Source of the DNA: Candidatus Parcubacteria bacterium
Lineage (GTDB): Bacteria > Patescibacteriota > Minisyncoccia > UBA6257 > 2-01-FULL-56-20
Assembly: GCA_027450205.1 (NCBI GenBank)
Contig: DAIDJL010000003.1
Location: 1-51,644, forward strand
Direction of reading: 5' to 3'
Length of the DNA: 51,644 nucleotides
In this document: positions 1 through 51,644 of the stretch, piece by piece
Position numbering within the stretch: the stretch's first letter is position 1
Layout of the letters: every line of letters starts with the position of its first letter
Made by a program: the position numbers and the translations under genes
Notes under the pieces: generated by a model
What the model was told of the DNA's origin: nothing
Seen by the model: the letters and a program-made list of their open reading frames with translations, nothing else
The model's database searches: none

Positions 1-141
1 CATACGCAATGCCGGAAGGTTTGTTGATGGTGAGGTTGGGGAGGTAGAGGCCATAAGTGCCGTCGATGATCTGGGTACCGGTGCCGTTCATAACAAGGTT
101 TGTGGTCCCGGTCGCGGATGATGCCCAATAGGTCTCATTGG
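1..141 (+). repeat. Terminal direct repeat, copy 1 (identical to 51504..51644)
   Basis: Read by eye: bases 1..141 (catacgcaatgccggaaggtttgttgatgg...ataggtctcattgg) are base-for-base identical to the last 141 bases of the window. Confidence 0.95.
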
Positions 142-1828
142 CGATATTCCCTTTGGCATCGATCTCACCGCCAAGGAGGGAGATGGTGCTGTAATTGGTG
201 GCAAGCGTCGTCGTCCCCTCCGCGGTAAGGACCGTGCCGGTGGCGATGGTGAATTGGGCGCTCACCGGGCCATAGGCGGAGTCATTTGCCCCAAAGACAA
301 GATTGTTGAACGTAGAAGATCCGGAGATGGCGGCATATATATTGAGCGTCGTGCCGGGGCCGGGAACACCAATATATCCGAATGTCACCGTGCTTGTTCC
401 GGGATTCATAGGGGTGGCGTTCACATTCGTGAAATTGCCGGTGATCCGGACATCTCCCTGAAGCGTGACGGAGCCGGAGGATTTCTGAATGGTGAAATTA
501 GGGAGCAAAAGATAGTCCTGACTGCTTGCTCCTATCGTATCGTCCCCTACGATCTGGGTACCCGTGCCCGTAAGGACGATGGGCACCGTGCTGGTAGTGA
601 ACCCGGGGACATGCGATGCTTCGATATTGCCCTGGACATCAATCGCGCCGCCGCCCGACAGCTGGAGTGTCGTGTAATTGGTAACCTCCATAAAATACCC
701 CTGCGCGGTAAGCACGGTGCCGGTGGCGATGGTGAAAATACCAGAGGTAGCATTGGCATTATTACTCACTGCAAACACCAGATTATAGAATGTGGATGAT
801 CCTGTCATGACCGGATTTACCACAAGGCTCCCGCTGGGAAGATTTTCACCAAATCCGGTAATGCTCCCCGGTCCGAAGATCACCGTAGACGTCCCGGGAT
901 TCATGGGGGTGGTATTCGTGTTGGTAAAGTTACCCGCAATACCGATATTCCCCGCAAGCACGATGGTGCCGGTGCTCTTGGTGATAGTGAGATCAGGCAG
1001 CATCACCGAATCCGCGGAACCGCCACCGGCAACGGTATCATCTCCAATGATCTGATTTCCTGATCCGTCAAGCACGATGCTCACCGTTCCCGTGGCATAC
1101 CCGGCGGCATATGATGCCTCAACATTGCCCTGCACATTGATCTGTCCGCCCCCCAAAAGACTGAATCCTCCCCATGCATTAAGGATGTACAGATACCCCT
1201 GCGCGGTAAGCGTGGTGCCGGTGGCGATGGTAAGAGCGGGAATGGATGAATTGTTCCCGATCTGCAGATTGTTGAATGTCGCGGATCCGCTCACGACAGG
1301 AATAGAGCCCGTAGGGTTGAAAAGCGTAAGACCGCCGCCGTTCTGGAACGTGCCTCCGGAAAACGTGGAGCTTGCCTGGAGCATAAGCGTCCCCGCCGTG
1401 CTCGTGAAGGTCCCGCCGGTCAGGGAGAAGACGCCGTTGTCCGTGATGGCGTCGGTGGAAGCGGATCCCTGGAAGGTACCGGCAGATTGGGAGTATCCCG
1501 CCGTGCCGATCGTCACCGTGTTGCCGGATCCCTGGGTGATCGTGCCCGTATAGCCGGAGACGACAGAGATGCCTCCGACCGTGATGCTTGTATTGATCGT
1601 CGCGTTCGCCGTGCTGGATGCGGAGAAGAGAGCCGTGTCGGATACACCGGGAACGACACCTCCCGACCAGTTGCTGGCGGTATTCCAGCTGCCGGCGGAG
1701 GGGGCGACCCAGGTAATCGTCGCAGCATGGGCCATTCCCGCATATGCCATACCGAGGAAAGAGAATGCAAAAAAGAACGGGAGGAAAAGACCCCGGCGGA
1801 AGAACGAAAAATCACGGAAGGATCTCAT
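1..1828 (-). CDS. Giant secreted repeat (beta-helix-like) surface protein, N-terminal 609 codons; frame is open to the left window edge
   Basis: Absent from the ORF track because it has no in-window stop. Manual minus-strand translation from the ATG at 1828 gives MRSFRDFSFFRRGLFLPFFFAFSFLGMAYAGMAHA-ATITW, a signal peptide. Repeated modules follow (TIATGTxLTAQGY...GTGTQI...NFTNxNxTPMNPGTSTV) with no stop down to base 1. The last codons (NGTGTQIIDGTYGLYLPNLTINKPSGIAY) equal the start of ORF 50083..51594. Confidence 0.8.
   Translation of the reverse strand, partial: MRSFRDFSFFRRGLFLPFFFAFSFLGMAYAGMAHAATITWVAPSAGSWNTASNWSGGVVPGVSDTALFSASSTANATINTSITVGGISVVSGYTGTITQGSGNTVTIGTAGYSQSAGTFQGSASTDAITDNGVFSLTGGTFTSTAGTLMLQASSTFSGGTFQNGGGLTLFNPTGSIPVVSGSATFNNLQIGNNSSIPALTIATGTTLTAQGYLYILNAWGGFSLLGGGQINVQGNVEASYAAGYATGTVSIVLDGSGNQIIGDDTVAGGGSADSVMLPDLTITKSTGTIVLAGNIGIAGNFTNTNTTPMNPGTSTVIFGPGSITGFGENLPSGSLVVNPVMTGSSTFYNLVFAVSNNANATSGIFTIATGTVLTAQGYFMEVTNYTTLQLSGGGAIDVQGNIEASHVPGFTTSTVPIVLTGTGTQIVGDDTIGASSQDYLLLPNFTIQKSSGSVTLQGDVRITGNFTNVNATPMNPGTSTVTFGYIGVPGPGTTLNIYAAISGSSTFNNLVFGANDSAYGPVSAQFTIATGTVLTAEGTTTLATNYSTISLLGGEIDAKGNIANETYWASSATGTTNLVMNGTGTQIIDGTYGLYLPNLTINKPSGIAY
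60..1300 (-). repeat. Three tandem, diverged ~480-500-nt (~160-166 aa) coding modules inside the giant surface-protein gene
   Basis: The plus-strand motif gtgccggtggcgatggt recurs near 236-250, 716-732 and 1216-1232. The peptide pattern is repeated three times: TIATGT-LTA-GY, G-IDVQGN-EAS, GTGTQI-GDDT, LP-TI-KS-G, GNFTN-N-TPMNPGTSTV-FG. Confidence 0.65.
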
Positions 1829-1876
1829 ATGCTCTTTAGTATATCAAAGAGATCACTTGTCAACTACCCCTTCCCC

Positions 1877-4800
1877 CTACCCGTGCGTCCCAATATACCG
1901 CCTCGTAAGCGGTCCGAAGAATCCGGTGGGAGGAAGTCCTGCGGAGGATTGGAATTTGATGAGGGCATCTTTGGTGGCAGGGCCGAAGAATTCCGTCTCA
2001 TAGCCCAGGGATCCTGCATAGGTGGGGGTGGTAACGATGGGATATCCATGGGTGTTCAGATAGTGCTGGAGGGATGCAACCTCGGGATCACGGTCTCCGA
2101 GGGAGAGGTTCTTGGTGAAGGAGGTAGTGGGGGCGGCACAGAGGGAGCTGATGGATGAAGAAAGAGAGATGCCTTTGGTCTCTGCCTGGGAGACGAGGGA
2201 GCAAAGCTCTTTCGTGAGAGAGAGAAGCTCTGCTTCCAGAGAGGCGGTGGAGGAGCTTTGGGTAAGGGTGGAAGAAGAGAGCTGGGAGCCCGTGCCGGAG
2301 GAGGAAGCAGAAGAGGATGAAGCGGTGCTGGTGCTCGTGCTTGTGGTCGGAGGGGCATAGTAGCCACCACCACCACCTCCGCCCGAGGAACCGCCACCCG
2401 AGGAGCCGGAGCCGCCACCGCCCGAAGAAGGAGCGGAGGATGGATTGGAAATGGGCGCGGTGGCGATATTCAAAACCAATGTCGCGCTATTCGTTGCTGC
2501 GCTATTCGTTGCAAAAATGGATATTGAATATGTGCCCGATACGGTGGGCGTTCCTGAAATGATGCCTGACGATGTATTTATTGTAAGTCCCGCAGGCAAT
2601 CCGGTAGCATTGTAACTTATTGGACCATTCGATGCCGCAATCTGATAGGAGAAATAAGATCCTTCAGTCGCGGAAGCAGAAAGCGGACTTGAAATAACAG
2701 GAGAAGATTGGGTCGCTGAAGGTGCGGAGGAATATTGATATGCTCCCGCATCCCACACGCCGGAGGAGGGGCGGGAAATATACGCCCGTGCGGGCAGAAT
2801 GACGGAATGAGTTGATTGATCGTACCCCACTCCATACGTGGTATCGTTGCATAAAGAAGACAGGCTTTCACCCGAGCTAAGCACCATCGAACAGTAACTC
2901 GATAGATTCGCCCCCGCGCCTATCGTGGGAGATCCCGATGTAGGAGAAAATACAAAAGCCTGGGCGATATCCATTCCGAGCGCATTCGCGCTATCGAGAG
3001 GAACGGAAACATTATTTGATTGCGTACAATTCGAACCGCAGGGATCAATGATTACCCTGCTCTGGGTGCAATCATGAATGCCTGGATCGCCAAGGCAGCT
3101 GACATAATAATTATTTTCGTAATCGCAGTGCCCATATCCGGCGGGACATCCCGACATCGGGCCGAGCGGGAACAATCCGGGGATCGAACCATTCGGATCC
3201 GGACCTCCTTCAATCGTATTATTCCATACATCAACCGACCCCGCAGTGCCACCTCCGCCACCCGGTGGATAACTAAGCTCGATCACGCTGTTCGATGTAA
3301 TATCTGCGAAAACATTGTTCCATACGTATTCTGTCGATCCGACGGGAGGGGTAAGCATTAAGGGAACCCCCGGCTTGATTCCCAGCATCACATTATTATC
3401 AACGACCGCGTACGGCGCATCGCCCAATCCCTCCATGCCATTCGAGTGAGCGGTGGGATTGATGGAAATACGCTCGTTTTCAAACGTATTTCCACTAAGC
3501 TCCTGAAATCCTCCGAGATAATAGCTCGCCACGTACCGTACGAAATTATTTTTGATGATCGCCGGCCCTTGATAAAATGCGGTGAGCGAACCAAGACAAT
3601 CAGTATAGGTCGATGTTGTGTTGTTGTTTTGCGCATTGATCGGACAATTCGGCTGGTTTTGCACCAGAGCAGTGTCCCATCCATCGATCACATTATCCTC
3701 AAACGTCATACCGGTACTATTGGGATAGCCCTGAATGCTCGTGAACGTTCCAGAGTCCCATCCCCCGATCACCGTACACGGAGTAGTCGCACATTCATTG
3801 CTTATCGCATCTACGATCTTTCCGTATCCATCGGTCAAACTTACCTGATTACCACTGATCGACGCGACAATGGGCCCGTTGTTTGCAAAAGGAAGAACGC
3901 ACCCCAAGCAGGCGATGCCGATCGGTTCCCCTACGACCACTCCGTTCATACTCCCGGTGATAGTAAGAATATTGCTCCCTTGCGCAATAGTTCCTTGGGT
4001 GTCAAGCGGCGTCGGATCGATCCATGCGTGATAATAGATATTTTTTACGTCGCCGTAACTCGTATATTGGGGAGCTCCTATCGCTTCGCCGGAGCCTTCC
4101 GAAGGAGGAGGATTATAATGGTTCCTGATCTCGAATCCGGAAATGGTCACGTAGTTCGGAGTGAAGAATATCATCGTCCCGGGATGAGGACCTCCTGTCG
4201 GGGCGACATTGGAACCGGTGCACCCGGGAAGATTGTTGGCCGGGGGAGCCGACACCTTGCATCCGTCGAACACCGGACGGTTCCACCCGTTCGGACATGA
4301 AGCAGTGTTATACCAGGATTTATCCCCGTCTCCCAGAAAATTCAAACCGGCGGATGCGGTCGTAATAGTGGCGTAATATCCCGTATTGTTCGAATATCCC
4401 TGCGGCCCGATCGTCCACGAAAAACTGGAGTTTGTCCATACGTCGCACCCCTTGAAGATAAAGGTGTCCCCCGGCAAGCTGTTGGGTCCGTATGCCGCGG
4501 CATTCCCCGTGGCGTCATTCATGCCAGGAGCATGGGCCCATGGGCCCGTATTGCCTGTTGTATGCGTTTTTTCCATACCATCCCAGCTATCATTTCCCCC
4601 GCTCGAAGAAATATAATAGGTATTGTGCGAAAGCGTCGTAGCCGATACCGGCGCGGATTGTCCGGAGATATTGCTCGATGTATCATATGCGGCAACCGTG
4701 TATGAATATGCCGTGGAATTCTTCAGCCCGGTGTCCACAAAAACAGTGCCGGTGGCATTGCCGACCTCGGTCCCGTTCCGGTAAATAAGATACCCCGCCA

Positions 4801-5662
4801 CCGCGACGTTGTCCGTGGAAGCGGTCCACGATAAGGCGATCTGATTTGCGGAATTCACCTGCGCCGAAAGGCCGGTCGGAACCGATGGCGGCGTAGTATC
4901 GTTGCTCCCGCCGGATGCACTCGCTTTGAATGTCGCTACCGCTATGACCGGAGCGGCATCGGCGGAACCATACGCTATCGAAGTCGTCGCGTTGGCCAGC
5001 GGCGATCCTATCGTCTCATATTCGCATGCGCTCTCCCCGTTGGAACCGCCGTTCGGGATCACATACCCGCTTGCTGCGGTGAACACATTGGGAACCGTCG
5101 CATGAGCGGCAGCGCACGCGATCACCACCTCCGACGTGGAAGTATTATTTGTGGAAAAAGGGCCGGATACCGCGGCCATCGTTCCCGGACCCTGACCGAC
5201 CGCGACCGCATCGAGGGGCGCGTTGATATCCGCAGAGGTGAATTGGAGTACCGTGATGCCGGTATCGCTCGTCAGATTCGCATTGCAGGTGACAGTATCC
5301 GAAAGGGACCCTTTGATATTCTTCGCATAGAATATGGCGATCGCATTATGATAGTTCGCGTTGAAAGTGCTGGTCGCGAGCACGAACTGGTTACCGGCGG
5401 TATCGGTAACAGAAGTACCGGAAAGATCGCCACCGGCACCGCATCCTACCACCAGAAGATTTCCCGATATTGCATTGACGGCAACGGAAACATTCCCCGG
5501 ACTGTTATTATATATCTCGTTCGACGTTGCATTGGAAAAAAGAGGTCCCCCCGATCCAAATGCCTGCCGATGGAAGAAAAAAACAAAGAATAATACTGCC
5601 ATTATTCCTCCGGCGGCGGACGCTTTCCATATTACCCGGCAAATATCAGATCTAATAAACAT
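1877..5662 (-). CDS. Large secreted cell-surface protein (1261 aa) with FN3, right-handed beta-helix-like region, putative Ig domain, G/S low-complexity linker and C-terminal peptidoglycan-binding domain
   Basis: N-terminal TM/signal segment (AAGGIMAVLFFVFFF). FN3-like stretch PPSVPTGLSAQVNSANQIALSWTASTDNVAVAGYLIYRNG. Ig-like stretch SYQIAASNGPISYNATGLPAGLTINTSSGIISGTPTVSGTY. C-terminal PG_binding_1-like stretch GDRDPEVASLQHYLNTHGY...GPATKDALIKFQSSAGLPPTG. Confidence 0.85.
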   Translation of the reverse strand: MFIRSDICRVIWKASAAGGIMAVLFFVFFFHRQAFGSGGPLFSNATSNEIYNNSPGNVSVAVNAISGNLLVVGCGAGGDLSGTSVTDTAGNQFVLATSTFNANYHNAIAIFYAKNIKGSLSDTVTCNANLTSDTGITVLQFTSADINAPLDAVAVGQGPGTMAAVSGPFSTNNTSTSEVVIACAAAHATVPNVFTAASGYVIPNGGSNGESACEYETIGSPLANATTSIAYGSADAAPVIAVATFKASASGGSNDTTPPSVPTGLSAQVNSANQIALSWTASTDNVAVAGYLIYRNGTEVGNATGTVFVDTGLKNSTAYSYTVAAYDTSSNISGQSAPVSATTLSHNTYYISSSGGNDSWDGMEKTHTTGNTGPWAHAPGMNDATGNAAAYGPNSLPGDTFIFKGCDVWTNSSFSWTIGPQGYSNNTGYYATITTASAGLNFLGDGDKSWYNTASCPNGWNRPVFDGCKVSAPPANNLPGCTGSNVAPTGGPHPGTMIFFTPNYVTISGFEIRNHYNPPPSEGSGEAIGAPQYTSYGDVKNIYYHAWIDPTPLDTQGTIAQGSNILTITGSMNGVVVGEPIGIACLGCVLPFANNGPIVASISGNQVSLTDGYGKIVDAISNECATTPCTVIGGWDSGTFTSIQGYPNSTGMTFEDNVIDGWDTALVQNQPNCPINAQNNNTTSTYTDCLGSLTAFYQGPAIIKNNFVRYVASYYLGGFQELSGNTFENERISINPTAHSNGMEGLGDAPYAVVDNNVMLGIKPGVPLMLTPPVGSTEYVWNNVFADITSNSVIELSYPPGGGGGTAGSVDVWNNTIEGGPDPNGSIPGLFPLGPMSGCPAGYGHCDYENNYYVSCLGDPGIHDCTQSRVIIDPCGSNCTQSNNVSVPLDSANALGMDIAQAFVFSPTSGSPTIGAGANLSSYCSMVLSSGESLSSLCNDTTYGVGYDQSTHSVILPARAYISRPSSGVWDAGAYQYSSAPSATQSSPVISSPLSASATEGSYFSYQIAASNGPISYNATGLPAGLTINTSSGIISGTPTVSGTYSISIFATNSAATNSATLVLNIATAPISNPSSAPSSGGGGSGSSGGGSSGGGGGGGYYAPPTTSTSTSTASSSSASSSGTGSQLSSSTLTQSSSTASLEAELLSLTKELCSLVSQAETKGISLSSSISSLCAAPTTSFTKNLSLGDRDPEVASLQHYLNTHGYPIVTTPTYAGSLGYETEFFGPATKDALIKFQSSAGLPPTGFFGPLTRRYIGTHG

Positions 5663-5748
5663 AATTACTTCTACTATACAACATTGCCAAAAATGAAAAG
5701 GTGGCTGAAATTCGTTGAATCGCCGGAGGCCATACTATATCATGAATA

Positions 5749-6765
5749 TTATTTCTTTCTCCGTATCACTTTTTTCGCCGCCGCCGCGATGTCCTTCGGC
5801 ATCATGCGATATTTTTTAATGAGCTCATCCGGCGCACCCGACTCGCCAAACGTATCCTGCATGCCGATGAACTCGATGGGTACCGGCGCATATTTCGCCA
5901 GTACCTCGGCGACCGCACCTCCCAAACCCCCGCTCACCTGATGCTCTTCCACGGTGACCACCGCGCCCGCCTTTTTTGCCAACTCGACGATCTTCTTATC
6001 ATCAATAGGTTTTATAGATGAACAATTCAAGACGATTGCGCCGATCTTCTCATCCTCTTCCAAAGCGCGCGCGGCGAGGAGTGCGTTATACAGCAAACCG
6101 CCGCAGCCGATTATCAACACTTCCGGCTTCTTCGCCGGGCCCGCGGCGGCGGAAGGCAGCCAGAATATCTCCGCCTTGCCCGGCGTATACGGCGTTTCAT
6201 CCGTCGTCATGATCGGCGTCTTCTCGCGCTGGAAGCGCAGATATACCGGACCGTACACCTGCTCTGCGGCGATCGTCGCCCTATGCGCCTCCAGGGCATC
6301 GCACGGAACGAACACTTTCATGTTCGGCATCGCGCGCATGATGGCGATGTCTTCCGTTGCCTGATGCGTCGCGCCGTCGGGGCCGACGGATATGCCGGCG
6401 TGATGGCCCGCGATCTTCACGTTCGCGTCGTTATACGCGACCGTCGTGCGGATCTGTTCCCAATTCCTGCCCGGCGAAAATGTTGCGTACGACGCGATGA
6501 ACGGGATCTTTCCGGTAACGCCCATGCCTGCGGCGACCGTCGCCATATTCTGTTCGGCGACGCCAAGCTCGAAGAACCGTTCGGGATATTTTTTGGCGAA
6601 CGCCTCCGTGCGCGTGGACTCGGTGAGGTCGGCGCAGAGCGCGACGACATTCGGATTCGCATCACCGGCAGCGACAAGCCCCGTTCCATAACCGTCGCGC
6701 GTCGGCGCCTGTGCGACGTCATCGTCAAAAAGATGCGGATTCAGTTTTATGTCGGGATTCAGCAT
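5749..6765 (-). CDS. Transketolase, C-terminal (pyrimidine-binding) subunit
   Basis: 338 aa with typical motifs: FFELGVAEQNMATVAAGMG, GPDGATHQATEDIAIMRAMPNM. Confidence 0.9.
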   Translation of the reverse strand: MLNPDIKLNPHLFDDDVAQAPTRDGYGTGLVAAGDANPNVVALCADLTESTRTEAFAKKYPERFFELGVAEQNMATVAAGMGVTGKIPFIASYATFSPGRNWEQIRTTVAYNDANVKIAGHHAGISVGPDGATHQATEDIAIMRAMPNMKVFVPCDALEAHRATIAAEQVYGPVYLRFQREKTPIMTTDETPYTPGKAEIFWLPSAAAGPAKKPEVLIIGCGGLLYNALLAARALEEDEKIGAIVLNCSSIKPIDDKKIVELAKKAGAVVTVEEHQVSGGLGGAVAEVLAKYAPVPIEFIGMQDTFGESGAPDELIKKYRMMPKDIAAAAKKVIRRKK

Positions 6766-6814
6766 TGTTCTATTATTTTAGCATACCGGATGTCCCTCCT
6801 GCGCCGCATTTCCC

Positions 6815-7453
6815 CTAGTCGAAGCTCAGCGTCTGCACGATCATGTGCGCGATGGCGTTGTTGTTCGCGGGCGATGCTATATTGGGATTCGGGTCGGACA
6901 CCGGAAAGTCAAAACGCAGCGCGACGGTGCCGTGCGCCACATATATCTGCTCGGCATCGCGGTCGAACTCGAACACATGAAAAAGTTCGTATGCGCCGTA
7001 TCCATTCACGGCCGTGATATAATTGGATGCGAACTGCGGCGTTATTGTAGGCGCGGGCCCGTTCTTGGCGTTCGCCGCGTCCTGGGCACGGTCATTCGCG
7101 AGAAGCTGATGCACGTATTCGGCAGATGAAAGCGATCGCGGATTCTGCTCCATAGAGATATATATCGTATAGGTCGTCGTGCCGGACAGGGGGTTGCCGA
7201 GCGCGACAAAAGGAGTTTCCGCCGCAAGACCGCCCATGAATATCTTCCAGTTTTGAGGATATCGGATGGAAAATCCATACTGCGCGTTATGATAGGCCTG
7301 CCACCCGGATATATCGATCGCATTCGCGACGTTGCCATTCTGGCGCTGTAGCACCATGACCTGCCCGACCGCCCGCGCCGCAAAATATACGAGCACTGCA
7401 GTGGCGCCGACGACCACGATCAGTATCGCCCAGATCTCTTTGCGACGGATCAC
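6815..7453 (-). CDS. Hypothetical membrane-anchored extracytoplasmic protein
   Basis: One N-terminal TM (IWAILIVVVGATAVLVYFAA) followed by a soluble domain. The ORF track starts it at 7495. A GTG at 7453 overlaps the upstream TGA (GTGA coupling), so it is the preferred start. Confidence 0.6.
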   Translation of the reverse strand: MIRRKEIWAILIVVVGATAVLVYFAARAVGQVMVLQRQNGNVANAIDISGWQAYHNAQYGFSIRYPQNWKIFMGGLAAETPFVALGNPLSGTTTYTIYISMEQNPRSLSSAEYVHQLLANDRAQDAANAKNGPAPTITPQFASNYITAVNGYGAYELFHVFEFDRDAEQIYVAHGTVALRFDFPVSDPNPNIASPANNNAIAHMIVQTLSFD

Positions 7454-7986
7454 GTGTTTGACGAATGACTTTTTTGGTATCGCTGAATGAGCCACATGCT
7501 CCCGCCGATCACGAGCACCGCAATCACAAGTCCGATGAAGAATTTCAGCTGGTCATCGATGCTCCCCCATCCGCGCATATAACCGTACATAATGCTCCAC
7601 AGCCCGGCCACCATGATGCCGATGGGAACGGCGCGGGACGCGAGCACCACGGCAAACACCAGAAAGAACCCTATCGCGAACATGACGATGCCCACGATAT
7701 TCGCGATAATGAACAGATTCCTGTTATACACGTCCATCTGGTCCTGATATGCCTTCTGCTGCTGCTCGAACTTTTGCTGCGCGGCCTGCTGCTGCGCGTC
7801 GATCTGCTTATTATTCTGGATACACGCCGTATCATTCGGCGCGCACGATGTGATCGGCGCCATCACGGGATAACTTGGATAATTCGGCGCGATCGGTTCC
7901 GGATAAAATGCCTTGATACCAAGATTGATGAGCGCACCCAAAATGATCGCGGTCGCTATGCCCAATACCACATTTACAGCTTTCAT
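7450..7986 (-). CDS. Hypothetical integral membrane protein (about 4 TM, Gln-rich loop)
   Basis: 178-aa ORF with hydrophobic segments. It lies in the same operon orientation between the two transketolase halves. Confidence 0.6.
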   Translation of the reverse strand: MKAVNVVLGIATAIILGALINLGIKAFYPEPIAPNYPSYPVMAPITSCAPNDTACIQNNKQIDAQQQAAQQKFEQQQKAYQDQMDVYNRNLFIIANIVGIVMFAIGFFLVFAVVLASRAVPIGIMVAGLWSIMYGYMRGWGSIDDQLKFFIGLVIAVLVIGGSMWLIQRYQKSHSSNT

Positions 7987-8003
7987 GATTTTAATGGATT
8001 AAT

Positions 8004-8864
8004 TTATTGATGCTCGCTCTGTATCTTGTGCTGCAGCGTGCGCAGCTCGTCGAGCGCTTTTTCCGCCTCGCCGTGCTTGAACGGCTTGGAATGCCACAGA
8101 TAGTCGTTCTCCATGAAATCCACGCCCTTACCGGGAATCGTATGCGCGATGATCACGGTCGGCTGTTCATGGACGGCCTTTGCTTCCGCAGCGGCGGCGA
8201 TGATCTCCTCAAAATTGTGGCCATCGATCTCGAGCACGTGCCAGTTGAACGAACGATATTTATCCGCGAACGGCTCGAGGGGCATGATCTTCTCCGTGAA
8301 GCCGTCAATCTGGATATTATTGCGGTCAACAACGACCGTGAGGTTGCTCAACCGGTTCTTTCCTGCGAACATCACCGCTTCCCACGTGTTGCCTTCCTCG
8401 TGCTCGCCGTCGGAGGTAATACAGTAGATCTGATATTTTTTCGCGTCGAGGCGGGCCGCGAGCGCAATGCCGGACGCCTGCGCAATGCCGCTGCCGAGCG
8501 GGCCGGACGTGGTCTCAACGCCGGGCAGGACGCCGCGATGCGGATGGCCCTGCAGGCGCGTTCCCAGCCGGCGCAGCGTCTTTAGTTCCTCCACCGGAAA
8601 ATATCCCGCATGCGCAAGCGCGGCGTACTGGATCGGGCAAATATGGCCGTTCGATAGCACAAGCCGGTCGCGGTCCGGCCAATTCGGCTTCTTCGGGTCA
8701 TGATTCAAAATATGAAAATAGAACGCGGTAAATATCTCCGCCATGTCGAGCGGCCCCGCAATATGCCCCGACCCCGCATGCGAGACCATCTTGATCACAT
8801 CCTCGCGCAAACGCGTGGCCATAAGCTCCATCTCCTTCAGTTTTTTTTCAGTGAGCGATTCCAT
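8004..8864 (-). CDS. Transketolase, N-terminal (thiamine-diphosphate-binding) subunit
   Basis: 286 aa; motifs SGHIAGPLDMAEI, LSNGHICPIQYAALA, LQGHPH, SDGEHEEGNTWEA. Confidence 0.9.
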   Translation of the reverse strand: MESLTEKKLKEMELMATRLREDVIKMVSHAGSGHIAGPLDMAEIFTAFYFHILNHDPKKPNWPDRDRLVLSNGHICPIQYAALAHAGYFPVEELKTLRRLGTRLQGHPHRGVLPGVETTSGPLGSGIAQASGIALAARLDAKKYQIYCITSDGEHEEGNTWEAVMFAGKNRLSNLTVVVDRNNIQIDGFTEKIMPLEPFADKYRSFNWHVLEIDGHNFEEIIAAAAEAKAVHEQPTVIIAHTIPGKGVDFMENDYLWHSKPFKHGEAEKALDELRTLQHKIQSEHQ

Positions 8865-8903
8865 TTTTTAAGTGATTACCAAACGCCAATAGGATTTTGG
8901 ATT

Positions 8904-9545
8904 TTATATTGCTGCCAGCTCCTCATATGCTTTCTTCGGATCGGCGCTGTTGAAAATATAACTTGACGAAACGATCGTATCCGCCCCAAGCTCTTTCACG
9001 CGCCACGCCGTGAGCGGGCTCATTCCTCCATCCACTTCAATTGTAGCATTCGGGAACTCTTCCCTCAAAAAACGGATCTTATCGTCGATGAACGACAGAT
9101 AGAGCTGCCCCGCAGGTCCCGGTTGTACGGCAAGCACCTGGAATGAGTGGAAATATTTCAAATAATGCGCGATGTCTTCCGCGTCGGATTCCGGCTTGGA
9201 AGAAAGCATGACCTCCGCATGATACCGCGCGGAGACCGATATAATTTCATGCACCGACCGCGGATTCAGCGACTCCGCATGGACGATCAGCCGCCGCGCG
9301 CCCGCGGTAAGCCAGTTGTCCATATACTCCTCGGGGTGGTCGACCATCAAATGCACTTCGAGTGCGAACGGCGATTTGAGCTTCACCCACTCCAAGGGAT
9401 CCGCCCATGTCCGATGCGCCGCAAAGGATCCGTCCGTCACATCAAGGTGCAACAGATCGCCTTCGCGCAAAAAAGACTTCGCGATCTCGATCTTCGCGCG
9501 CACGCATTCAACATCGGGGCAATTGATGACGGGGATCACCTTCAT
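8904..9545 (-). CDS. rpe: Ribulose-phosphate 3-epimerase
   Basis: 213 aa; HLDVTDGSF, EVHLMVDHPE and a C-terminal EVDGG motif. Confidence 0.85.
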   Translation of the reverse strand: MKVIPVINCPDVECVRAKIEIAKSFLREGDLLHLDVTDGSFAAHRTWADPLEWVKLKSPFALEVHLMVDHPEEYMDNWLTAGARRLIVHAESLNPRSVHEIISVSARYHAEVMLSSKPESDAEDIAHYLKYFHSFQVLAVQPGPAGQLYLSFIDDKIRFLREEFPNATIEVDGGMSPLTAWRVKELGADTIVSSSYIFNSADPKKAYEELAAI

Positions 9546-9551
9546 GTGCCG

Positions 9552-10013
9552 TTATGCATGCGGTCGGTCAGCCTCTATTTTTGCGATCTTTTCCAACCGG
9601 CGCACATACCGCTCATTTTTTTCAAACGGCGTTCCAAGGAACACGCGGGCGATCGCAAGCGCATCGTCTTCTTTTGTGAATCCTGCGGCGATCGCAAGCA
9701 CGTTGACGTCGTCGTCATGCCTGCCGGCGCGGATCTGTTCCGCGGAAACGGCAAGTGCGGATCGCACGCCGTTGAATTTGTTCGCAACGATGTCCACGCC
9801 GATCCCCGATCCGCAGATCAATATCCCGCGCGCCTCGCCGGCGGCATCCGCGACCTTCCCCGCAACGGCGGCCGCGCAATCCGGATAATCGTCATCCTGA
9901 TCGATTTCGGCATTCCCCATGTCCGCCACCTCATACCCATCGGCCTTCAGGGCGCGCTTGAGCGCCTCCTTGAGGTCAAACCCCCTGTGGTCGGCGCCGA
10001 TGTAAATGATCAT
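9552..10013 (-). CDS. rpiB: Ribose-5-phosphate isomerase B
   Basis: 153 aa; MIIYIGADHRGFDLKEALK..., ILICGSGIGVDIVANK. Confidence 0.9.
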   Translation of the reverse strand: MIIYIGADHRGFDLKEALKRALKADGYEVADMGNAEIDQDDDYPDCAAAVAGKVADAAGEARGILICGSGIGVDIVANKFNGVRSALAVSAEQIRAGRHDDDVNVLAIAAGFTKEDDALAIARVFLGTPFEKNERYVRRLEKIAKIEADRPHA

Positions 10014-10029
10014 ATGCGGGGATTTTTAG

Positions 10030-11061
10030 TTATAAAAGCGCCGCCACTTTTTGCACGTGTTTTACGAGCGTCGAAACGTATCCCGCCTCGTTGTCATACC
10101 ATGAGAGCACCTTCACCATATCGCCATCGATCACTTTAATAAGATCGAGCGGGACGGTCGCGCCGAACGGCTGGCCGATGATGTCGGACGAGACGAGCTG
10201 ATCGCGCGTCACCTGAAGGATCCCCTTCCAGCGCTCCGAGTTCGCGGCATCGGTAAGGATCTGCGCGATCTCCTCCACTGTCGTCGGACGCTTTGCGATG
10301 AACGTGATGTCCGAAATTGAGCCGGTGATGTTCGGCAAGCGGAACGAAAGCCCGTCGAATTTTCCTTTGAGCTCCGGGATCGCGCGCGCCACGCTGATCG
10401 CGGCACCCGTCGTTTCGGGAACGGTATTCATCGCCGCGGCGCGGCCCTTGCGGTAATCATGGCCGCCGCGGATAGGTCCGTCCACAAGCGCCTGCGTGGC
10501 AGTGTACGCGTGCACCGTAGAAAGCGACGCCTTTATAATGCCCGGGTTTTCGGAAAGCACCTGAATGACCGGCGACGCGGAGTTCGTCGTGCACGATCCG
10601 TTGGACGAAATGGAACACGTCTTGAGGTGTTCCTCATTGACGCCCACAAGCACCGTCTGGCCCGCCGCGCCATCCGCATCCTTTGCCGGCGCCGTGATCA
10701 CCACGCGCTTCGCCCCCGCCGCAAGGTGCACCTTTGCCTTCTCGTATTCGTCGAACAATCCCGTCGACTCCACAACGATGTCAATGTTCAAATCCTTCCA
10801 CGGAAGCTGGGTCGGGTCCTTGACCTGCAGGAAATGTATTTCCTTCCCGGCGACAATAAGCTTGCCGTTCGGAAGATCCGCCTTGATCTCTTTATCGAAC
10901 CGGCCATAGACCGTGTCGTATTTCAAAAGGTACGCAAGATTCTCCACGTCGCCAAGATCGTTCAATGCGACGATCTCGATATTTGGCAGCTCGAATGCCG
11001 CCTTAAAGAACAGCCTGCCGATCCTGCCAAACCCGTTTATCGCAACCCGTACGTTTGCCAT
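10030..11061 (-). CDS. gap: Glyceraldehyde-3-phosphate dehydrogenase
   Basis: 343 aa; INGFGRIGR Rossmann start and an SNGSCTTN active-site Cys motif. Confidence 0.95.
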   Translation of the reverse strand: MANVRVAINGFGRIGRLFFKAAFELPNIEIVALNDLGDVENLAYLLKYDTVYGRFDKEIKADLPNGKLIVAGKEIHFLQVKDPTQLPWKDLNIDIVVESTGLFDEYEKAKVHLAAGAKRVVITAPAKDADGAAGQTVLVGVNEEHLKTCSISSNGSCTTNSASPVIQVLSENPGIIKASLSTVHAYTATQALVDGPIRGGHDYRKGRAAAMNTVPETTGAAISVARAIPELKGKFDGLSFRLPNITGSISDITFIAKRPTTVEEIAQILTDAANSERWKGILQVTRDQLVSSDIIGQPFGATVPLDLIKVIDGDMVKVLSWYDNEAGYVSTLVKHVQKVAALL

Positions 11062-11143
11062 ATGATTGTTGAAAATCGTTAAAAATTTATGTTGGGGTGA
11101 CCGTTCCCTCTATTATATAGCGAAAAGCACCGGAATCCCAAAC

Positions 11144-11773
11144 TCAAACACCCGGAGAGATCGTCACCGTATCCCCCGCTTTTATGCCGTACTTGGCGAC
11201 AGTGCCGGCGTTCACTTCCAGCACTTTATCCACGTTGGCGGGCGAACGGTAGATCGGCAGCTGCCAGAGCCGGGTGCCCGGCGCGGGTGCGGGAACGTCC
11301 TGCGAAAATCCGGCCACGGTGTTGCCGCTGATCCAGATCATATCCAGCGCAAAGTTCATATCCTTCATCCAAAATGACTGCGTACCGCCCGAACCGAACA
11401 GGAAGATCATGCCATCGTGCTCACCAAGCGATGTCCGGAAAGAAAGCCCGCGCGATTGCTCAAGCGTGGTCGATGCGATCTCCACATTGAACGTGGCGCC
11501 GTCAACGGTCAATTCTTCCCCGGGAAGCATGGGGTTCTCTCCGGAATTGTCCGCAGCGCCCGCGGCACCTTCGATGGTGGATGACGAAACAGGAATGGCC
11601 GTGGGCACGGAAGTGCTTGCAGCGGCAGTCGTGGTCGCAATGGAAACATCGGCGCGCGGGAGCGGCGGATTAGGCTTGCCGAAAAAAAGATACCACCACG
11701 CGCCGAATGCGATGATGAACAGCACGAGCGCGGCGGAGAGCATGAGAATGGTCATTTTCTTATCCCGGAACAT
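11144..11773 (-). CDS. DUF192 domain protein with N-terminal membrane anchor
   Basis: 209 aa; GLSFRTSLGEHDGMIFLF...FWMKDMNFALDMIWI is typical of DUF192. Confidence 0.75.
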   Translation of the reverse strand: MFRDKKMTILMLSAALVLFIIAFGAWWYLFFGKPNPPLPRADVSIATTTAAASTSVPTAIPVSSSTIEGAAGAADNSGENPMLPGEELTVDGATFNVEIASTTLEQSRGLSFRTSLGEHDGMIFLFGSGGTQSFWMKDMNFALDMIWISGNTVAGFSQDVPAPAPGTRLWQLPIYRSPANVDKVLEVNAGTVAKYGIKAGDTVTISPGV

Positions 11774-12275
11774 TACCCTTTATATTAGCATCGCATGCAC
11801 CAAAACGCAGGCCGAATGCCACGATGCCGAAAGCTACGGCAACATTCAACGATTCTTTCTTCCCCATCATTGGTATCTCAAGAGTCTTATCCGCCGCGCG
11901 CAGAATGGACGGCGGCAACCCCTTCACCTCATTGCCCACGATGATCGCGACGCGCGTGTCGCGCGCGAGCCGTGCAGCTTCGCTGTAATACGGCACCGAA
12001 TGCCTTGATTGCTCGAGTGCAAAGACCTGATATCCTTCTTTTTTTAATTTTTTCACGACACTCCCCGTCGTCCCCGCCATTTCCCAGGCAACGTACTTTT
12101 CCGCGCCCAGCGCAACCTTGGCGAAATCCCCGCGCACTTCCCTGAAACGGTCCAGCGGCGCGGGGGTGATGCCGCACAGGAATATCTTCTCCGCGCCGGC
12201 GGCGTCGGCGGTGCGAAAAATGGAACCCACATTATGGACGCTCCGGATATCGTGCGCAATGACGGCGAGATGCAT
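11760..12275 (-). CDS. SpoU/TrmH-family RNA 2'-O-methyltransferase
   Basis: 171 aa; IRSVHNVGSIFRTADAAG, GNEVKGL, IPMMGKKESLNVAVA. Confidence 0.85.
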   Translation of the reverse strand: MHLAVIAHDIRSVHNVGSIFRTADAAGAEKIFLCGITPAPLDRFREVRGDFAKVALGAEKYVAWEMAGTTGSVVKKLKKEGYQVFALEQSRHSVPYYSEAARLARDTRVAIIVGNEVKGLPPSILRAADKTLEIPMMGKKESLNVAVAFGIVAFGLRFGACDANIKGNVPG

Positions 12276-12318
12276 TCCTCTATATTATACTTCCGCGGAC
12301 GACGCGTGAATGGCACTG

Positions 12319-14496
12319 CTAATTCGAGAAGAGCACCCCCGAATCGCCCCTTACCGCGAACTTCGCGTTCACGAGCGCCGGATTGCTGAATGTCCCGCCG
12401 GCGGTGTCCGTCGCTGTCCCGTAGAACTGTACGCTTGCACCAGTGGAAGGATTTCCCGTCGTGGCCGTAAAGACCCAGTGATAGCGATGGTCCGGATAGA
12501 GCATGAGCGACGACGACGCAAAAGAAAATGCAAGATTCCCCGCACATCCATATCCGCCAAAACCATTGTCGGCCGGCGTCACACCGAGAGAGGAAAGATT
12601 TTGTTCGTCGAACAACTGCAGGGAGCATCCGACGCTTTCCATATATCGCGCGCTCGTCTGGATGTTGGCCGTGAACAATTCTATGGACCCGAGCGTTGAG
12701 GTTGCCGGCACGGTAAAGTATTGCGATGCATATCCCATCTCGGGGCCCAAAAGATACGGAACGAATCCTGCGGGAAAGTTCCATGTGGCCGTCGCGGCGG
12801 GAGAAATGTCACCGTAATTGTCCGCGGCGCGGATGCCGACGAGGTAGGTATTCCCCGCTTCGAGCGGAATACTGCCCGGATCGGCCCAGCCGGCATCGGA
12901 AAGCGACGTCGAGGTGGACCAGTTCATCTGATAATGAAGCGGATCCGCCGGCCAGTCGGGGTCGGTGGAAGTGGACCACGAGAGGGAAAGCTGCATGCCA
13001 AGCTGGTCGAAATCCTCTTTAAGGTTCGCCAGGGCCGTAAGCATCGGCGGCGTGAGCGTTGATGTGGCAAAGATGCCGTCCATTTTTATGAACGGAAAGA
13101 ACGTGCTTGTGCTCTCCACGCGGCCGGTGCCATAGACGAAGTTGTTCCACATCACCACGCCGGCCGTCGTGCTTGCCGTGCCGGCAAGGATCACGCTGCG
13201 ATTCTGATAATCCTGATCGGTCGCAAGACGGTAATAAAAATACGGCTTGAGCGAAATGGAAAGTCCGGCGTATGTCGCCGACGCCATCACGGGCGTGAAC
13301 GGCGCATTGTCGGAAATCGGAAACTCCCGCACAAGAACCGAATAAGTTTTATCCTTGAATTCCTGGAGAGAAATCCGTGACGCAAAATAGTTCACGTCGC
13401 TTACCTTTCCTTCGAGCGTGAGCGTGTTCAGCGTACCCGAGAAACCGCTGCCGAGCTCGAACCAATTGTCGTCATACCAGCTCGGCGAAGAATTGGCGCC
13501 GTCATCCAACTGGGCAAACAAAGTGCCGGTCGCCATAGGCCCGGATCCGGATCCCGCAGGCACCGAAGATGTTGCGGCGGAAGACGGATCCGTTTCCGCT
13601 GTGCTTGTCGTACTTTCATCAGGAGGCGCCGATGATGATAGCTGTGACGACAGTGGTAGTAACAGAGGCGCTGATGATGTCACGCTGCCGCTGATCACGG
13701 CAACGCCACCGGACGGGATCGCCGAGGATGGACCGGTATTGATAGTGGAGACAATAGCGGAGGAGGCAACGAACGCAACGGTGCTCGTGCCGATCGCGAT
13801 ATCGGTCGTCGTCGCGATAGCATACGCACCCAAAACCTCTCCCGGCATGGCGGGAGGCTGAATGTCCGGCGCGGCGGGAAACGGGGCAGCCGATAGCGGT
13901 GCACTTACAACATCCGCGTCATCATTGTTGTCGGAAAGATACCACTTCCCTTCCGTCATGCCACTATTCCCGGAAATCGGCTCCGGGTCGTATGCAACGA
14001 ACGTTCCGTCGGGATCGACGGCGTCCATCGCAAAATGAAGATGGGTTCCGGGGTGCGCCGCGCACGCAAGGCCGGCGACAAGCCCGGTGTCACCGACAAG
14101 CCCGATCGTCTGTCCGCGCCGGACCGCATCGCCGCGCCGGAGAACCGTGATACTGCCGGGAACCAGGTGCGCGTACCGGCTCACGATATTCCCGCCGTGA
14201 TCAACGATCAGCTCCGTGCCATATCCGCCGTTATACCCTTCCTGGCCCAAGAACATCACCGTGCCGGACGCGGCGGCAACCACGGCCTTTCCATAAGCAT
14301 CGCAGCCGTTCTGGGTAAGATCGAGGGCATATGCATCCTTTTTTATATGCGTAGGAGCTGAATAATACCCTTGTGTAACAATAAAGCTCTGCCCTTTGGC
14401 GTACGGCAATTTGACCGTCGTTGTCGCAGCAGAAGATCGCGCGGGGATCGCGGCAAAAGCGGCGCACGCCATGATCCTCAAGGTCCATTTTTTCAT
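12319..14496 (-). CDS. Secreted M23 (LytM-type) metallopeptidase with a long Ser/Thr-rich linker and large C-terminal domain
   Basis: 725 aa; signal peptide, then an M23 core: GYGTELIVDHGGNIVSRYAHL...GQTIGLVGDTG...GTHLHFAMD. Confidence 0.85.
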   Translation of the reverse strand: MKKWTLRIMACAAFAAIPARSSAATTTVKLPYAKGQSFIVTQGYYSAPTHIKKDAYALDLTQNGCDAYGKAVVAAASGTVMFLGQEGYNGGYGTELIVDHGGNIVSRYAHLVPGSITVLRRGDAVRRGQTIGLVGDTGLVAGLACAAHPGTHLHFAMDAVDPDGTFVAYDPEPISGNSGMTEGKWYLSDNNDDADVVSAPLSAAPFPAAPDIQPPAMPGEVLGAYAIATTTDIAIGTSTVAFVASSAIVSTINTGPSSAIPSGGVAVISGSVTSSAPLLLPLSSQLSSSAPPDESTTSTAETDPSSAATSSVPAGSGSGPMATGTLFAQLDDGANSSPSWYDDNWFELGSGFSGTLNTLTLEGKVSDVNYFASRISLQEFKDKTYSVLVREFPISDNAPFTPVMASATYAGLSISLKPYFYYRLATDQDYQNRSVILAGTASTTAGVVMWNNFVYGTGRVESTSTFFPFIKMDGIFATSTLTPPMLTALANLKEDFDQLGMQLSLSWSTSTDPDWPADPLHYQMNWSTSTSLSDAGWADPGSIPLEAGNTYLVGIRAADNYGDISPAATATWNFPAGFVPYLLGPEMGYASQYFTVPATSTLGSIELFTANIQTSARYMESVGCSLQLFDEQNLSSLGVTPADNGFGGYGCAGNLAFSFASSSLMLYPDHRYHWVFTATTGNPSTGASVQFYGTATDTAGGTFSNPALVNAKFAVRGDSGVLFSN

Positions 14497-14507
14497 CGCA
14501 ATAATAG

Positions 14508-15131
14508 TTAGATGGTGAATCCCGGCAAAAACGTTTGGAGCATATCATCGCACCGCGCGGAACCGTCAGCGGCCGCTCCATTACTGGCGGCGATGACGGA
14601 CGGCGCGACCTCATACGCATGCTGATCGCTGAAAATATAGACGAGCGTCGTCGGAATATCGTCGATCGTTCCGACCCACTTCACGCCGGTACCTCCATCT
14701 ACCGAAACAGCTTCGCTTGATCGTTCGGCGACGGAAAGGCTCGGATCGGCGCCGATGCGATGCGATATCCAATCCGCCGTGTCCGCGCCCGGCGAGAACG
14801 GGAACGCCGACACTTCGATCTTGCACGCGGCGGCGGAGGATGACGCGGCGGGATGCAGCGCGATCGCATCGGCGCCGGTATGTTCTACGCTCCAGCTCGC
14901 GGGAATGCGCAATGAATATCCGTCATTCGGATCCGAAAATATTTGCGTCGGAACAGAGGACGGCACGGCCGAGGTTTCTTCCGGTGCGATATCGGCATCG
15001 GACGCAGCGCTCATACCCGTGCTCACATCGCCGCCGTAGCCAAAATGACCGACTGCCAAAAATGTTCCGCCCGCCGCCATTGCGGCAATAAGCATCCACG
15101 AATAGAGGGCTCCTCGCGATGGTTTTTTCAT
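14508..15131 (-). CDS. Hypothetical membrane-anchored extracytoplasmic protein
   Basis: 207 aa with an N-terminal TM. The soluble domain starting DGYSLRIPASWSVEH resembles that of ORF 6815..7453 (YGFSIRYPQNWKIF). Confidence 0.6.
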   Translation of the reverse strand: MKKPSRGALYSWMLIAAMAAGGTFLAVGHFGYGGDVSTGMSAASDADIAPEETSAVPSSVPTQIFSDPNDGYSLRIPASWSVEHTGADAIALHPAASSSAAACKIEVSAFPFSPGADTADWISHRIGADPSLSVAERSSEAVSVDGGTGVKWVGTIDDIPTTLVYIFSDQHAYEVAPSVIAASNGAAADGSARCDDMLQTFLPGFTI

Positions 15132-15167
15132 ACGCTTATATTTTATTTTTTTGATATCTTTTATTTT

Positions 15168-16985
15168 TTATTGAAGTGTGAAGTCGCTGGCGTTGTTGTC
15201 CGTGTCCGCCATCGCACCGTTCAACACCGCACGCGCGAGCGCCTGGCCAGCGACGGGGTCCGTGGGATACGGCGGGCCTTCGCCGTATTGATCGCTCCCC
15301 GTTCCCCAGGCGACCGCATCAACGACATCTCCCGCCGGATCCATCAGCGCAACACTGTTATCCGCCGCGAGCGTTTCCGCGCTCGACGCATTCGCGCCGA
15401 TCGTTTCCGAAAATCCGCCGGCGGAATTCGCCCATACGAACATCTGTCCGGCGGCGATCGTGCTCCCCGCCGGGAACGTCTTCAGCGAATAATCGGCTCC
15501 CGTCTGGGATTTCTTGCGCAGTCTCCATCCGCTCATGTCGATCGCCGTGCCGGTAGGATCGTAAAGCTTTACAAAATCATTACTTGAGGACGCCCCGGCG
15601 ATCTGTATCGCGGCAATGAGGATATGGCCCGCACCGGAGCCGGGATCCCCTCCCGTGGCGATACCCTGGCCGGTTCCGTCACCCGTCGAGGACGATGACG
15701 TCGCAACGCCCGTGGATATTGGGGAAATATCGGTGTTTGTATCGGTGGCAGGGGCGGCAGCGTCCTTTGCAGCACCGGAGGCCGGCGGCGAGAGCGTTGA
15801 AACGAATTGGGCGGTGATCAAAGTGTCCGTAGCGACCGTGAACGCGCACGTTGCCTGGCTATAACACAGCCCCGACCATCCGATGAACGCGGCATTCGGG
15901 CCCGCCGCCGGCGTGAGCGTGATGCGCGTCCCCGACGCGAAACTCCCCGCACAGCCCGTGCCGCATACCAAGCCCGCGGGATCGCTCGTGATCGTTGCGC
16001 CGGCCGCGCTCCCTCCAAGCGAGACGCTCACCGTGAACCGCGGCGGCGGCGGTCCTGCGGAATTTTTTCCGCCGGGAGTTCCTCCGGGCAAAGCGCTCGT
16101 GTGCCACCCGATCCCGTCCGCGTCGCGCTCGAGCGTTGCCTTCGTCGCATTATTTCCGCCCGGCCATCCGTTCGACGCATCAAGATAATCGGAAACGACA
16201 CACTGCGGATCCATGAACGCGAGCGTCGCACCCGCGTTCGCAAGATCGCCGGAATATATTTTTATCGGCGCGGCGAAACCGGCAGCCATGACGGGAGCGC
16301 TCCCGCGCGCGAGGACCATAAATCCTCCGGACGCGATCGTATCGCCGGCGGAAAAAGATATTTTTATCTTCCCTGCCGCGTCAAGCAGTTCCCACCCCGA
16401 GAGATCGACATCGTCTGCGGAATCATTCTTCATCTCCATCCACTCGGCACTGGACGATGACGGCGATCCCATCCACGCAACTTCGTTCAAAATTATTTTT
16501 CCCGCAGGCGATGACGCGCCACCGGGGAATAAACACGTCCGCGCAGGCGCGGACGACGGAGAGGGATCTTCCGTTGTTTTGCCGCTTAATGGATCATTCG
16601 CATCGTTGTTTGCATTTTGTGCGGACGGCGAAGCAATATCCTGATCCTGCAGCACGGCCGTCGGCGCCGGAACGACCGATGCGAGATCCCCGCTTTTCTT
16701 CTGCGCCGCTTTTTGCGAAGATCTTTTTGCGGACGGTGCGAATACTGCCGCCGCGGGCGGCGCATCGGTGCCATCGGTGCCGGACGGCGCCACATCAGGC
16801 GCGGAAAGGGTCGATGAGACATCATCCAGCGGCAGAATATCCGTGTCGGAAGCCGGGCTCATCTCCGCAGAATCTGCCCCAAACACCGCATGCATCGCAC
16901 CGGGATCGAAATAATATGCGACACTCGCACCAAGCGCGATCACGACAGCAAAAATACCAATGGTCATATAGTTTTTTCTGTTCAT
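15168..16985 (-). CDS. Lamin-tail-domain (LTD) surface protein with two LTDs and an InlB-B-repeat-like module
   Basis: 605 aa. LTD 1: IILNEVAWMGS...EWMEMKNDSADDVDLSGWEL. LTD 2: ILIAAIQIAG...DFVKLYDPTGTAIDMSGWRL. Middle module: GATITSDPAGLVCGTGC...FIGWSG. Confidence 0.8.
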   Translation of the reverse strand: MNRKNYMTIGIFAVVIALGASVAYYFDPGAMHAVFGADSAEMSPASDTDILPLDDVSSTLSAPDVAPSGTDGTDAPPAAAVFAPSAKRSSQKAAQKKSGDLASVVPAPTAVLQDQDIASPSAQNANNDANDPLSGKTTEDPSPSSAPARTCLFPGGASSPAGKIILNEVAWMGSPSSSSAEWMEMKNDSADDVDLSGWELLDAAGKIKISFSAGDTIASGGFMVLARGSAPVMAAGFAAPIKIYSGDLANAGATLAFMDPQCVVSDYLDASNGWPGGNNATKATLERDADGIGWHTSALPGGTPGGKNSAGPPPPRFTVSVSLGGSAAGATITSDPAGLVCGTGCAGSFASGTRITLTPAAGPNAAFIGWSGLCYSQATCAFTVATDTLITAQFVSTLSPPASGAAKDAAAPATDTNTDISPISTGVATSSSSTGDGTGQGIATGGDPGSGAGHILIAAIQIAGASSSNDFVKLYDPTGTAIDMSGWRLRKKSQTGADYSLKTFPAGSTIAAGQMFVWANSAGGFSETIGANASSAETLAADNSVALMDPAGDVVDAVAWGTGSDQYGEGPPYPTDPVAGQALARAVLNGAMADTDNNASDFTLQ

Positions 16986-17276
16986 GCAAAGAACATAGCA
17001 CAGCGCGCATTAAAAGGATCTTAAATAAAAATCAGTCAAGCCCGAAAAGAGCACCTATACGCGCCCAAGCGCCCGGCGGGAGGACCTGTCCAGGGCCAAT
17101 CTTCAAAATAAAGGCCTTTTTAGAGCAGAGCTTTTAGCCCTGGCGGAATCTCCCCCAAAAAATATATTTTTCGCGAAAAATTTGTTATACTTTTACTCCA
17201 CCCGCACGCGGATATGCCCTTCACGCGGGCTCAGTAAAGACATTTCCGGGGCGCACTGTCCAATTTCTTCGGTTCG

Positions 17277-17285
17277 TTATCCACA
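17277..17285 (+). promoter_or_regulatory. Perfect DnaA box TTATCCACA
   Basis: Exact 9-mer consensus, read directly. It lies just upstream of the predicted nrdA -10 in a 402-bp divergent intergenic region. Confidence 0.5.
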
Positions 17286-17311
17286 GAAAAATGAGAAATA
17301 TACGACCCCGG

Positions 17312-17320
17312 TGGTACACT
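17312..17320 (+). promoter_or_regulatory. Extended -10 promoter element (TGGTACACT) for nrdAB
   Basis: Matches the TGGTAnAAT-type element seen upstream of several other genes in this window. It sits 68 nt before the nrdA ATG. Confidence 0.4.
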
Positions 17321-17387
17321 ATTTTTACATCAAAATTTGGCCTCTAAAAAAGTCGCGGACGCATAAAATATTAACCACCCACCCATC

Positions 17388-20162
17388 ATGGAGTTAACCA
17401 TCACAAAGAGGGACGGCACGCGGGAGCCGTTCAACGCGGACAAGATCAACCGGTCGATCGAGCGCGCATGCGCGGGACTGCAGGATCCCATCAGCATGGT
17501 CACGCAGATCGCCACCGAAACACGCCTTACTCTTTATGATGGCATCACGACGGAAGAAATGGACCAGGCGACCATCAACGCCGCCGTGCAGAACATAAAA
17601 GAGGACATTGAATACGATAAGGTCGCCGTCCGCCTCCTTTTGAAAACTATTTATAGAAAAGTGGTCGGCGACTACGAGGACAATACGGAGATTTTGCGGA
17701 AGAAGCACCGCGACGGATTCGCGGCGTGGGTAAAGAAGGGCGTGGAAAACGGAATGCTCGATCCGCGCATGGTGGAAAAATTCGACCTTAAAGAATTGGC
17801 CGGGGCGCTTGATCTTCGCCGCGATGAATTGTTCGTCTACAGCGGACTCGACACGTTGCTTCATCGCTACTCTATAAAAGATATTCACAACGACGCCGGC
17901 GAAACGCCGCAATATCTTTTCATGCGCATCGCGATGGGACTCTCATTCAACGAAAAAGATCCGACACTCTGGGCAAAGCGCTTCTATAATAAGATGTCGC
18001 AGATGAAGTACATTGCCGGCGGCTCCACCAATCTCGGCGCGGGCACCACGCGACCGTCGCTCTCCAATTGTTTCTTGCTGCAAATAGAGGATGATATGGA
18101 ACACATCGCAAAATCCGTCGGCGACGTGATGATGCTCTCCAAGGCATCGGGCGGCATCGGCGCGAATGTGACGAAGCTGCGCGCGACCGGATCCCCGCTC
18201 AAATCCAACAACACGCCGTCGAGCGGCCCGACGCCGTTCGCAAAAATAATAGACACTGCGATCCGCGCCGTGCAGCGCGGCGGAAAGAAAAAAGGCGCGC
18301 TCTGTTTCTATATGGAGAACTGGCACATCGACTTCCCGGAATTCCTGGACTGGAAGCACAACGCCGGCGATGATTATATGCGCATGCGCACCGCAGACAC
18401 CGCGGCGTTCATCTCGGACGAGTTCATGAACCGCGTGACAAACCATGACCTTTGGTACATGTTCGACCCCAAGGAGACGCCGGACCTCATTGAACTTTAC
18501 GGCAAGGAATTCAGCGCCCGCTATGCGGAATATATAGAGATGGCAGAAAAGGGCCAATTACGGGTGTTCAAGAAGGTCCCGGCCGAGGAATTATATAGGC
18601 AGATGCTGACCGCCCTGCAGGCCACCGGCCACCCGTGGCTCACGTGGAAAGACCCCATGAACCTGCGGGCCCTCAACAACAACACCGGCACGATCCATAT
18701 GTCGAACCTCTGCACCGAGATCTGCCTTCCGCAGGACCGTGAACACATCGCCGTCTGCAACCTTGCGTCACTCAACCTTGCCACCCATGTTCATAACAAG
18801 CAGATCGACTGGGAGAACCTTGAGGAAAGCATCCGCTTTGCCATCCGCCAGCTTGATAATCTTATCGACATCAATGTTTTGCCGATCGCGGAAGCCACGC
18901 GCTCCGATCAGGAGAATCGCGCGATCGGCCTCGGCGTGATGGGCTTCTCCGACATGCTCGAACAGCTCGGTCTTTCGTACGAGAGCGAGCACGCGCATAA
19001 CTTTGCGGACAAAGTGTTCGAGTTCGTAAGCTACGTCGCGATCGACGAGAGCGCGAACCTCGCCGCCGAGCGCGGAAGCTATATGCACTTCCAGGGATCA
19101 GGCTGGTCGAAAGGCATGGTGCCGATCGATACGGTAAAGACGCTCGAGGAAGGGCGCGGCACGACGCTCACCGTCGCGCACGAGCATCGCTACCGCGGAT
19201 TGAACTGGGACGCGCTCCGCGAGAAGGTCAAAAAAGGAATGCGTAACGCGACGCTCATGGCCACCGCGCCGAACGCCAACATCGGGCTCGTCGCCGGCAC
19301 CACGCCGGGCATCGATCCTCGCTTCGCGCAGGTCTTCTCACGCAACAAGATCTCCGGGAAATATCTGGATCTCAATCACAACCTGGTGAACGATCTCAAG
19401 AATATGGGCATCTGGGAAAAGGTAAAGGATCAGATCATCGCGGAACAGGGCGACATCTCCGCGATAAACGAGATCCCTCAGCACGTGCGCGATATCTACA
19501 AGACCTCGTTCAGTACGTCGCCGTACGCGTTCATCGAAGTCGCGGCGCGCGCGCAAAAATGGATGGATCAGTCGCTCTCGCGCAATATGTATTTGGAAAC
19601 GCGCGATATCGGCGAGATGATGGACATCTACGCGACCGCATGGAAGAAAGGATTGAAGTCCACGTACTACCTGCACATGAAGCCGCGCCACACCGCCGAG
19701 CAGAGCACGGTGCGCGTGAACAAAGCGGAGGCGATGGGCAAACGCGGATTTGCCGCAGTGATGGAAGCAGCCGCGGAAGCCCCGGCACCCGCGAGCGAAC
19801 AGATCACGGTGGCACAGGCCATCGCGGTGAACGAACCGGCTGCCGAAACGGTAAAGGTGGTCCCTGCGGTGGCGGCGTTCGGCTTTACTGCGGAAGCGAC
19901 GCCCGAGATAACCACCGCCAAAGCCGCGATGGCGGCACCTGTTGAAGCAGCGCCCATAAAGGCCGCTTCCGGTCCATTCGCGGCAGCCGTTAGAGTCGAA
20001 AGCCATGCCGACCATGTTCACGCCAGCTCCCCCGTTCAGCAAACCATGCCGGGTGGGGCAACCGTGACGCCTGCCGCATCCCCCGCAGCGTCCACGAACG
20101 CCCCGCGCATCATGCCGCCCAGCGATCCAATGGAACAATTCTTGTGCGACAGTTGCCAGTAA
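17388..20162 (+). CDS. nrdA: Ribonucleoside-diphosphate reductase alpha subunit (class I) with N-terminal ATP-cone and an unusually long Ala/Pro-rich C-terminal tail ending in CxxC
   Basis: 924 aa. ATP-cone: TKRDGTREPFNADKINRSIERA. Catalytic core: SNLCTEI. KSTYYLH near the core end, then about 140 aa of low complexity, ending LCDSCQ. Confidence 0.9.
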   Translation: MELTITKRDGTREPFNADKINRSIERACAGLQDPISMVTQIATETRLTLYDGITTEEMDQATINAAVQNIKEDIEYDKVAVRLLLKTIYRKVVGDYEDNTEILRKKHRDGFAAWVKKGVENGMLDPRMVEKFDLKELAGALDLRRDELFVYSGLDTLLHRYSIKDIHNDAGETPQYLFMRIAMGLSFNEKDPTLWAKRFYNKMSQMKYIAGGSTNLGAGTTRPSLSNCFLLQIEDDMEHIAKSVGDVMMLSKASGGIGANVTKLRATGSPLKSNNTPSSGPTPFAKIIDTAIRAVQRGGKKKGALCFYMENWHIDFPEFLDWKHNAGDDYMRMRTADTAAFISDEFMNRVTNHDLWYMFDPKETPDLIELYGKEFSARYAEYIEMAEKGQLRVFKKVPAEELYRQMLTALQATGHPWLTWKDPMNLRALNNNTGTIHMSNLCTEICLPQDREHIAVCNLASLNLATHVHNKQIDWENLEESIRFAIRQLDNLIDINVLPIAEATRSDQENRAIGLGVMGFSDMLEQLGLSYESEHAHNFADKVFEFVSYVAIDESANLAAERGSYMHFQGSGWSKGMVPIDTVKTLEEGRGTTLTVAHEHRYRGLNWDALREKVKKGMRNATLMATAPNANIGLVAGTTPGIDPRFAQVFSRNKISGKYLDLNHNLVNDLKNMGIWEKVKDQIIAEQGDISAINEIPQHVRDIYKTSFSTSPYAFIEVAARAQKWMDQSLSRNMYLETRDIGEMMDIYATAWKKGLKSTYYLHMKPRHTAEQSTVRVNKAEAMGKRGFAAVMEAAAEAPAPASEQITVAQAIAVNEPAAETVKVVPAVAAFGFTAEATPEITTAKAAMAAPVEAAPIKAASGPFAAAVRVESHADHVHASSPVQQTMPGGATVTPAASPAASTNAPRIMPPSDPMEQFLCDSCQ

Positions 20163-20183
20163 AATAATTATCCTCATACTAAA

Positions 20184-21173
20184 ATGTTGATCGGCAAAGC
20201 ATCCCCGGAGGATATGAACCTCCATCCCATCCAATACCAGTGGGCATACGATCTCTATCAGCAGGCGGTGCGCAACACGTGGTTCCCGCACGAAATCGCG
20301 CTCAAGGAAGATCTGTACGACTGGGAGAAAATGACCGACGACGAACGCCACGCGGTGAAGTTTTTGATGGCGTTCTTCAATCCGGGAGAACTGATCGTCA
20401 ACCGTTCCATCGCGCTCGGCATCTATCCCTATTTAAAGTCGCCGGAGTGCCACCTCTATCTTGCAAAGCAGATGTGGGAAGAAGCGAACCACTGCGTCGC
20501 GTTTGAATACGTTTTGGAAACGTTCCCGCTCGACCGCTCGAACGTGTTCAATCTTCACCTCGACACGCCGTCCATGAAGGCAAAAGAGGATTACATCAAC
20601 AAGTACATGCGGCGCATGACAGAAGACACGCTCGACGTCGAAACGCCGGACGGCAAGAAAGATTTCATCCGCAACCTCGTAGCGACGAATATCGTCATGG
20701 AAGGCATCTGGTTCTACAGCGGCTTCATGGTGGTGCTCTCGTTCCGCCAGCGCAACCAGCTCCGCAACTTCGGTTCCATGATCAACTGGGTGATCCGCGA
20801 CGAATCGCTCCACCTCAAGTTCGGCATGAATCTCATTCAGAATATTTTGGAGGAGAACGCGGAACTGTTAACAAAGGAATTCGCGGATGAAATCAAGAAC
20901 ATCGTCGTTGAAGGCGTTAATCTGGAAGTGGATTACAACCGCGATCTTTTCCCTCGCGGCATCCTCGGATTGAACGCGGACTACGTCAATCAGTACGTGC
21001 AGTACGTCGCCGATCGGCGCCTGGAAGAGCTCGGCATCGGCGCGCACTACGGCGCAAAGAACCCGGCCAAGTGGATGGCCGGCGCCACCGACGTGCTCGA
21101 ACTCGTCAATTTCTTCGAAGCGCAGAACACGAGCTACGAAGTGGATGGTCACGCGGCGGATAAGCAGAAATAA
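20184..21173 (+). CDS. nrdB: Ribonucleotide reductase beta subunit, class Ic-like (Phe at the radical-Tyr position)
   Basis: 329 aa. Ferritin-like metal motifs: NPGELIV, EEANHCVAFEY, MEGIWF, RDESLHLKF. The residue at His+4 is Phe. Confidence 0.85.
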   Translation: MLIGKASPEDMNLHPIQYQWAYDLYQQAVRNTWFPHEIALKEDLYDWEKMTDDERHAVKFLMAFFNPGELIVNRSIALGIYPYLKSPECHLYLAKQMWEEANHCVAFEYVLETFPLDRSNVFNLHLDTPSMKAKEDYINKYMRRMTEDTLDVETPDGKKDFIRNLVATNIVMEGIWFYSGFMVVLSFRQRNQLRNFGSMINWVIRDESLHLKFGMNLIQNILEENAELLTKEFADEIKNIVVEGVNLEVDYNRDLFPRGILGLNADYVNQYVQYVADRRLEELGIGAHYGAKNPAKWMAGATDVLELVNFFEAQNTSYEVDGHAADKQK

Positions 21174-21177
21174 AAAT

Positions 21178-21199
21178 ACCCCCTCCGGGGTGTTTTTTT
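21178..21199 (+). terminator. Rho-independent terminator after nrdB
   Basis: acccc-ctcc-ggggt hairpin followed by a T7 run, immediately after the TAA. Confidence 0.5.
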
Positions 21200-21204
21200 A
21201 TTTC

Positions 21205-21213
21205 TGGTATAAT
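21205..21213 (+). promoter_or_regulatory. Extended -10 element TGGTATAAT
   Basis: Exact TGnTATAAT, 11 nt before the ATG at 21225. This implies a leaderless or very short leader mRNA. Confidence 0.45.
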
Positions 21214-21224
21214 AAGAGAACGCC

Positions 21225-21869
21225 ATGAATCTTAAGAATATCCTCATTACGCTATCAATCATTGCCGGGCTGCTCGTCATTATAACGTTCTACGTCGTTT
21301 TCTATAGCGGTGGAGGAACATACGTAGTGAGCTCCATACTGGGAGGCCCGAATGCGGAAATTTTCTCCTCAAGCAGCACGAATACCGCCTCTGCGACACC
21401 CGGTGCGGCGAGTTCGACCGCGTCATCCACGCTCGCGCTTGCGTCGTCATCCGGATCGTCAACGCTCTCCCCCGCGCCAAGCAGCAGCGTGTCCGCTGTC
21501 ACGTGGACACAGGGCAATGAAACGCTCTCCGTCACCGGCGCGGCGCTCTCCGGATCACAACTTACGCTCAATGTGCAGGTAGCGATGGGATCCGCCACGG
21601 AGTGCGTACCGCTCACCCTCCGGCTGATCGCCGACGAGCAGGGCGACCTTTCACCGCCCATTACGCCGCAGTTCACGTTCCCCGACAGCGGCACCTGCAA
21701 CGGCACTGCGGGAGAGACATACAGCGCCCAACCGATCGTCTTCTCGCTCGCCAACCCGGGCACGTTCCCCGTCGTATTCACAACCGGGGGCAACGCGAAC
21801 ATCCTCTTTGAAGTGGATCAAAACCCCGACGGTTCGCTTATCGTACAACTGCCGCCGAATGCGGGATGA
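21225..21869 (+). CDS. Hypothetical membrane-anchored secreted protein (Ser-rich linker)
   Basis: 214 aa; N-terminal TM (ILITLSIIAGLLVIITFYVVF), a Ser/Ala/Thr-rich stretch, then a globular C-terminus. Confidence 0.65.
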   Translation: MNLKNILITLSIIAGLLVIITFYVVFYSGGGTYVVSSILGGPNAEIFSSSSTNTASATPGAASSTASSTLALASSSGSSTLSPAPSSSVSAVTWTQGNETLSVTGAALSGSQLTLNVQVAMGSATECVPLTLRLIADEQGDLSPPITPQFTFPDSGTCNGTAGETYSAQPIVFSLANPGTFPVVFTTGGNANILFEVDQNPDGSLIVQLPPNAG

Positions 21870-21938
21870 CGGGGAGTGCACGCGTTAAAAAAATCCCTAT
21901 TGAAAATATCCCGTCTTCTGTTAGAATAGTATTCGTAT

Positions 21939-22013
21939 TCCGCGATAGCTCAATGGTAGAGCGGCGCCCTGTTAAGGCGATGGTTCCAGGTTCGAGTCCT
22001 GGTCGCGGAGCCA
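21939..22013 (+). tRNA. tRNA-Asn (anticodon GTT), CCA encoded
   Basis: Manually folded. Acceptor stem tccgcga/tcgcgga. D arm gctc-aatggta-gagc. Anticodon stem gcgcc/ggcga with loop ctGTTaa. T arm ccagg-ttcgagt-cctgg. Discriminator g plus cca. Confidence 0.9.
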
Positions 22014-22019
22014 AGTAGG

Positions 22020-22390
22020 ACACTCAGCGAGTTCGAGTACAACATCGAACGGTTTACGCATTGTAAACACGAGCTTTTTGCCGTCCACGGTCGGGTTCTG
22101 AAGTATGAAGTTCAGGATCGCGCGTTTTTCGCTCACTTCAGAACGCGGGTCGTCGAAAATGGCACGGATGCGACGGCAGAGATTCAGCACGGTTGCTACG
22201 TGAATGTGGTATTGGTGGTCTGCTTTCGTGTGTTCCTCAAGCTCGATGCCGAGCCGGTATTGCTGATCCTTGAGTTCTTCGAGTTTCTTGTCGTAGATTT
22301 CCTTGGTAATTCGCCTGAATGGGTTTCCCTGGAGATCCAGCGTGGGTATCTTGGATTGCTCAAGGAGTTTATAAGGTAGTTCGCAAGCTA
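22020..22390 (-). pseudogene. C-terminal remnant of a large serine recombinase (integrase) abutting the tRNA-Asn 3' end
   Basis: ORF 21972..22565 contains ...ITKEIYDKKLEELKDQQYRLGIELEEHTKADHQYHIHVATVLNLCRRIRAIFDDPRSEVSEKRAILNFILQNPTVDGKKLVFTMRKPFDVVLELAE. This matches my recollection of the coiled-coil/C-terminal tail of large serine recombinases. No resolvase catalytic domain is present; the space upstream is taken by the HAD gene on the other strand. Confidence 0.5.
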
Positions 22391-22472
22391 AAATCCCGCT
22401 GGACAATTCACTGCTTGCGCTCCTATACTGTTCACAGCAATGACAGTTCACAAAAATCGAAGGGAGGGCCGC

Positions 22473-23126
22473 ATGGCTTGGAAACTCGTAGCGTTTGATT
22501 GGGACGGCACACTGGTTGATACAATGCAGATTGCGTATCAGGCCATGCGAACCGTTTTCGGACATTACCGATTAGAACCGCCGTCCAAGGATGTCTTTTT
22601 GGAGAACATCACGAGCGGTGGCATGCTCGCGTTCTATCACGAGCGAGGGGTTCCCCGTAGCGCAACCCGACAAGACCTCAACGCCATCTGGCAAAGGCAC
22701 TTCAATGATCCGAAGCATCACAGCCAACTTCTCTTGAGAGAAGGCGCACGAGAGGCATTGGCTGCCTGCCGGGACATGGGAGCCAAGGTTTCCATCGTGA
22801 GTGGATCGACCCACGGCATCATAACGACCGGGATTGAGAGGTTTGGCATTTCTGATTTTATTGACCACGTCGAAGCTGATGCTTCCGGCAAGGTTGATGA
22901 ACTTCGACGCGTCATTTCCCATTTCTCCGTCGATCCCAACGAGATGGTGTACGTCGATGATACTTACGAAGGGTTGGCTGCAGCGAAAGAAGTCGGCATT
23001 AGCGCCATCGGAATCCTTGGAGGGTTCAGTCCACGGGAGCGTCTCCTTGAAGCGAATCCCGACCGCTTGATTGCGAGCTTAAACGATCTGCTTCCGTTGT
23101 TTGGGATAAACGGAATGGGGGCATAA
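22473..23126 (+). CDS. HAD-superfamily hydrolase (phosphoglycolate-phosphatase-like)
   Basis: DWDGTLVD motif I, SGS motif II, VYVDDTYEG motif IV. An AGGGAGGG RBS lies 5 nt before the ATG at 22473; the track ORF starts at 22440. Confidence 0.85.
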   Translation: MAWKLVAFDWDGTLVDTMQIAYQAMRTVFGHYRLEPPSKDVFLENITSGGMLAFYHERGVPRSATRQDLNAIWQRHFNDPKHHSQLLLREGAREALAACRDMGAKVSIVSGSTHGIITTGIERFGISDFIDHVEADASGKVDELRRVISHFSVDPNEMVYVDDTYEGLAAAKEVGISAIGILGGFSPRERLLEANPDRLIASLNDLLPLFGINGMGA

Positions 23127-23130
23127 CATC

Positions 23131-23667
23131 ATGTCACTAACCGAAGAAATCACAGCAGTCAGCATCCCCGAGTTTACCGTAAGCGGCCGGTATCTTGCCC
23201 GGCTCGCGGAAGGAAATCTCACACGCGATGAGGATGTCGCAAGCCATTTTTGCGTCTACTTCCTCCCGTATGACCCAAAGACAGAGCGGGTCTTTATCGT
23301 CCACCACAAGAAGTCAGGCCTTTGGCTTTCACCGGGCGGGCACATTGATCGCAACGAGCAGCTCCACGAAGCGTTGGAACGGGAGGCGCATGAAGAACTC
23401 GGTATTTCCTACCGTGCACCCGCTGGACTCAAGCCCTTCCTTCTTACCATCACGCCAATCGTTCACGGCATCACACCGTGCAAGATGCACTACGACATCT
23501 GGTTTGGCATCCCGACCGACGGAAGCGATTTCATGGTTGATCCCCGCGAGTTTCACGAGACGCGATGGCTCACCATCGCTGACGCGCGAAAGATCGTTAT
23601 CGATCCGTCCAATCTCGAAGCCCTCGATAAAATCGAGGAGGTCTTCGCAAAAGCCCCTGCTGTATAG
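23131..23667 (+). CDS. NUDIX hydrolase
   Basis: Nudix box GGHIDRNEQLHEALEREAHEELGI. Confidence 0.85.
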   Translation: MSLTEEITAVSIPEFTVSGRYLARLAEGNLTRDEDVASHFCVYFLPYDPKTERVFIVHHKKSGLWLSPGGHIDRNEQLHEALEREAHEELGISYRAPAGLKPFLLTITPIVHGITPCKMHYDIWFGIPTDGSDFMVDPREFHETRWLTIADARKIVIDPSNLEALDKIEEVFAKAPAV

Positions 23668-23677
23668 GGGCTTTTTT
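23651..23677 (+). terminator. Rho-independent terminator after the NUDIX gene
   Basis: aagcccct-gctgtat-aggggctt hairpin followed by a T run; it overlaps the stop codon. Confidence 0.7.
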
Positions 23678-23793
23678 CATCTACCGAGTTTCCGCTACGA
23701 GGCGCGGCATTCCGAGCCGAGCAAAATCGCGGATAATCTCTTCCCATTCTCGCGTTCTGAACTTGTCTATTTGTGGGAGCAATCAAACGGTTA

Positions 23794-24759
23794 TTATTGG
23801 CTCCACCGATATGATGAGTAAGCCCAGTTGACCAAGTTTTTCATGTCGCCAAATCTGTCTTTCGATTTTAAAACGATATTGATCAAATAACCATTATCGT
23901 CGGTGGATTTCAGCACCAGGACGAGACATTGCCCGGCAGCGGTATTGTTTGCCATCTTGCTTCCGATGATCTGGTCCGCCCAACGTATAGATGGATCTGT
24001 CAGCAGTGAATCTGCGTTTTTAATGGTATAGCGCAGACTTCCACTGAAATTATAAACATGAAACTCGGGGGTTATTGATATGGCGAATATCGATGGTTGG
24101 TTCTTAAGGATCCACTTGATGAGCGTCACCAGGTCATTGACTGTTGAATGATTCTTCAGTCCCGATCCTACCGCATTCGAATAATAGGTATCAGAAAGTC
24201 CAAGATCTTTTGCCTTCTGGTTCATAAGGGCAACAAAGGTATCGGTGCCCATTTTTTCCGACAAAGCGTAAGCCGCTATATTATCCTGGCCGATCAGCAT
24301 AGTATATAAAAGGTCCTTCGCCGAAAAAACATCTCCCAGCTTGAAGTAACCTCCCTCTGCCACGGCCCTTTTGCTTACCAATATATCTTCGGAAAGATCA
24401 TAATTTTCTAAAACTATATCCGCCGTCATCAGCTTCGTTAAGCTCGCGATCAAACGTTGTTGGCCTGCGTTCTTTTCAAAAAGCACCTCCTCCTGGCTGC
24501 CATCACTGCTCACCCACACCGAGATCGCAGATGCGGCGCTAAGTTTTAGATCTACCGTCGACGTTGTCGGTTTTGGCGCTTCAAACGTCTGGGGGGTTGA
24601 AACGGTCTGAGGAGCTGATATCTGCGACCCGGTGTTCTTTAAGATCCAGGCACCCGCCAAGATAATAACTAGCACAACTAATATCGACACAAGACGTTTC
24701 TGACTCATTGCCTTAATGGTAGCAAAAAACCGGAGCCGGAGCTGAGGGTTATTTGCCAT
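23794..24759 (-). CDS. D-alanyl-D-alanine carboxypeptidase (peptidase S11 / PBP5-like), membrane anchored
   Basis: SxxK motif (IASLTKLMT) and SxN motif (YSNAVG). The coding sequence is visibly AT-richer than the rest of the window. An alternative start is the ATG at 24708 (MSQKRLV), preceded by AAGG. Confidence 0.8.
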   Translation of the reverse strand: MANNPQLRLRFFATIKAMSQKRLVSILVVLVIILAGAWILKNTGSQISAPQTVSTPQTFEAPKPTTSTVDLKLSAASAISVWVSSDGSQEEVLFEKNAGQQRLIASLTKLMTADIVLENYDLSEDILVSKRAVAEGGYFKLGDVFSAKDLLYTMLIGQDNIAAYALSEKMGTDTFVALMNQKAKDLGLSDTYYSNAVGSGLKNHSTVNDLVTLIKWILKNQPSIFAISITPEFHVYNFSGSLRYTIKNADSLLTDPSIRWADQIIGSKMANNTAAGQCLVLVLKSTDDNGYLINIVLKSKDRFGDMKNLVNWAYSSYRWSQ

Positions 24760-24885
24760 ACCGAAATCGACAGATTGATCCGGGCCATTCGTCCCGGGCC
24801 TTTTTTCTTTTCCAAGATAAACAAAAATGGGGTTTCAGTACTAGATCAGGCTCCAATATACCCGGCATGAGCCGCCCAGCGCGCG

Positions 24886-25206
24886 CTAATCGGTACCCCC
24901 GCCTTTCGGCTGATGCTTTTTTCTATATTGATAGATACGCCATGCATAGCCAAAAGGGAAATATGGTCCACAGATATCCCCTTCGGGATCCTTGGGAGAA
25001 AACTCTTCCACGATACCAAGGATGCCCACATATTCTTCTTCGGTAAGCCTTCTGCCGAGCTTTGCATAGAACCGTTCGAACAGCCGGTCTATCTCCCGTT
25101 CCCAGAACGCGACCGCCTCGTCCTCATCGTCAAACTCTATAACATTATCGAGCGTGGGTCGCGGGAGCACATCACTAAGCGTATATTTTCTATGCTTCTT
25201 TTTCAT
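24886..25206 (-). CDS. Hypothetical protein (106 aa, acidic, no recognised domain)
   Basis: Clean ORF, divergent from 25328..25669, located in the AT-richer island. Confidence 0.5.
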   Translation of the reverse strand: MKKKHRKYTLSDVLPRPTLDNVIEFDDEDEAVAFWEREIDRLFERFYAKLGRRLTEEEYVGILGIVEEFSPKDPEGDICGPYFPFGYAWRIYQYRKKHQPKGGGTD

Positions 25207-25292
25207 ATAAACAGTATGCCGCTAGATCCCGCGTTTGGCAAAATATCAAGTCCAATGCGAAGAGCAGAAAAATGTAACTTGGCAGAAAGGCC

Positions 25293-25321
25293 TTGTTGTA
25301 TATTCCTCTCGTACCTATAAT
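25293..25321 (+). promoter_or_regulatory. Sigma70-like promoter TTGTTG-N17-TATAAT
   Basis: Read directly. The -10 ends 6 nt before the ATG at 25328, which suggests a leaderless transcript. Confidence 0.45.
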
Positions 25322-25327
25322 TGGTTT

Positions 25328-25669
25328 ATGAGAAATCATATGGAACGAGCGCCCGGAACCGTGGAGTTGGGTGAAGCGGAGTGCCACGCGCTCGAATGCG
25401 CCTTCGCGAACAATCCCAAAACAATCGCCCAGCTTGCTGAGCTGGCCGACGAGAGGGATATGAAATTATGGGCGGAGGAGCTTAAGGAAACTTCGCATCT
25501 GGTCTTCGTACCCAACGAAGTGATGAAAACGGTGTATTTCCAAATTGCCGATGCGGAGATCAAAAGACTGGCTCACGAGAATAACACTCTCTATTGCGGC
25601 CACTCAAGCGAAGACCATCTGGAAGCGCTGCGATCGATTGAATCAACTTTTTCCCAGCCTGTTAACTAA
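25328..25669 (+). CDS. Hypothetical protein (113 aa)
   Basis: The track ORF starts at 25235, but the promoter lies inside that extension. The internal start gives MRNHMERAPG... Confidence 0.5.
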   Translation: MRNHMERAPGTVELGEAECHALECAFANNPKTIAQLAELADERDMKLWAEELKETSHLVFVPNEVMKTVYFQIADAEIKRLAHENNTLYCGHSSEDHLEALRSIESTFSQPVN

Positions 25670-25912
25670 ATAGGTTCTGCTACAGATTCGACGAATCTCA
25701 AATAGTTGACCATAGGCTCAAAGGGTGATATTTTTTGTTCAGGAAGGCGTTCTTTTAATTTCCAATACGAATTGGGGGAGGTGAAAAGCGCAATGGGATG
25801 GCATGGCGCAAAAATTCGCCAAGCGTTCTCAAACCGACGATCCGTACGGATGGGTCCGCCAGGGAAAACTTCTTGAAAAAATCAACACGCTTTTGCTGAA
25901 TAAGGAGAAACG

Positions 25913-26077
25913 ATGGAAGATATCCCCTGCATCGCATGCAAAAAAAACCAGGCACATGAACAGTGCACAAACCCCAAGTGTCCGTATGCGCATCGGGGAA
26001 GACATTTCCACTGCCAGGAATGTGATGCCGTATACGACCAGCCGCCGCCGGCACCCGTTGCCAATGTGCCGCATTAG
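25913..26077 (+). CDS. Small Cys-rich (zinc-ribbon-like) protein, 54 aa
   Basis: Below the ORF-track size cut-off. An AAGGAGA RBS lies 5 nt upstream of the ATG. Translation: MEDIPCIACKKNQAHEQCTNPKCPYAHRGRHFHCQECDAVYDQPPPAPVANVPH, with CxxC...C-x4-C...CxxC spacing. A strong terminator follows. Confidence 0.55.
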   Translation: MEDIPCIACKKNQAHEQCTNPKCPYAHRGRHFHCQECDAVYDQPPPAPVANVPH

Positions 26078-26092
26078 TACCGACGATCCAAC

Positions 26093-26133
26093 AAGGGCCG
26101 AGTGTTATCCACTTGGCCCTTTTATCTTTTTTT
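26093..26133 (+). terminator. Rho-independent terminator
   Basis: aagggcc-15 nt-ggccctt hairpin followed by a T-rich run (tttatcttttttt). Confidence 0.65.
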
Positions 26134-26154
26134 ATTTTCTGCTACACTACGACC

Positions 26155-26271
26155 ATGGCAAAAAGAGGAGGATGGATAACCGGGCAGAAGGCGCACTCCA
26201 AAAAAACCAAGAAGCGGTTGGAGGCAAAGAAGCTTATGCTTGAGGCGAAAAAGAGCAAGCGGCGCAAATAA
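26155..26271 (+). CDS. Possible small, highly basic peptide (38 aa)
   Basis: MAKRGGWITGQKAHSKKTKKRLEAKKLMLEAKKSKRRK. No clear RBS. A hairpin plus T run follows. Speculative. Confidence 0.3.
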   Translation: MAKRGGWITGQKAHSKKTKKRLEAKKLMLEAKKSKRRK

Positions 26272-26358
26272 CGGCGGGTCGGGCATAATTAAAAACCACC
26301 CCGCAGGCGGTGTGTTTTTAATAAGCCAGATCATCCGCGGGCGGCCTCAGCCAGCCGG

Positions 26359-26367
26359 TGGTATAAT
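26359..26367 (+). promoter_or_regulatory. Extended -10 element TGGTATAAT
   Basis: Exact motif, 50 nt upstream of the ATG at 26417. Confidence 0.45.
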
Positions 26368-26416
26368 GGAATAATATGATATTTCCTGCGGTATATAGCA
26401 AAGAAGCGGTATCATA

Positions 26417-27709
26417 ATGAAAAGGATAATTTTTGTGTTCTCTGCGGCGTTCTTTGTCGCCACATTGTTTACTGCCTTTGCGGTGCGGGAGCTTCCTGCC
26501 GCCTACGCACAGGCGATCGGCACCGCAAGCAGCAGCACGGGCGCGACCGGAACATCGAGCAGCAGCTCTCTCCAGGACCAACTGAACGCCAACGACCAGC
26601 AGATCGCAAGCCTTAACCAGCAGATCGCGCAATACCAGGCCGAACTCCAGCAGGTCGGCGCGGACAAAAAGACCCTCCAGGCAGCCATCAACGGTCTTGA
26701 CCTCCAGCGCAGAAAGCTCCAAACACAGGTAACGCTTACCCAGTATCAAATAAAGAGCACTCAGCTACAGATACAACAATTGGGCGGAGAGATCACCAAC
26801 ACCCAAAAGACGATCGCCCAGGATCAGACCGCGCTCGGCGCATATTTGCGGAGCCTTCAAAAAGCCGACAACAAACCTCTTATCATGCAGATGCTATCGT
26901 CGGGAAGCCTCGTGCAAACGTGGAGCGACCTGAACCAGACCCTGCAAATACAGAACGGCATCCAGAATGCGATGCAGACGCTCAAAGAGCAGGCGGACAA
27001 CCTCGCCACTTCGCAGACCGCCTCGCAAGAAAAACAAAGCACGCTCACCGCGCAACAGCAATCGCTCACAACCCAGCAGCAATCGCTCGTAAAAACAGAA
27101 CAGTCAAAGGCCCAGCTCCTCGCGCAAACAAAGGCGCAGGAAGCGACGTACCAAAAGCTTCTTGCGGCCGCGGAAGCCGAGCTGAACAGCTTCTCCGCAT
27201 TCGCACAGAATGCCGGCGGATCAAAAGTCCTCGGCAACCAGACAGTATGCGATTCGTGGGGCTGCTATTACAACCAACGCGACGCCCTGTGGGGCAACAC
27301 CCCGCTCGACGGCACAAGATACAGTATGGCGGCAGACGGCTGTCTTGTTACCGCGATGGCGATGGTCCTCACCCACTACGGCTACAAGAATGTGACGCCT
27401 GCCACCATCAACGCGGATCCGAATAATTTTGCGGCATATTATCCGGCATATCTGCTGACCACCATCAACGTCGACGGCATGACCGCCACGCGCAGGGCTG
27501 CGGCCATTGACGCGACGCTCGCCACCGGCAACCCGGTGATCGTCGGCATCAACGCCTATGGCGGCACGCACTTCGTGGTGCTTGTAAGCGGCAGCAGGGG
27601 CAACTACATCATGAAAGACCCATATATCACGGACGGCAACAACATCAGCTTCTCCGCACACTATTCCTTCAGAAGGATCTTCGCGGTCGCAAAAGTGATC
27701 ATCAGCTGA
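26417..27709 (+). CDS. PcsB-like secreted cell-wall hydrolase: long coiled coil plus C-terminal C39-like/papain-like cysteine peptidase domain
   Basis: 430 aa. Signal peptide, then Gln-rich heptad repeats. C-terminus: DGCLVTAMAMVLTHYG...GGTHFVVLV, a Cys...His pair. Confidence 0.7.
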   Translation: MKRIIFVFSAAFFVATLFTAFAVRELPAAYAQAIGTASSSTGATGTSSSSSLQDQLNANDQQIASLNQQIAQYQAELQQVGADKKTLQAAINGLDLQRRKLQTQVTLTQYQIKSTQLQIQQLGGEITNTQKTIAQDQTALGAYLRSLQKADNKPLIMQMLSSGSLVQTWSDLNQTLQIQNGIQNAMQTLKEQADNLATSQTASQEKQSTLTAQQQSLTTQQQSLVKTEQSKAQLLAQTKAQEATYQKLLAAAEAELNSFSAFAQNAGGSKVLGNQTVCDSWGCYYNQRDALWGNTPLDGTRYSMAADGCLVTAMAMVLTHYGYKNVTPATINADPNNFAAYYPAYLLTTINVDGMTATRRAAAIDATLATGNPVIVGINAYGGTHFVVLVSGSRGNYIMKDPYITDGNNISFSAHYSFRRIFAVAKVIIS

Positions 27710-28586
27710 TGATCAAAATGGCCGCACCGGCGGCGATGGCAATAAAAAGCACCACCATGACCGCAAGCGACAGAAAAAACATCTGCCGCGCCCACTGTTT
27801 GCTTGCCGCAGCGGCGTGGATAAAAAGCCCCCTCACGCCGAGCGCAAACCAGGCAAGGCCGAGCACCAGCGCGATAATAAGATAGACCGGCCCGGCGTAT
27901 CCGAAGATAAAAAGCAGGAAGGCGGCAGCGGTGAACTCGACGATATAGATGAGCATGCTCACCTTCGTCCGGTAAAGATCGTGTTTGACGGGCATCACGG
28001 GGATCTTGGCGGCGGCATAATCGTCCTCGCGCCGGATCGCGATCGCGAAAAAATGCGGCATCTGCCATGCCAGCATGATCAAAAACAATATGAGTGCCGC
28101 GAGATCAAGCCGTCCGCTCGCCGCGGCGTAACCGACCACCGGCGGCGTGGCACCGGCGACGGCTCCCATGGCGGTGCCATAGACCGTCGCACGCTTTGCC
28201 CACAGGGAATACACGAATACATAAAAGACGAATCCCACGATCGCCGCAAAGAACGCAATCGCGTTGGTAAAGAAGTAAAGAACAAGGAATCCCGCCGCGG
28301 CGAGCGCGGCGCCATACACGATCGCCGCACGCGCGGATACGCGATGCGTGACGAGCGCGCGGTGCTTTGTGCGCTCCATTTTTGCGTCGATGTCGCGGTC
28401 GATATAATTGTTGAACACGCAGCCGGAAGCCATCACGAGCGTGATGCCAACGACCGCGGCGAGAAGCCGCCAGGGATCGACGGCGTTCCCGCCTGCCACC
28501 TGTGCGCCCAACAGGAATCCTGCGACCACGGTGACAACGTTGCCGAGCACCAATCCCGCTTTTGTGAGTTCGTAATAATATTTCAT
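27702..28586 (-). CDS. cyoE: Protoheme IX farnesyltransferase (heme O synthase)
   Basis: 294-aa UbiA-family polytopic membrane protein with the motif NNYIDRDIDAKMERTKHR. It is the last gene of the cyo operon. Confidence 0.9.
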   Translation of the reverse strand: MKYYYELTKAGLVLGNVVTVVAGFLLGAQVAGGNAVDPWRLLAAVVGITLVMASGCVFNNYIDRDIDAKMERTKHRALVTHRVSARAAIVYGAALAAAGFLVLYFFTNAIAFFAAIVGFVFYVFVYSLWAKRATVYGTAMGAVAGATPPVVGYAAASGRLDLAALILFLIMLAWQMPHFFAIAIRREDDYAAAKIPVMPVKHDLYRTKVSMLIYIVEFTAAAFLLFIFGYAGPVYLIIALVLGLAWFALGVRGLFIHAAAASKQWARQMFFLSLAVMVVLFIAIAAGAAILIIS

Positions 28587-28592
28587 GATGGT

Positions 28593-28952
28593 TTAAAATC
28601 CGTCCTGGCTCTGGATGTAAGCGTTCATGTCCGACGGCGATGCCATCATATTATAGTTCAGGTGGTCCATGATCCAGATCGAGCCGATGACGATGATAAG
28701 CACGATCCCGACGGTCGAAAGGAGTGCGCCCAATCTCCAGCGCGGGCCCGATTCCTCTGCAAGATGCATGAAAAAAACAAGCTGGACGAGCATTTGCGCA
28801 ATGGCAAGCGCGAGGATCGCCGCGATGAGAAACTGGTGGCTGAACACCGTATGGCCGGATTGGATGTGCGTCCAGATAAGCCACACAGCGGCAAGTGTGA
28901 GCGTCACCGAGAGCGCGAATCCTATGATATATGATCTGAGCGTCGTTTTCAT
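28593..28952 (-). CDS. cyoD: Cytochrome o ubiquinol oxidase subunit IV
   Basis: 119 aa, 3 TM; start LRSYIIGFALSVTLT; position in operon. Confidence 0.8.
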   Translation of the reverse strand: MKTTLRSYIIGFALSVTLTLAAVWLIWTHIQSGHTVFSHQFLIAAILALAIAQMLVQLVFFMHLAEESGPRWRLGALLSTVGIVLIIVIGSIWIMDHLNYNMMASPSDMNAYIQSQDGF

Positions 28953-28961
28953 AAAGTCGGT

Positions 28962-29534
28962 TTATAGCATTCCCATGAGATATACCGTTGTGAATATGAA
29001 TATCCAGACGATGTCCAGAAAATGCCAGAACAGGGCGAAGCGGGTGAGTTTTGAAGTGACGCCGGGCGTGAGACCGCGAAGCTTCAGCTGGACGATCGCG
29101 ACAATGATCCAAAGGAGCCCCACGGCGATGTGCAGCCCGTGCGTACCGACGAGCGTAAAGAACGATGAAAGGAACGCGCTCCTCTGCCAGCTCGCGCCGA
29201 TCGCGATGAATCGTGAGAATTCGCCGAGCTCCAGTGCAAGGAACGTCGCGCCAAGCGCAAAGGTGGCGATGAGCCATGCAATTGTCTGATTGACCTTCCC
29301 CTTTCGCGCCGCGAGCGTCATAAGCCCGCAGGTAAAGCTGGAGGTAAGCAGCACGAGCGTGTTCACAAGTGCCGTCGGCAGACTGAAAAGATCATTCGAT
29401 GTCGGACCGCCGAACGTGTTCGCCCGCAACACCATATATACCGCAAAGAGCACACCGAAGATGATAATGTCGGTCATCAGATAGACCCAGAATCCGAATG
29501 CGTGCGTATCGTTTTTTTCCATTATTTTTTCCAT
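28962..29534 (-). CDS. cyoC: Cytochrome o ubiquinol oxidase subunit III
   Basis: 190 aa; FGFWVYLMTDIIIF..., WHFLDIVWIFIFT. Confidence 0.9.
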   Translation of the reverse strand: MEKIMEKNDTHAFGFWVYLMTDIIIFGVLFAVYMVLRANTFGGPTSNDLFSLPTALVNTLVLLTSSFTCGLMTLAARKGKVNQTIAWLIATFALGATFLALELGEFSRFIAIGASWQRSAFLSSFFTLVGTHGLHIAVGLLWIIVAIVQLKLRGLTPGVTSKLTRFALFWHFLDIVWIFIFTTVYLMGML

Positions 29535-31525
29535 GCTAATTTTTCCAATCGCTCAACCTCGGCCGCCGGCAATACGTATTCGGTATCCTCATCGAACGAA
29601 CGGATGATCACGCACGCGATCGCGCCGAAAATCCCCAGTAACGCAAGCCAGATAATATGCCACACCAGCCCGAACGCGGCAAGGAACACGAACCCCGAAA
29701 GATAGATCGCCATGCCGGTGTTCTTTGAAAGAGTGATGTCATCATATCCGTCCGGCGGCAAAATCCCGGGGCGCTCGCCGCGCTTTTTCATTTCCCAGAA
29801 CGCATCGCGGCCATCCACCACCGGCGTCTTCGCAAAGTTATAGAACGGCACCGGCGACGCGGTCGCCCACTCAAGCGTATGCCCGTCCCACGGGTCACCC
29901 GTCGTATCCGTATTCTGCCGGCGATCCCTGATGCTTACGATGACCTGCCAGGCCTGGGTAATAACCGCGGCGGCGATGATGCACACGCCGGTCGCCGCAA
30001 TGATGAAGAACGGCTGCCAGCCGGTGGAGGCGGCGTAATGATCAAGCCGGCGCGTGGCGCCAAGGAATCCCAATATATACAGCGGCACGAACGACATGAA
30101 AAAACCGACGATCCAGAGCCAGAACGCGCGGCGGCCGATCTTTTCATTCAGCGTGAACCCGAACACTTTCGGGAACCAATACGTGATGCCCGCAAAGATG
30201 CCGAAAAGCGCGGCGCTCACGATCATCGTGTGGAAATGCGCGACGAGAAAGAGGCTGTTGTGCAATTCAAAATCCGCGCCCGGGATGGAAAGCAATACCC
30301 CCGCCATGCCGCCGAAGGTGAACAAGCTTACAAATCCCATAAAATACATCATCGGCGTCGTGAACCGTATCCGCCCGCGGAACATCGTGGCGATCCAGTT
30401 GAAGATCTGCGCCGCGGTGGGAATCGCGATAATCCCCGTCATGATGCCGAAAAACGCATCCACGTCCGCGCCGGCGCCCATCGTAAAGAAATGGTGCAGC
30501 CACACAAGGAACGAAAGCAGGGTGATTGCTATCGCTGAGCACACCATTGAAACGTAGCCGAATATTTTCTTGCCGGAAAAGGTTGCGACGATCTCGGAGA
30601 ATATGCCGAACGCGGGAATAACGAGGATATATACCTCAGGATGGCCCCACATCCAGATAAGGTTCACATATAACATCGGGTTGCCGCCAAAGCCGGAGGT
30701 AAAGAAATGCATGCCAAAGAACCGGTCGAACCACAGGAGCAAGGTCGTTATGGTAAGCACCGGAAACGATGCGACGACAAGCACCATGCTGCAGAGCGAC
30801 GTCCAGGTGAAAAGCGGCATCATCATGAGCTTCATCCCTTTTACGCGCATCTTGAGGATGGTCACGATAAAATTGATGCCGCCAAGCAAGCTACCCAGCC
30901 CGGAAATTTGCAGGCTCCACACCCAATAGTCCACGCCGGTGCCGGGGCTGAACTGGATCTCGGAAAGCGGCGGTAACGACAGCCAGCCGGATGCCGCGAA
31001 CTCGCCGCCGACCACGAAGAACATATTGATGAACACCGCGCCCGCCACATAGAGCCAGAACCCGAGCGAATTCAGGAACGGGAACGCGAGGTCGCGGGCG
31101 CCGATCTGCAGCGGCACGATCAGGTTCATGATGCCGAAGAAAAATCCCATAGTGACGAAGAAGACCATGATATCGCCGTGCGCGGTGAATATCTGCTGGA
31201 AATGGCTCGCATCAAGATAGCCGTGCGCGGCACCGAGGTAGCCCGGCGCATTACCGGCGGAGATTGCCTGCTGTATCCAGATCATGATTGCGTCCAGCCC
31301 CCCGCGAAACAGCATAAGCGAAGCCATCACGATGTACATGATCCCGATCTTCTTTGGGTCGGTTGACGTGAGCCACTCCTTCCAAAGCCATGTCCACCGC
31401 TTGAAATAAGTAATGACCGCCGCGACAATGATCCCGCCCACTATGATCGCACCCGTCCCGCCAATGGTGAACCATTGGTGAGGAAGGTCGCTCCATGTAA
31501 GATCTCCAAGAAAAAAGTGTTCCAT
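29522..31525 (-). CDS. cyoB: Cytochrome o ubiquinol oxidase subunit I (heme-copper oxidase)
   Basis: 667 aa; GHPEVYILVIPAFG, HHFFTMG, VAHFHTMIV. Confidence 0.95.
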   Translation of the reverse strand: MEHFFLGDLTWSDLPHQWFTIGGTGAIIVGGIIVAAVITYFKRWTWLWKEWLTSTDPKKIGIMYIVMASLMLFRGGLDAIMIWIQQAISAGNAPGYLGAAHGYLDASHFQQIFTAHGDIMVFFVTMGFFFGIMNLIVPLQIGARDLAFPFLNSLGFWLYVAGAVFINMFFVVGGEFAASGWLSLPPLSEIQFSPGTGVDYWVWSLQISGLGSLLGGINFIVTILKMRVKGMKLMMMPLFTWTSLCSMVLVVASFPVLTITTLLLWFDRFFGMHFFTSGFGGNPMLYVNLIWMWGHPEVYILVIPAFGIFSEIVATFSGKKIFGYVSMVCSAIAITLLSFLVWLHHFFTMGAGADVDAFFGIMTGIIAIPTAAQIFNWIATMFRGRIRFTTPMMYFMGFVSLFTFGGMAGVLLSIPGADFELHNSLFLVAHFHTMIVSAALFGIFAGITYWFPKVFGFTLNEKIGRRAFWLWIVGFFMSFVPLYILGFLGATRRLDHYAASTGWQPFFIIAATGVCIIAAAVITQAWQVIVSIRDRRQNTDTTGDPWDGHTLEWATASPVPFYNFAKTPVVDGRDAFWEMKKRGERPGILPPDGYDDITLSKNTGMAIYLSGFVFLAAFGLVWHIIWLALLGIFGAIACVIIRSFDEDTEYVLPAAEVERLEKLAWKK

Positions 31526-31529
31526 GGTT

Positions 31530-32351
31530 TTACATTTGCATTCCCGGAAAAGCCATCGGCGTGCCGGTCGGCGACGGCGCGTTGTATTTCGTTAAAATTG
31601 CCGTAAACAGATACGGATCAACGGACGAATAGAATGCCGGCGGATCATTTTCGCTCGGCGGCAGGAGGGTGTTTTTATATTCATCCACCGTCAACGTATT
31701 CGAGGAATCCTTTACGGACGCAACCCACGCGTTGAAATCGTTCTGCGAGGTCGACCTGGCAAGGAACGTCATGCCGGAATATCCCGCGCCGTTGATCTCC
31801 GTATCCTTGCCGACGTACGTTCCCGTCGCGCTCGCCATAAGGTCAAGCTGGGTCTCCATTGCCGCCATCGCGTATATCTGGCTGCCAAGCTGAGGGATCC
31901 AGAACGAGCTCATCGGCGCGTCCGCCGTCAGCACAAAATGGATCGGCGTCTGTTCCGGAAACTGGATGAAGTTCACTGTCGCGATCCCCTGCGCCGGATA
32001 GATAAAGAGCCATTTCCATTCAAGCGCCACGACCTCGATCGTAAGCGGCGGCCTGCCGGAAACGATCGGTTTGTACGGATCAAGCGCGTGCGTACTTTGC
32101 CAGTTGATGACCGCGATCACCGCGATGATGGCCGCCGGGATTGCCCACCATGTGAGCTGTTTCAACGCATTGCCGACATGCTGCGGGTCATATGCCGCCT
32201 TTTTATTGCCCGCCCGATACTTCCACGCGAACGTGTAGAGTAGGATCAGCATCGGGATCGCGATCAAAAGCATGAGCGACACGGCGATGATAATGAGATC
32301 TCGCTCCTGTAATGCTATCGGACCCTGCGGGTCAAATACGCCGCCTGACAT
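31530..32351 (-). CDS. cyoA: Cytochrome o ubiquinol oxidase subunit II (quinol-oxidase type, no CuA ligands evident)
   Basis: 273 aa; FWIPQLGSQIYAMAAMETQL...GAGYSGMTF resembles CyoA/QoxA. It begins directly at the region that follows the lipobox in E. coli CyoA. Confidence 0.85.
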   Translation of the reverse strand: MSGGVFDPQGPIALQERDLIIIAVSLMLLIAIPMLILLYTFAWKYRAGNKKAAYDPQHVGNALKQLTWWAIPAAIIAVIAVINWQSTHALDPYKPIVSGRPPLTIEVVALEWKWLFIYPAQGIATVNFIQFPEQTPIHFVLTADAPMSSFWIPQLGSQIYAMAAMETQLDLMASATGTYVGKDTEINGAGYSGMTFLARSTSQNDFNAWVASVKDSSNTLTVDEYKNTLLPPSENDPPAFYSSVDPYLFTAILTKYNAPSPTGTPMAFPGMQM

Positions 32352-32432
32352 TTTTTAATTGTACCATGCCGCGGCGGGCCCCACGGGCTCAGCGGATTTG
32401 GTGTATACTGGAAAAACATCTCCATTTCTTGC

Positions 32433-33098
32433 ATGAAAATCCTCGTGGTCGAAGACCAGGAAGCGATTGCCGCGACCCTGAAGCGAAAGCTTGAGGCGGA
32501 GTGCTACGCGGTGGACGTGGAGCACGACGGCGAACGCGGGTTCTATAAAGCCCGTACGAACGATTATGACCTCATCCTTCTTGATAAAGGCCTGCCGGGA
32601 AAAGACGGCTATGCGATCTGCTCAGAACTGCGGAACTATAAAATAACCACGCCGATCATGATATTGAGCGTCGCGGCGGGGACAGAAGACAAGGTCAGCC
32701 TCCTGGATTGCGGCGCGGACGATTATCTTGCCAAACCATATGCATTCAGCGAGCTGGCCGCACGCGTGAAAGCGCTGCTCCGGCGCCCCGGGCAGATCGA
32801 GGCAAAAACGCTCGCCATTGACGGCTTTTCGCTGGACCGTGAAACATACTCGTTCACTTTCCGCGGGACAACGGCACCCCTCACACCCAAGGAATTCATG
32901 CTCTTGGAATATCTCATGAAGAATGCGGGAAAAGTGGTCTCCCGCGGGATGCTTCTGGGACACGTCTGGGATGACGGCGTCGACCAGTTTTCAAAAAGCA
33001 TCGACATGCATATCATGAATCTCCGCAAAAAGATCGATCCGCAAAATAAGGATGTATTTATCCGCACGGTTCCCGGACACGGCTTCATTGTGGGATGA
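32433..33098 (+). CDS. OmpR-family response regulator
   Basis: 221 aa: receiver domain (ILVVEDQ...DLILLD) plus a winged-helix C-terminus (LTPKEFMLLEYL...RTVPGHGF). Confidence 0.9.
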   Translation: MKILVVEDQEAIAATLKRKLEAECYAVDVEHDGERGFYKARTNDYDLILLDKGLPGKDGYAICSELRNYKITTPIMILSVAAGTEDKVSLLDCGADDYLAKPYAFSELAARVKALLRRPGQIEAKTLAIDGFSLDRETYSFTFRGTTAPLTPKEFMLLEYLMKNAGKVVSRGMLLGHVWDDGVDQFSKSIDMHIMNLRKKIDPQNKDVFIRTVPGHGFIVG

Positions 33099-34501
33099 AT
33101 AAATCGCTCGAGAAGACGCCCGCGGAACCATCGGCACAGAACCCCTTGAGACCCGAGACCGACGTCATGGATGAAGATCCACTGAAAAAAAAGTGTGTTT
33201 TAAGCATCCTCCTCATCGGATCGGTGGTCATGCTGGCAATCCTTGACGCATCTGTCCTCTTCCACTCTCTGCGGAACAGAACACCCTACCCGGACATACC
33301 GTTCATAGTGTTCTCGGTATTGCCGGCACTCTTCATTTTTCTCTATATATTGTCACGGCGGGGATTTTCAACTCTTGCATCCTATCTTTTGGTAACGGTA
33401 TATTTTGCAAGCGACAGCTATGTCGCATATCGGTGGGGTGTCGGGGTGCAGGTGATATTGATCGTATATGCGATCATCGCCGTTATGGCCACCGTCCTCC
33501 GCGGGACGAGGTTCGGATTTTTCGTCACAAGCGTCATCGCCGCGTTCATCATGCCGCTTTGGTACGCCCAGATCCGCGGCATCATCGCCACACAGGCACA
33601 ACATCCGACCGGCGACGATGCCATAGTGTTCTCCCTGTTGTACCTCGTCATCATGATCGTGGCATGGCTTTACGATCGCGAAATCCAACGATTGCTGCAC
33701 CGGACGCGCGATTCCGAACGGGCGCTCAAGGAAGAACGTGATTTATTGGAAGCAAAGATCATTGAACGGACGGATGAACTGCGACGGACCCAGCTGGAGA
33801 AAGTGCAACAGCTGAACCGGCTGGCCGAACTCGGCCAGCTTTCGTCGGGGCTGTTCCATGATCTCCTCAACCTTCTTAATGCGCTCACGCTCCGCGCCGA
33901 TAACGATACCGATCCCGCGCTTACGGACGCATTCAATACCACAAAACAGATCGGGGAATTCATGCAGGCGGTGCGGATACAGATCGGGGGAGGCGGTGCC
34001 CCGGAATCGTTTTCCCTCATACAAGGCGTCAGCCACGTCATTCAGCTCGTCAACTATCAGGCGAATAAGGAAAATATCTGCATCACTTTCCGCCCGGACC
34101 CGCGGATAGAGATCACGTACTTCGGCGCGCCTTTCAAATTTCAGGAGATCGTCATCAACCTGCTCCTCAATGCCATTGAATCGTATGAAGGCGTCCCCCG
34201 TAATGACGGGCGCGCGAGGACCATCAAGATCACGATCAAAGAACAGGGCGGTATGGCATGCCTCCGGGTTCGGGACAACGGAAGCGGTATGGCACCGGAC
34301 ATCCGCGCACGGATATTTGAACCGTTCTTTACCACAAAAAGCGCAACGAAAGGGATCGGCATCGGTCTTGCGACCATAAAGAAAATCATAGAAAAAGACC
34401 TTTCCGGGACGATCTCGGTAGAGAGCGGACCGGGATCCGGCTCGACATTCACCGTCACCTTCCCCATAAAACACGAAGCGCCATCTGGCGCACCGGCATA
34501 A
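33095..34501 (+). CDS. Membrane sensor histidine kinase
   Basis: 468 aa with about 5 TM. H-box LSSGLFHDLLNLLN, N-box LLLNAIES, G-boxes RDNGSGM and GIGIGL. The start overlaps the regulator stop by 4 nt. Confidence 0.85.
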   Translation: MNKSLEKTPAEPSAQNPLRPETDVMDEDPLKKKCVLSILLIGSVVMLAILDASVLFHSLRNRTPYPDIPFIVFSVLPALFIFLYILSRRGFSTLASYLLVTVYFASDSYVAYRWGVGVQVILIVYAIIAVMATVLRGTRFGFFVTSVIAAFIMPLWYAQIRGIIATQAQHPTGDDAIVFSLLYLVIMIVAWLYDREIQRLLHRTRDSERALKEERDLLEAKIIERTDELRRTQLEKVQQLNRLAELGQLSSGLFHDLLNLLNALTLRADNDTDPALTDAFNTTKQIGEFMQAVRIQIGGGGAPESFSLIQGVSHVIQLVNYQANKENICITFRPDPRIEITYFGAPFKFQEIVINLLLNAIESYEGVPRNDGRARTIKITIKEQGGMACLRVRDNGSGMAPDIRARIFEPFFTTKSATKGIGIGLATIKKIIEKDLSGTISVESGPGSGSTFTVTFPIKHEAPSGAPA

Positions 34502-34554
34502 AATCGGCTAATCTACAGGTAGTCATTTCAAATGACGGAAAGGTGGGATGGGAA

Positions 34555-34866
34555 ATGATGGTTGAAAGCTGCGAAGAAAAAGCGTTGCGGTTCAACTCGG
34601 CGGAAGAGCTGCGCTGCGAAATGAAAGCGGTGCTCGCACAGCTCGAGAAAGCGTACCGCGGCAAAAAACCCGGCAAGGAAGGCGCCCCGGAATGGGCGGA
34701 TCGCATGGATAAAACGATCGACAAGGCGCTCTGCCTGCTCAAACTCCAGAAACAATATCCCGAACTGAAAACGGCCTTCGCGGAACTTGACGCATCAGCC
34801 CAACGAGCCGACGAAGCATTGTGTCATTACGGGACGAACATGAAACTTCCTAAATACGTCATTTGA
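34555..34866 (+). CDS. Hypothetical helical protein (103 aa)
   Basis: AAGGTGG RBS 8 nt before ATGATG. Located between the kinase and the GGDEF gene. Confidence 0.5.
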   Translation: MMVESCEEKALRFNSAEELRCEMKAVLAQLEKAYRGKKPGKEGAPEWADRMDKTIDKALCLLKLQKQYPELKTAFAELDASAQRADEALCHYGTNMKLPKYVI

Positions 34867-34974
34867 TTGGATGCCTCGCACACCTATTGGCGCCTGACGA
34901 ACATCGGACAGGCGCTATTATTTTGGGGATATTCGGCCTATAATTTTATAAATCCCTTCATTACAATTACCGTT

Positions 34975-35679
34975 ATGGAAAATCAGGAGCGGCCATTGAC
35001 GCCCGAACAGGAGCTTCTCGTCCTGAGACAGGAGATTCAGGAGTTGCGGGAGGAAAAACTCCAATGGCTAAAAGAAAAGGAGGAACTGATCAGGGAACGG
35101 GACCTGGAAAGAAAAAACAGCAACACCGATCCGCTGACGGGCATTGATAACCGGCGCAGTTTGGAAAATATGGCAAAAAAACTTCTCCCCCGCGACAGGG
35201 CGGAGGGAAGCGCCGAGCTGGAACTTGCAAAAGAACAGGGTCATTATGTCGTCGGATTTTTTGATCTTGATAATTTCAAAACGCTCAACACCGAGCACGG
35301 GCATATTAAAGCGGACGAAGTCCTTAAGACTGCTGCCGAAGTTTTGAAAGGGTTTGTGCGTGAAAGCGATGTTGTCGCCCGGTACGGCGGCGAAGAATTC
35401 GTGGTCATCTTTACCAACGCCAACGGGAACGATATCAAAGCAAGGCTTTTTGACGAGGCAACAGGCCGCTGGAAGGTCAGCTTCACCACGGAGATCGACG
35501 GAACGGAGATCCATTCAAGTTTCAGCGGCGGGATGACCGATGTCCGGGAAGGCGAAACTGCCAAGGATTTTAAAGCTATTTTAGAACGGGCCAATCAGGC
35601 CATGCGCGACGCCAAGGCAGGCGGCAAAAATCAGGTCAGGCAGTTCGAGGCGGGCTCATCGGACCCATCCCCCTCCTGA
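34975..35679 (+). CDS. Diguanylate cyclase (coiled coil + GGDEF domain, GGEEF active site, RxxD I-site)
   Basis: DPLTGIDNRR, FFDLDNFKTLN, RESDVVARYGGEEF. The track start at 34867 is TTG. A TATAAT at 34941 lies inside that extension, so the ATG at 34975 is preferred. Confidence 0.85.
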   Translation: MENQERPLTPEQELLVLRQEIQELREEKLQWLKEKEELIRERDLERKNSNTDPLTGIDNRRSLENMAKKLLPRDRAEGSAELELAKEQGHYVVGFFDLDNFKTLNTEHGHIKADEVLKTAAEVLKGFVRESDVVARYGGEEFVVIFTNANGNDIKARLFDEATGRWKVSFTTEIDGTEIHSSFSGGMTDVREGETAKDFKAILERANQAMRDAKAGGKNQVRQFEAGSSDPSPS

Positions 35680-35721
35680 CCGACGCCAGCGCCGTAAACA
35701 CTTTCCCGCCTTTTTGCGCCG

Positions 35722-36909
35722 CTATAATGAATTCCAGATCGCCGGATCCATTTGCCCATCGGCTTTAAAGAATGCCACACCGCGCAGGCCGTATTTTTTT
35801 GCGAGCGCAACCTTCTGCAGCTCGGACGTCGCATCGGGGAACGAAACAAAGAACGTGGTCGTCGCATTCGGATTCGGATGCATCAGCACCGCGGGTTCAG
35901 TAGACGAAACGTATGAAGTGAGAATGGGCGGCTCCTGGATATACGTGGTCGAGGCAAAAGTGAAACTGAGCTCCCCGGCATTGTTGCGCACGGGCTCGAT
36001 GCCGAGAGAATCCGCGCGATCCATCGCACCGAAGAAATCGAACGCACGCACGCGCTGGTAGGTCGTCACATTGTTCGCCCACGAGACCTCGTATTCGTAG
36101 CCATAGGTCGGGATGCCAAGCATGATCTTTTTGGGATTGATATATTGCAATGCGTACCGGATAAGCTTCGTTACCCAATCCGGATCCGCCACTGGCGCAT
36201 AAAGCGTACCGTTGCCTTTGGTTGCATTGAGCTTGATGTCCACCGTCTCCTGGTCATACGCCATCAGACGCACCTCATCGCAATACCGGTTGAGCAATGG
36301 ATAGTTTTCCGGATAAACAACGTTCGCCGGCGGGTTCACATACAACGAGTCAAGCGGCGTGCGAGGCACGACGGTGCAGGTAAGCATCTTTCCGGCCGGG
36401 TGCAAGCGCATTGCCAGTCCCTCTATGAACAATGAATAGTACGGCCGCGTGGCGGGATACATCCCCTCAAAGTCAATATCAATGCCGTCGAAATTATTGT
36501 TCTTTACGAGCGCCGCGATCTTATCCTCCTCCGCCTGGCGCGCTTTAGTGTTTGAAAGAAGCTTCATAATGCCGTCCGCATTGAACCACGCGATCGTGGG
36601 AATGATCTTATTGCCGTTGGAACGTACCGCCGAAAACCAGTTATCCCACGCGCCGCTGCCGATCTTGAGGTCATCCAATATCGCCCCGCCGGCGCCGATC
36701 TCATACGAAAACGGGCTGATCTCATTCAGGGAATTCAAATTGAGCGCAACCTCCTGCTCCCCCGCTTGCGTGGTCCAAAAGGGCAGCCATGCGGCATAAA
36801 CGAGCGGTTTCGCCGTCGTCGCGGCGCGTGCGGCGGCCGTAAACATAAACAAGGAAACCGCGCCCAGAACAAGCACGGCCGCACCTGCTTTAATGAAATT
36901 TTTTGCCAT
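35722..36909 (-). CDS. Secreted glycoside hydrolase family 18 (chitinase/lysozyme-like)
   Basis: 395 aa; signal peptide; catalytic FDGIDIDFE (DxxDxDxE) motif. Confidence 0.85.
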   Translation of the reverse strand: MAKNFIKAGAAVLVLGAVSLFMFTAAARAATTAKPLVYAAWLPFWTTQAGEQEVALNLNSLNEISPFSYEIGAGGAILDDLKIGSGAWDNWFSAVRSNGNKIIPTIAWFNADGIMKLLSNTKARQAEEDKIAALVKNNNFDGIDIDFEGMYPATRPYYSLFIEGLAMRLHPAGKMLTCTVVPRTPLDSLYVNPPANVVYPENYPLLNRYCDEVRLMAYDQETVDIKLNATKGNGTLYAPVADPDWVTKLIRYALQYINPKKIMLGIPTYGYEYEVSWANNVTTYQRVRAFDFFGAMDRADSLGIEPVRNNAGELSFTFASTTYIQEPPILTSYVSSTEPAVLMHPNPNATTTFFVSFPDATSELQKVALAKKYGLRGVAFFKADGQMDPAIWNSL

Positions 36910-36911
36910 GG

Positions 36912-37784
36912 TTATTTTTTAATACAAATATAATTTCCTTTTGTAACGATAAAACCCTCTTTTTCCAGCCCGGCAGCGATCTTTTCCAATCTTTTCCGTG
37001 GAACGGCAAATGTTATCAAAAGATCACTAAACGTTGCCCTGCGGCCTTTTTGCGAGAGCACCGTACGCAACATTCGTCCGCGTAACTGACGATCGGACCC
37101 GGTGAATGCAGCCTGTTTCGTGTAATGAGCACTGCGGCGATTGGGATTCGCCTCCTTCTTTGCTGCCGCACCCATGACAGGCAGCGCCGCTCCATAATCC
37201 ATAAGCGCCCAATACCATTCTCTCGCATTTTTGCGATCAACGCTACTCCCGATATAACGTTCCAATTCGGCATCCGTTACCCGGCGCCGCTTCGCAAAGA
37301 AAAAATGAATGAAAACGCGGCGAATGTTCGTCTCAATGAACACCTCCGGCACATTGAATGCAAATGCCATGATCGATCCCGATGTCCCCTTCCCGATGCC
37401 GGGCAACGACTCAAGCGCCGCCCGATCACACGGCAGTCGGCCGCCATATTTTTCCATGATGGTCTCCGCCGCGCGCTTCAGGAACAACGCGCGCCGGTTA
37501 TAACCGAGACCCTGCCACGCCGCAAGCACATCGCCCGTCCGAGCATGCGCGAGGGAGCGGAAGTCCGGGAACCTTTTGATGAACTTTTCATAATAGCCAC
37601 CGACGCGCGAAACCTGCGTCTGCTGAAGCATGATCTCGGAAACGAATATGGCGTAGGGGTCGCGCGTGCGCCGCCACGGGAGCGTCTTCCGCCCCGCACG
37701 GCGGTAATGCGTCCAGATGGTCCTTTTGAAAGCGGTGGCTGGCGTGATCCGGGACATTAAATTCATATTAACCGCGATTTGCAC
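36912..37784 (-). CDS. HhH-GPD DNA glycosylase, MutY-like but lacking the 4Fe-4S cluster loop; winged-helix-like C-terminus
   Basis: 290 aa; WRRTRDPYAIFVSEIMLQQTQV, LPGIGKGTSGSIMAFAF. The whole protein has only 2 Cys. The tail is a wHTH-like GFIVTKG rather than a NUDIX-like domain. Confidence 0.75.
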   Translation of the reverse strand: MQIAVNMNLMSRITPATAFKRTIWTHYRRAGRKTLPWRRTRDPYAIFVSEIMLQQTQVSRVGGYYEKFIKRFPDFRSLAHARTGDVLAAWQGLGYNRRALFLKRAAETIMEKYGGRLPCDRAALESLPGIGKGTSGSIMAFAFNVPEVFIETNIRRVFIHFFFAKRRRVTDAELERYIGSSVDRKNAREWYWALMDYGAALPVMGAAAKKEANPNRRSAHYTKQAAFTGSDRQLRGRMLRTVLSQKGRRATFSDLLITFAVPRKRLEKIAAGLEKEGFIVTKGNYICIKK

Positions 37785-37808
37785 TTTCTGAAAAGGTTAT
37801 GGTATAAT
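37779..37808 (+). promoter_or_regulatory. Sigma70-like promoter TTGCAC-N18-(TG)GTATAAT for the RRM gene
   Basis: Read directly. It gives a 5' UTR of about 115 nt containing a tandem 9-mer atgttgggc (37859..37867 and 37871..37879). Confidence 0.5.
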
Positions 37809-37930
37809 GATTGCGATGTAAGTGTTCTTAGTAAGTTTCCCTTAGCCGCACTATCATGATGTTGGGCATAATGTTGGGCGGTGCAGAAGCAGAGGAGAAG
37901 CAGGTCGCCTTACACATCAATAGCAATTGA

Positions 37931-38239
37931 ATGGCTACAAAATTATACGTTGGAGGTTTACCGTACTCGACGACCCAGGATGAGCTCCAGACAGCGTTCG
38001 CCAAGGCGGGCGCAGTTGTGTCCACGAGCATCATCATGGACAAGATGACCGGCCGCTCACGCGGATTCGGCTTCGTTGAAATGGGTTCCGATGACGATGC
38101 GCAGAAAGCGATCGAAATGTGGAACGGCCAAGATTTCGATGGGCGCAAGCTCACCGTGAACGAGGCCAAGCCTCTCGAGGCTCGCCCTCCGCGCCGCGAA
38201 GGCAACTTCGGTGGTGGCGGTGGACGCGACTGGCAGTAA
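37931..38239 (+). CDS. RRM-type RNA-binding protein with Gly-rich tail
   Basis: 102 aa; RNP-2 LYVGGL, RNP-1 RGFGFVEM, C-terminal GGGGG. Confidence 0.9.
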   Translation: MATKLYVGGLPYSTTQDELQTAFAKAGAVVSTSIIMDKMTGRSRGFGFVEMGSDDDAQKAIEMWNGQDFDGRKLTVNEAKPLEARPPRREGNFGGGGGRDWQ

Positions 38240-38262
38240 ATCGTCGGTTCATTAACCTCAAA

Positions 38263-38286
38263 ATACCCCTTTCGGGGTATTTTTGT
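38263..38286 (+). terminator. Rho-independent terminator after the RRM gene
   Basis: atacccc-tttc-ggggtat hairpin followed by ttttgttt. Confidence 0.75.
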
Positions 38287-38336
38287 TTGAACTATTTTTT
38301 TGAGATAAGGGTCAGAATAAGCTGAGCCTTATATAA

Positions 38337-38720
38337 ATGCAACACGTACCCCCCCCGACACCTCAGATTTCCATCATCCAGCATCTCGTCAGTGCGTACA
38401 AGATCTGGCATGAGTTCCTGCCGCATGTGCAGGGGGATGCGCGGTACACGCTCGGCATAAAAATAGACAATCTCCTCATCGAGAGCGCCGATATGATGTA
38501 TAGCGCGAACTACGCGAGCCAAGGCAAGAAATTGCCCTATCTTAAGCAGGCCGCCCGTCGGCTCGACCTCGCCAAGTTCTTTCTTGAGGTGTTTTGGGAA
38601 ATCAAGGGATTGGACGGGGACAAATACGCCGCGCTCTCGGAACGGCTTTTCGAGATCGGCAAGATGCTCGGCGGATGGATTCGCCAGACCGCCTCAAAAG
38701 AAACTCCCGCCTCGAAATGA
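38337..38720 (+). CDS. avd: Four-helix-bundle protein of the 23S-rRNA-IVS/Avd family (DGR accessory variability determinant candidate)
   Basis: 127 aa and basic. Pattern Y..W.EFLP...RYTLG.KIDNLL...A..L..AKFFLEV...K......Y..LSERLFEIGKMLGGWIRQ is typical of this family as I recall it. Its stop lies 17 nt from the TR. Confidence 0.7.
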   Translation: MQHVPPPTPQISIIQHLVSAYKIWHEFLPHVQGDARYTLGIKIDNLLIESADMMYSANYASQGKKLPYLKQAARRLDLAKFFLEVFWEIKGLDGDKYAALSERLFEIGKMLGGWIRQTASKETPASK

Positions 38721-38727
38721 GACGGGA
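38692..38727 (-). terminator. Rho-independent terminator of the TR transcript (hairpin spans the avd stop codon)
   Basis: On the minus strand, ctcccg(t)ctc-atttc-gag(g)cgggag is followed by tttcttttga. The plus strand has no T run after it. Confidence 0.55.
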
Positions 38728-38736
38728 GAACGATGA

Positions 38737-38862
38737 GATTTGCGAGCGACGCGGCCGGGTTGTTGGAGTTCCAGTCGTTGTCGAGCCAGTTGTAGTTCCA
38801 GTTCCACCTGTCGCCGTTCCAGTACAGGTACTCGACATACAGGTTGCCGTTCGCGTTGCGGA
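38737..38862 (-). repeat. DGR template repeat (TR)
   Basis: 126-nt ungapped alignment to 39263..39388. There are 20 mismatches, 17 of them at minus-strand adenines of this copy. 34 of its 126 bases are adenines. The in-frame reading FRNANGNLYVEYLYWNGDRWNWNYNWLDNDWNSNNPAASLAN has 12 Asn codons (11 AAC, 1 AAT). Confidence 0.8.
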
Positions 38863-39125
38863 ATCGTGCGCCGTGCCATCCGTGCCACCGCCCTTCGATT
38901 ACTCTCGGGGTTGAATCGTATCCGGGATCTCCCCTGCTTGGGTAATCCACCAGCACCGCGCACCAAGTATCCTTCGTTTTTATTCGGTTGAAAGAACAAC
39001 GCTGGCAGAAAGCGTACCCGCTGCCATTCTGCGTCCAGTGATACCAGAATGCGGCCGCCCGAAACCCGCTGGCTGCATGCCAGCCAACATAGCCTCGGAC
39101 TTGTTTTGAGCCTTATTCCACAGAC

Positions 39126-39134
39126 ATTCTACCA
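39126..39134 (-). promoter_or_regulatory. Extended -10 element (TGGTAGAAT on the minus strand) driving the TR RNA
   Basis: Same TGGTAnAAT pattern as at 21205, 26359 and 37800. It lies just downstream of the target-gene terminator. Confidence 0.45.
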
Positions 39135-39149
39135 CGCGCAGCTTGATGA

Positions 39150-39190
39150 GAAAAAGAAAGCCCGCGCAAGAACTGAAGTTCGTGCGCGGG
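39150..39190 (-). terminator. Rho-independent terminator of the DGR target gene
   Basis: On the minus strand, cccgcgcacgaac-ttca-gttcttgcgcggg (12 bp, 1 mismatch) is followed by ctttctttttc. Confidence 0.75.
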
Positions 39191-39259
39191 GCAGAAAGAA
39201 ATACGAAGAGCTAAGGGGAAGAGGATCAAAAAAAGTCCAACCGCCCCATGTTCCAAGGA

Positions 39260-39928
39260 CTAACTTGCGAGCAACGCGGCCGGGTAGCGGGAGTTCCGGT
39301 CGTAGTCGAGCCAGCTGAAGTTCCAGAGCCACCTGATGCCGCTCCAGCACAGGTACTCGACATACAGGCGGCCGCGCGCGCTGCGGAAGGTGGTACCCCA
39401 GAAATAGGTGTACCCGGACCTCCACTCATCAGGAATGAGCTGCGGGTTGGCAAACAAGGCATCCATAATGCAGGCGTTCAGCACCTGCACGTCCTTCAGT
39501 TCCTTGCGGAGCTTGTGGCCTTGGATCACCTTGCCGTTCTTCTGGTTTGGCGAGAGGTATCGGACGACTTCCTTGCCGTTCGCGTAGAGCTTGCCGTCCT
39601 CGCGCTTTTCGAGCGTGATTTTGCCCATCTTGCGATGCTCGGTCCCTTCGCCCGTCAGGTAGAGACCCGATGGGATGTTGGGGTTAAGGTCGCAGTCCAC
39701 GACAATGGACATCGGGAGTGGAGCGGGTTGCGGTTGTGTCACGAAAGCGGTTTGAGATTCCTGAACCGGAACGATTTTCGCGTTTCCGAGAAGTACTTCG
39801 CGGATGCCGCCAAGCTGATCGCCAGCGGCAAGAGCGCTTACCAATTCGTGCGAATATCCGTTGCGAGCAAGTGCAAACTCGATCATTTGAATCTCGCCTG
39901 CGCTGCTGAAAGTAAACTTGTCAGCCAT
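39260..39928 (-). CDS. DGR variable (target) protein, 222 aa, with the VR forming its C-terminal 42 codons
   Basis: AAGGAG RBS 8 nt before the ATG. No signal peptide is evident. The C-terminus FRSARGRLYVEYLCWSGIRWLWNFSWLDYDRNSRYPAALLAS corresponds to the TR reading with Asn positions replaced. Confidence 0.8.
   Translation of the reverse strand: MADKFTFSSAGEIQMIEFALARNGYSHELVSALAAGDQLGGIREVLLGNAKIVPVQESQTAFVTQPQPAPLPMSIVVDCDLNPNIPSGLYLTGEGTEHRKMGKITLEKREDGKLYANGKEVVRYLSPNQKNGKVIQGHKLRKELKDVQVLNACIMDALFANPQLIPDEWRSGYTYFWGTTFRSARGRLYVEYLCWSGIRWLWNFSWLDYDRNSRYPAALLAS
39263..39388 (-). repeat. DGR variable repeat (VR)
   Basis: See the TR entry. This copy carries G, C or T at 17 positions where the TR has A. 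It ends at the stop codon of the target gene. Confidence 0.8.
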
Positions 39929-39970
39929 GACATGTTCTCCTTTTTATGACACACCCTTTTGGGATAAGTC

Positions 39971-39999
39971 ATATTCTGCCGCTTGGTTGCAGCTTTCAA
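39971..39999 (-). promoter_or_regulatory. Candidate promoter of the DGR target gene (TTGAAA-N17-GAATAT on the minus strand)
   Basis: Read directly. The -35/spacer overlaps one arm of an 11-bp inverted repeat (39986..39996 / 40023..40033). Confidence 0.4.
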
Positions 40000-40155
40000 A
40001 TCATCGTATCGGCGACGAGCTAAAAGCTGCAACGAAACAACAAATCCTTGGAATATTTCTTATAAAAGAGCTGCTAATTACAGGGCTTAGTATACCACTA
40101 TATATACAATGTTGTCAATAGCGACGAAAACTCGCACTTCCTATAGAATTATCAT

Positions 40156-41214
40156 ATGGAAACCGTTCTCCTCACCATCATCGCCATCCTCTTCGCCGTG
40201 ATCGCGTGGCGGCTTTGGCGGCCGCAGGAGGCAAAAAAAGAAGAACCGCAATCACTCCTTCTTTTACAGAACCAGATAGCCGAGCTTAACCGGATGATCG
40301 AAGCCAAGCTCGGCGATTCGGCAAAAGCGATCAGTGAATCAAAAAATCAGGCGCTCACCCAGGCCGCCGAAAGCACGCGCCTCATCCGCGAGATCACGCA
40401 GGAGCTCGCCAAGGTGGGCGAGGGCCAGCGCCAGGTGGTGAACATTGCAGATAATCTCAAAAACCTGCAGGATATCCTGAAGAACCCGAAACAGCGCGGC
40501 GTGCTCGGCGAATATTATCTGGAGACCGTGCTCAAGAACGTGCTTCCGCCGAACGCGTACCAGATGCAATATCCCTTTAAAGACGGCACAATCGTGGACG
40601 CCGCCGTGATCACAAAGGACGGCATCATCCCGGTGGACTCCAAATTCTCGCTTGAGAACTATAACCGCATTCTTGAGTCGTCAGACAAGGCCGAGCGCGA
40701 GCGCTACGAGAACGCCTTCGCGAACGATCTCAAAATCCGCATTGACGAGACGTCGAAATACGTGAAGCCGGAAGAAGGCACGCTCGGCTTCGCGTTCATG
40801 TTCATCCCGTCCGAGGCGGTGTACTACGACCTGCTCATCAACAAAGTGGGTGCGCTGAAATCCAACAACGTCAACCTCGTGGAATACGCCAGCGGCAAAA
40901 AGAAAGTGATCATCGTCTCCCCCACCACGTTCCACGCATATCTGCTCACCGTCCTCCAGGGCCTCAAAGCCCTGCGTATCGAAGAGAGCGCAAAGAAGAT
41001 CAGCGAGCGCGTCGGCGAACTTGGAAAACATTTGCTCAGTTATGAGGAATACTTCGGCAAAGTCGGCAAGAACCTGACAACAACCGTCTCCGCCTACAAC
41101 TCGGCAGGCAAGGAATTCGGAAAGATCAATAAAGATATCTTGCGCATTACGGGCGAGCAGCTCGAGCTCGAATCGCCGACGGTAGAAAAGCCGGAAGATC
41201 AATCAACCGATTAG
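40156..41214 (+). CDS. rmuC: DNA recombination protein RmuC
   Basis: 352 aa: N-terminal TM, coiled coil, then an RmuC nuclease-like core (RGVLGEYYLETVL...VDSKFSLENY...FMFIPSEAVY). Confidence 0.85.
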   Translation: METVLLTIIAILFAVIAWRLWRPQEAKKEEPQSLLLLQNQIAELNRMIEAKLGDSAKAISESKNQALTQAAESTRLIREITQELAKVGEGQRQVVNIADNLKNLQDILKNPKQRGVLGEYYLETVLKNVLPPNAYQMQYPFKDGTIVDAAVITKDGIIPVDSKFSLENYNRILESSDKAERERYENAFANDLKIRIDETSKYVKPEEGTLGFAFMFIPSEAVYYDLLINKVGALKSNNVNLVEYASGKKKVIIVSPTTFHAYLLTVLQGLKALRIEESAKKISERVGELGKHLLSYEEYFGKVGKNLTTTVSAYNSAGKEFGKINKDILRITGEQLELESPTVEKPEDQSTD

Positions 41215-41217
41215 TTT

Positions 41218-42552
41218 TTAACGCTTCCTCCTCCTTAAAAACGCCGGAATATCCCACGCGTCGTTCTCCTTGCCGGCCGGCTTCGAGCCGACGCCATTTG
41301 ATTCGGGCTTCTTTTCAAAAGCGTTGGGCGCGAGCGATTTCTGGGCCATCATCTCGTCCGCCGATTCCTCGCCACGGGCGTGCACGACGGGGTTTTTGGC
41401 GCTTGTGCCTGGCTCGGCCATGCGGGTAGGCGTGGATTGCTTTGCAATGAGCGCCGCACCGTTGCCGTTCACCGGGCCTTCGTTTCCGCTGCCGCGGGCG
41501 ACGAACATCGAGGAGCCGCCCTGCCTACCCTCGAAATGAGCGCCGAACAAAGAGCCTGGCTGGCTGCCGTTGAAACCTGCAGCCACCACAGTCACTTTAA
41601 GCTCTCCCGGCTTCATATTCCGGTCGTGATACGCGCCGAAAATGATGCGCGCTCCCGGATCGGCCGTCTGCGCGACGATCTTCGCCGCATCGTTCACCTC
41701 CGTCATCTTGAGATCGCGGCTGCCCGTGATGCCGAGCAATACCGCCTTTGCGCCTTCGGGATTCGTTTCAAGCAAGGGCGAATGGAGCGCAGCATTGACC
41801 GCCTTGACCGCGCGGTCGGGACCGACCGCCTTGCCTACTCCCACGATCGCGATCCCCGCATCCTGCATAATGTTCTTCACATCCGCGAAATCAACATTGA
41901 TGATGCCCGGCATGGCGATGATCTCCACGAGGCCCTTCAGTGCATTGCGCAAGATCTCGTCGATCGCTTCAAATGCCTTTACGATCGGCGTATCCTTGCT
42001 GATAACGGTGAATATCCGATCGTTCGGCACGACGATGATCGCGTCAACCTTGTCGCGCAGCTTGATCAGGCTTTCGTTTGCGATGCGCTCACGCTGGCTG
42101 CCCTCGAACGTGAACGGCTTCGTGACGACCGCGATCGTGAGCGCGCCGGATTGCTTTGCCGCTTCGGCGACGATCGGCGTCGCGCCCGAACCGGTGCCGC
42201 CGCCGAGCCCTGCGGCAAGGAACACGAGGTCCGCGCCCTGCACCGCTTCGGAGATCTCCGAACGATTTTCTTCCGCCGCCTGACGGCCGAGATCGGGATT
42301 CATGCCCGTACCCAATCCGCGCGTCAAACTTTTCCCGATGTATAATTTCGTTTTTACCTCGCACTCATCAAGATCCTGATGATCGGTATTGATCGCAACA
42401 AAATCCACACCGCGCGTGAAATCGCGCGCCATGCGCGCGACCGCGTTCCCGCCGCCGCCGCCGATACCGATCACTTTTACATTTGCCGATAACGGCTGGA
42501 ATTTTTCGCTCTGCTTCTTGACACGATGCACTTTATGTTTGGTTTTTTTCAT
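41218..42552 (-). CDS. ftsZ: Cell division protein FtsZ
   Basis: 444 aa; GIGGGGGNAV, GGGTGSGATP, C-terminal DIPAFLRRR peptide. Confidence 0.95.
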   Translation of the reverse strand: MKKTKHKVHRVKKQSEKFQPLSANVKVIGIGGGGGNAVARMARDFTRGVDFVAINTDHQDLDECEVKTKLYIGKSLTRGLGTGMNPDLGRQAAEENRSEISEAVQGADLVFLAAGLGGGTGSGATPIVAEAAKQSGALTIAVVTKPFTFEGSQRERIANESLIKLRDKVDAIIVVPNDRIFTVISKDTPIVKAFEAIDEILRNALKGLVEIIAMPGIINVDFADVKNIMQDAGIAIVGVGKAVGPDRAVKAVNAALHSPLLETNPEGAKAVLLGITGSRDLKMTEVNDAAKIVAQTADPGARIIFGAYHDRNMKPGELKVTVVAAGFNGSQPGSLFGAHFEGRQGGSSMFVARGSGNEGPVNGNGAALIAKQSTPTRMAEPGTSAKNPVVHARGEESADEMMAQKSLAPNAFEKKPESNGVGSKPAGKENDAWDIPAFLRRRKR

Positions 42553-42597
42553 GGAGATTTAATGTTTCTAGTATGGTAGCAGAAAACCAAACAATGG

Positions 42598-43845
42598 TTA
42601 AGGGGTGAAATAGCCGAAAAATTTCTTAAAACCGCTGCCGTTCGCCGCCGTTTCTCCGCCCCTGCCTTCGCTCTCCATGCCCCATAAAACAAGGCCGAAT
42701 GCACCCACGAATTCCGGGTCTTCAAGATATTCCTTGAACCCGCCGCCCTGGCCTTCCCAATCATCCGCAAGCGTAAAGCCGATCTGCGCAGCGAGCTTCA
42801 TCTCCTGCTTGACGAGATCGGTAAGCCCCGGTAACTTTGCACCGCCGCCCACGAGCACCACGCCGCCGGGCAACTGCCCGTATTTCTCCATCAATTTCAA
42901 TTCGTTGTTTACGAGATCGAAAATTTCCTCCAGCCGCGATTCCACGATCTCCGCGATGAACTTTCGCGAGACGGCGCCTTTCGCATCATCGGCGAACTTT
43001 TTCATATCCACGGATTCCTTCTGCGGCACTTCTTTTGAATACGCATATCCGTAATGGATCTTTACTTCCTCGGCCGCATCGACGGGAACCTTCAACCCCA
43101 CCGCAAGATCGTTCGAAATATTTCCCGCACCGACCGGGAACTTCGAAACGCCGATCAGCCGGTTCTCTTCGTATACCGCGAGGCCGGTCGTGCCGAACCC
43201 AAGGTCGACGATGGCGGTACCCAGGTCTCTTTGCCTCTTCGAAAGGGCGGCTTGCGCGGCGATGATCGGACCGTAGCCAAGTCCGCTGATGTCGCCGCCC
43301 GAGAGTTCCACTGCGCGAATGAGCGTCTTGATATGCGGCGCGAAGGCGTCGATGATCAAGCTTTGCACTTCGAGCCGGCTTCCGGACAGGCCAAGCGGAT
43401 CAAGAATGTCGCCGACGCCGTCCACCATATATTCCTTCACGATGGTATGCACGATGGTGCGGTTCTGCGGAAGGTTCACCGCCTGGCTCGCGCGCACCGC
43501 GCGATCCATGTCGTCTTTGGCGATCTCCGCATCCGCGCGGGAGACGGCAACGATGCCGCGCGAGGTCTGCATCTTCGCCTGCGGCGTGCCGATGCTCACA
43601 TAGATATTCTTGAGCGCGGACTTGGATATTTTTTTGACCTCCGAAAGCGCGCGATTGATCGCCTGCGACGCCTCGCCAAGATCGACGACCGCCCCCTTCC
43701 GGATGCCGAACGACGGCTCCTTGCGGGCATACACGATAACGGGCCGCGGGCCGCGGCAGTCGGCAACCACTATTTTGAGCGAAGAGGTTCCCACATCCAA
43801 TCCCGTGATAAAATCCCCGCTTCCGCCAAATCCCTTGAGCTTCAT
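42598..43845 (-). CDS. ftsA: Cell division protein FtsA
   Basis: Actin-like ATPase: GLDVGTSSLKIVVA, DLGFGTTGLAVY, VLVGGGAKLPG. The start is set at the ATG at 43845. The longer TTG-started track ORF (to 44010) would run through a terminator hairpin. Confidence 0.9.
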   Translation of the reverse strand: MKLKGFGGSGDFITGLDVGTSSLKIVVADCRGPRPVIVYARKEPSFGIRKGAVVDLGEASQAINRALSEVKKISKSALKNIYVSIGTPQAKMQTSRGIVAVSRADAEIAKDDMDRAVRASQAVNLPQNRTIVHTIVKEYMVDGVGDILDPLGLSGSRLEVQSLIIDAFAPHIKTLIRAVELSGGDISGLGYGPIIAAQAALSKRQRDLGTAIVDLGFGTTGLAVYEENRLIGVSKFPVGAGNISNDLAVGLKVPVDAAEEVKIHYGYAYSKEVPQKESVDMKKFADDAKGAVSRKFIAEIVESRLEEIFDLVNNELKLMEKYGQLPGGVVLVGGGAKLPGLTDLVKQEMKLAAQIGFTLADDWEGQGGGFKEYLEDPEFVGAFGLVLWGMESEGRGGETAANGSGFKKFFGYFTP

Positions 43846-43977
43846 ATACAGCCATTTTATCACGAAAAGCAAAGCAAAAGAAACTGTGCATACCCTGTTT
43901 CGGATGGTCTTGGTCGCTTGCGTACCTGAGTTGCCGAAACCAACATTCCGGACGGTGCGGCCGCGAACGGCGTAAAC

Positions 43978-44003
43978 AAAGGCCGCTCTCTCGAGCGGCC
44001 TTT
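43978..44003 (-). terminator. Palindromic rho-independent terminator after ybeY
   Basis: aaaggccgctc-tctc-gagcggccttt, an 11-bp stem flanked by T-rich sequence on the minus strand (tttgttta). Confidence 0.7.
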
Positions 44004-44011
44004 GTTTCAAC

Positions 44012-44386
44012 TTATTTTAATTTTTTCAACAGTTCAGCCTCCAACCCCTCCATTTTGGCAATGTCCGCCTTTTTTTTATGATCATATCCAAGCAGATGGA
44101 GCACGCCATGCAAGAGCAACGCCTTCGCGCGCTCAGGTGACCGGCGCAAAATATCGCGGTTTAAATAAATTTCGCCAAGATATCGTTTTTTGGTCTCCGG
44201 ATGGGGGAAATGCGCCGGCTCGGGAAATGAAAGCACGTTCGGTTCGGTCTTTTTTTTGAAAAAGCGCGCCTTAAGCGCCGCTATTTTTTCATTATCAAGC
44301 AAAATGATGTCCACCGACGCCGCGCGAACGCGAAGCATCCTCAATATCCTGTCCGCAAGGCGCGCCAGTTTATGCTCGTTCCACAT
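44012..44386 (-). CDS. ybeY: rRNA maturation endoribonuclease YbeY
   Basis: 124 aa; HGVLHLLGYDH metal-binding motif. Confidence 0.9.
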   Translation of the reverse strand: MWNEHKLARLADRILRMLRVRAASVDIILLDNEKIAALKARFFKKKTEPNVLSFPEPAHFPHPETKKRYLGEIYLNRDILRRSPERAKALLLHGVLHLLGYDHKKKADIAKMEGLEAELLKKLK

Positions 44387-44822
44387 CGCGGATCACATCC
44401 CCCACCGTCTTGCCGTCGGCGCGTCCTTTTACAACCTTCATCGTTTCTTTCATCAGCGAACTGAAATCGTTCGCACCATTCGCCTTGGCCGCTTTCACGA
44501 TCGCCACGATCTCATCGCGGGAAAGTTCGGCGGGGAGATATTCATAGAGTACCTTAAGGTCGCCCTCCTCCTTTGCGATAAGATCATCGCGCTTGCCCTG
44601 CCGGAAAAGCTCCAAAGAATCCTTGCGCTTTTTTGCTTCTTTTTGGAGGATCATCACCACTTCTTCGTCGCCAAGCGATGCCTGCGGATCCTTAAGTGCC
44701 TTTTCTTTTTGTGCCGCATTAAGTGACGCGAGTGTAAAACGCAGCGCTTCAAGACGCGCTTTGTCGCCGCTCTTCATGGCGGACCTCATATCGTCGTTTA
44801 TTTTTTGAAAAAGGGACATCAA
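44370..44822 (-). CDS. GatB/YqeY domain protein
   Basis: 150 aa; the pattern L...I..DM..AMK.GDK.RL..LR and the C-terminal G.ADGK.V are typical of YqeY. Confidence 0.8.
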   Translation of the reverse strand: MMSLFQKINDDMRSAMKSGDKARLEALRFTLASLNAAQKEKALKDPQASLGDEEVVMILQKEAKKRKDSLELFRQGKRDDLIAKEEGDLKVLYEYLPAELSRDEIVAIVKAAKANGANDFSSLMKETMKVVKGRADGKTVGDVIRDVERA

Positions 44823-44824
44823 AT

Positions 44825-45040
44825 CTAGATGAGGCCGAGCTTCTTCTGGCGCTCCACTTCGGCTTTCTTTTCCTCGCGATGGATCGCGGATGAGCGGCGC
44901 TTGATGCGGCTGATCGTCCGGGTATGGAACTTGCGATGGCGAACCTCTTTAACGATACCGCTCCGCTTCACTTTGCGCGTGAAGGTATACAAAAGCGACT
45001 GCCCCGACTCCCCTTCTTTTTTTCGTGCTTCTATTGCCAT
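44825..45040 (-). CDS. rpsU: 30S ribosomal protein S21
   Basis: MAIEARKKEGESGQSLLYTFTRKVKRSGIVKEVRHRKFH...; small and basic. The classic rpsU-yqeY-ybeY context supports it. The track ORF has a 12-codon N-terminal extension. Confidence 0.8.
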   Translation of the reverse strand: MAIEARKKEGESGQSLLYTFTRKVKRSGIVKEVRHRKFHTRTISRIKRRSSAIHREEKKAEVERQKKLGLI

Positions 45041-45183
45041 AGGAGACAGTATATATGAGGAATGGTGGTTTTGCAAGATACGAAGCAGCTAGGGCGGGGC
45101 ACTATCCCGCCTACGGGAAATGTTATTAAAATTTGATTAAAAAGTTTTTGACTTCTATTTTGCGCGGCATATCCTTAAGTGAC

Positions 45184-45579
45184 ATGATAAAAACGAACGA
45201 CGACGAGAACGAGGTGGTGACAAAAGGCTGGTTCCGCAAAGTCATGCGCGAGGTGATCGAAGAAATGGCAATCGTGATCAATAAAAGTTTTGTCGGCGTG
45301 GAGTCGCGGATGGATGGGCTGGAGGGGCACATCGGAGGATTAGAAGAGCGCATGGACGCGCGCTTTGAAAAGATAGAATCCACCATGGCGACAAAAGACG
45401 ATATTCTCGCACTCACTCAACGTATAGATAAATTGGAAAAATATGCGGACAATCGCTTTGACAGCATCTCCCGCGAACTAAAAGAAATCCGCAAAGAAAT
45501 AAAAACGATCGATACCCGCGCCGATATATTTGATCTCCGCTCGCGCGTTACCAAGTTGGAGCAAAAAGCCGGCCTTTAG
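45184..45579 (+). CDS. Hypothetical coiled-coil protein
   Basis: 131 aa from the ATG at 45184 (track start 45133); heptad-rich (MDGLEGHIGGLEERMDARFEKIES...). Confidence 0.55.
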   Translation: MIKTNDDENEVVTKGWFRKVMREVIEEMAIVINKSFVGVESRMDGLEGHIGGLEERMDARFEKIESTMATKDDILALTQRIDKLEKYADNRFDSISRELKEIRKEIKTIDTRADIFDLRSRVTKLEQKAGL

Positions 45580-45595
45580 CACATTTTCCTCCCTG

Positions 45596-46909
45596 TTATT
45601 TCTGCCGCTTCTTTATCTCGTCCACCAGCTTCTCCAACGGCACTGCCTCTTGCAATCCGTTCGTAAGGTCACGGACGATGATGCTGTTCTCGTAAAGCTC
45701 TTTTTGTCCCAGGATCAGAGCGAGCGCGATGCCTTCCCGGTCCGCAACTTTAAGCTGTGCCGCGAGCGAGTCTTTGGAAAGCGACTCGGCGACCAAAAAG
45801 CCGCGGCCGCGAAGATCTTTCAAAATGGCAAATGCTTTCTTTTTTGCAAGGCTCCCCGCGTGCGCGAGAAACACGCGCTTGGCTGATTTCCCGTTGAACA
45901 CGATCTCCTTCGCGCGCAGGACGGCGATCAGCCGCTCCACGCCGCATGCCCCTCCGACAGCGGGAGTGAGGTGGCCGCCGATCGTTTCCATTAGGTAATC
46001 GTACCGCCCGCCCGCGGGAAGCGCGCCGATCTGCGCCTCATTCCCTTCCGCATACATTTCAAACACCGTGCGACTGTAGTAATCCAACCCGCGCACCAGA
46101 CGGTGGTCGAGCTCATACGGGATCTTCACTTCATCCAGATATTCAAGCACGGACTTAAAATGCGCGCTGCATGTAACGCACAATTTGTCGAGAAAATTCG
46201 GCGCCTTTTCCTTGAGCGCCTCGCAGCCCGGCTCCTTGCAGTCGAGTAATTTGAGCGGATTCACCGCAAGGCGGCGTTTGCAATCCTCGCACAGCTGTTT
46301 CTCGTGATTTTTGTAATAAGCGGTCAACTGCTTCTTATAGATCGGCCGGCAGATGCGGCATCCGATGGAATTCACCTTTACGAGGGAATTTTTGATCCTT
46401 AGCTCGTTCAAAAGGTCGTAGAACAGCGCAATGATCTCGGCGTCGTAGATCGGGTCGTTCACGCCGCCCAGCGTCTCAAAATCGATCTGCGTGAACTGTC
46501 GCGCGCGGCCGAGCTGCGGACGCTCATGGCGGAAGATCGGCCCCATCGCAAAAAGCTTCTGCGGCTGGCCGAGGCGCGAAAGCCCGTGCTGCATGTATGC
46601 GCGGGAAATACCCGGCGTGTATTCCGGGCGCAGCGCCAAAAAGTCGCCGCCCTTCGTCTTCAGCGTATACATCTCCTTCTGCACCACATCGCTCTCCTCG
46701 CCGGACGTCTTATTATAGAGTTCCGCGAATTCCAAAACAGGAGGCTCGATGCGTGAAAATCCATAGGCGGACGCAAGCGATCGTACCACGCTTTCTATCT
46801 TTTCCCAATACGGCTCGTCGGAAGGCAGAACGTCATGCATTCCTTTGGCGGACTGGAACGTGCGCACAACTTCCTTTGGCTTTTCTTTTTCTTGTTGGGA
46901 TGAGGGCAT
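45596..46909 (-). CDS. hisS: Histidine--tRNA ligase
   Basis: 437 aa; class II motifs (GMHDVLP, LRPEYTPG, FRHERPQLGRARQFTQ, GGRYD). Confidence 0.95.
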   Translation of the reverse strand: MPSSQQEKEKPKEVVRTFQSAKGMHDVLPSDEPYWEKIESVVRSLASAYGFSRIEPPVLEFAELYNKTSGEESDVVQKEMYTLKTKGGDFLALRPEYTPGISRAYMQHGLSRLGQPQKLFAMGPIFRHERPQLGRARQFTQIDFETLGGVNDPIYDAEIIALFYDLLNELRIKNSLVKVNSIGCRICRPIYKKQLTAYYKNHEKQLCEDCKRRLAVNPLKLLDCKEPGCEALKEKAPNFLDKLCVTCSAHFKSVLEYLDEVKIPYELDHRLVRGLDYYSRTVFEMYAEGNEAQIGALPAGGRYDYLMETIGGHLTPAVGGACGVERLIAVLRAKEIVFNGKSAKRVFLAHAGSLAKKKAFAILKDLRGRGFLVAESLSKDSLAAQLKVADREGIALALILGQKELYENSIIVRDLTNGLQEAVPLEKLVDEIKKRQK

Positions 46910-46917
46910 GGCGGTGG

Positions 46918-47520
46918 TTACGAAACGAATGAAAGCGACGATGTTGAAACGCTATAATGCGGCGCGCTGAATATTTGTATGGCGCCAAGCGGCCAGAGCC
47001 GGAACCGGACGAGGCCAACGATATCGCTCGCGGGAAGCGGACCCCAGCTGCGCGAGTCATAGCTCACCGCACGGTTGTCCCCCATCATAAAGTACGTGCT
47101 CGATGACAGCGTGACATCCTCGTTCCCCGACGTGACCGTGCCTTTCGGCAAATACGATTCATCGAGCATAAACCCGTTCGGATGCTGCTGATTATAGATC
47201 GTCACGGTATTGTTCTTGATCACCACGCGCTCGCCGGGCAGGCCGATGATGCGCTTGATAAGATAAGTGGACTGGTCGCTCACGTCATGGAACACCACCA
47301 CCTCGCCGCGCTCCGGCGGGCGGATGCGGTAGGTCAGTTCATCGGTCAGTACGTAATCGCCGTTCGAAAACGTGGGCACCATGCTGGTGCCGCTCACCAG
47401 GAAGGGCTGCACGAGGAACGTCCGGACGATGAACACCGCCCCGACCGCAATGACCGCAATCTCCAGAACTTCAAGAAGTGATGCAAGGAATTTTCTCATT
47501 CGTCCGTAATGTGTACTCAT
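46918..47520 (-). CDS. lepB: Signal peptidase I
   Basis: 200 aa; SGTSMVPT (catalytic Ser), KRIIGLPGE (Lys), GDNRAVSYDSR. Confidence 0.9.
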   Translation of the reverse strand: MSTHYGRMRKFLASLLEVLEIAVIAVGAVFIVRTFLVQPFLVSGTSMVPTFSNGDYVLTDELTYRIRPPERGEVVVFHDVSDQSTYLIKRIIGLPGERVVIKNNTVTIYNQQHPNGFMLDESYLPKGTVTSGNEDVTLSSSTYFMMGDNRAVSYDSRSWGPLPASDIVGLVRFRLWPLGAIQIFSAPHYSVSTSSLSFVS

Positions 47521-47550
47521 TATATAGAAGATGGAATATAATAATCAAGC

Positions 47551-48096
47551 ATGGACCAAACGCTCATCATCGGATTGGGGAATCCCGGCCCGGAACTCGG
47601 GGAAACCTACCATAACGCGGGCGCGCTCGCAGTGCAGTGGCTTGCGGAACATTCCGCGGCAGAGGCGGGTTCGGACACCCCGACATTCCGCGCGCATAAC
47701 GGCACATTCGCGTACGCAAAGCTTGGCGGGTATATATTCATCCGGCCGCTCGTCTTCATGAACGAATCCGGCCGCGCGGTGCGTGATGCCATGAAAGCAT
47801 TTAGGGCTGATGCAGACCGTGTCGTCGTCATTCACGACGACAGCGATATCCCGATCGGTGAATTCAAACGCGCAGCCGGCGGCGGTTCCGCCGGGCATAA
47901 AGGAATCAATTCCATCATCGACCATATCCATACCGAGGCGTTCACGCGCATCCGCATCGGCATCCGCGAACCCAACGAAACACGGCGAAAAAAAGCTGCC
48001 GATTTCGTACTCTCACCGATCACCGCCGCCGACAAAAAAACGCTCGATGGCGTTTTTCAAAAAATCTTTGAAACAGCGCTTCCCGCGCCATTTTAG
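47551..48096 (+). CDS. pth: Peptidyl-tRNA hydrolase
   Basis: 181 aa; IIGLGNPG...YHNAG, HDDSDIP, GHKGINS. Confidence 0.9.
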   Translation: MDQTLIIGLGNPGPELGETYHNAGALAVQWLAEHSAAEAGSDTPTFRAHNGTFAYAKLGGYIFIRPLVFMNESGRAVRDAMKAFRADADRVVVIHDDSDIPIGEFKRAAGGGSAGHKGINSIIDHIHTEAFTRIRIGIREPNETRRKKAADFVLSPITAADKKTLDGVFQKIFETALPAPF

Positions 48097-49640
48097 AATC
48101 CCAACGACAGCGGGAACGTCATGGAAAACGTGTAGCTCCCGGCGCTTCCCTGAATATTGTTCAAGGGGAGGTTCACGGTGCCAAAATGCGGGTCGCTCTG
48201 GATCGCGGCTCTGAATGCGACAATGTCCGTTTCGGCTCTCGCGGCACCGGCGACGAGTATGGGAACGCCCGGCGTCTGGAAAGAGACGTGATTGAGCGTA
48301 ATATTATTCGCCGCCGCCGCGCGCTGGATTTCGGTTATCACCCGGTAATTCCTGCCGATCCGGGATTCGGCATTCGCAACCAGCGCGACCGATTGGTTGA
48401 ATGCCGTGGAAGACGCCTCAAGCGCCGCCATTACCGCCGCCTCCTGCTGGTTGAACGATGGCTGCGCCGTAATGCCGGCCCTGGTGGTGGCCAAAAAGTT
48501 GTCGGCGATGGCGGCGATGGCAATGAGGCATCCGAGCACCACGGGAACAAGCACGCGCCACAGCGCGACAAAATCGAGCAACTGCTCGCGATGGAACGTA
48601 TCAATCGCACCTTCTCCCGAAAGATTGATCTCTTTATCTTTTGATGCGCCGTTCGCGCCCCATAGACTGCATCCCAGCGCCACCATCCATTCCAGGGAAA
48701 TTTCCTGATCCATCGTAAGCGTCATGCGGATGACCGGCAACGGCGCCGGGATCGACGCACGAACGGCATCTTCGGCTTCGGCCTCGAATGCCGACGCCGC
48801 AATAATGACCGCCGCAATGGGCTCCGGCCAGTGTTGGCCGTAAAAATTCATCACCTGGCGCAGGTTCCCCTCAAGCGTCTCCTTGAACTTTGCGACGGAT
48901 ATCTGCCCCTTCTCGTCGGTAAGCGAATTCCACTGGGTGGCATATTCAAAATAAAGCTTCCCCTTCCGGATAACCAAAAAATCAATGCCTGAATTGTCGA
49001 TATCAAGCAGAAGATACGACGTATTGATGTCCGCGCCCGTACCCCGCTGACGGAAGATCCGCGTAAGCGCGAGCGCGCGGGACTCGACGCCAACCGTGAT
49101 GAATCCCGCCGCGTACAGCGCCTGCGTGATCGCGTCCACAAGTGCCTTGTCCACGAACGCCGCTGCAACCTCGGCCTTAAGGCCCGTTGCGTCGCTTCCC
49201 AGCATTTCCCATCCAAAATATGTCTGCGTAATATCCACAGGCGAGAGCATCCGCACATTCAGGTCAACCGCACCCGTAAGATCCTTGCCCTGCATGATCG
49301 GCAACGTAAAAACCTGGCTGTACATATTGACCGAGCTCAGCGAAACAATGACGTTCATCTTCTTTTTCTTGTTCCTTGAGAACGGCATCTTCAGTCGGAG
49401 TTCCCGCAGGGCAGCGATAAATGCCTGGTCGTCCTTGATCTTTCCCTTTTCCATAACGCCCGGCGCGAGGCGCACCGCGGCGAGCTGCCAGATTTTTCCG
49501 TCAAAATACACCAGGCGAAGCACCTGGTCGCTCACCTCCAATCCGCCCATTCGCGGACGGACCGAGAGCAAAGATATGATTTTTTTGAAAATGTCGGCGG
49601 ATTGCATTGAATACAATAAAAGTATACCACGCCGCTTCAA
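48093..49640 (-). CDS. Type IV pilus assembly protein, PilM-like actin-fold ATPase fused to a TM segment and PilN-like C-terminus
   Basis: 515 aa. PilM-like N-terminus (GLEVSDQVLRLV..., LLLDIDNSGIDFLVI). TM segment VLVPVVLGCLIAIAAI. Then an extracytoplasmic tail. Confidence 0.65.
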   Translation of the reverse strand: MKRRGILLLYSMQSADIFKKIISLLSVRPRMGGLEVSDQVLRLVYFDGKIWQLAAVRLAPGVMEKGKIKDDQAFIAALRELRLKMPFSRNKKKKMNVIVSLSSVNMYSQVFTLPIMQGKDLTGAVDLNVRMLSPVDITQTYFGWEMLGSDATGLKAEVAAAFVDKALVDAITQALYAAGFITVGVESRALALTRIFRQRGTGADINTSYLLLDIDNSGIDFLVIRKGKLYFEYATQWNSLTDEKGQISVAKFKETLEGNLRQVMNFYGQHWPEPIAAVIIAASAFEAEAEDAVRASIPAPLPVIRMTLTMDQEISLEWMVALGCSLWGANGASKDKEINLSGEGAIDTFHREQLLDFVALWRVLVPVVLGCLIAIAAIADNFLATTRAGITAQPSFNQQEAAVMAALEASSTAFNQSVALVANAESRIGRNYRVITEIQRAAAANNITLNHVSFQTPGVPILVAGAARAETDIVAFRAAIQSDPHFGTVNLPLNNIQGSAGSYTFSMTFPLSLGF

Positions 49641-49650
49641 CCTACAATCA

Positions 49651-50064
49651 CTAAATATTCTGGACCGAAAGCACGGTCACTGACGAGGTTTGCGCATCCT
49701 CTATGGCGACCACCTCAACGGTCCTTTTATGGAGCTGCACCGTCGCCGAGGAAATGATGGTAACAAACCCCGCAGAAGGATCGTTCTGCATTACGGTAAC
49801 ATTCGCCGAATAATTTCCGACATTGACCGTATACCCGGAAGAAGCGAAAGCGGCATTCCGGTCAAGCTGAAGCAACGCATCCTGAATGCCGGACATCGCC
49901 AAAAATTGGGCATTGCTTGATGCGGCATATCCATAACCGGTATCCACCAGCGTGCTGGCCAGAAACGCAACAAGCAGCACCGATATGGATATGATGGCTC
50001 CGATAAGCAGCACAAGAGCCAAAAATGATTGCCCGCCGCGTGAAAATTTTTTTTTAGAGATCAT
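49651..50064 (-). CDS. Pilin/pseudopilin-like membrane-anchored protein
   Basis: 137 aa. The N-terminus KKFSRGGQSFLALVLLIGAIISISVLL resembles a prepilin leader plus hydrophobic helix, without the canonical Glu+5. It lies between the giant adhesin and PilMN. Confidence 0.5.
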   Translation of the reverse strand: MISKKKFSRGGQSFLALVLLIGAIISISVLLVAFLASTLVDTGYGYAASSNAQFLAMSGIQDALLQLDRNAAFASSGYTVNVGNYSANVTVMQNDPSAGFVTIISSATVQLHKRTVEVVAIEDAQTSSVTVLSVQNI

Positions 50065-50082
50065 TATTGTTGTTGCTGTCCG

Positions 50083-51644
50083 TCACGGACTCCAGTTCAC
50101 AACGACGCTACTCACGACCGGAGTGGAAAGCTGGGCAGCATCGGCAAACAAAACGATGCGATAGCGGAAATAACGATATCCCGAAAACAAAGCATATCCC
50201 GCGCCGCCAATATTACTCACAAGAGGAATGCTCGTTCCCGGAGGGGTGCCAAGGCCGAAATACGTCGTCGCGTCGCCGGAAGGGCCCTCAAAACTCCATG
50301 GGCCGCCGGAGGAATTGCTGACCGCGATCTGAAACCCGACATTCGTTCCGGCAGGCTCCGATCCGCTCCACTGCAAAGAGTTCAATTGTGCGCCGCCCGA
50401 AACCCCCGTATCGAACGTCGCCGAATCGAGCGTCCCCGACGCGGCATATCCTCTAAAGATCGGCGTCGCAAAGATCCCCATTATCGCTCCGTAATCCGTG
50501 GAAGTTGCGGCTGTCCACGTAGCCGCAATATTCATCTCCGTGGATGTCGCGATGTCTTCCGCATAGAGAGATTGATCGGAACCGTTATTTCCCATGGACA
50601 CCTCGGGGGTCCAGCCCGACCCGTCGACAGCGGTCGTAACAGCATCGAACGCCATCGTACCGAAATAAAGCTCGTTGGACGAATGCCCCATGGCATACTG
50701 CGATGTGATATTCGTCGCCGTGCCGGTATTATCGGTATTCGCACTATAGGAATCGAGCGTTGACGAAGGATCCATATCGGTATATTCGAACGCCGCCGCG
50801 GAAAGCGCCCCCCCGCTTGAACCGTTCGCCGTAATGGTAAAAGAGGACGTACTGTTGACGTTCTTTGCGTAGTATAAATCCAACCGCTCCGGAGCTGTAC
50901 CGAAGGTCGTTGACGCAACAAGCATATACGTATCGCTCGCATTGTCGGTGGGTGCATTGATGGCCTGCCCTCGCGACGACACCGCGACAAGGACCAGATC
51001 CCCCGCACGGGGAGCAAAGCCGAATGCGGGAAGAGCCAACTGAGTGACGCCCGACCCCGCTGCCGTTGACGTCTGCACGAGCTGCAACCGCGGCCCCGTG
51101 ACAAAATTCCAATTCGAACCGTTGTTGCCGCTGTTCACGCCGTTTGAAACGACGATCGGAGCGGTACCGCCCTGGTCCTGCACGTTGGCGTAGCGGATGA
51201 TGAATTTTCCCGTTCCCGACCAGGGCACCTGGCTGCCGGTCGTCGTGGAGTTGATAATGACATTGTCCGGGACGTTCGCAGTGCATGCAGCACTGCTGCC
51301 GTCGAAAAATACGAGGCCGTTGTTCACAACTCCAGCGCCGATGCTGAGTGTGGAACTCGCAAGAGGATAATCCGTCAGCCGCCCTCCGGGATCGACGGTC
51401 AATATCCCGTCGGACGTGAAAGAAACAGGACTCGTCCCCGTCGCAAGCTGGAGCTCCCCTTGGGCGATAGTGGTCAAAGCAGTGACTGAAACAGGTCCGT
51501 ATACATACGCAATGCCGGAAGGTTTGTTGATGGTGAGGTTGGGGAGGTAGAGGCCATAAGTGCCGTCGATGATCTGGGTACCGGTGCCGTTCATAACAAG
51601 GTTTGTGGTCCCGGTCGCGGATGATGCCCAATAGGTCTCATTGG
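50083..51644 (-). CDS. Giant surface protein, C-terminal part (frame open to the right window edge; joins in frame to 1..1828 through the 141-nt terminal repeat)
   Basis: The track ORF 50083..51594 begins MNGTGTQIIDG, but the frame continues upstream to the window end. 51504..51644 equals 1..141 and the codon phases agree. The joined gene is 3249 nt (1082 aa). Confidence 0.8.
   Translation of the reverse strand, partial: NETYWASSATGTTNLVMNGTGTQIIDGTYGLYLPNLTINKPSGIAYVYGPVSVTALTTIAQGELQLATGTSPVSFTSDGILTVDPGGRLTDYPLASSTLSIGAGVVNNGLVFFDGSSAACTANVPDNVIINSTTTGSQVPWSGTGKFIIRYANVQDQGGTAPIVVSNGVNSGNNGSNWNFVTGPRLQLVQTSTAAGSGVTQLALPAFGFAPRAGDLVLVAVSSRGQAINAPTDNASDTYMLVASTTFGTAPERLDLYYAKNVNSTSSFTITANGSSGGALSAAAFEYTDMDPSSTLDSYSANTDNTGTATNITSQYAMGHSSNELYFGTMAFDAVTTAVDGSGWTPEVSMGNNGSDQSLYAEDIATSTEMNIAATWTAATSTDYGAIMGIFATPIFRGYAASGTLDSATFDTGVSGGAQLNSLQWSGSEPAGTNVGFQIAVSNSSGGPWSFEGPSGDATTYFGLGTPPGTSIPLVSNIGGAGYALFSGYRYFRYRIVLFADAAQLSTPVVSSVVVNWSP
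51504..51644 (+). repeat. Terminal direct repeat, copy 2 (identical to 1..141)
   Basis: Direct comparison of the two window ends. Confidence 0.95.

Follow-up and report, generated by a model that had tools for sequence, protein, structure and literature searches.

A 51.5-kb contig of core genes closing within an adhesin gene in a Paceibacteria (CPR) bacterium: chromosomal block or essential mini-chromosome?

Identical ends and closure of the contig

The window analyzed here (the whole stretch of 51,644 nt) begins and ends with the same sequence, and it raises the question whether its essential genes lie on a small circle in the cell or on a chromosomal block that was closed during assembly. 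As the original prediction stated, the first 141 nt recur exactly, as a direct copy, in the last 141 nt. No prefix of the window longer than 141 nt matches its suffix, no 20-mer of this 141-mer was found elsewhere in the window, and a second copy with other flanks was absent from it. Such a match by chance is effectively impossible. When the ends were joined, a circle of 51,503 bp was obtained, and the two edge-truncated minus-strand ORFs fused in phase, as had also been predicted, into one gene of 1,082 codons that starts at 1828, passes through 1/51503 and stops at 50083-50085. The features at the junction are as follows:

1..141, terminal 141-nt identity, copy 1: end of adhesin repeat module 3; assembler k-mer overlap
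51504..51644, terminal 141-nt identity, copy 2: redundant after circularisation to 51,503 bp
1..1828, minus strand, junction adhesin, N-terminal 609 codons: signal peptide, N-domain, three modules
50083..51644, minus strand, junction adhesin, C-terminal part: conserved C-terminal domain ending VNWSP, with the stop at 50083-50085

The suggestion that 141 is an assembler k-mer length is supported by a circular mitochondrial genome that was published from a MEGAHIT contig with an artefactual 141-bp duplicate (PMC11572364). The exact, direct end identity seen here resembles that of a looped unitig of the MEGAHIT type, and the maximal overlap equals the default k-max of 141; related ENA contigs bear k141_* names. 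Loops of this kind usually represent plasmids, phages or complete small genomes, in contrast to the present housekeeping block. The first k nucleotides equal the last k and no longer overlap exists, which is the signature of a cyclic unitig at k = 141. By our own reasoning on edge-centric unitigs, this exact-k overlap agrees better with an isolated loop than with a contig bounded by repeats, which would produce it only if the shared stretch measured exactly 141 nt (a few per cent of cases at most, by our estimate), and it thus counts against a false closure. Two simpler sources of the overlap were rejected. Repeats within the gene do not account for it, given that the modules share only a repeat of ∼39 nt and that the 141-mer has no 20-mer in common with the rest of the window; a two-copy tandem duplication was rejected by graph logic (again our own reasoning), because its half-depth exits would escape pruning.

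The adhesin gene at the junction

The predicted signal peptide, three repeat modules and C-terminal domain of the joined gene were verified by alignment with full-length homologues. The protein, a secreted adhesin, consists of a signal peptide, an N-domain, three modules of ∼163 aa and a C-terminal domain ending VNWSP, and the 141-mer codes for the end of module 3 (∼aa 562-609). The module repeat, D2, lies at 212-250, 695-733 and 1193-1231, with copies of ∼39 nt that are 85-95% identical. Twelve homologues of 1,036-1,124 aa have the same architecture and are collinear with the fused protein from end to end at 44-57% identity; judged by these alignments, the fused gene is fully canonical. When the identities of the N- and C-terminal parts to 35 homologues were compared, together with sliding identity over 60 aa, a gradual change was observed with no break at the 141-mer. 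A canonical gene with no identity switch at this point may count against a false closure. Among the same 35 homologues, the proteins nearest to the N-terminal modules were of the PG_binding_1 type.

The adhesin gene is fast-evolving, and its family is repeat-rich and occupies several kinds of locus. A complete member of 899 aa lies outside the pilus loci, between secA and rpe-tktN on VFSW01025249.1. When a genome collection was scanned with the adhesin alignment, each of seven near-complete related genomes showed one locus with the C-terminal motifs of the family, which counts against a lineage with two such loci. Exact peptides of the adhesin, sought in a metagenome scan, gave no match.

Gene content, replicon functions and strand asymmetry

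All of the genes named in the original prediction were located, within the following arrangement:

1877..5662, minus strand, gene 1: surface protein of 1,261 aa (fn3, He_PIG, PG_binding_1), between tktC and the adhesin gene
5749..11061, minus strand, pentose-phosphate/glycolysis operon: tktC, 226-aa ORF, tktN, rpe, rpiB, gap
10030-11061, minus strand, gap
11144..21173, DUF192, SpoU, M23 peptidase, 207-aa ORF and LTD protein (minus); nrdA and nrdB (plus)
17388-20162, plus strand, nrdA
20184-21173, plus strand, nrdB
21939..22013, plus strand, tRNA-Asn(GTT), the only RNA gene found
27702..32351, minus strand, UbiA/CyoE-like prenyltransferase and quinol oxidase subunits III, I, II
40156..45076, rmuC (plus), then ftsZ, ftsA, ybeY, yqeY, rpsU (minus)
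41218-42552, minus strand, ftsZ
42598-44010, minus strand, ftsA
44825-45076, minus strand, rpsU
45596..50064, hisS, lepB (minus), pth (plus), pilM/N-like gene of 515 aa, g51 (137 aa)
45596-46909, minus strand, hisS
46918-47520, minus strand, lepB
47551-48096, plus strand, pth

The absence of rRNA, dnaA and partition genes from the scanned ORFs and RNA genes was likewise as predicted. No Rep or DnaA initiator was detected with Pfam, PHROGs and NCBIfam in the ORFs that were scanned, which comprised all called ORFs but the joined adhesin and some short ones of doubtful status. The scanned ORFs, including those with no Pfam match, contained no partition or segregation system of the ParAB type; they contained no integrase and no phage structural gene (terminase, portal or capsid), and the ORFs of unknown function gave no informative PHROG match. 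The only plasmid similarity was that of cyoB, at 70%. A phage or plasmid identity was rejected, given that no phage or plasmid genes and no plasmid similarity beyond cyoB were found. The 13 DnaA-like boxes (with at most one mismatch) were scattered, with no origin-like cluster, and iteron-like direct repeats were not found. Content of housekeeping genes only, with no replicon genes, counts for a chromosomal block.

On the plus strand, the GC skew at four-fold sites was negative whichever way the genes were oriented (-0.12 and -0.08). The same polarity was observed in 36 of the 45 genes round the whole circle, with no two-domain skew; 72% of the coding bases are on one strand. This asymmetry is the pattern of one replichore and counts for a chromosomal block, in a test that would miss a circle that is recent or replicates unidirectionally. 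No composition break was found along the contig.

Gene order in relatives and in a sister strain

Gene order was compared in long contigs or complete chromosomes, including chromosomes of 0.7-0.9 Mb: OY970354.1 (829 kb), a 726-kb contig (HisS 94% identical), a 217-kb contig and a further relative, here relative B. Orthologues in Paceibacterota MAGs are ∼87-98% identical and keep the order, and by these comparisons the content of the contig is ordinary core chromosome of Paceibacteria (CPR). The order shared by the relatives runs topA-dprA-rluD-pilin-pilB-pilC-[variable pilins/adhesins]-g51-pilMN-pth on the pilus side and continues pth-lepB-hisS-rpsU-yqeY-ybeY-ftsA-ftsZ-rmuC; the segment hisS-lepB-pth-pilM/N-g51 is kept across Paceibacteria, downstream of the adhesins of the pilus locus. 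The contig has the same order as the type IV pilus locus of Paceibacteria (adhesin-g51-pilMN-pth-lepB-hisS-rpsU-yqeY-ybeY-ftsA-ftsZ-rmuC) and differs from it in lacking pilB, pilC, the pilin gene and rluD-dprA-topA, and in that gene 1 and the tkt operon precede the adhesin. On OY970354.1, the type IV pilus locus contains partial homologues of gene 1. A PilC search for the pilus locus that belongs to the contig gave a candidate from NCBI with no nucleotide similarity to the window.

On the other side, positions 11144..21173 are collinear with relative B, where a different gene for a large surface protein has been inserted into the tkt operon. Beyond tktC, the two closest well-assembled relatives continue with pfkB-fba-x-rplY. 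Neither flank is present in the window, which is missing both the pilC-pilB-pilin-rluD-dprA-topA side and the pfkB-fba-rplY side, and in all relatives examined the block lies in the chromosome. The common gene order of the relatives, with its flanks missing here, counts for a chromosomal block.

A sister strain, ∼93% identical, is available from a separate assembly (GCA_009712145.1). Both closing adjacencies were found there: after tktC comes the N-terminus of the adhesin, and its C-terminus leads into g51-pilMN; gene 1 is absent. Since the sister strain has both joints independently, the closing adjacencies are not a one-off misjoin, and they count against a false closure; they imply either two paralogous adhesin loci or one gene that closes a real cycle. 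For each adjacency within the contig, support came from a relative or from the sister strain. Both sister-strain contigs end inside the adhesin gene, at its most conserved motifs. Such breaks are expected at points of an assembly graph where nearly identical copies or variants converge, and they count for a false closure. No overlap was found between the ends of these two contigs, VFSW01043450.1 and VFSW01044343.1, and the middle 1.4 kb of the adhesin is unassembled there.

Near-identical strains were seen to coexist in such samples: besides the sister strain, several related tkt operons occur in one metagenome.

Discussion

The reading that we favor, with a probability of about 0.55, is a chromosomal block whose closure is non-physical or non-autonomous. 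An assembler of the de Bruijn type at k = 141 would have printed a cyclic path, and the second copy of the 141-mer would not be biological. The path would represent ∼51.5 kb of the core chromosome of a Paceibacteria (CPR) bacterium, no replicon, and would close within the fast-evolving adhesin gene. We infer a lineage with two loci of the adhesin family, of which the first follows tktC and the second precedes g51; a false closure between two paralogous adhesin genes had been raised as a caveat in the original prediction. Both loci would contain the 141-mer, perhaps with the stretch between them duplicated or amplified, and the walk of the assembler would return to its start. A second copy near the tkt genes is plausible because a family member lies at secA/rpe-tktN on VFSW01025249.1 and because the tkt operon of relative B has received an insertion of its own. 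The contig shares with repeat-induced false circles its purely chromosomal content and a closure in a member of a repeat-rich, multi-locus family; it departs from them in that a plain unitig bounded by repeats needs the exact 141-nt repeat discussed above, of which the window holds no second copy.

The strongest alternative is a stable circular mini-chromosome of 51.5 kb with essential genes (ftsAZ, hisS, pth, lepB, rpsU, nrdAB and gap), conserved in the window strain and its one sister strain and dependent for replication on factors encoded outside it. A free mini-chromosome of essential genes is an unproven possibility, less likely than a repeat-driven assembly loop, and in this stable form we consider it unlikely. 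The exact-k overlap agrees with an isolated loop from which no other path leads out, as in the mitochondrial parallel (PMC11572364), the fused gene is canonical, and the closing adjacencies recur in the sister strain. The ancestral flanks (pilBC and pfkB-fba) are missing from the circle as they would be after excision, and related genomes usually carry a single member of the adhesin family. Against these points stand the lack of any initiator, partition system, DnaA-box cluster or plasmid similarity beyond that reported above, the single skew polarity (which a recent or unidirectional circle would escape), the chromosomal location of the block in all relatives and the unassembled middle of the sister adhesin gene. 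The essential mini-replicon considered in the original prediction gains some support from the isolated-loop signature and the two sister-strain joints, and is weakened by the relatives, the missing flanks, the skew and the absence of replicon functions.

Our search of the literature for essential mini-replicons in CPR bacteria found none. Plasmids of CPR bacteria are described as rarely studied; among the plasmids recovered, just 2.56% could be linked to CPR (PMC12023590). It is rather improbable that ∼50 kb of core genome is kept physically apart in this strain and in its ∼93% identical sister, on a circle that lacks genes for its own replication or partition. Such a circle would have arisen by excision between the adhesin region of the pilus locus and the end of the tkt operon, and its cargo would be ftsAZ, hisS, pth, lepB, rpsU, nrdAB, the pentose-phosphate operon and the quinol oxidase.

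A separate circle with essential core genes would resemble chromids and secondary chromosomes; known chromids are far larger and encode replication and partition systems of the plasmid type, which were not found in the contig.

Another artefact of the pipeline is quite improbable, for example contigs joined or circularised after assembly where their ends overlap by a k-mer, or a path that mixes strains living in the same sample. The coexistence of near-identical strains in such samples would allow it, but every internal adjacency is backed by a relative or the sister strain, and the contig has no composition break. Still less credible, and very improbable, is unequal crossing-over between direct adhesin paralogues that left the block amplified in tandem, to about six or more copies, or yielded a recombination product in abundance. 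The true exits would then be rarer than the hybrid joint, and the low-depth filter of the assembler would prune them. This reading would account for an isolated loop in the adhesin and a canonical hybrid gene while the block stays chromosomal, and the family is known at both kinds of locus, but it requires a pair of paralogues together with a high copy number, and large amplifications are unstable.

If the closure is a cycle in the graph only, as the favored reading of a chromosomal block holds, then circularity judged from overlapping ends must not be read as completeness or as evidence for an extrachromosomal element, and within its bin the contig is to be handled like any other piece of the chromosome. 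If, instead, a physical circle exists, an essential fragment of the chromosome would be kept as a small circle with no replicon genes of its own, for which we know of no precedent, and this would bear on genome organisation and segregation in ultra-small bacteria.

Terminal overlap and the fused adhesin gene

The two ends of the window were found to be identical in direct orientation (1-141 and 51504-51644), with a maximal prefix-suffix overlap of 141 nt, and no 20-mer of this repeat recurred elsewhere within the window. As had been predicted, closing the ends into a circle of 51,503 bp merged the truncated minus-strand ORFs at the two edges, in frame, into a single gene of 1,082 codons:

Start 1828, across the junction, stop 50083-50085, minus strand: junction adhesin gene, formed by ORF fusion on circularisation

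Its product comprises a signal peptide, an N-domain, three modules of ∼163 aa (the end of module 3 being encoded by the 141-mer) and a conserved C-terminal domain. The database search returned 142 relatives, and the proposed coherence of the gene over the junction was borne out by 12 of them (1,036-1,124 aa), which were collinear with the entire fused protein. Because these 12 align over the full length, junction included, the fused gene is a canonical member of the adhesin family.

The closing adjacencies in a sister strain

Metagenome GCA_009712145.1 contains two short contigs of a strain ∼93% identical to the window (∼96% in housekeeping genes). The features concerned are as follows:

VFSW01044343.1, window 46043-51578: from hisS to the C-terminal 497 codons of the adhesin, ending inside the 141-mer
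VFSW01043450.1, window 10911-5748 (from gap to tktC), then the adhesin N-terminus (window 1732-1509, 88.8% identity)
1877-5662, minus strand: gene 1 (3.8 kb), encoding a surface protein whose domains are fn3, He_PIG and PG_binding_1

Gene 1 is missing in the sister strain, where tktC directly precedes the adhesin gene (VFSW01043450.1); the signal-peptide region and spacer could not be aligned between the two, and the middle 1.4 kb of the sister adhesin was unassembled. Both closing adjacencies are thus present in an independent assembly, which rules out an idiosyncratic misjoin as the source of the closure. Two readings remain: separate adhesin loci after tktC and before g51 (a small gene of 137 aa), or one gene, and therefore a cyclic or tandem topology.

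Gene content

Gene identities were assigned by Pfam scans, and ORFs without a Pfam match were also scanned against PHROGs and NCBIfam, where they gave no informative match. All of the genes originally listed (ftsZ, ftsA, hisS, pth, lepB, rpsU, gap and nrdAB) were recovered, together with a split transketolase (tktN, tktC), rpe, rpiB, ybeY, yqeY, rmuC, the pilM/N-like gene (pilMN, 515 aa), g51, DUF192, SpoU, an M23 peptidase, an LTD protein, a HAD hydrolase, a DD-carboxypeptidase, a C39-like peptidase, a two-component system, a GGDEF protein, GH18, a HhH-GPD glycosylase and an RRM protein. The predicted absence of rRNA, dnaA and par genes also held: tRNA-Asn was the sole RNA gene in the window, which contains no rep, integrase or phage genes by Pfam, PHROGs or NCBIfam. 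Window proteins grouped with those of Candidatus Paceibacterota (∼87-98% identity), and megablast against plasmids gave cyoB only, at 70%.

At 27702-32351, this CPR contig also carries an aerobic respiratory-type module: a UbiA/CyoE prenyltransferase together with subunits II, I and III of a cyo-type quinol oxidase operon. A local GC dip at 24000-26400 (0.47-0.50 vs 0.55), with several small ORFs lacking family matches, may be recently acquired DNA. A pair of 124-nt repeats (38740-38863 and 39265-39388, 85% identical), accompanied by a plus-strand ORF (38337-38720), looks like a diversity-generating retroelement: at 16 of the 19 mismatched positions copy 1 has T and copy 2 has C, A or G, adenine-specific on the minus strand, and a 222-aa ORF (39260-39928, minus) has copy 2, the candidate variable repeat, as its 3' end. 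A bAvd-like ORF scored under the Pfam cut-off, and no reverse transcriptase was found within the window.

Synteny with relatives

Gene order was compared in relatives represented by a finished chromosome or a long contig: OY970354.1 (829 kb), a 726-kb contig (HisS 94% identical to that of the window), a 217-kb contig and a peat-bog relative (relative B). The common order is topA-dprA-rluD-pilin-pilB-pilC-(variable minor pilins/adhesins)-g51-pilMN-pth-lepB-hisS-rpsU-yqeY-ybeY-ftsA-ftsZ-...-rmuC-...-histidine kinase. Conservation is as strong on the opposite side (nrdB-nrdA-LTD-M23-...-gap-rpiB-rpe-tktN-tktC), which in the two closest well-assembled relatives continues past tktC into pfkB-fba-x-rplY. 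The window holds the entire block between these flanks without either flank; after tktC come gene 1, the adhesin gene and then g51. From gene order, the ancestral state of the block is chromosomal, and in the window the adhesin region alone bridges its two ends; the sequence is that of ordinary Paceibacteria chromosome.

In a more distant relative (Ga0255355_1000029, 88.9 kb), pth-lepB-hisS lies 2 kb from gap-rpiB-rpe-tktN, with ftsA-ftsZ another 7 kb beyond; judging by this arrangement, the blocks meeting in the window appear to be reshuffled within the clade.

Replicon features

On the plus strand, GC skew at four-fold degenerate sites was -0.12 for plus-strand genes and -0.08 for minus-strand genes; it was negative in 36 of 45 genes, the whole way round the circle, and the minus strand holds 72% of coding bases. 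This is a single-replichore pattern, unlike that of a bidirectionally replicating circle, and it is only suggestive, because a circle that is young or replicates in one direction would give the same pattern. DnaA-box-like sites were dispersed over the window (13 with ≤1 mismatch vs 6.8 expected), and neither an origin-like cluster nor iterons were found within it. A single perfect DnaA box (TTATCCACA) lies at 17277-17285, in the spacer upstream of nrdA.

Explanations of the closure

In an edge-centric de Bruijn graph, the printed form of a looped unitig repeats exactly k bases, k being the assembler's k-mer size (141 here). A repeat-bounded linear unitig has identical end k-mers only where the shared stretch is exactly k, repeats longer than k giving shorter end overlaps or none, and the exits of a two-copy tandem duplication stand at half depth and are left unpruned. 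By this reasoning on de Bruijn unitigs, the exact overlap favours an isolated loop (a circle or high-copy array), the alternative being a coincidence of a few per cent. The duplicated end, as originally proposed, is an artefact of assembly; a published MEGAHIT contig of a circular genome carries the same 141-bp artefact (PMC11572364).

Our preferred reading, at a probability of roughly 0.55, is that the block is chromosomal and that the closure reflects two adhesin loci sharing the 141-mer, one past tktC and the other ahead of g51, and not an autonomous circle. Consistent with two loci, another organism of the sister-strain metagenome has a complete family member of 899 aa between secA and rpe-tktN, away from pilus genes; relative B carries an unrelated surface protein of 862 aa between rpiB and rpe; N-terminal module cassettes are common to proteins with different C-termini; and both sister contigs end within the most conserved motifs of the adhesin gene. 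However, each of seven near-complete related genomes gave a single locus with the family C-terminal motifs, identity shows no switch at the 141-mer, and no second adhesin copy was found (the 141-mer was searched within the window). Because the exact overlap points to an isolated loop, an artefactual closure is not called proven. A stable mini-replicon would be such a loop, and we consider it unlikely; another pipeline artefact is slightly less probable again. Amplification between adhesin paralogues, which a high-copy array would fit, is improbable.

Surface-protein genes at other loci

The complete two-module member on VFSW01025249.1 (2723-5422) has secA on one side and rpe-tktN on the other, so the adhesin family is not confined to type IV pilus loci. 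The insert of relative B between rpiB and rpe (L072 2357-4960; L012-L015) encodes a Ser/Thr-rich secreted protein. Genes for large surface proteins appear to have inserted repeatedly into the pentose-phosphate operon.

Follow-up and report, generated by a model that had tools for sequence, protein, structure and literature searches.

A chromosomal CPR-type DGR probably frozen by a recent deletion of its reverse transcriptase

Can a DGR that has no reverse transcriptase (RT) beside it still diversify its target, or has such an element been switched off? The question is raised by a Patescibacteria locus in which a template repeat (TR), a variable repeat (VR) and avd (accessory variability determinant) lie together, with no RT gene among them. 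The stretch analysed, referred to here as the window, is one complete contig of 51.6 kb with an exact 141-bp terminal repeat. A 51.5-kb circular replicon, which this repeat could indicate, was judged unlikely because of the chromosomal housekeeping content of the contig and because the terminal repeat lies inside a repetitive surface-protein gene. An earlier reading of the locus, made from the letters alone (the sequence-only reading), had considered an RT acting in trans, a decayed and frozen DGR, or another polymerase. It had also named an RRM RNA-binding protein and RmuC as products of the flanking genes, and a Pfam search of the ORFs bears out both. Coordinates of all features are collected in Table 1.

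Table 1. Features of the DGR locus in the window (positions on the contig; strand as indicated)
Feature	Position	Strand	Description
DGR cassette insert	38289..40153	-	From the RRM-gene terminator to the RmuC start codon; based on the empty site in L173
Deletion junction	38299..38329	.	31 nt, compared with 1136 nt in L094
avd	38337..38720	+	127 aa; intact ORF on the strand opposite to TR and target
TR terminator-like hairpin	38696..38728	-	Stem 38728-38719/38713-38704 (10 bp), T-tract 38703-38696; directly after TR; overlaps avd stop
Template repeat (TR)	38738..38863	-	126 nt; 34 adenines; 11 in-frame AAC codons
Structured 5' leader of TR RNA	38859..39120	-	Predicted; 10 helices, 61 pairs; conserved
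Extended -10-like motif	39126..39135	-	GTGGTAGAAT; read from sequence; putative TR-RNA promoter
Target-gene terminator-like hairpin	39159..39192	-	CCCGCGCA...TGCGCGGG and T-run; downstream of target
Variable repeat (VR)	39263..39388	-	Last 42 codons of the target gene
DGR target gene	39260..39928	-	222 aa (39928 to 39260); VR at its 3' end
Sigma-70-like promoter	40089..40118	-	Putative; upstream of target; TTGACA, 18-nt spacer, TATACT, with TG

Read along the minus strand, TR (38863 to 38738) and VR (39388 to 39263) align at an offset of 525 nt and differ at 20 of 126 positions. Seventeen of these mismatches are at TR adenines, which make up 27% of the TR (binomial p = 1e-7), and all 17 fall at codon positions 1 or 2. 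Two hallmarks of a DGR are therefore found in this pair, namely TR/VR differences nearly confined to TR adenines and a VR that ends a coding gene with mutable adenines at positions 1 and 2 of AAC codons. The DGR at this locus is real, and detection of a TR/VR pair is by itself no proof of activity. At their 3' ends, where a DGR would be expected to have an IMH (VR) and a differing IMH* (TR) with an inverted repeat after the former, the repeats share a GC-rich block, CCCGGCCGCG...GCTCGCAA, beyond which the TR reads AAT and the VR GTT. Downstream of the VR a short stem (AGTCC...GGACT) followed by a T-run can be read.

The sequence-only reading had placed a target gene with its VR, a terminator, an extended -10 element, the TR and a further terminator on the minus strand, and all of these were located, the terminators as terminator-like hairpins. 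The TGnTAnnAT motif of the putative TR promoter aligns across relatives and is kept in most of them; a two-hexamer promoter scan gave no flag at this motif. RNAalifold analysis of the predicted leader in 15 cassettes revealed compensatory changes in 38 of the 61 pairs, with 98% of cells paired as compared with about 40% when the partners were slid, and none of 500 shuffles reached the observed values. With an nhmmer profile the leader was found in 112 of 173 loci, and the window copy scored 191 bits (E = 9e-57) against a clade profile whose alignment includes the window itself. No pair is broken in the window leader only; its two non-canonical pairs both occur in L093 as well, and two of its three private substitutions turn a Watson-Crick pair into G-U. 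An Rfam search with the leader and hairpin returned no family, the sole match being a chance hit to ClpQY_promoter (E = 0.87).

In 29 of 29 cassettes the TR is followed by a hairpin, whose inner stem varies, and a U-tract (the window copy was detected through a terminator scan). The hairpin downstream of the target gene is kept among close relatives (alignment A7) and has a loop too long for that scan. The putative TR promoter motif, the predicted leader of ~260 nt and the terminator-like hairpin with the avd stop are conserved across the clade. Together, the promoter motif, leader and terminator hairpin make up a clade-specific TR RNA unit, a hallmark defined in the present analysis, and this unit is present in the window. 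A covariation-supported leader of this length, fused to the TR and matching no Rfam family, may prove more useful than the RT loss itself.

The Avd accessory protein, a further DGR hallmark, is also encoded here. The window Avd matches PF22296 (bAvd) with E = 8e-8 and 33 bits, below the cut-off of 40 bits, and keeps every family-invariant residue. Its homologues number 457; of the 120 that were listed, nearly all have a PF22296 domain, some under the name four-helix-bundle protein, and the best identity among the matches listed is 87%, to proteins carrying PF22296. Look-ups by exact sequence returned no record for this protein or for the target protein. As the sequence-only reading had described, avd lies on the opposite strand and converges on the TR. 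The same reading had put the avd stop codon in the loop of the TR terminator; it does overlap the hairpin, but the TGA (38718-38720) straddles the boundary between stem and loop.

The target protein matched no family in a Pfam search and has 98 homologues with a hypervariable C-terminus. An AlphaFold model (mean pLDDT 79, above 85 from residue 70) predicts a confident C-terminal domain, for which the top Foldseek matches in the PDB are C-type lectin domains. As these matches are weak (E = 0.16-1, TM 0.35-0.45), no fold was assigned. The putative promoter upstream of the gene reached 11 of 12 matches in the promoter scan, a match to consensus alone. Lineage-specific changes in the target scaffold (4 nonsynonymous, 9 synonymous) suggest that the protein is still under purifying selection in the window lineage.

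Relatives were gathered through a target-anchored survey of GTDB genomes (80 loci) and an Avd-anchored survey of metagenome contigs, and about 100 of those fetched have the complete target-TR-(avd inverted)-RT form. The layout of the window cassette, which had been called atypical, is not so: the inverted avd, the separate TR promoter and the overlap of terminator and avd stop are clade-wide and correspond to architecture B3, TR-(avd)-RT, to which 90% of CPR DGRs are reported to belong (PMC5758913). An avd gene converging on the TR is thus normal CPR design. In all complete cassettes from GTDB genomes the RT abuts avd, and the same is true of the closest Avd relatives (L012, L093 and L094; 87-89% identity) and of all 75 assessable Avd-anchored metagenome loci, where the RT start lies about -77 to +198 nt from the avd start. 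Divergent pairing of RT and avd is close to obligatory. In the window the TR-(avd) part of B3 is in place, and the slot of the RT holds the 31-nt junction and the RRM gene. The absent RT is the only unusual feature of the cassette.

That no RT lies in the window had been claimed from the sequence-only reading, and this was upheld by Pfam, by tblastn and by sensitive profile search, the scope of all three being 51.6 kb of the genome. No RT family was found by Pfam among the 49 longest non-overlapping ORFs of the contig, and tblastn with clade RTs matched nothing but the antisense strand of the avd 5' end. An HMM built for the clade RT, which detects RT fragments of 55 aa in control loci, gave a best domain score of -7.6 (E = 6) over the full six-frame translation of the contig. 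The cassette therefore has no RT, a hallmark of DGRs, and no remnant of one was found in the contig. Several ORFs of the window have no Pfam match, so that mutagenic copying by a non-RT polymerase, or by an unrecognised RT-like enzyme nearby, might be imagined. These ORFs, however, either encode repetitive proteins of secreted or membrane type or are spurious antisense frames, every relative has a canonical DGR RT adjoining avd, and the orthologous locus described below shows simple RT loss. Nothing was found in support of the other polymerase that the sequence-only reading had mentioned, and we consider such an enzyme wildly improbable.

Evidence on the fate of the RT comes from an orthologous locus, L094, laid out as RRM / RT-avd-TR-target / RmuC with the same flanks as the window. 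By blastn, positions 36434-38298 of the window correspond to 1-1855 of L094 and positions 38330-39734 to 2992-4378, with flank identities of 72% on the left (MutY-like and RRM) and 82% on the right (RmuC). The interval that separates the two blocks in L094 holds an RT ORF of 335 codons (1997-3004, minus strand) and about 110 nt of 3' flank. In all relatives homology begins at 38330, which lies 7 nt ahead of the avd ATG and coincides exactly with the expected position of the RT start codon. A second relative, L173, has an empty site, in which the RRM gene and its terminator (window up to 38288) and the RmuC start (window from 40154) lie within about 28 nt of each other. Across the first 92 loci the cassette does not have the RRM gene as a conserved neighbour, and orthology of the site is seen through L094 and L173 only.

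An assembly artefact, in which the contig skips the RT or joins two strains and the real genome has an RT between RRM and avd, is regarded as very unlikely. The exact 141-bp terminal repeat is typical of de Bruijn assembly with k=141, repeat-driven problems do occur on this contig since it closes inside the repetitive surface-protein gene, and in another relative, L009, TR and VR do not fit each other, which possibly reflects a chimeric assembly. A de Bruijn assembler would nevertheless need a shared repeat at both ends to jump 1.1 kb, and none was seen at the junction. The sequence is continuous across the junction, where the RRM terminator, the 7-nt leader of avd and about 40 nt of the orthologous spacer are all retained, and presence/absence polymorphism at the site is seen independently in the empty L173.

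The reading that we favour, and hold to be probable, is that the locus is a chromosomal CPR-type B3 DGR in which a recent deletion of ~1.1 kb removed the RT and froze the VR. In the intact element, a promoter just downstream of the target would drive an RNA of ~430 nt made up of the ~260-nt leader, the 126-nt TR and the terminator hairpin. A complex of RT and Avd would copy the TR into cDNA, misincorporating opposite adenines, and this cDNA would take the place of the VR in the 3' part of the target gene. The deletion would have begun at the RT start codon, 7 nt from the avd ATG, run through the entire RT gene and ended about 110 nt beyond the RT stop, bringing the RRM-gene terminator next to avd. 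Without an RT the cassette would be unable to rewrite the VR, the target protein would remain fixed as the variant last produced, and neither avd nor the TR RNA would be needed any longer. The transcription units, the loss of activity and its timing at this locus are inferred; the deletion would be evolutionarily recent, because the remaining parts are almost undamaged.

The frozen DGR, one of the explanations in the sequence-only reading, is the best supported of these, through the RT that L094 carries at the place of the 31-nt junction and, as modest signs of inactivity, the non-A mismatches and the relaxed avd. Three TR/VR differences are not at adenines (TR positions 38812, 38773 and 38748), as compared with 0-2 in 27 RT-bearing cassettes, and defective cassettes differ from complete ones in this count (Mann-Whitney p = 8e-4). 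At 38773 the mismatch puts an Arg into the VR where nearly all homologues keep a Trp; as retrohoming would have reset this mutation, it speaks against recent homing. Lineage-specific changes in avd amount to 9 nonsynonymous and 4 synonymous, compared with pooled counts of 21 and 40 for the relatives that have an RT (Fisher p = 0.023). The test rests on 13 events and shows an apparent relaxation of constraint on avd in the window lineage. In addition, avd probably lacks its native upstream region, because the deletion took all beyond 7 nt upstream.

Among the relatives a decay series exists, with RT fragments in L014 and L028, the TR kept and avd and RT lost in L026, L027 and L053, about 45 target-only loci, and the empty site. 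A truncated RT in L007, present as three frameshifted pieces on a long-read-style contig, was set aside as decay evidence since sequencing error may explain it.

Some findings sit less easily with a frozen element and would fit one that is served from outside, in which the local TR RNA and Avd use the cognate RT that a DGR at another place in the genome provides, and diversification of the VR continues. The window avd, leader, TR, promoter motif and terminator are all intact, and the window VR is explained better by the local TR, with its 3 non-A mismatches, than by any other fetched TR (at least 7). Three such mismatches are barely above the 0-2 of RT-bearing cassettes, and one of them is close to the 3' end, a place at which a difference between IMH and IMH* may be legitimate. 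Homing in trans does occur in the clade: the orphan VR of L015 fits a TR found on a different contig of that genome, in L016, with 15 A and 2 non-A mismatches, and L081 fits the TR of L073 likewise (19 A, 2 non-A), so that trans-served orphan VRs themselves show 2. TR and target modules without avd and RT can also be clean, with 12 A and 0 non-A mismatches in L026 and 14 A and 1 non-A in L053, and in BPP-1, according to work cited in PMC5758913, avd, TR and brt act in trans from a plasmid.

Against this, none of the 75 assessable Avd relatives is without an adjacent RT, and an RT-less cassette of Avd and TR is therefore no recurrent, maintained design; among the 80 target-anchored GTDB loci no genome has two RT-bearing cassettes. 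L094 shows that the RT was lost from the window by deletion, the VR has point mutations that homing would erase, and avd has lost its upstream region and appears relaxed in constraint. On balance we consider diversification by an RT elsewhere unlikely for the window. The wider proposal, that RT-less satellite modules (the window with avd, L026 and L053 without) are kept active by an RT, or an RT and Avd, elsewhere in the genome, appears decidedly doubtful. If it were true, one RT would serve several distinct templates and not just several targets, a trans RT on a separate template would take DGR biology beyond multi-target systems to multi-template ones, and RT-anchored surveys would undercount diversifying loci. 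The sequence-only reading was right that such surveys would miss this locus, but the missed element is most likely dead.

On the favoured reading of an RT deletion, the locus is a case of ordinary genome decay, a worked example of a known DGR type caught shortly after RT loss. The full cassette of L094, the RT-less window and the empty L173 form a series at a single site, which can be used to calibrate how fast TR/VR, avd and the TR RNA decay after mutagenic homing stops.

The closest known systems are the CPR B3 DGRs (Wu, Zimmerly et al., Nucleic Acids Res 2018, PMC5758913), with which the window shares the order and orientation of target, TR and inverted avd, the Patescibacteria host, the single adjacent target, the 3' VR and the adenine-specific TR/VR differences; the RT is present there, whereas in the window it is deleted (~1.1 kb relative to L094). 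The prototype, the BPP-1 DGR (mtd-avd-TR-brt), likewise has a C-terminal VR templated by the TR, adenine mutagenesis at AAC positions 1 and 2, and an Avd accessory protein that is a four-helix bundle. A need for RNA segments flanking the TR (PMC6182149; bioRxiv 10.1101/2023.10.23.563531) is listed as a further likeness. Unlike in BPP-1, the window avd is inverted and downstream of the TR, and the TR RNA has a putative promoter and a terminator to itself as well as a long structured 5' leader. The window element belongs to a chromosome and not to a phage, has no RT, and has a target fold that is only weakly C-type-lectin-like.

Remote or orphan DGR targets (e.g. Treponema and Legionella; non-adjacent targets in PMC5758913) are VR genes without a nearby RT that are served in trans, a pattern found within the present clade in L015/L016 and L081/L073. 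Orphan targets are without TR or avd, whereas in the window a local TR, leader RNA and avd persist, together with a VR derived from that TR. A high proportion of DGRs is reported as inactivated, and over half of the candidates in that survey were discarded for stops, truncations or poor TR-VR matches (PMC5758913). With these degenerate DGRs the window shares a missing essential component and non-A TR/VR differences that are starting to build up; it differs from them in that its defect is a clean and complete RT deletion with the rest intact, documented by both an RT-bearing orthologue and an empty site. The locus is most likely a decayed member of a known DGR class and not a new kind of system.

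The 126-nt repeat pair on the minus strand of the window is a real template repeat (TR)/variable repeat (VR) signature of a diversity-generating retroelement (DGR). Between the two copies there are 20 mismatches in 126 positions; 17 of these are at adenines of the TR, which is 27% adenine (binomial p = 1e-7), and all 17 affect the first or second codon position in the target ORF frame. The TR also contains 11 in-frame AAC codons. By homology, the plus-strand 127-aa ORF is an accessory variability determinant (Avd), matching PF22296 at E = 8e-8, which is below the curated cut-off, and having 457 homologues, with PF22296 carried by nearly all of the 120 matches listed. Ninety-eight Patescibacteria proteins form the target family, in which the scaffold is conserved and the C-terminus hypervariable; a structure model of the target's C-terminal domain bears only a weak resemblance to C-type lectins. 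Pfam matches bore out the RRM protein and RmuC named as flanking genes in the sequence-only reading. That reading had also placed the avd stop codon in the loop of the TR terminator; the overlap is correct, with the TGA (38718-38720) located at the stem/loop boundary.

Features of the cassette and blocks aligned with the orthologous RT-bearing locus L094
Feature	Window position	Strand	L094 position	Remarks
MutY-like gene, RRM gene and its terminator (aligned block)	36434-38298		1-1855	72% identity
avd, TR and part of target (aligned block)	38330-39734		2992-4378	84% identity
RmuC (aligned block)	39974-41198		4598-5830	82% identity
RRM-protein gene	37931-38239	plus		RRM_1, E = 4e-22; one cassette flank
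avd ORF, 127 aa	38337-38720	plus		converges on the hairpin after the TR
10-bp hairpin and T-tract after the TR	38728-38696	minus		sequence scan
TR, 126 nt	38863-38738	minus		matches last 126 nt of target ORF
5' leader, ~260 nt	39120-38859	minus		immediately 5' of the TR
Extended -10 motif GTGGTAGAAT	39135-39126	minus		TGnTAnnAT motif aligns in relatives
Terminator-like hairpin	39192-39159	minus		aligns in relatives
VR, 126 nt	39388-39263	minus		3' end of target ORF; repeat match to TR
Target ORF, 222 aa	39928-39260	minus		no Pfam family
Sigma-70-like promoter	40118-40089	minus		11/12 positions match
RmuC	40156-41214	plus		E = 7e-51; other cassette flank

As had been claimed from the sequence alone, the window encodes no reverse transcriptase (RT). 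No RT family was matched by Pfam in any of the 49 longest non-overlapping window ORFs, and tblastn of the window with three RTs of the clade gave a sole match, antisense of the avd 5' end. A sensitive profile search, which could have overturned the claim, took about 25 RTs of the clade as the basis of an HMM that was run with all filters off; its best domain score in the six-frame translation of the full window was -7.6 (E = 6), and in control loci this HMM detects RT fragments of 55 aa. Every close relative aligns with the window at the DNA level from 38330 on, with an abrupt start 7 nt 5' of the avd ATG that coincides exactly with the position of the RT start codon in those relatives. In L094 (JGI Ga0182027_10037766), which is orthologous to the window on both sides, a 335-codon RT ORF (L094 1997-3004, minus) lies within 1136 nt whose window counterpart is 31 nt. 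On this sequence comparison, the RT has been deleted in place in the window, and we regard it as very improbable that its absence is an artefact of assembly.

In locus L173 the RRM protein is identical, and RmuC comes directly after the RRM terminator, with the edges of this empty site (L173 560-720) corresponding to window 38288 and 40154. With L094 full, the window RT-less and L173 devoid of the cassette, one chromosomal site thus exists in three states. The whole 1.9-kb cassette is a presence/absence polymorphism at the RRM-RmuC site, compatible with insertion or deletion. Further stages of loss were found among relatives, including RT fragments in two loci (L014 and L028), loss of avd and RT with the TR kept in three (L026, L027 and L053), and target-only loci in about 45. 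The three loci that keep the TR carry leader, TR and target (L026 8929-9272, L027 1079-1431, L053 8243-8505) with no remnants of avd or RT, and two of them show clean adenine-type TR/VR differences (12 A + 0 non-A; 14 A + 1 non-A); each is either the product of a very recent deletion or a template that is served in trans. Separately, two sister-sample scaffolds, L009 (2385-2510) and L008 (10309-10434), share flanks, RT and avd and have almost identical VRs; the L009 TR departs from that of L008 at many non-A positions and mismatches the VR of L009 itself at 19 non-A positions. A recombination event that replaced the TR could explain this, as could chimeric assembly.

The layout, described as atypical in the sequence-only reading, proved to be that of the clade. 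Relatives reached through Avd or target have a constant order of target, ~350-nt spacer, TR, 20-50 nt, avd and RT, in which TR and RT lie on the target strand and avd is opposite, with the RT start adjoining or overlapping that of avd. When metagenome contigs were scanned with Avd as anchor, the RT lay next to avd and divergent from it in 75/75 loci with enough flank. This is architecture B3, TR-(avd)-RT, reported by Wu et al. (PMC5758913) to account for 90% of candidate phyla radiation (CPR) DGRs and to be nearly absent elsewhere. The hairpin with U-tract 3' of the TR (29/29 cassettes, with varying inner stems), the TGnTAnnAT motif and the target terminator, all noted in that reading, are likewise clade-wide, the latter two being alignable in relatives. 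The locus falls into a known DGR class as a degenerate member, sharing target, TR and inverted avd with the B3 DGRs of CPR and differing from them in lacking the RT.

Several lines of evidence bear on whether the cassette is still active, with the non-A mismatches, the avd changes and the lost avd upstream region speaking for inactivity. The window has three non-A TR/VR mismatches; 27 RT-bearing cassettes have 0 (n=17), 1 (n=8) or 2 (n=2), with one each in the closest relatives (L093, L094 and L095), and defective cassettes differ from complete ones in this count (Mann-Whitney p = 8e-4). A TGG codon in the TR (38773) is CGG in the VR, removing a Trp conserved in nearly all aligned homologues, which speaks for inactivity because homing would have restored it. 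By parsimony, private changes in the window avd comprise 9 nonsynonymous and 4 synonymous, versus 21 and 40 pooled from four RT-bearing relatives (Fisher p = 0.023), and the same deletion removed the avd upstream region beyond 7 nt. In the same lineage the target scaffold shows 4 nonsynonymous and 9 synonymous changes, indicating that it is still constrained. The window Avd retains every invariant residue, no pair of its leader RNA is privately broken, private substitutions in the leader number only 3, and the TR is intact, all of which counts against a long-dead element. Together with the RT-bearing orthologue, the signs of inactivity make a decayed DGR frozen after past diversification the best supported of the three explanations originally offered, and the window cassette is probably a recently inactivated remnant. 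An RT acting in trans on a still active cassette is unlikely, given that no other RT-less cassette with Avd and TR occurs among the 75 loci, which argues against a maintained satellite design, although in two GTDB genomes the VR of an orphan target does correspond to the TR of a complete cassette located on a separate contig (L015 to L016 in CAYWDX01, 15 A + 2 non-A; L081 to L073 in JAHFIV01, 19 A + 2 non-A). These matches indicate, at the sequence level, trans homing onto remote targets in Patescibacteria. Neither a TR nor avd nor an RT lies within 10 kb of the two orphans, and such orphans make up more than half of 80 target homologues in GTDB genomes. To copying by another polymerase, the remaining proposal, we give hardly any credence.

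Two small sequence features were also observed. Repeated CCTTGG-like motifs lie 3' of the VR/stop codon in most clade cassettes (window 39215-39262, minus; columns 20-100 of the cassette alignment) and might be target-site recognition parts (IMH-flanking elements). A poly-C run in avd codons 5-7 (window 38349-38356, plus) ranges in length between 8 and 11 C in close relatives, with the same position variable in L007, L008, L012, L093 and L094, and falls in the few bases separating the divergent avd and RT starts; gene callers place the avd start at differing sites, giving products of 96-133 aa. Slippage in this tract might affect expression, or the variation may be no more than alignment and annotation noise.

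Our view of this genome is the window itself, a complete contig whose ends carry an exact direct repeat of 141 bp (1-141 and 51504-51644). Such a repeat is characteristic of contigs called "circular" in de Bruijn assembly at k=141, and once the ends are joined a repetitive secreted protein is encoded by one uninterrupted ORF (2-1843 + 50086-51642, minus). Repeat-driven false closure is more likely than a true circle of 51.5 kb, since chromosomal housekeeping genes are present (ftsZ, ftsA, hisS, nrdAB, tkt, gap, cytochrome oxidase). A haem-copper (quinol-type) oxidase operon (28965-32354; COX1, COX2 plus COX_ARM, COX3) resides in what looks like a Patescibacteria genome; Patescibacteria usually lack respiratory chains.

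Finally, a non-coding stretch of ~260 nt separates the extended -10 motif from the TR on the minus strand, and this anatomy suggests that the TR lies within a separate ~430-nt RNA gene with its own promoter and terminator. Ten helices (61 pairs) are predicted in this leader, with compensatory changes at 38/61 pairs across 15 cassettes and pairing in 98% of cells versus ~40% with slid partners, values reached by 0/500 shuffles. A profile search found the leader in 112/173 loci (L007-L012; 34 loci within L014-L092; 71 within L093-L172), and an Rfam search with it gave no family match, RT-1 to RT-19 motifs included. The leader RNA may exceed the RT-less cassette in novelty. In the BPP-1 DGR RNA, the flanks of the TR are reported to be required for cDNA synthesis by RT-Avd (PMC6182149; bioRxiv 10.1101/2023.10.23.563531). 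By analogy, the leader probably forms the portion of the DGR RNA to which RT/Avd binds, and leader and 3' hairpin would likely serve as RT/Avd recognition and priming elements.

Follow-up and report, generated by a model that had tools for sequence, protein, structure and literature searches.

A diversity-generating retroelement without its reverse transcriptase on a Patescibacteria chromosome, and the structured RNA of its template repeat

Can two repeats that differ mainly at adenines be assigned to a diversity-generating retroelement (DGR) when no reverse transcriptase (RT) accompanies them, and if so, is such an element still at work? DGRs are systems that rewrite the tip of one protein via error-prone reverse transcription. 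The question was raised by a locus in a 51.6-kb stretch of DNA, which was analysed as a whole and is called the window in the following, and in which a first-pass annotation had recognised the hallmark of DGR mutagenic homing. The features of the locus are collected in Table 1, and related loci are given L numbers.

Table 1. Coordinates of the features of the DGR locus in the window
Feature	Position	Strand	Remarks
RT deletion scar	38299..38336		~40 nt between RRM-gene terminator and avd start codon
avd, 127 aa, bAvd-like	38337..38720	+	convergent with TR; ORF intact, in frame
C8 homopolymer	38349..38356	+	5' end of avd; longest G/C run in window
U-run	38694..38703	-	follows the 3' hairpin
3' hairpin	38704..38728	-	right after TR; terminator scan
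Long-range duplex, 3' strand TCTCATCGTT	38729..38738	-	partner strand AACGAAGGA at 38970..38978, within the 5' domain
Template repeat (TR)	38738..38863	-	126 nt, 34 adenines
Structured 5' domain	38864..39119	-	hairpins P1 and P2; conserved AAAACGAAGGATACTTGG junction; P3 three-way domain
Extended -10 box TGgTAGAAT	39126..39134	-	presumed TR RNA promoter
Conserved region 3' of VR	39148..39262	-	kept in relatives, target-only loci included
T-run	39148..39159	-	directly after the inverted repeat
GC-rich inverted repeat	39160..39192	-	~70 nt past stop codon
CTTGG-type motifs	39195..39262	-	downstream of VR
Target gene, 222 aa	39260..39928	-	variable N-terminal module, conserved central domain, C-terminal VR
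Variable repeat (VR)	39263..39388	-	last 42 codons of target; ungapped alignment to TR
Target promoter-like site	40089..40118	-	TTGACA, 18-nt spacer, TATACT, TG before second hexamer

The repeat pair and its target gene

The repeat pair proposed in the first-pass annotation is real. Its template repeat (TR) had been placed one base off, at 38737..38862, and with these coordinates the ungapped alignment to the variable repeat (VR) breaks, giving 101 mismatches; a repeat search yielded a true offset of 525 nt in place of the implied 526 nt. With the corrected TR, pairwise alignment reproduced all of the earlier counts: 126 nt without gaps and 20 mismatches, which fall on 17 of the 34 TR adenines as against 3 of the 92 non-A positions. 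This recount by TR base had been set beforehand as a test, and the adenine bias persists (Fisher exact p = 3.6e-9). From TR to VR, the A-sites changed to G (8), T (5) or C (4), and the three non-A changes were G>A, T>C and C>T. The TR adenines lie at codon positions 1 or 2 in 33 of 34 cases (AAC codons), and all 17 A-changes are found at these two positions. Both translations quoted earlier were right, the VR ending at the stop codon of the target ORF.

Near the 3' end of the repeat, an invariant CCCGGCCGCG precedes a final 12 nt in which 2 positions differ, and beyond these there is no homology. IMH/IMH*-type differences had been proposed for this end, and candidates for them are indeed present, with the correction that the non-A difference reported at 38747/39273, which does lie 3' of the invariant element, has its TR position at 38748. 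In some RT-bearing relatives (L012), the same 3' stretch is identical between TR and VR.

The pair belongs to a wider family. Exact matches to a 30-nt TR core were found in 47 Patescibacteria species genomes, only one of which carries two such TRs, and the window TR is 97% identical to those of the sister loci L052 and L054, both with RT. The same A-bias, with 0-2 non-A differences, recurs in at least 10 related loci carrying an RT. The element is a real DGR on a Patescibacteria chromosome. Furthermore, a private substitution of the window TR (T at position 26) is also present in the window VR, indicating that homing did take place in this lineage. The window VR differs from its own TR at 3 non-A positions and from four related TRs at 4-15 (a fifth, that of L012, was out of register and was left out). 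Thus, its own TR fits best, and the sister TRs were rejected as its last donor.

In the case of the target gene, all of the 98 homologues come from Patescibacteria and none (0/98) has a Pfam domain; the target protein cluster has a single member, and the assembly index holds no record of the exact window Avd and target proteins. Variable columns in the family alignment coincide with the AAC codons of the TR. Outside the VR, the lineage-specific ratio of nonsynonymous to synonymous changes (N:S) is 9:20, so that this part of the protein is under purifying selection in the window lineage.

Two AlphaFold models were made, and the target domain was modelled with a pLDDT of 95.1. Foldseek of the model against the PDB gave no match with E < 0.1, and nothing significant was found for the target in BFVD (Foldseek), PDB sequences (profile search) or Pfam. 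This agrees with the earlier remark that the fold could not be assigned to the usual FGE-sulfatase/DUF1566 target classes. A C-type-lectin fold, for which HMM and structure prediction had been proposed as a check, appears in weak matches only: the plausible ones are the C-type lectins BDCA2, MCL, EMS16 and rhodocetin, with TM 0.33-0.49 and a probability of at most 0.57; by E-value they rank below two sliding-clamp chains, whose probability is < 0.1; and Mtd and TvpA are absent among the best 50 Foldseek PDB matches listed. The predicted fold thus bears a sub-threshold resemblance to C-type lectins, and no class was assigned.

Regarding the flanks, the promoter-like site matches the consensus at 11 of 12 positions and lies ~160 nt upstream of the start codon, where it probably acts as the target-gene promoter. 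The conserved region 3' of the VR may be a terminator and/or a cruciform-type target-recognition element, the latter role by analogy with the Bordetella phage DGR; the inverted repeat also resembles the terminator of the target, and its part in the DGR is putative. A gene with a similar N-terminus at the end of L010 was considered as a second DGR and rejected, as only the N-terminal module is common and there is no VR, TR or RT.

The missing reverse transcriptase and the avd gene

No RT was found in the 51.6-kb window by YxDD motif scan, Pfam or tblastn, and an RT elsewhere in the window was rejected on these grounds. The scan for YxDD gave three stretches that are free of stop codons and 150 aa or longer, none of them RT-like: one is FtsA (Pfam), and the other two (8907..9551 and 22392..23123), judged by tblastn, gave no match to the RTs of relatives. 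RVT_1 was found in none of the 20 ORFs scanned with Pfam, picked by length or closeness to the locus. With seven clade RTs as tblastn queries the best E was 0.05, and no RT remnant was seen in the window.

The closest relatives L052, L053 and L054 all have an RT. L053 shows the order HhH-GPD, RRM, terminator, RT, avd, TR, target, RmuC, which is that of the window minus the RT segment, at 80-87% nucleotide identity. Window positions 37756..38298 align to L053 1307..1855 and 38330..39734 to L053 2992..4378, and the counterpart of the scar is ~1.13 kb holding the RT gene (335 aa, ORF 1997..3004, minus strand, RVT_1). On the minus strand, homology breaks at the RT ATG and just past the terminator of the neighbouring gene, with ~25 nt of unrelated sequence between the two breaks. 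This comparison shows that the RT was removed by a ~1.1-kb deletion, reaching from its start codon to the neighbour's terminator. On the evidence of L053 synteny, the RT is absent from the window because it was deleted, making the locus an RT-deleted derivative and an incomplete DGR member. The hallmark of mutagenic homing is therefore supported in the sense that it documents past homing, and it does not necessarily imply present activity.

Relatives that share the TR, Avd and target family with the window carry a DGR-type RT beside avd, with RVT_1 at E ~1e-24 and the motifs LGNLTSQ and YADD. All 72 informative metagenome loci, and 32 of 36 informative species genomes, have an RT next to avd or the TR; the same fractions (72/72 metagenome loci, 32/36 genome loci) hold for the head-to-head arrangement of avd and RT, and DGR RTs adjoin avd homologues in more than 100 related loci.

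The 127-aa protein had been assigned to the Avd family. Its match to bAvd (PF22296) has an E of 8e-8, and its 33.2 bits lie under the curated gathering cut-off of 40; homologues found by phmmer, with E down to 1e-52, adjoin an RT in relatives, and its N-terminus aligns with theirs. The gene does end 17 nt from the TR as had been stated, on the opposite strand and converging on it. Its lineage-specific N:S is 10:4 in the window, compared with 16:40 for three sisters that have an RT (Fisher p = 0.005), and pairwise dN/dS is 0.10-0.15 for the window versus 0.05-0.08. Altogether, avd shows signs of relaxed selection in the window lineage.

A simple-sequence repeat adjoins avd. In 66 distinct related loci, a run of C6-C30 or a (CA)n repeat is found at the same spot between avd and RT, with lengths that vary by lineage, the window having C8 and three sisters C11. 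Only 21 of the 66 loci have an in-frame start codon upstream of the tract, and among the loci in hand there was no near-identical pair with differing tract lengths.

The template RNA gene and its relation to known systems

A -10-like box is found in the compared relatives at a site equivalent to that of the window's extended -10 box, 7-10 nt before the conserved 5' end of the RNA. The window box, which is presumed to be the promoter of the TR RNA, was missed by a consensus scanner because it has no good -35.

The structured domain of ~255 nt lies 5' of the TR, and its 3' strand stops 3 nt before it. RNAalifold on this domain gave 52 pairs, and compensatory changes are seen in 42 of these. In the full-length alignment, 93.4% of cells were paired versus 42-46% with the partners slid, and none of 500 shuffled alignments reached that pairing; over the whole cassette RNA, such changes occur at 53 of 69 base pairs. 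The long-range duplex brackets P3 and the TR with 7 pairs, 4 of them with a compensatory change (C-G in the window and L012, U-A in most others). The 3' hairpin is likewise kept with covariation among relatives, and on the opposite strand its 3' half, together with the U-run, makes up the last avd codons (KETPASK*). Hairpin and U-run together (38694..38728) look terminator-like and are also a candidate Avd-binding stem-loop.

At gathering score, Rfam 15 gave no match in the window. Between 38200 and 39400, with E up to 10, there were five matches (E 0.27-5.6), none of them an RT-associated motif (RT-1..19); two of the five lie inside the TR-RNA unit, both far under their gathering scores. In the species genomes, an exact DNA pattern taken from the RNA domain matched the L006 genome only. 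A 139-aa ORF over the TR (38537..38956, minus strand) was rejected as a gene and taken as a non-coding artefact of the AAC-rich frame: it has no Pfam match, and its upstream part is the covarying RNA.

The window RNA is well preserved. It has no lineage-specific broken pairs and 4 lineage-specific substitutions in 396 nt, its rate relative to synonymous divergence equals that of the RT-bearing sisters, and the TR retains all AAC codons.

In a complete cassette of the clade, the target gene ends in the VR, and a presumed promoter ~130 nt further on would give a discrete non-coding RNA made up of the ~255-nt 5' domain, the 126-nt TR, the back-pairing segment and the terminal hairpin with its U-run; avd, on the other strand, converges on this RNA, and the RT starts head-to-head at the avd start codon. 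This anatomy is directly seen, and the mechanism is modelled on the Bordetella phage paradigm. Once the RNA is bound by RT-Avd, its TR would be copied to cDNA with misincorporation opposite adenines, and the cDNA would replace the VR, with the 3' boundary presumably set by the GC-rich CCCGGCCGCG element and by the sequences that separate VR from TR.

Architecture B3 of CPR/Patescibacteria DGRs is TR-(avd)-RT (Wu et al. 2018, PMC5758913), and DGR clade 2 comprises CPR/Patescibacteria DGRs (Roux et al. 2021, PMC8144416). The window shares with the B3 elements the order and orientation of target, TR and reverse-strand avd, and with CPR DGRs the Patescibacteria chromosome as host, a TR of AAC codons and a target without recognisable domain or membrane anchor; it differs in that the RT on the TR strand is missing through the deletion. 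The locus is one more DGR of a clade known as abundant in CPR bacteria, so that the finding as first given is ordinary, and the convergent avd, being standard CPR layout, is not a new feature. No description of the ~255-nt covarying RNA 5' of the TR, of the long-range duplex linking it to the 3' flank of the TR or of the avd-RT simple repeat was found in the CPR DGR literature examined.

With the DGR of Bordetella phage BPP-1 (mtd-avd-TR-brt), the locus has in common the adenine-specific transfer from TR to VR, the C-terminal VR, an Avd-family accessory protein, a GC-rich element near the repeat 3' end with TR/VR differences beyond it, and a GC-rich inverted repeat 3' of the VR. A stem-loop after the TR and a duplex joining the TR flanks are found in both (Handa et al., bioRxiv 10.1101/2023.10.23.563531), and the duplex 38729..38738/38970..38978 may be analogous to the 'cPRT Stop' duplex of that report. 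Unlike in BPP-1, the window avd lies on the opposite strand, downstream of the TR, there is no RT, and the large structured RNA is 5' of the TR, whereas that of BPP-1 is the 140-nt Sp region 3' of it. The window RNA appears to end ~45 nt past the TR, at the terminator-like hairpin, and the Rfam motif of the BPP-1 Sp region, RT-10 (Weinberg 2017), has no match in the window.

Present state of the cassette

Relatives of the window have lost more of the cassette. L032 has lost the RT and the 5' part of avd, and its TR and VR differ at 25 A-sites and at 0 of 86 non-A positions. L177 has lost RT and avd, and L152 and L157 in addition the 3' end of the TR. L006/L007 retain a 68-aa RT fragment, located beyond a 4-kb insertion, together with an avd pseudogene and a TR that has lost its 3' end. 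L001, L050 and L009 have the target only, the RNA gene being reduced to stubs with differing cut points. In the species genomes, RT-less TR loci make up 4 of 36, the window being additional, and half of the 4 have a truncated TR. What look like the later stages of erosion, from complete cassette to target-only locus, are thus all seen in relatives.

There is a likeness to remote and degenerate DGRs here: the family has many target-only loci, and a TR on one contig can explain a VR on another. On different contigs of one genome, the TR of L012 accounts for the VR of L011, with 15 A and 2 non-A differences. Likewise, the TR of L027 accounts for the VR of L031, the differences being 19 A and 2 non-A. 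At the level of TR and VR comparison, these two pairs prove that the clade acts on remote targets in trans. Unlike in remote-target DGRs, what is left in the window is a template RNA gene with avd and not a mere VR. The window is part of the gain-and-loss dynamics of these elements.

We consider it somewhat probable (about 0.55) that the cassette is a recently disabled DGR at the first stage of erosion, with its VR frozen in a target protein that is still functional; by itself, the cassette would be unable to diversify the VR. What remains has no visible breakage, with avd ORF, TR AAC codons and RNA pairs intact. Neutral drift of avd amounting to ~8 extra amino-acid changes predicts ~9 extra changes in the RNA, and these are not seen; as the counts for both are small, this speaks against a relic only suggestively. 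Non-A mismatches were rejected as an inactivation clock, since they number 1-2 in RT-bearing sisters and 0-1 in clearly dead cassettes and do not discriminate.

A different explanation of the intact RNA is that the cassette is non-autonomous yet active, the RT of a second DGR elsewhere, with or without its own Avd, using the TR RNA in trans and still diversifying the VR. The local avd would then be redundant or adapting to the foreign RT. The 51.6 kb are the only visible part of the genome, which leaves room for such an RT; none is visible within the window, and the rarity of genomes with two TRs (1/47) argues against it. With a -10 box of its own and a terminator-like hairpin, the TR RNA looks like a separate transcription unit, and co-transcription of TR and RT is not a requirement (Wu et al. 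2018, PMC5758913). Conservation of the RNA and TR equals that in the RT-bearing sisters while the excess of amino-acid change is confined to avd, which fits a template that is still needed next to a local Avd that is dispensable or adapting. Action in trans is seen in the L012/L011 and L027/L031 pairs, but these concern remote VRs and not remote TRs. L032 keeps its purely A-site pattern despite having lost the RT and part of avd; this pattern survives in clearly dead cassettes too, so that it is no proof of current activity. Finally, the RT-less TR loci are a minority, half of them truncated, as expected from decay rather than from a stable trans-dependent design. On balance, we see continued use in trans as possible, though rather unlikely.

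Two further explanations were weighed against the same data. Metagenome assemblers can collapse structural variants or choose one of several, and the closest relatives all have an RT, so one may ask whether the main population still has an RT at this site, between RRM gene and avd, and the window represents either a minority variant with the deletion or an artefact of assembly. The junction, however, is surrounded by unique sequence in a contig of 51.6 kb, both flanks are colinear with L053, the sharp homology breaks with ~25 nt of unrelated sequence resemble a real deletion scar, and the amino-acid excess in avd is a property of the lineage that a chimeric join would not yield. This renders the explanation very improbable. 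That the repeats are diverged paralogous segments or gene-conversion partners, with the A-bias a compositional accident, has the lack of an RT in the window as its sole supporting point. Against it stand the strength of the bias, its recurrence beside RTs in related loci, and the setting of the A-rich copy, which is non-coding and lies between a covarying structured RNA and Avd; a non-retroelement origin is effectively refuted.

A bolder, joint proposal is that the TR-RNA gene is a self-contained module usable in trans, a working 'template-only' DGR satellite, that RT/Avd binding and priming in Patescibacteria DGRs have the 5' domain and not a 3' spacer as their scaffold, and that the poly-C/(CA)n tract is a slipped-strand ON/OFF switch of hypermutation. 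Taken as a whole, we regard this as speculative and doubtful.

For the family, the graded series of losses offers a concrete picture of how a DGR dies and where 'remote targets' come from, and loci such as that of the window are overlooked by DGR callers anchored on the RT. The template RNA of the clade, with its large covarying 5' domain and TR-bracketing duplex, is permuted relative to the Bordetella paradigm and is not in Rfam 15. A conserved simple-sequence repeat exactly between avd and RT raises the idea of phase-variable hypermutation, and the pairing of a conserved RNA with a drifting avd provides a way to ask whether the template may outlive its enzyme by borrowing one in trans.

Repeat pair and cassette layout

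Regarding the repeat pair, all counts of the first-pass annotation were exact, and the position of the template repeat (TR) had to be corrected: as placed there (38737..38862), it shows 101 mismatches to the variable repeat (VR). A repeat search of the window gave a spacing of 525 nt instead of 526, and the two repeats then align over 126 nt without gaps and with 20 differences. The recount reproduced the adenine enrichment, as 17 of the 34 TR adenines differ vs 3 of the 92 other positions (Fisher p = 3.6e-9), and every A-change affects codon position 1 or 2. As had also been proposed, the VR constitutes the final 42 codons of the 222-aa target ORF. The interpretation as a diversity-generating retroelement (DGR) holds, and it is virtually certain that the element is a DGR of a known clade.

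Related loci from other Patescibacteria genomes and metagenome contigs are denoted here by L-numbers, and the closest of them with a reverse transcriptase (RT), L052, L053 and L054, are referred to as sisters. In comparison with these, a T at TR position 26 is unique to the window and is mirrored in its VR; therefore, homing took place after the split from the sisters. Non-A differences between TR and VR number 3 in the window, 1-2 in the sisters and 0-1 in certainly dead cassettes, and the three of the window say little about its state. Two of these three VR variants, A at 39337 (repeat position 51) and T at 39273 (position 115), are bases of the sister TRs L054 and L053. The last donor of the VR could have been a slightly different TR, or the shared bases could be a coincidence.

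The cassette is surrounded by ordinary chromosomal genes (HhH-GPD glycosylase, RRM protein, RmuC, FtsZ, FtsA, HisRS, ribonucleotide reductase and COX1). Of these, the gene for a haem-copper oxidase subunit I (COX1, 29522..31525, E = 9e-136) belongs to the respiratory oxidases, which are uncommon in Patescibacteria; the window otherwise resembles a Patescibacteria chromosome with ~55% GC. The 127-aa gene had been assigned to the Avd family, with which its Pfam bAvd match agrees (E = 8e-8, below the curated cut-off). In relatives, the gene order is target, RNA, TR, reverse-strand avd and then the RT, head-to-head from the avd start codon. This is the same layout as architecture B3, ‘TR-(avd)-RT’, which makes up 90% of the CPR set in Wu et al. 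2018 (PMC5758913). According to Roux et al. 2021 (PMC8144416), Patescibacteria DGRs form clade 2, and their targets are typically without recognisable domains. Named relatives of the target belong to Patescibacteria in every case.

Features of the window cassette and of related loci (window coordinates unless a locus is named)
Feature	Coordinates	Strand	Remarks
Promoter-like site, strong	40118..40089	minus	upstream of target
Target gene	39260..39928	minus	222-aa ORF, 3' end is the VR
VR	39263..39388	minus	ungapped alignment to TR
CTTGG-type motif stretch	39195..39262	minus	~65 nt, directly 3' of VR
GC-rich inverted repeat and T-run	39192..39148	minus	after CTTGG-type motifs
Extended -10 box	39134..39126	minus	between T-run and RNA 5' domain
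Non-coding sequence	39119..38864	minus	~255 nt, upstream of TR
TR	38738..38863	minus	ungapped alignment to VR
Hairpin and U-run	38728..38694	minus	10 nt beyond TR
avd	38337..38720	plus	127 aa, convergent with TR; Pfam bAvd match
C8 tract	38349..38356		between avd body and position of RT start codon; longest G/C run in window
RT of L053	L053 1997..3004		335 aa; RVT_1, E = 1.5e-24
Target-only remnants	L001 10660..10830; L050 1495..1700; L009 2335..2530
Target N-terminal module on unrelated C-terminus	L051 2743..3399; P0095

Two further observations concern the flanks of the target. Each VR stop codon compared (window, L014, L019, L021, L027, L065, L066, L091, L114 and L123) is followed within ~60 nt by several CTTGG, CTTTGG or CTTAGG-like motifs, ~8-10 nt apart, which precede the GC hairpin, are kept even between loci with differing targets and may serve in target recognition or protein binding. 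An imperfect inverted repeat (39983..40006 / 40013..40036) lies in the target 5' UTR (39974..40036), which may be a regulatory leader; 39974..40006 is 97% identical to L054 despite differing target N-termini.

Loss of the reverse transcriptase and state of the cassette

In the window, a YxDD motif occurs in three stop-free stretches with a length of 150 aa or more, none of them RT-like (one is FtsA). RVT_1 was absent among the 20 window ORFs scanned with Pfam, picked by length or closeness to the locus, and tblastn of the window with seven same-clade RTs gave a best E of 0.05. The window and the 6.2-kb metagenome contig of the sister L053 are colinear, with 80-87% nucleotide identity, and the order in L053 is HhH-GPD, RRM gene, terminator, RT, avd, TR, RNA, target, RmuC. 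Here, ~40 nt of the window (38299..38336) replace ~1856..2991 of L053, and the minus-strand homology stops exactly at the RT ATG. The RT adjoins avd in all 72 metagenome loci with sequence at that spot, and among 36 informative species genomes with the TR core of the window, 32 have it after the TR. We estimate a probability of about 0.9 that the RT of this cassette was deleted.

The contig L132 (1..1272) is more distant and encodes an identical RRM protein; its RRM gene is directly followed by a RmuC homologue (32% identity to window RmuC) without any DGR, which represents this neighbourhood as an ‘empty site’. As L053 carries the full DGR, the window lacks the RT and L132 lacks the DGR, the site is therefore seen in three states. 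Among the 72 loci, L097 (5832..6023) and L122 (3789..4139) show only partial RT matches beside avd, with several kb available, and may be further RT truncations.

Regarding its present state, the cassette could be a recently frozen relic or could still be served by an RT in trans. The TR RNA retains the same pairs as in the RT-bearing sisters, with no more substitutions in the window lineage than in theirs (window-specific ones are 3 in the 232-nt 5' domain, 1 in the 126-nt TR and 0 in the 38-nt hairpin). The avd gene is intact and aligns with relatives end to end, and the target minus VR shows normal purifying selection (9:20 non-synonymous to synonymous changes). Elsewhere, the VR of L011 is explained by the TR of L012, which lies on a different contig of that genome (15 A and 2 non-A differences), and that of L031 likewise by the TR of L027 (19 A and 2 non-A); therefore, the clade acts on remote targets. 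For avd, lineage-specific non-synonymous to synonymous changes were 10:4 in the window vs 16:40 in the three sisters (p = 0.005), and pairwise dN/dS is about twofold higher for the window. We lean, with reserve, towards the frozen relic, and supply of an RT in trans appears rather unlikely.

The RT-less loci form an erosion series. RT alone is lost in the window, RT and the first third of avd in L032 (where a transporter gene comes next), RT and avd in L177, and RT, avd and the TR 3' end in L152 and L157. L006/L007 shows a 4-kb insertion, a 68-aa RT fragment (15405..15608, with a VWA-like gene beyond), an avd pseudogene and a deleted TR 3' end. The ~4-kb block (11600..15700; MerR/HTH_17 protein, AAA_5 ATPase and unannotated genes) splits the decayed avd from the RT fragment; insertion of this block, perhaps a defence or mobile island, may have killed the DGR. 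What remains at the target-only loci L001, L050 and L009 is the post-VR region, terminator, -10 box and first 21-55 nt of the RNA; as these loci break at different points, they represent independent truncations of full cassettes.

Structure of the template RNA

Between loci with targets of only ~35-70% identity, the region from target terminator to TR is conserved. RNAalifold on 13 loci predicted 52 pairs, and 42 of these show compensatory changes. In a full-length alignment of 12 loci, a 69-pair structure had 93.4% of cells paired vs 42-46% when pairing partners were slid by 1-3 columns, and both-side changes in 53 of the 69 pairs vs 14-22 in these controls; none of 500 shuffles reached the observed values. 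The template RNA is a structured, self-contained unit. It begins with two hairpins, P1 and P2, followed by a conserved single-stranded AAUGAAGAUACUUGG junction and by P3, a long helix around two small hairpins whose loops take insertions. The junction pairs with the 8-10 nt directly 3' of the TR in a 7-pair long-range duplex, so that P3 and TR lie inside one closed loop, and a terminal hairpin with U-run is the last element. Such an RNA would bind RT-Avd and prime cDNA synthesis.

For Bordetella phage, Handa et al. (bioRxiv 10.1101/2023.10.23.563531) described a stem-loop that binds Avd immediately 3' of the TR, together with a ‘cPRT Stop’ duplex between upstream and downstream sequences, both predicted in many DGRs; upstream of the TR, their analysis was limited to 40 nt. 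No Rfam 15 family matches the TR RNA of the window, and no mention of the large 5' domain was found in the part of the DGR literature covered.

The 3' hairpin with U-run and the last seven avd codons (38700..38720) use the same nucleotides on opposite strands: as reverse complement, the conserved C-terminal codons of Avd (KETPASK in the window, KQNSP in most relatives) make up the hairpin 3' half and U-run. Because of this sharing, it may be the RNA that dictates the conserved Avd C-terminus, or the reverse.

Target family, repeat tract and significance

In the target family (98 proteins), the N-terminal module is variable and is followed by a conserved domain of ~110 residues and then by the VR; TR AAC codons coincide with variable alignment columns. 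The C-terminal 155 residues have a confidently predicted fold (pLDDT 95.1); no structural neighbour of the model was significant, the plausible matches being C-type lectins below usual thresholds. The family is modular. In other Patescibacteria proteins, the N-terminal module MxDKFTFxSAGEIQxxEFALAR (39793..39928) is fused to a C-terminal domain unrelated to that of the target, and in sister loci such as L053 the VR domain is the same and the N-terminus differs.

A tract at the same spot as the C8 tract is present in 66 distinct related loci (including L012, L019, L023, L029, L036 and L052-L131), as C6-C12 (one C30) or (CA)5-18. In only 21 of the 66 do the 45 nt upstream contain an in-frame start codon. 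Tract length differs between close relatives, being C8 in the window and C11 in the three closest sisters, whose ATG is one base out of frame at the C11 tract; the RT start codon lies ~20 nt past this tract on the other strand. Judged from its sequence, this tract bears hallmarks of slipped-strand switching, by which the DGR may be turned ON and OFF; no paper tying DGRs to phase variation came up in a literature search.

As an RT-deleted DGR of a known clade, the element is not novel in kind, and the parts worth follow-up are the structured 5' RNA domain, the erosion series and the repeat tract.
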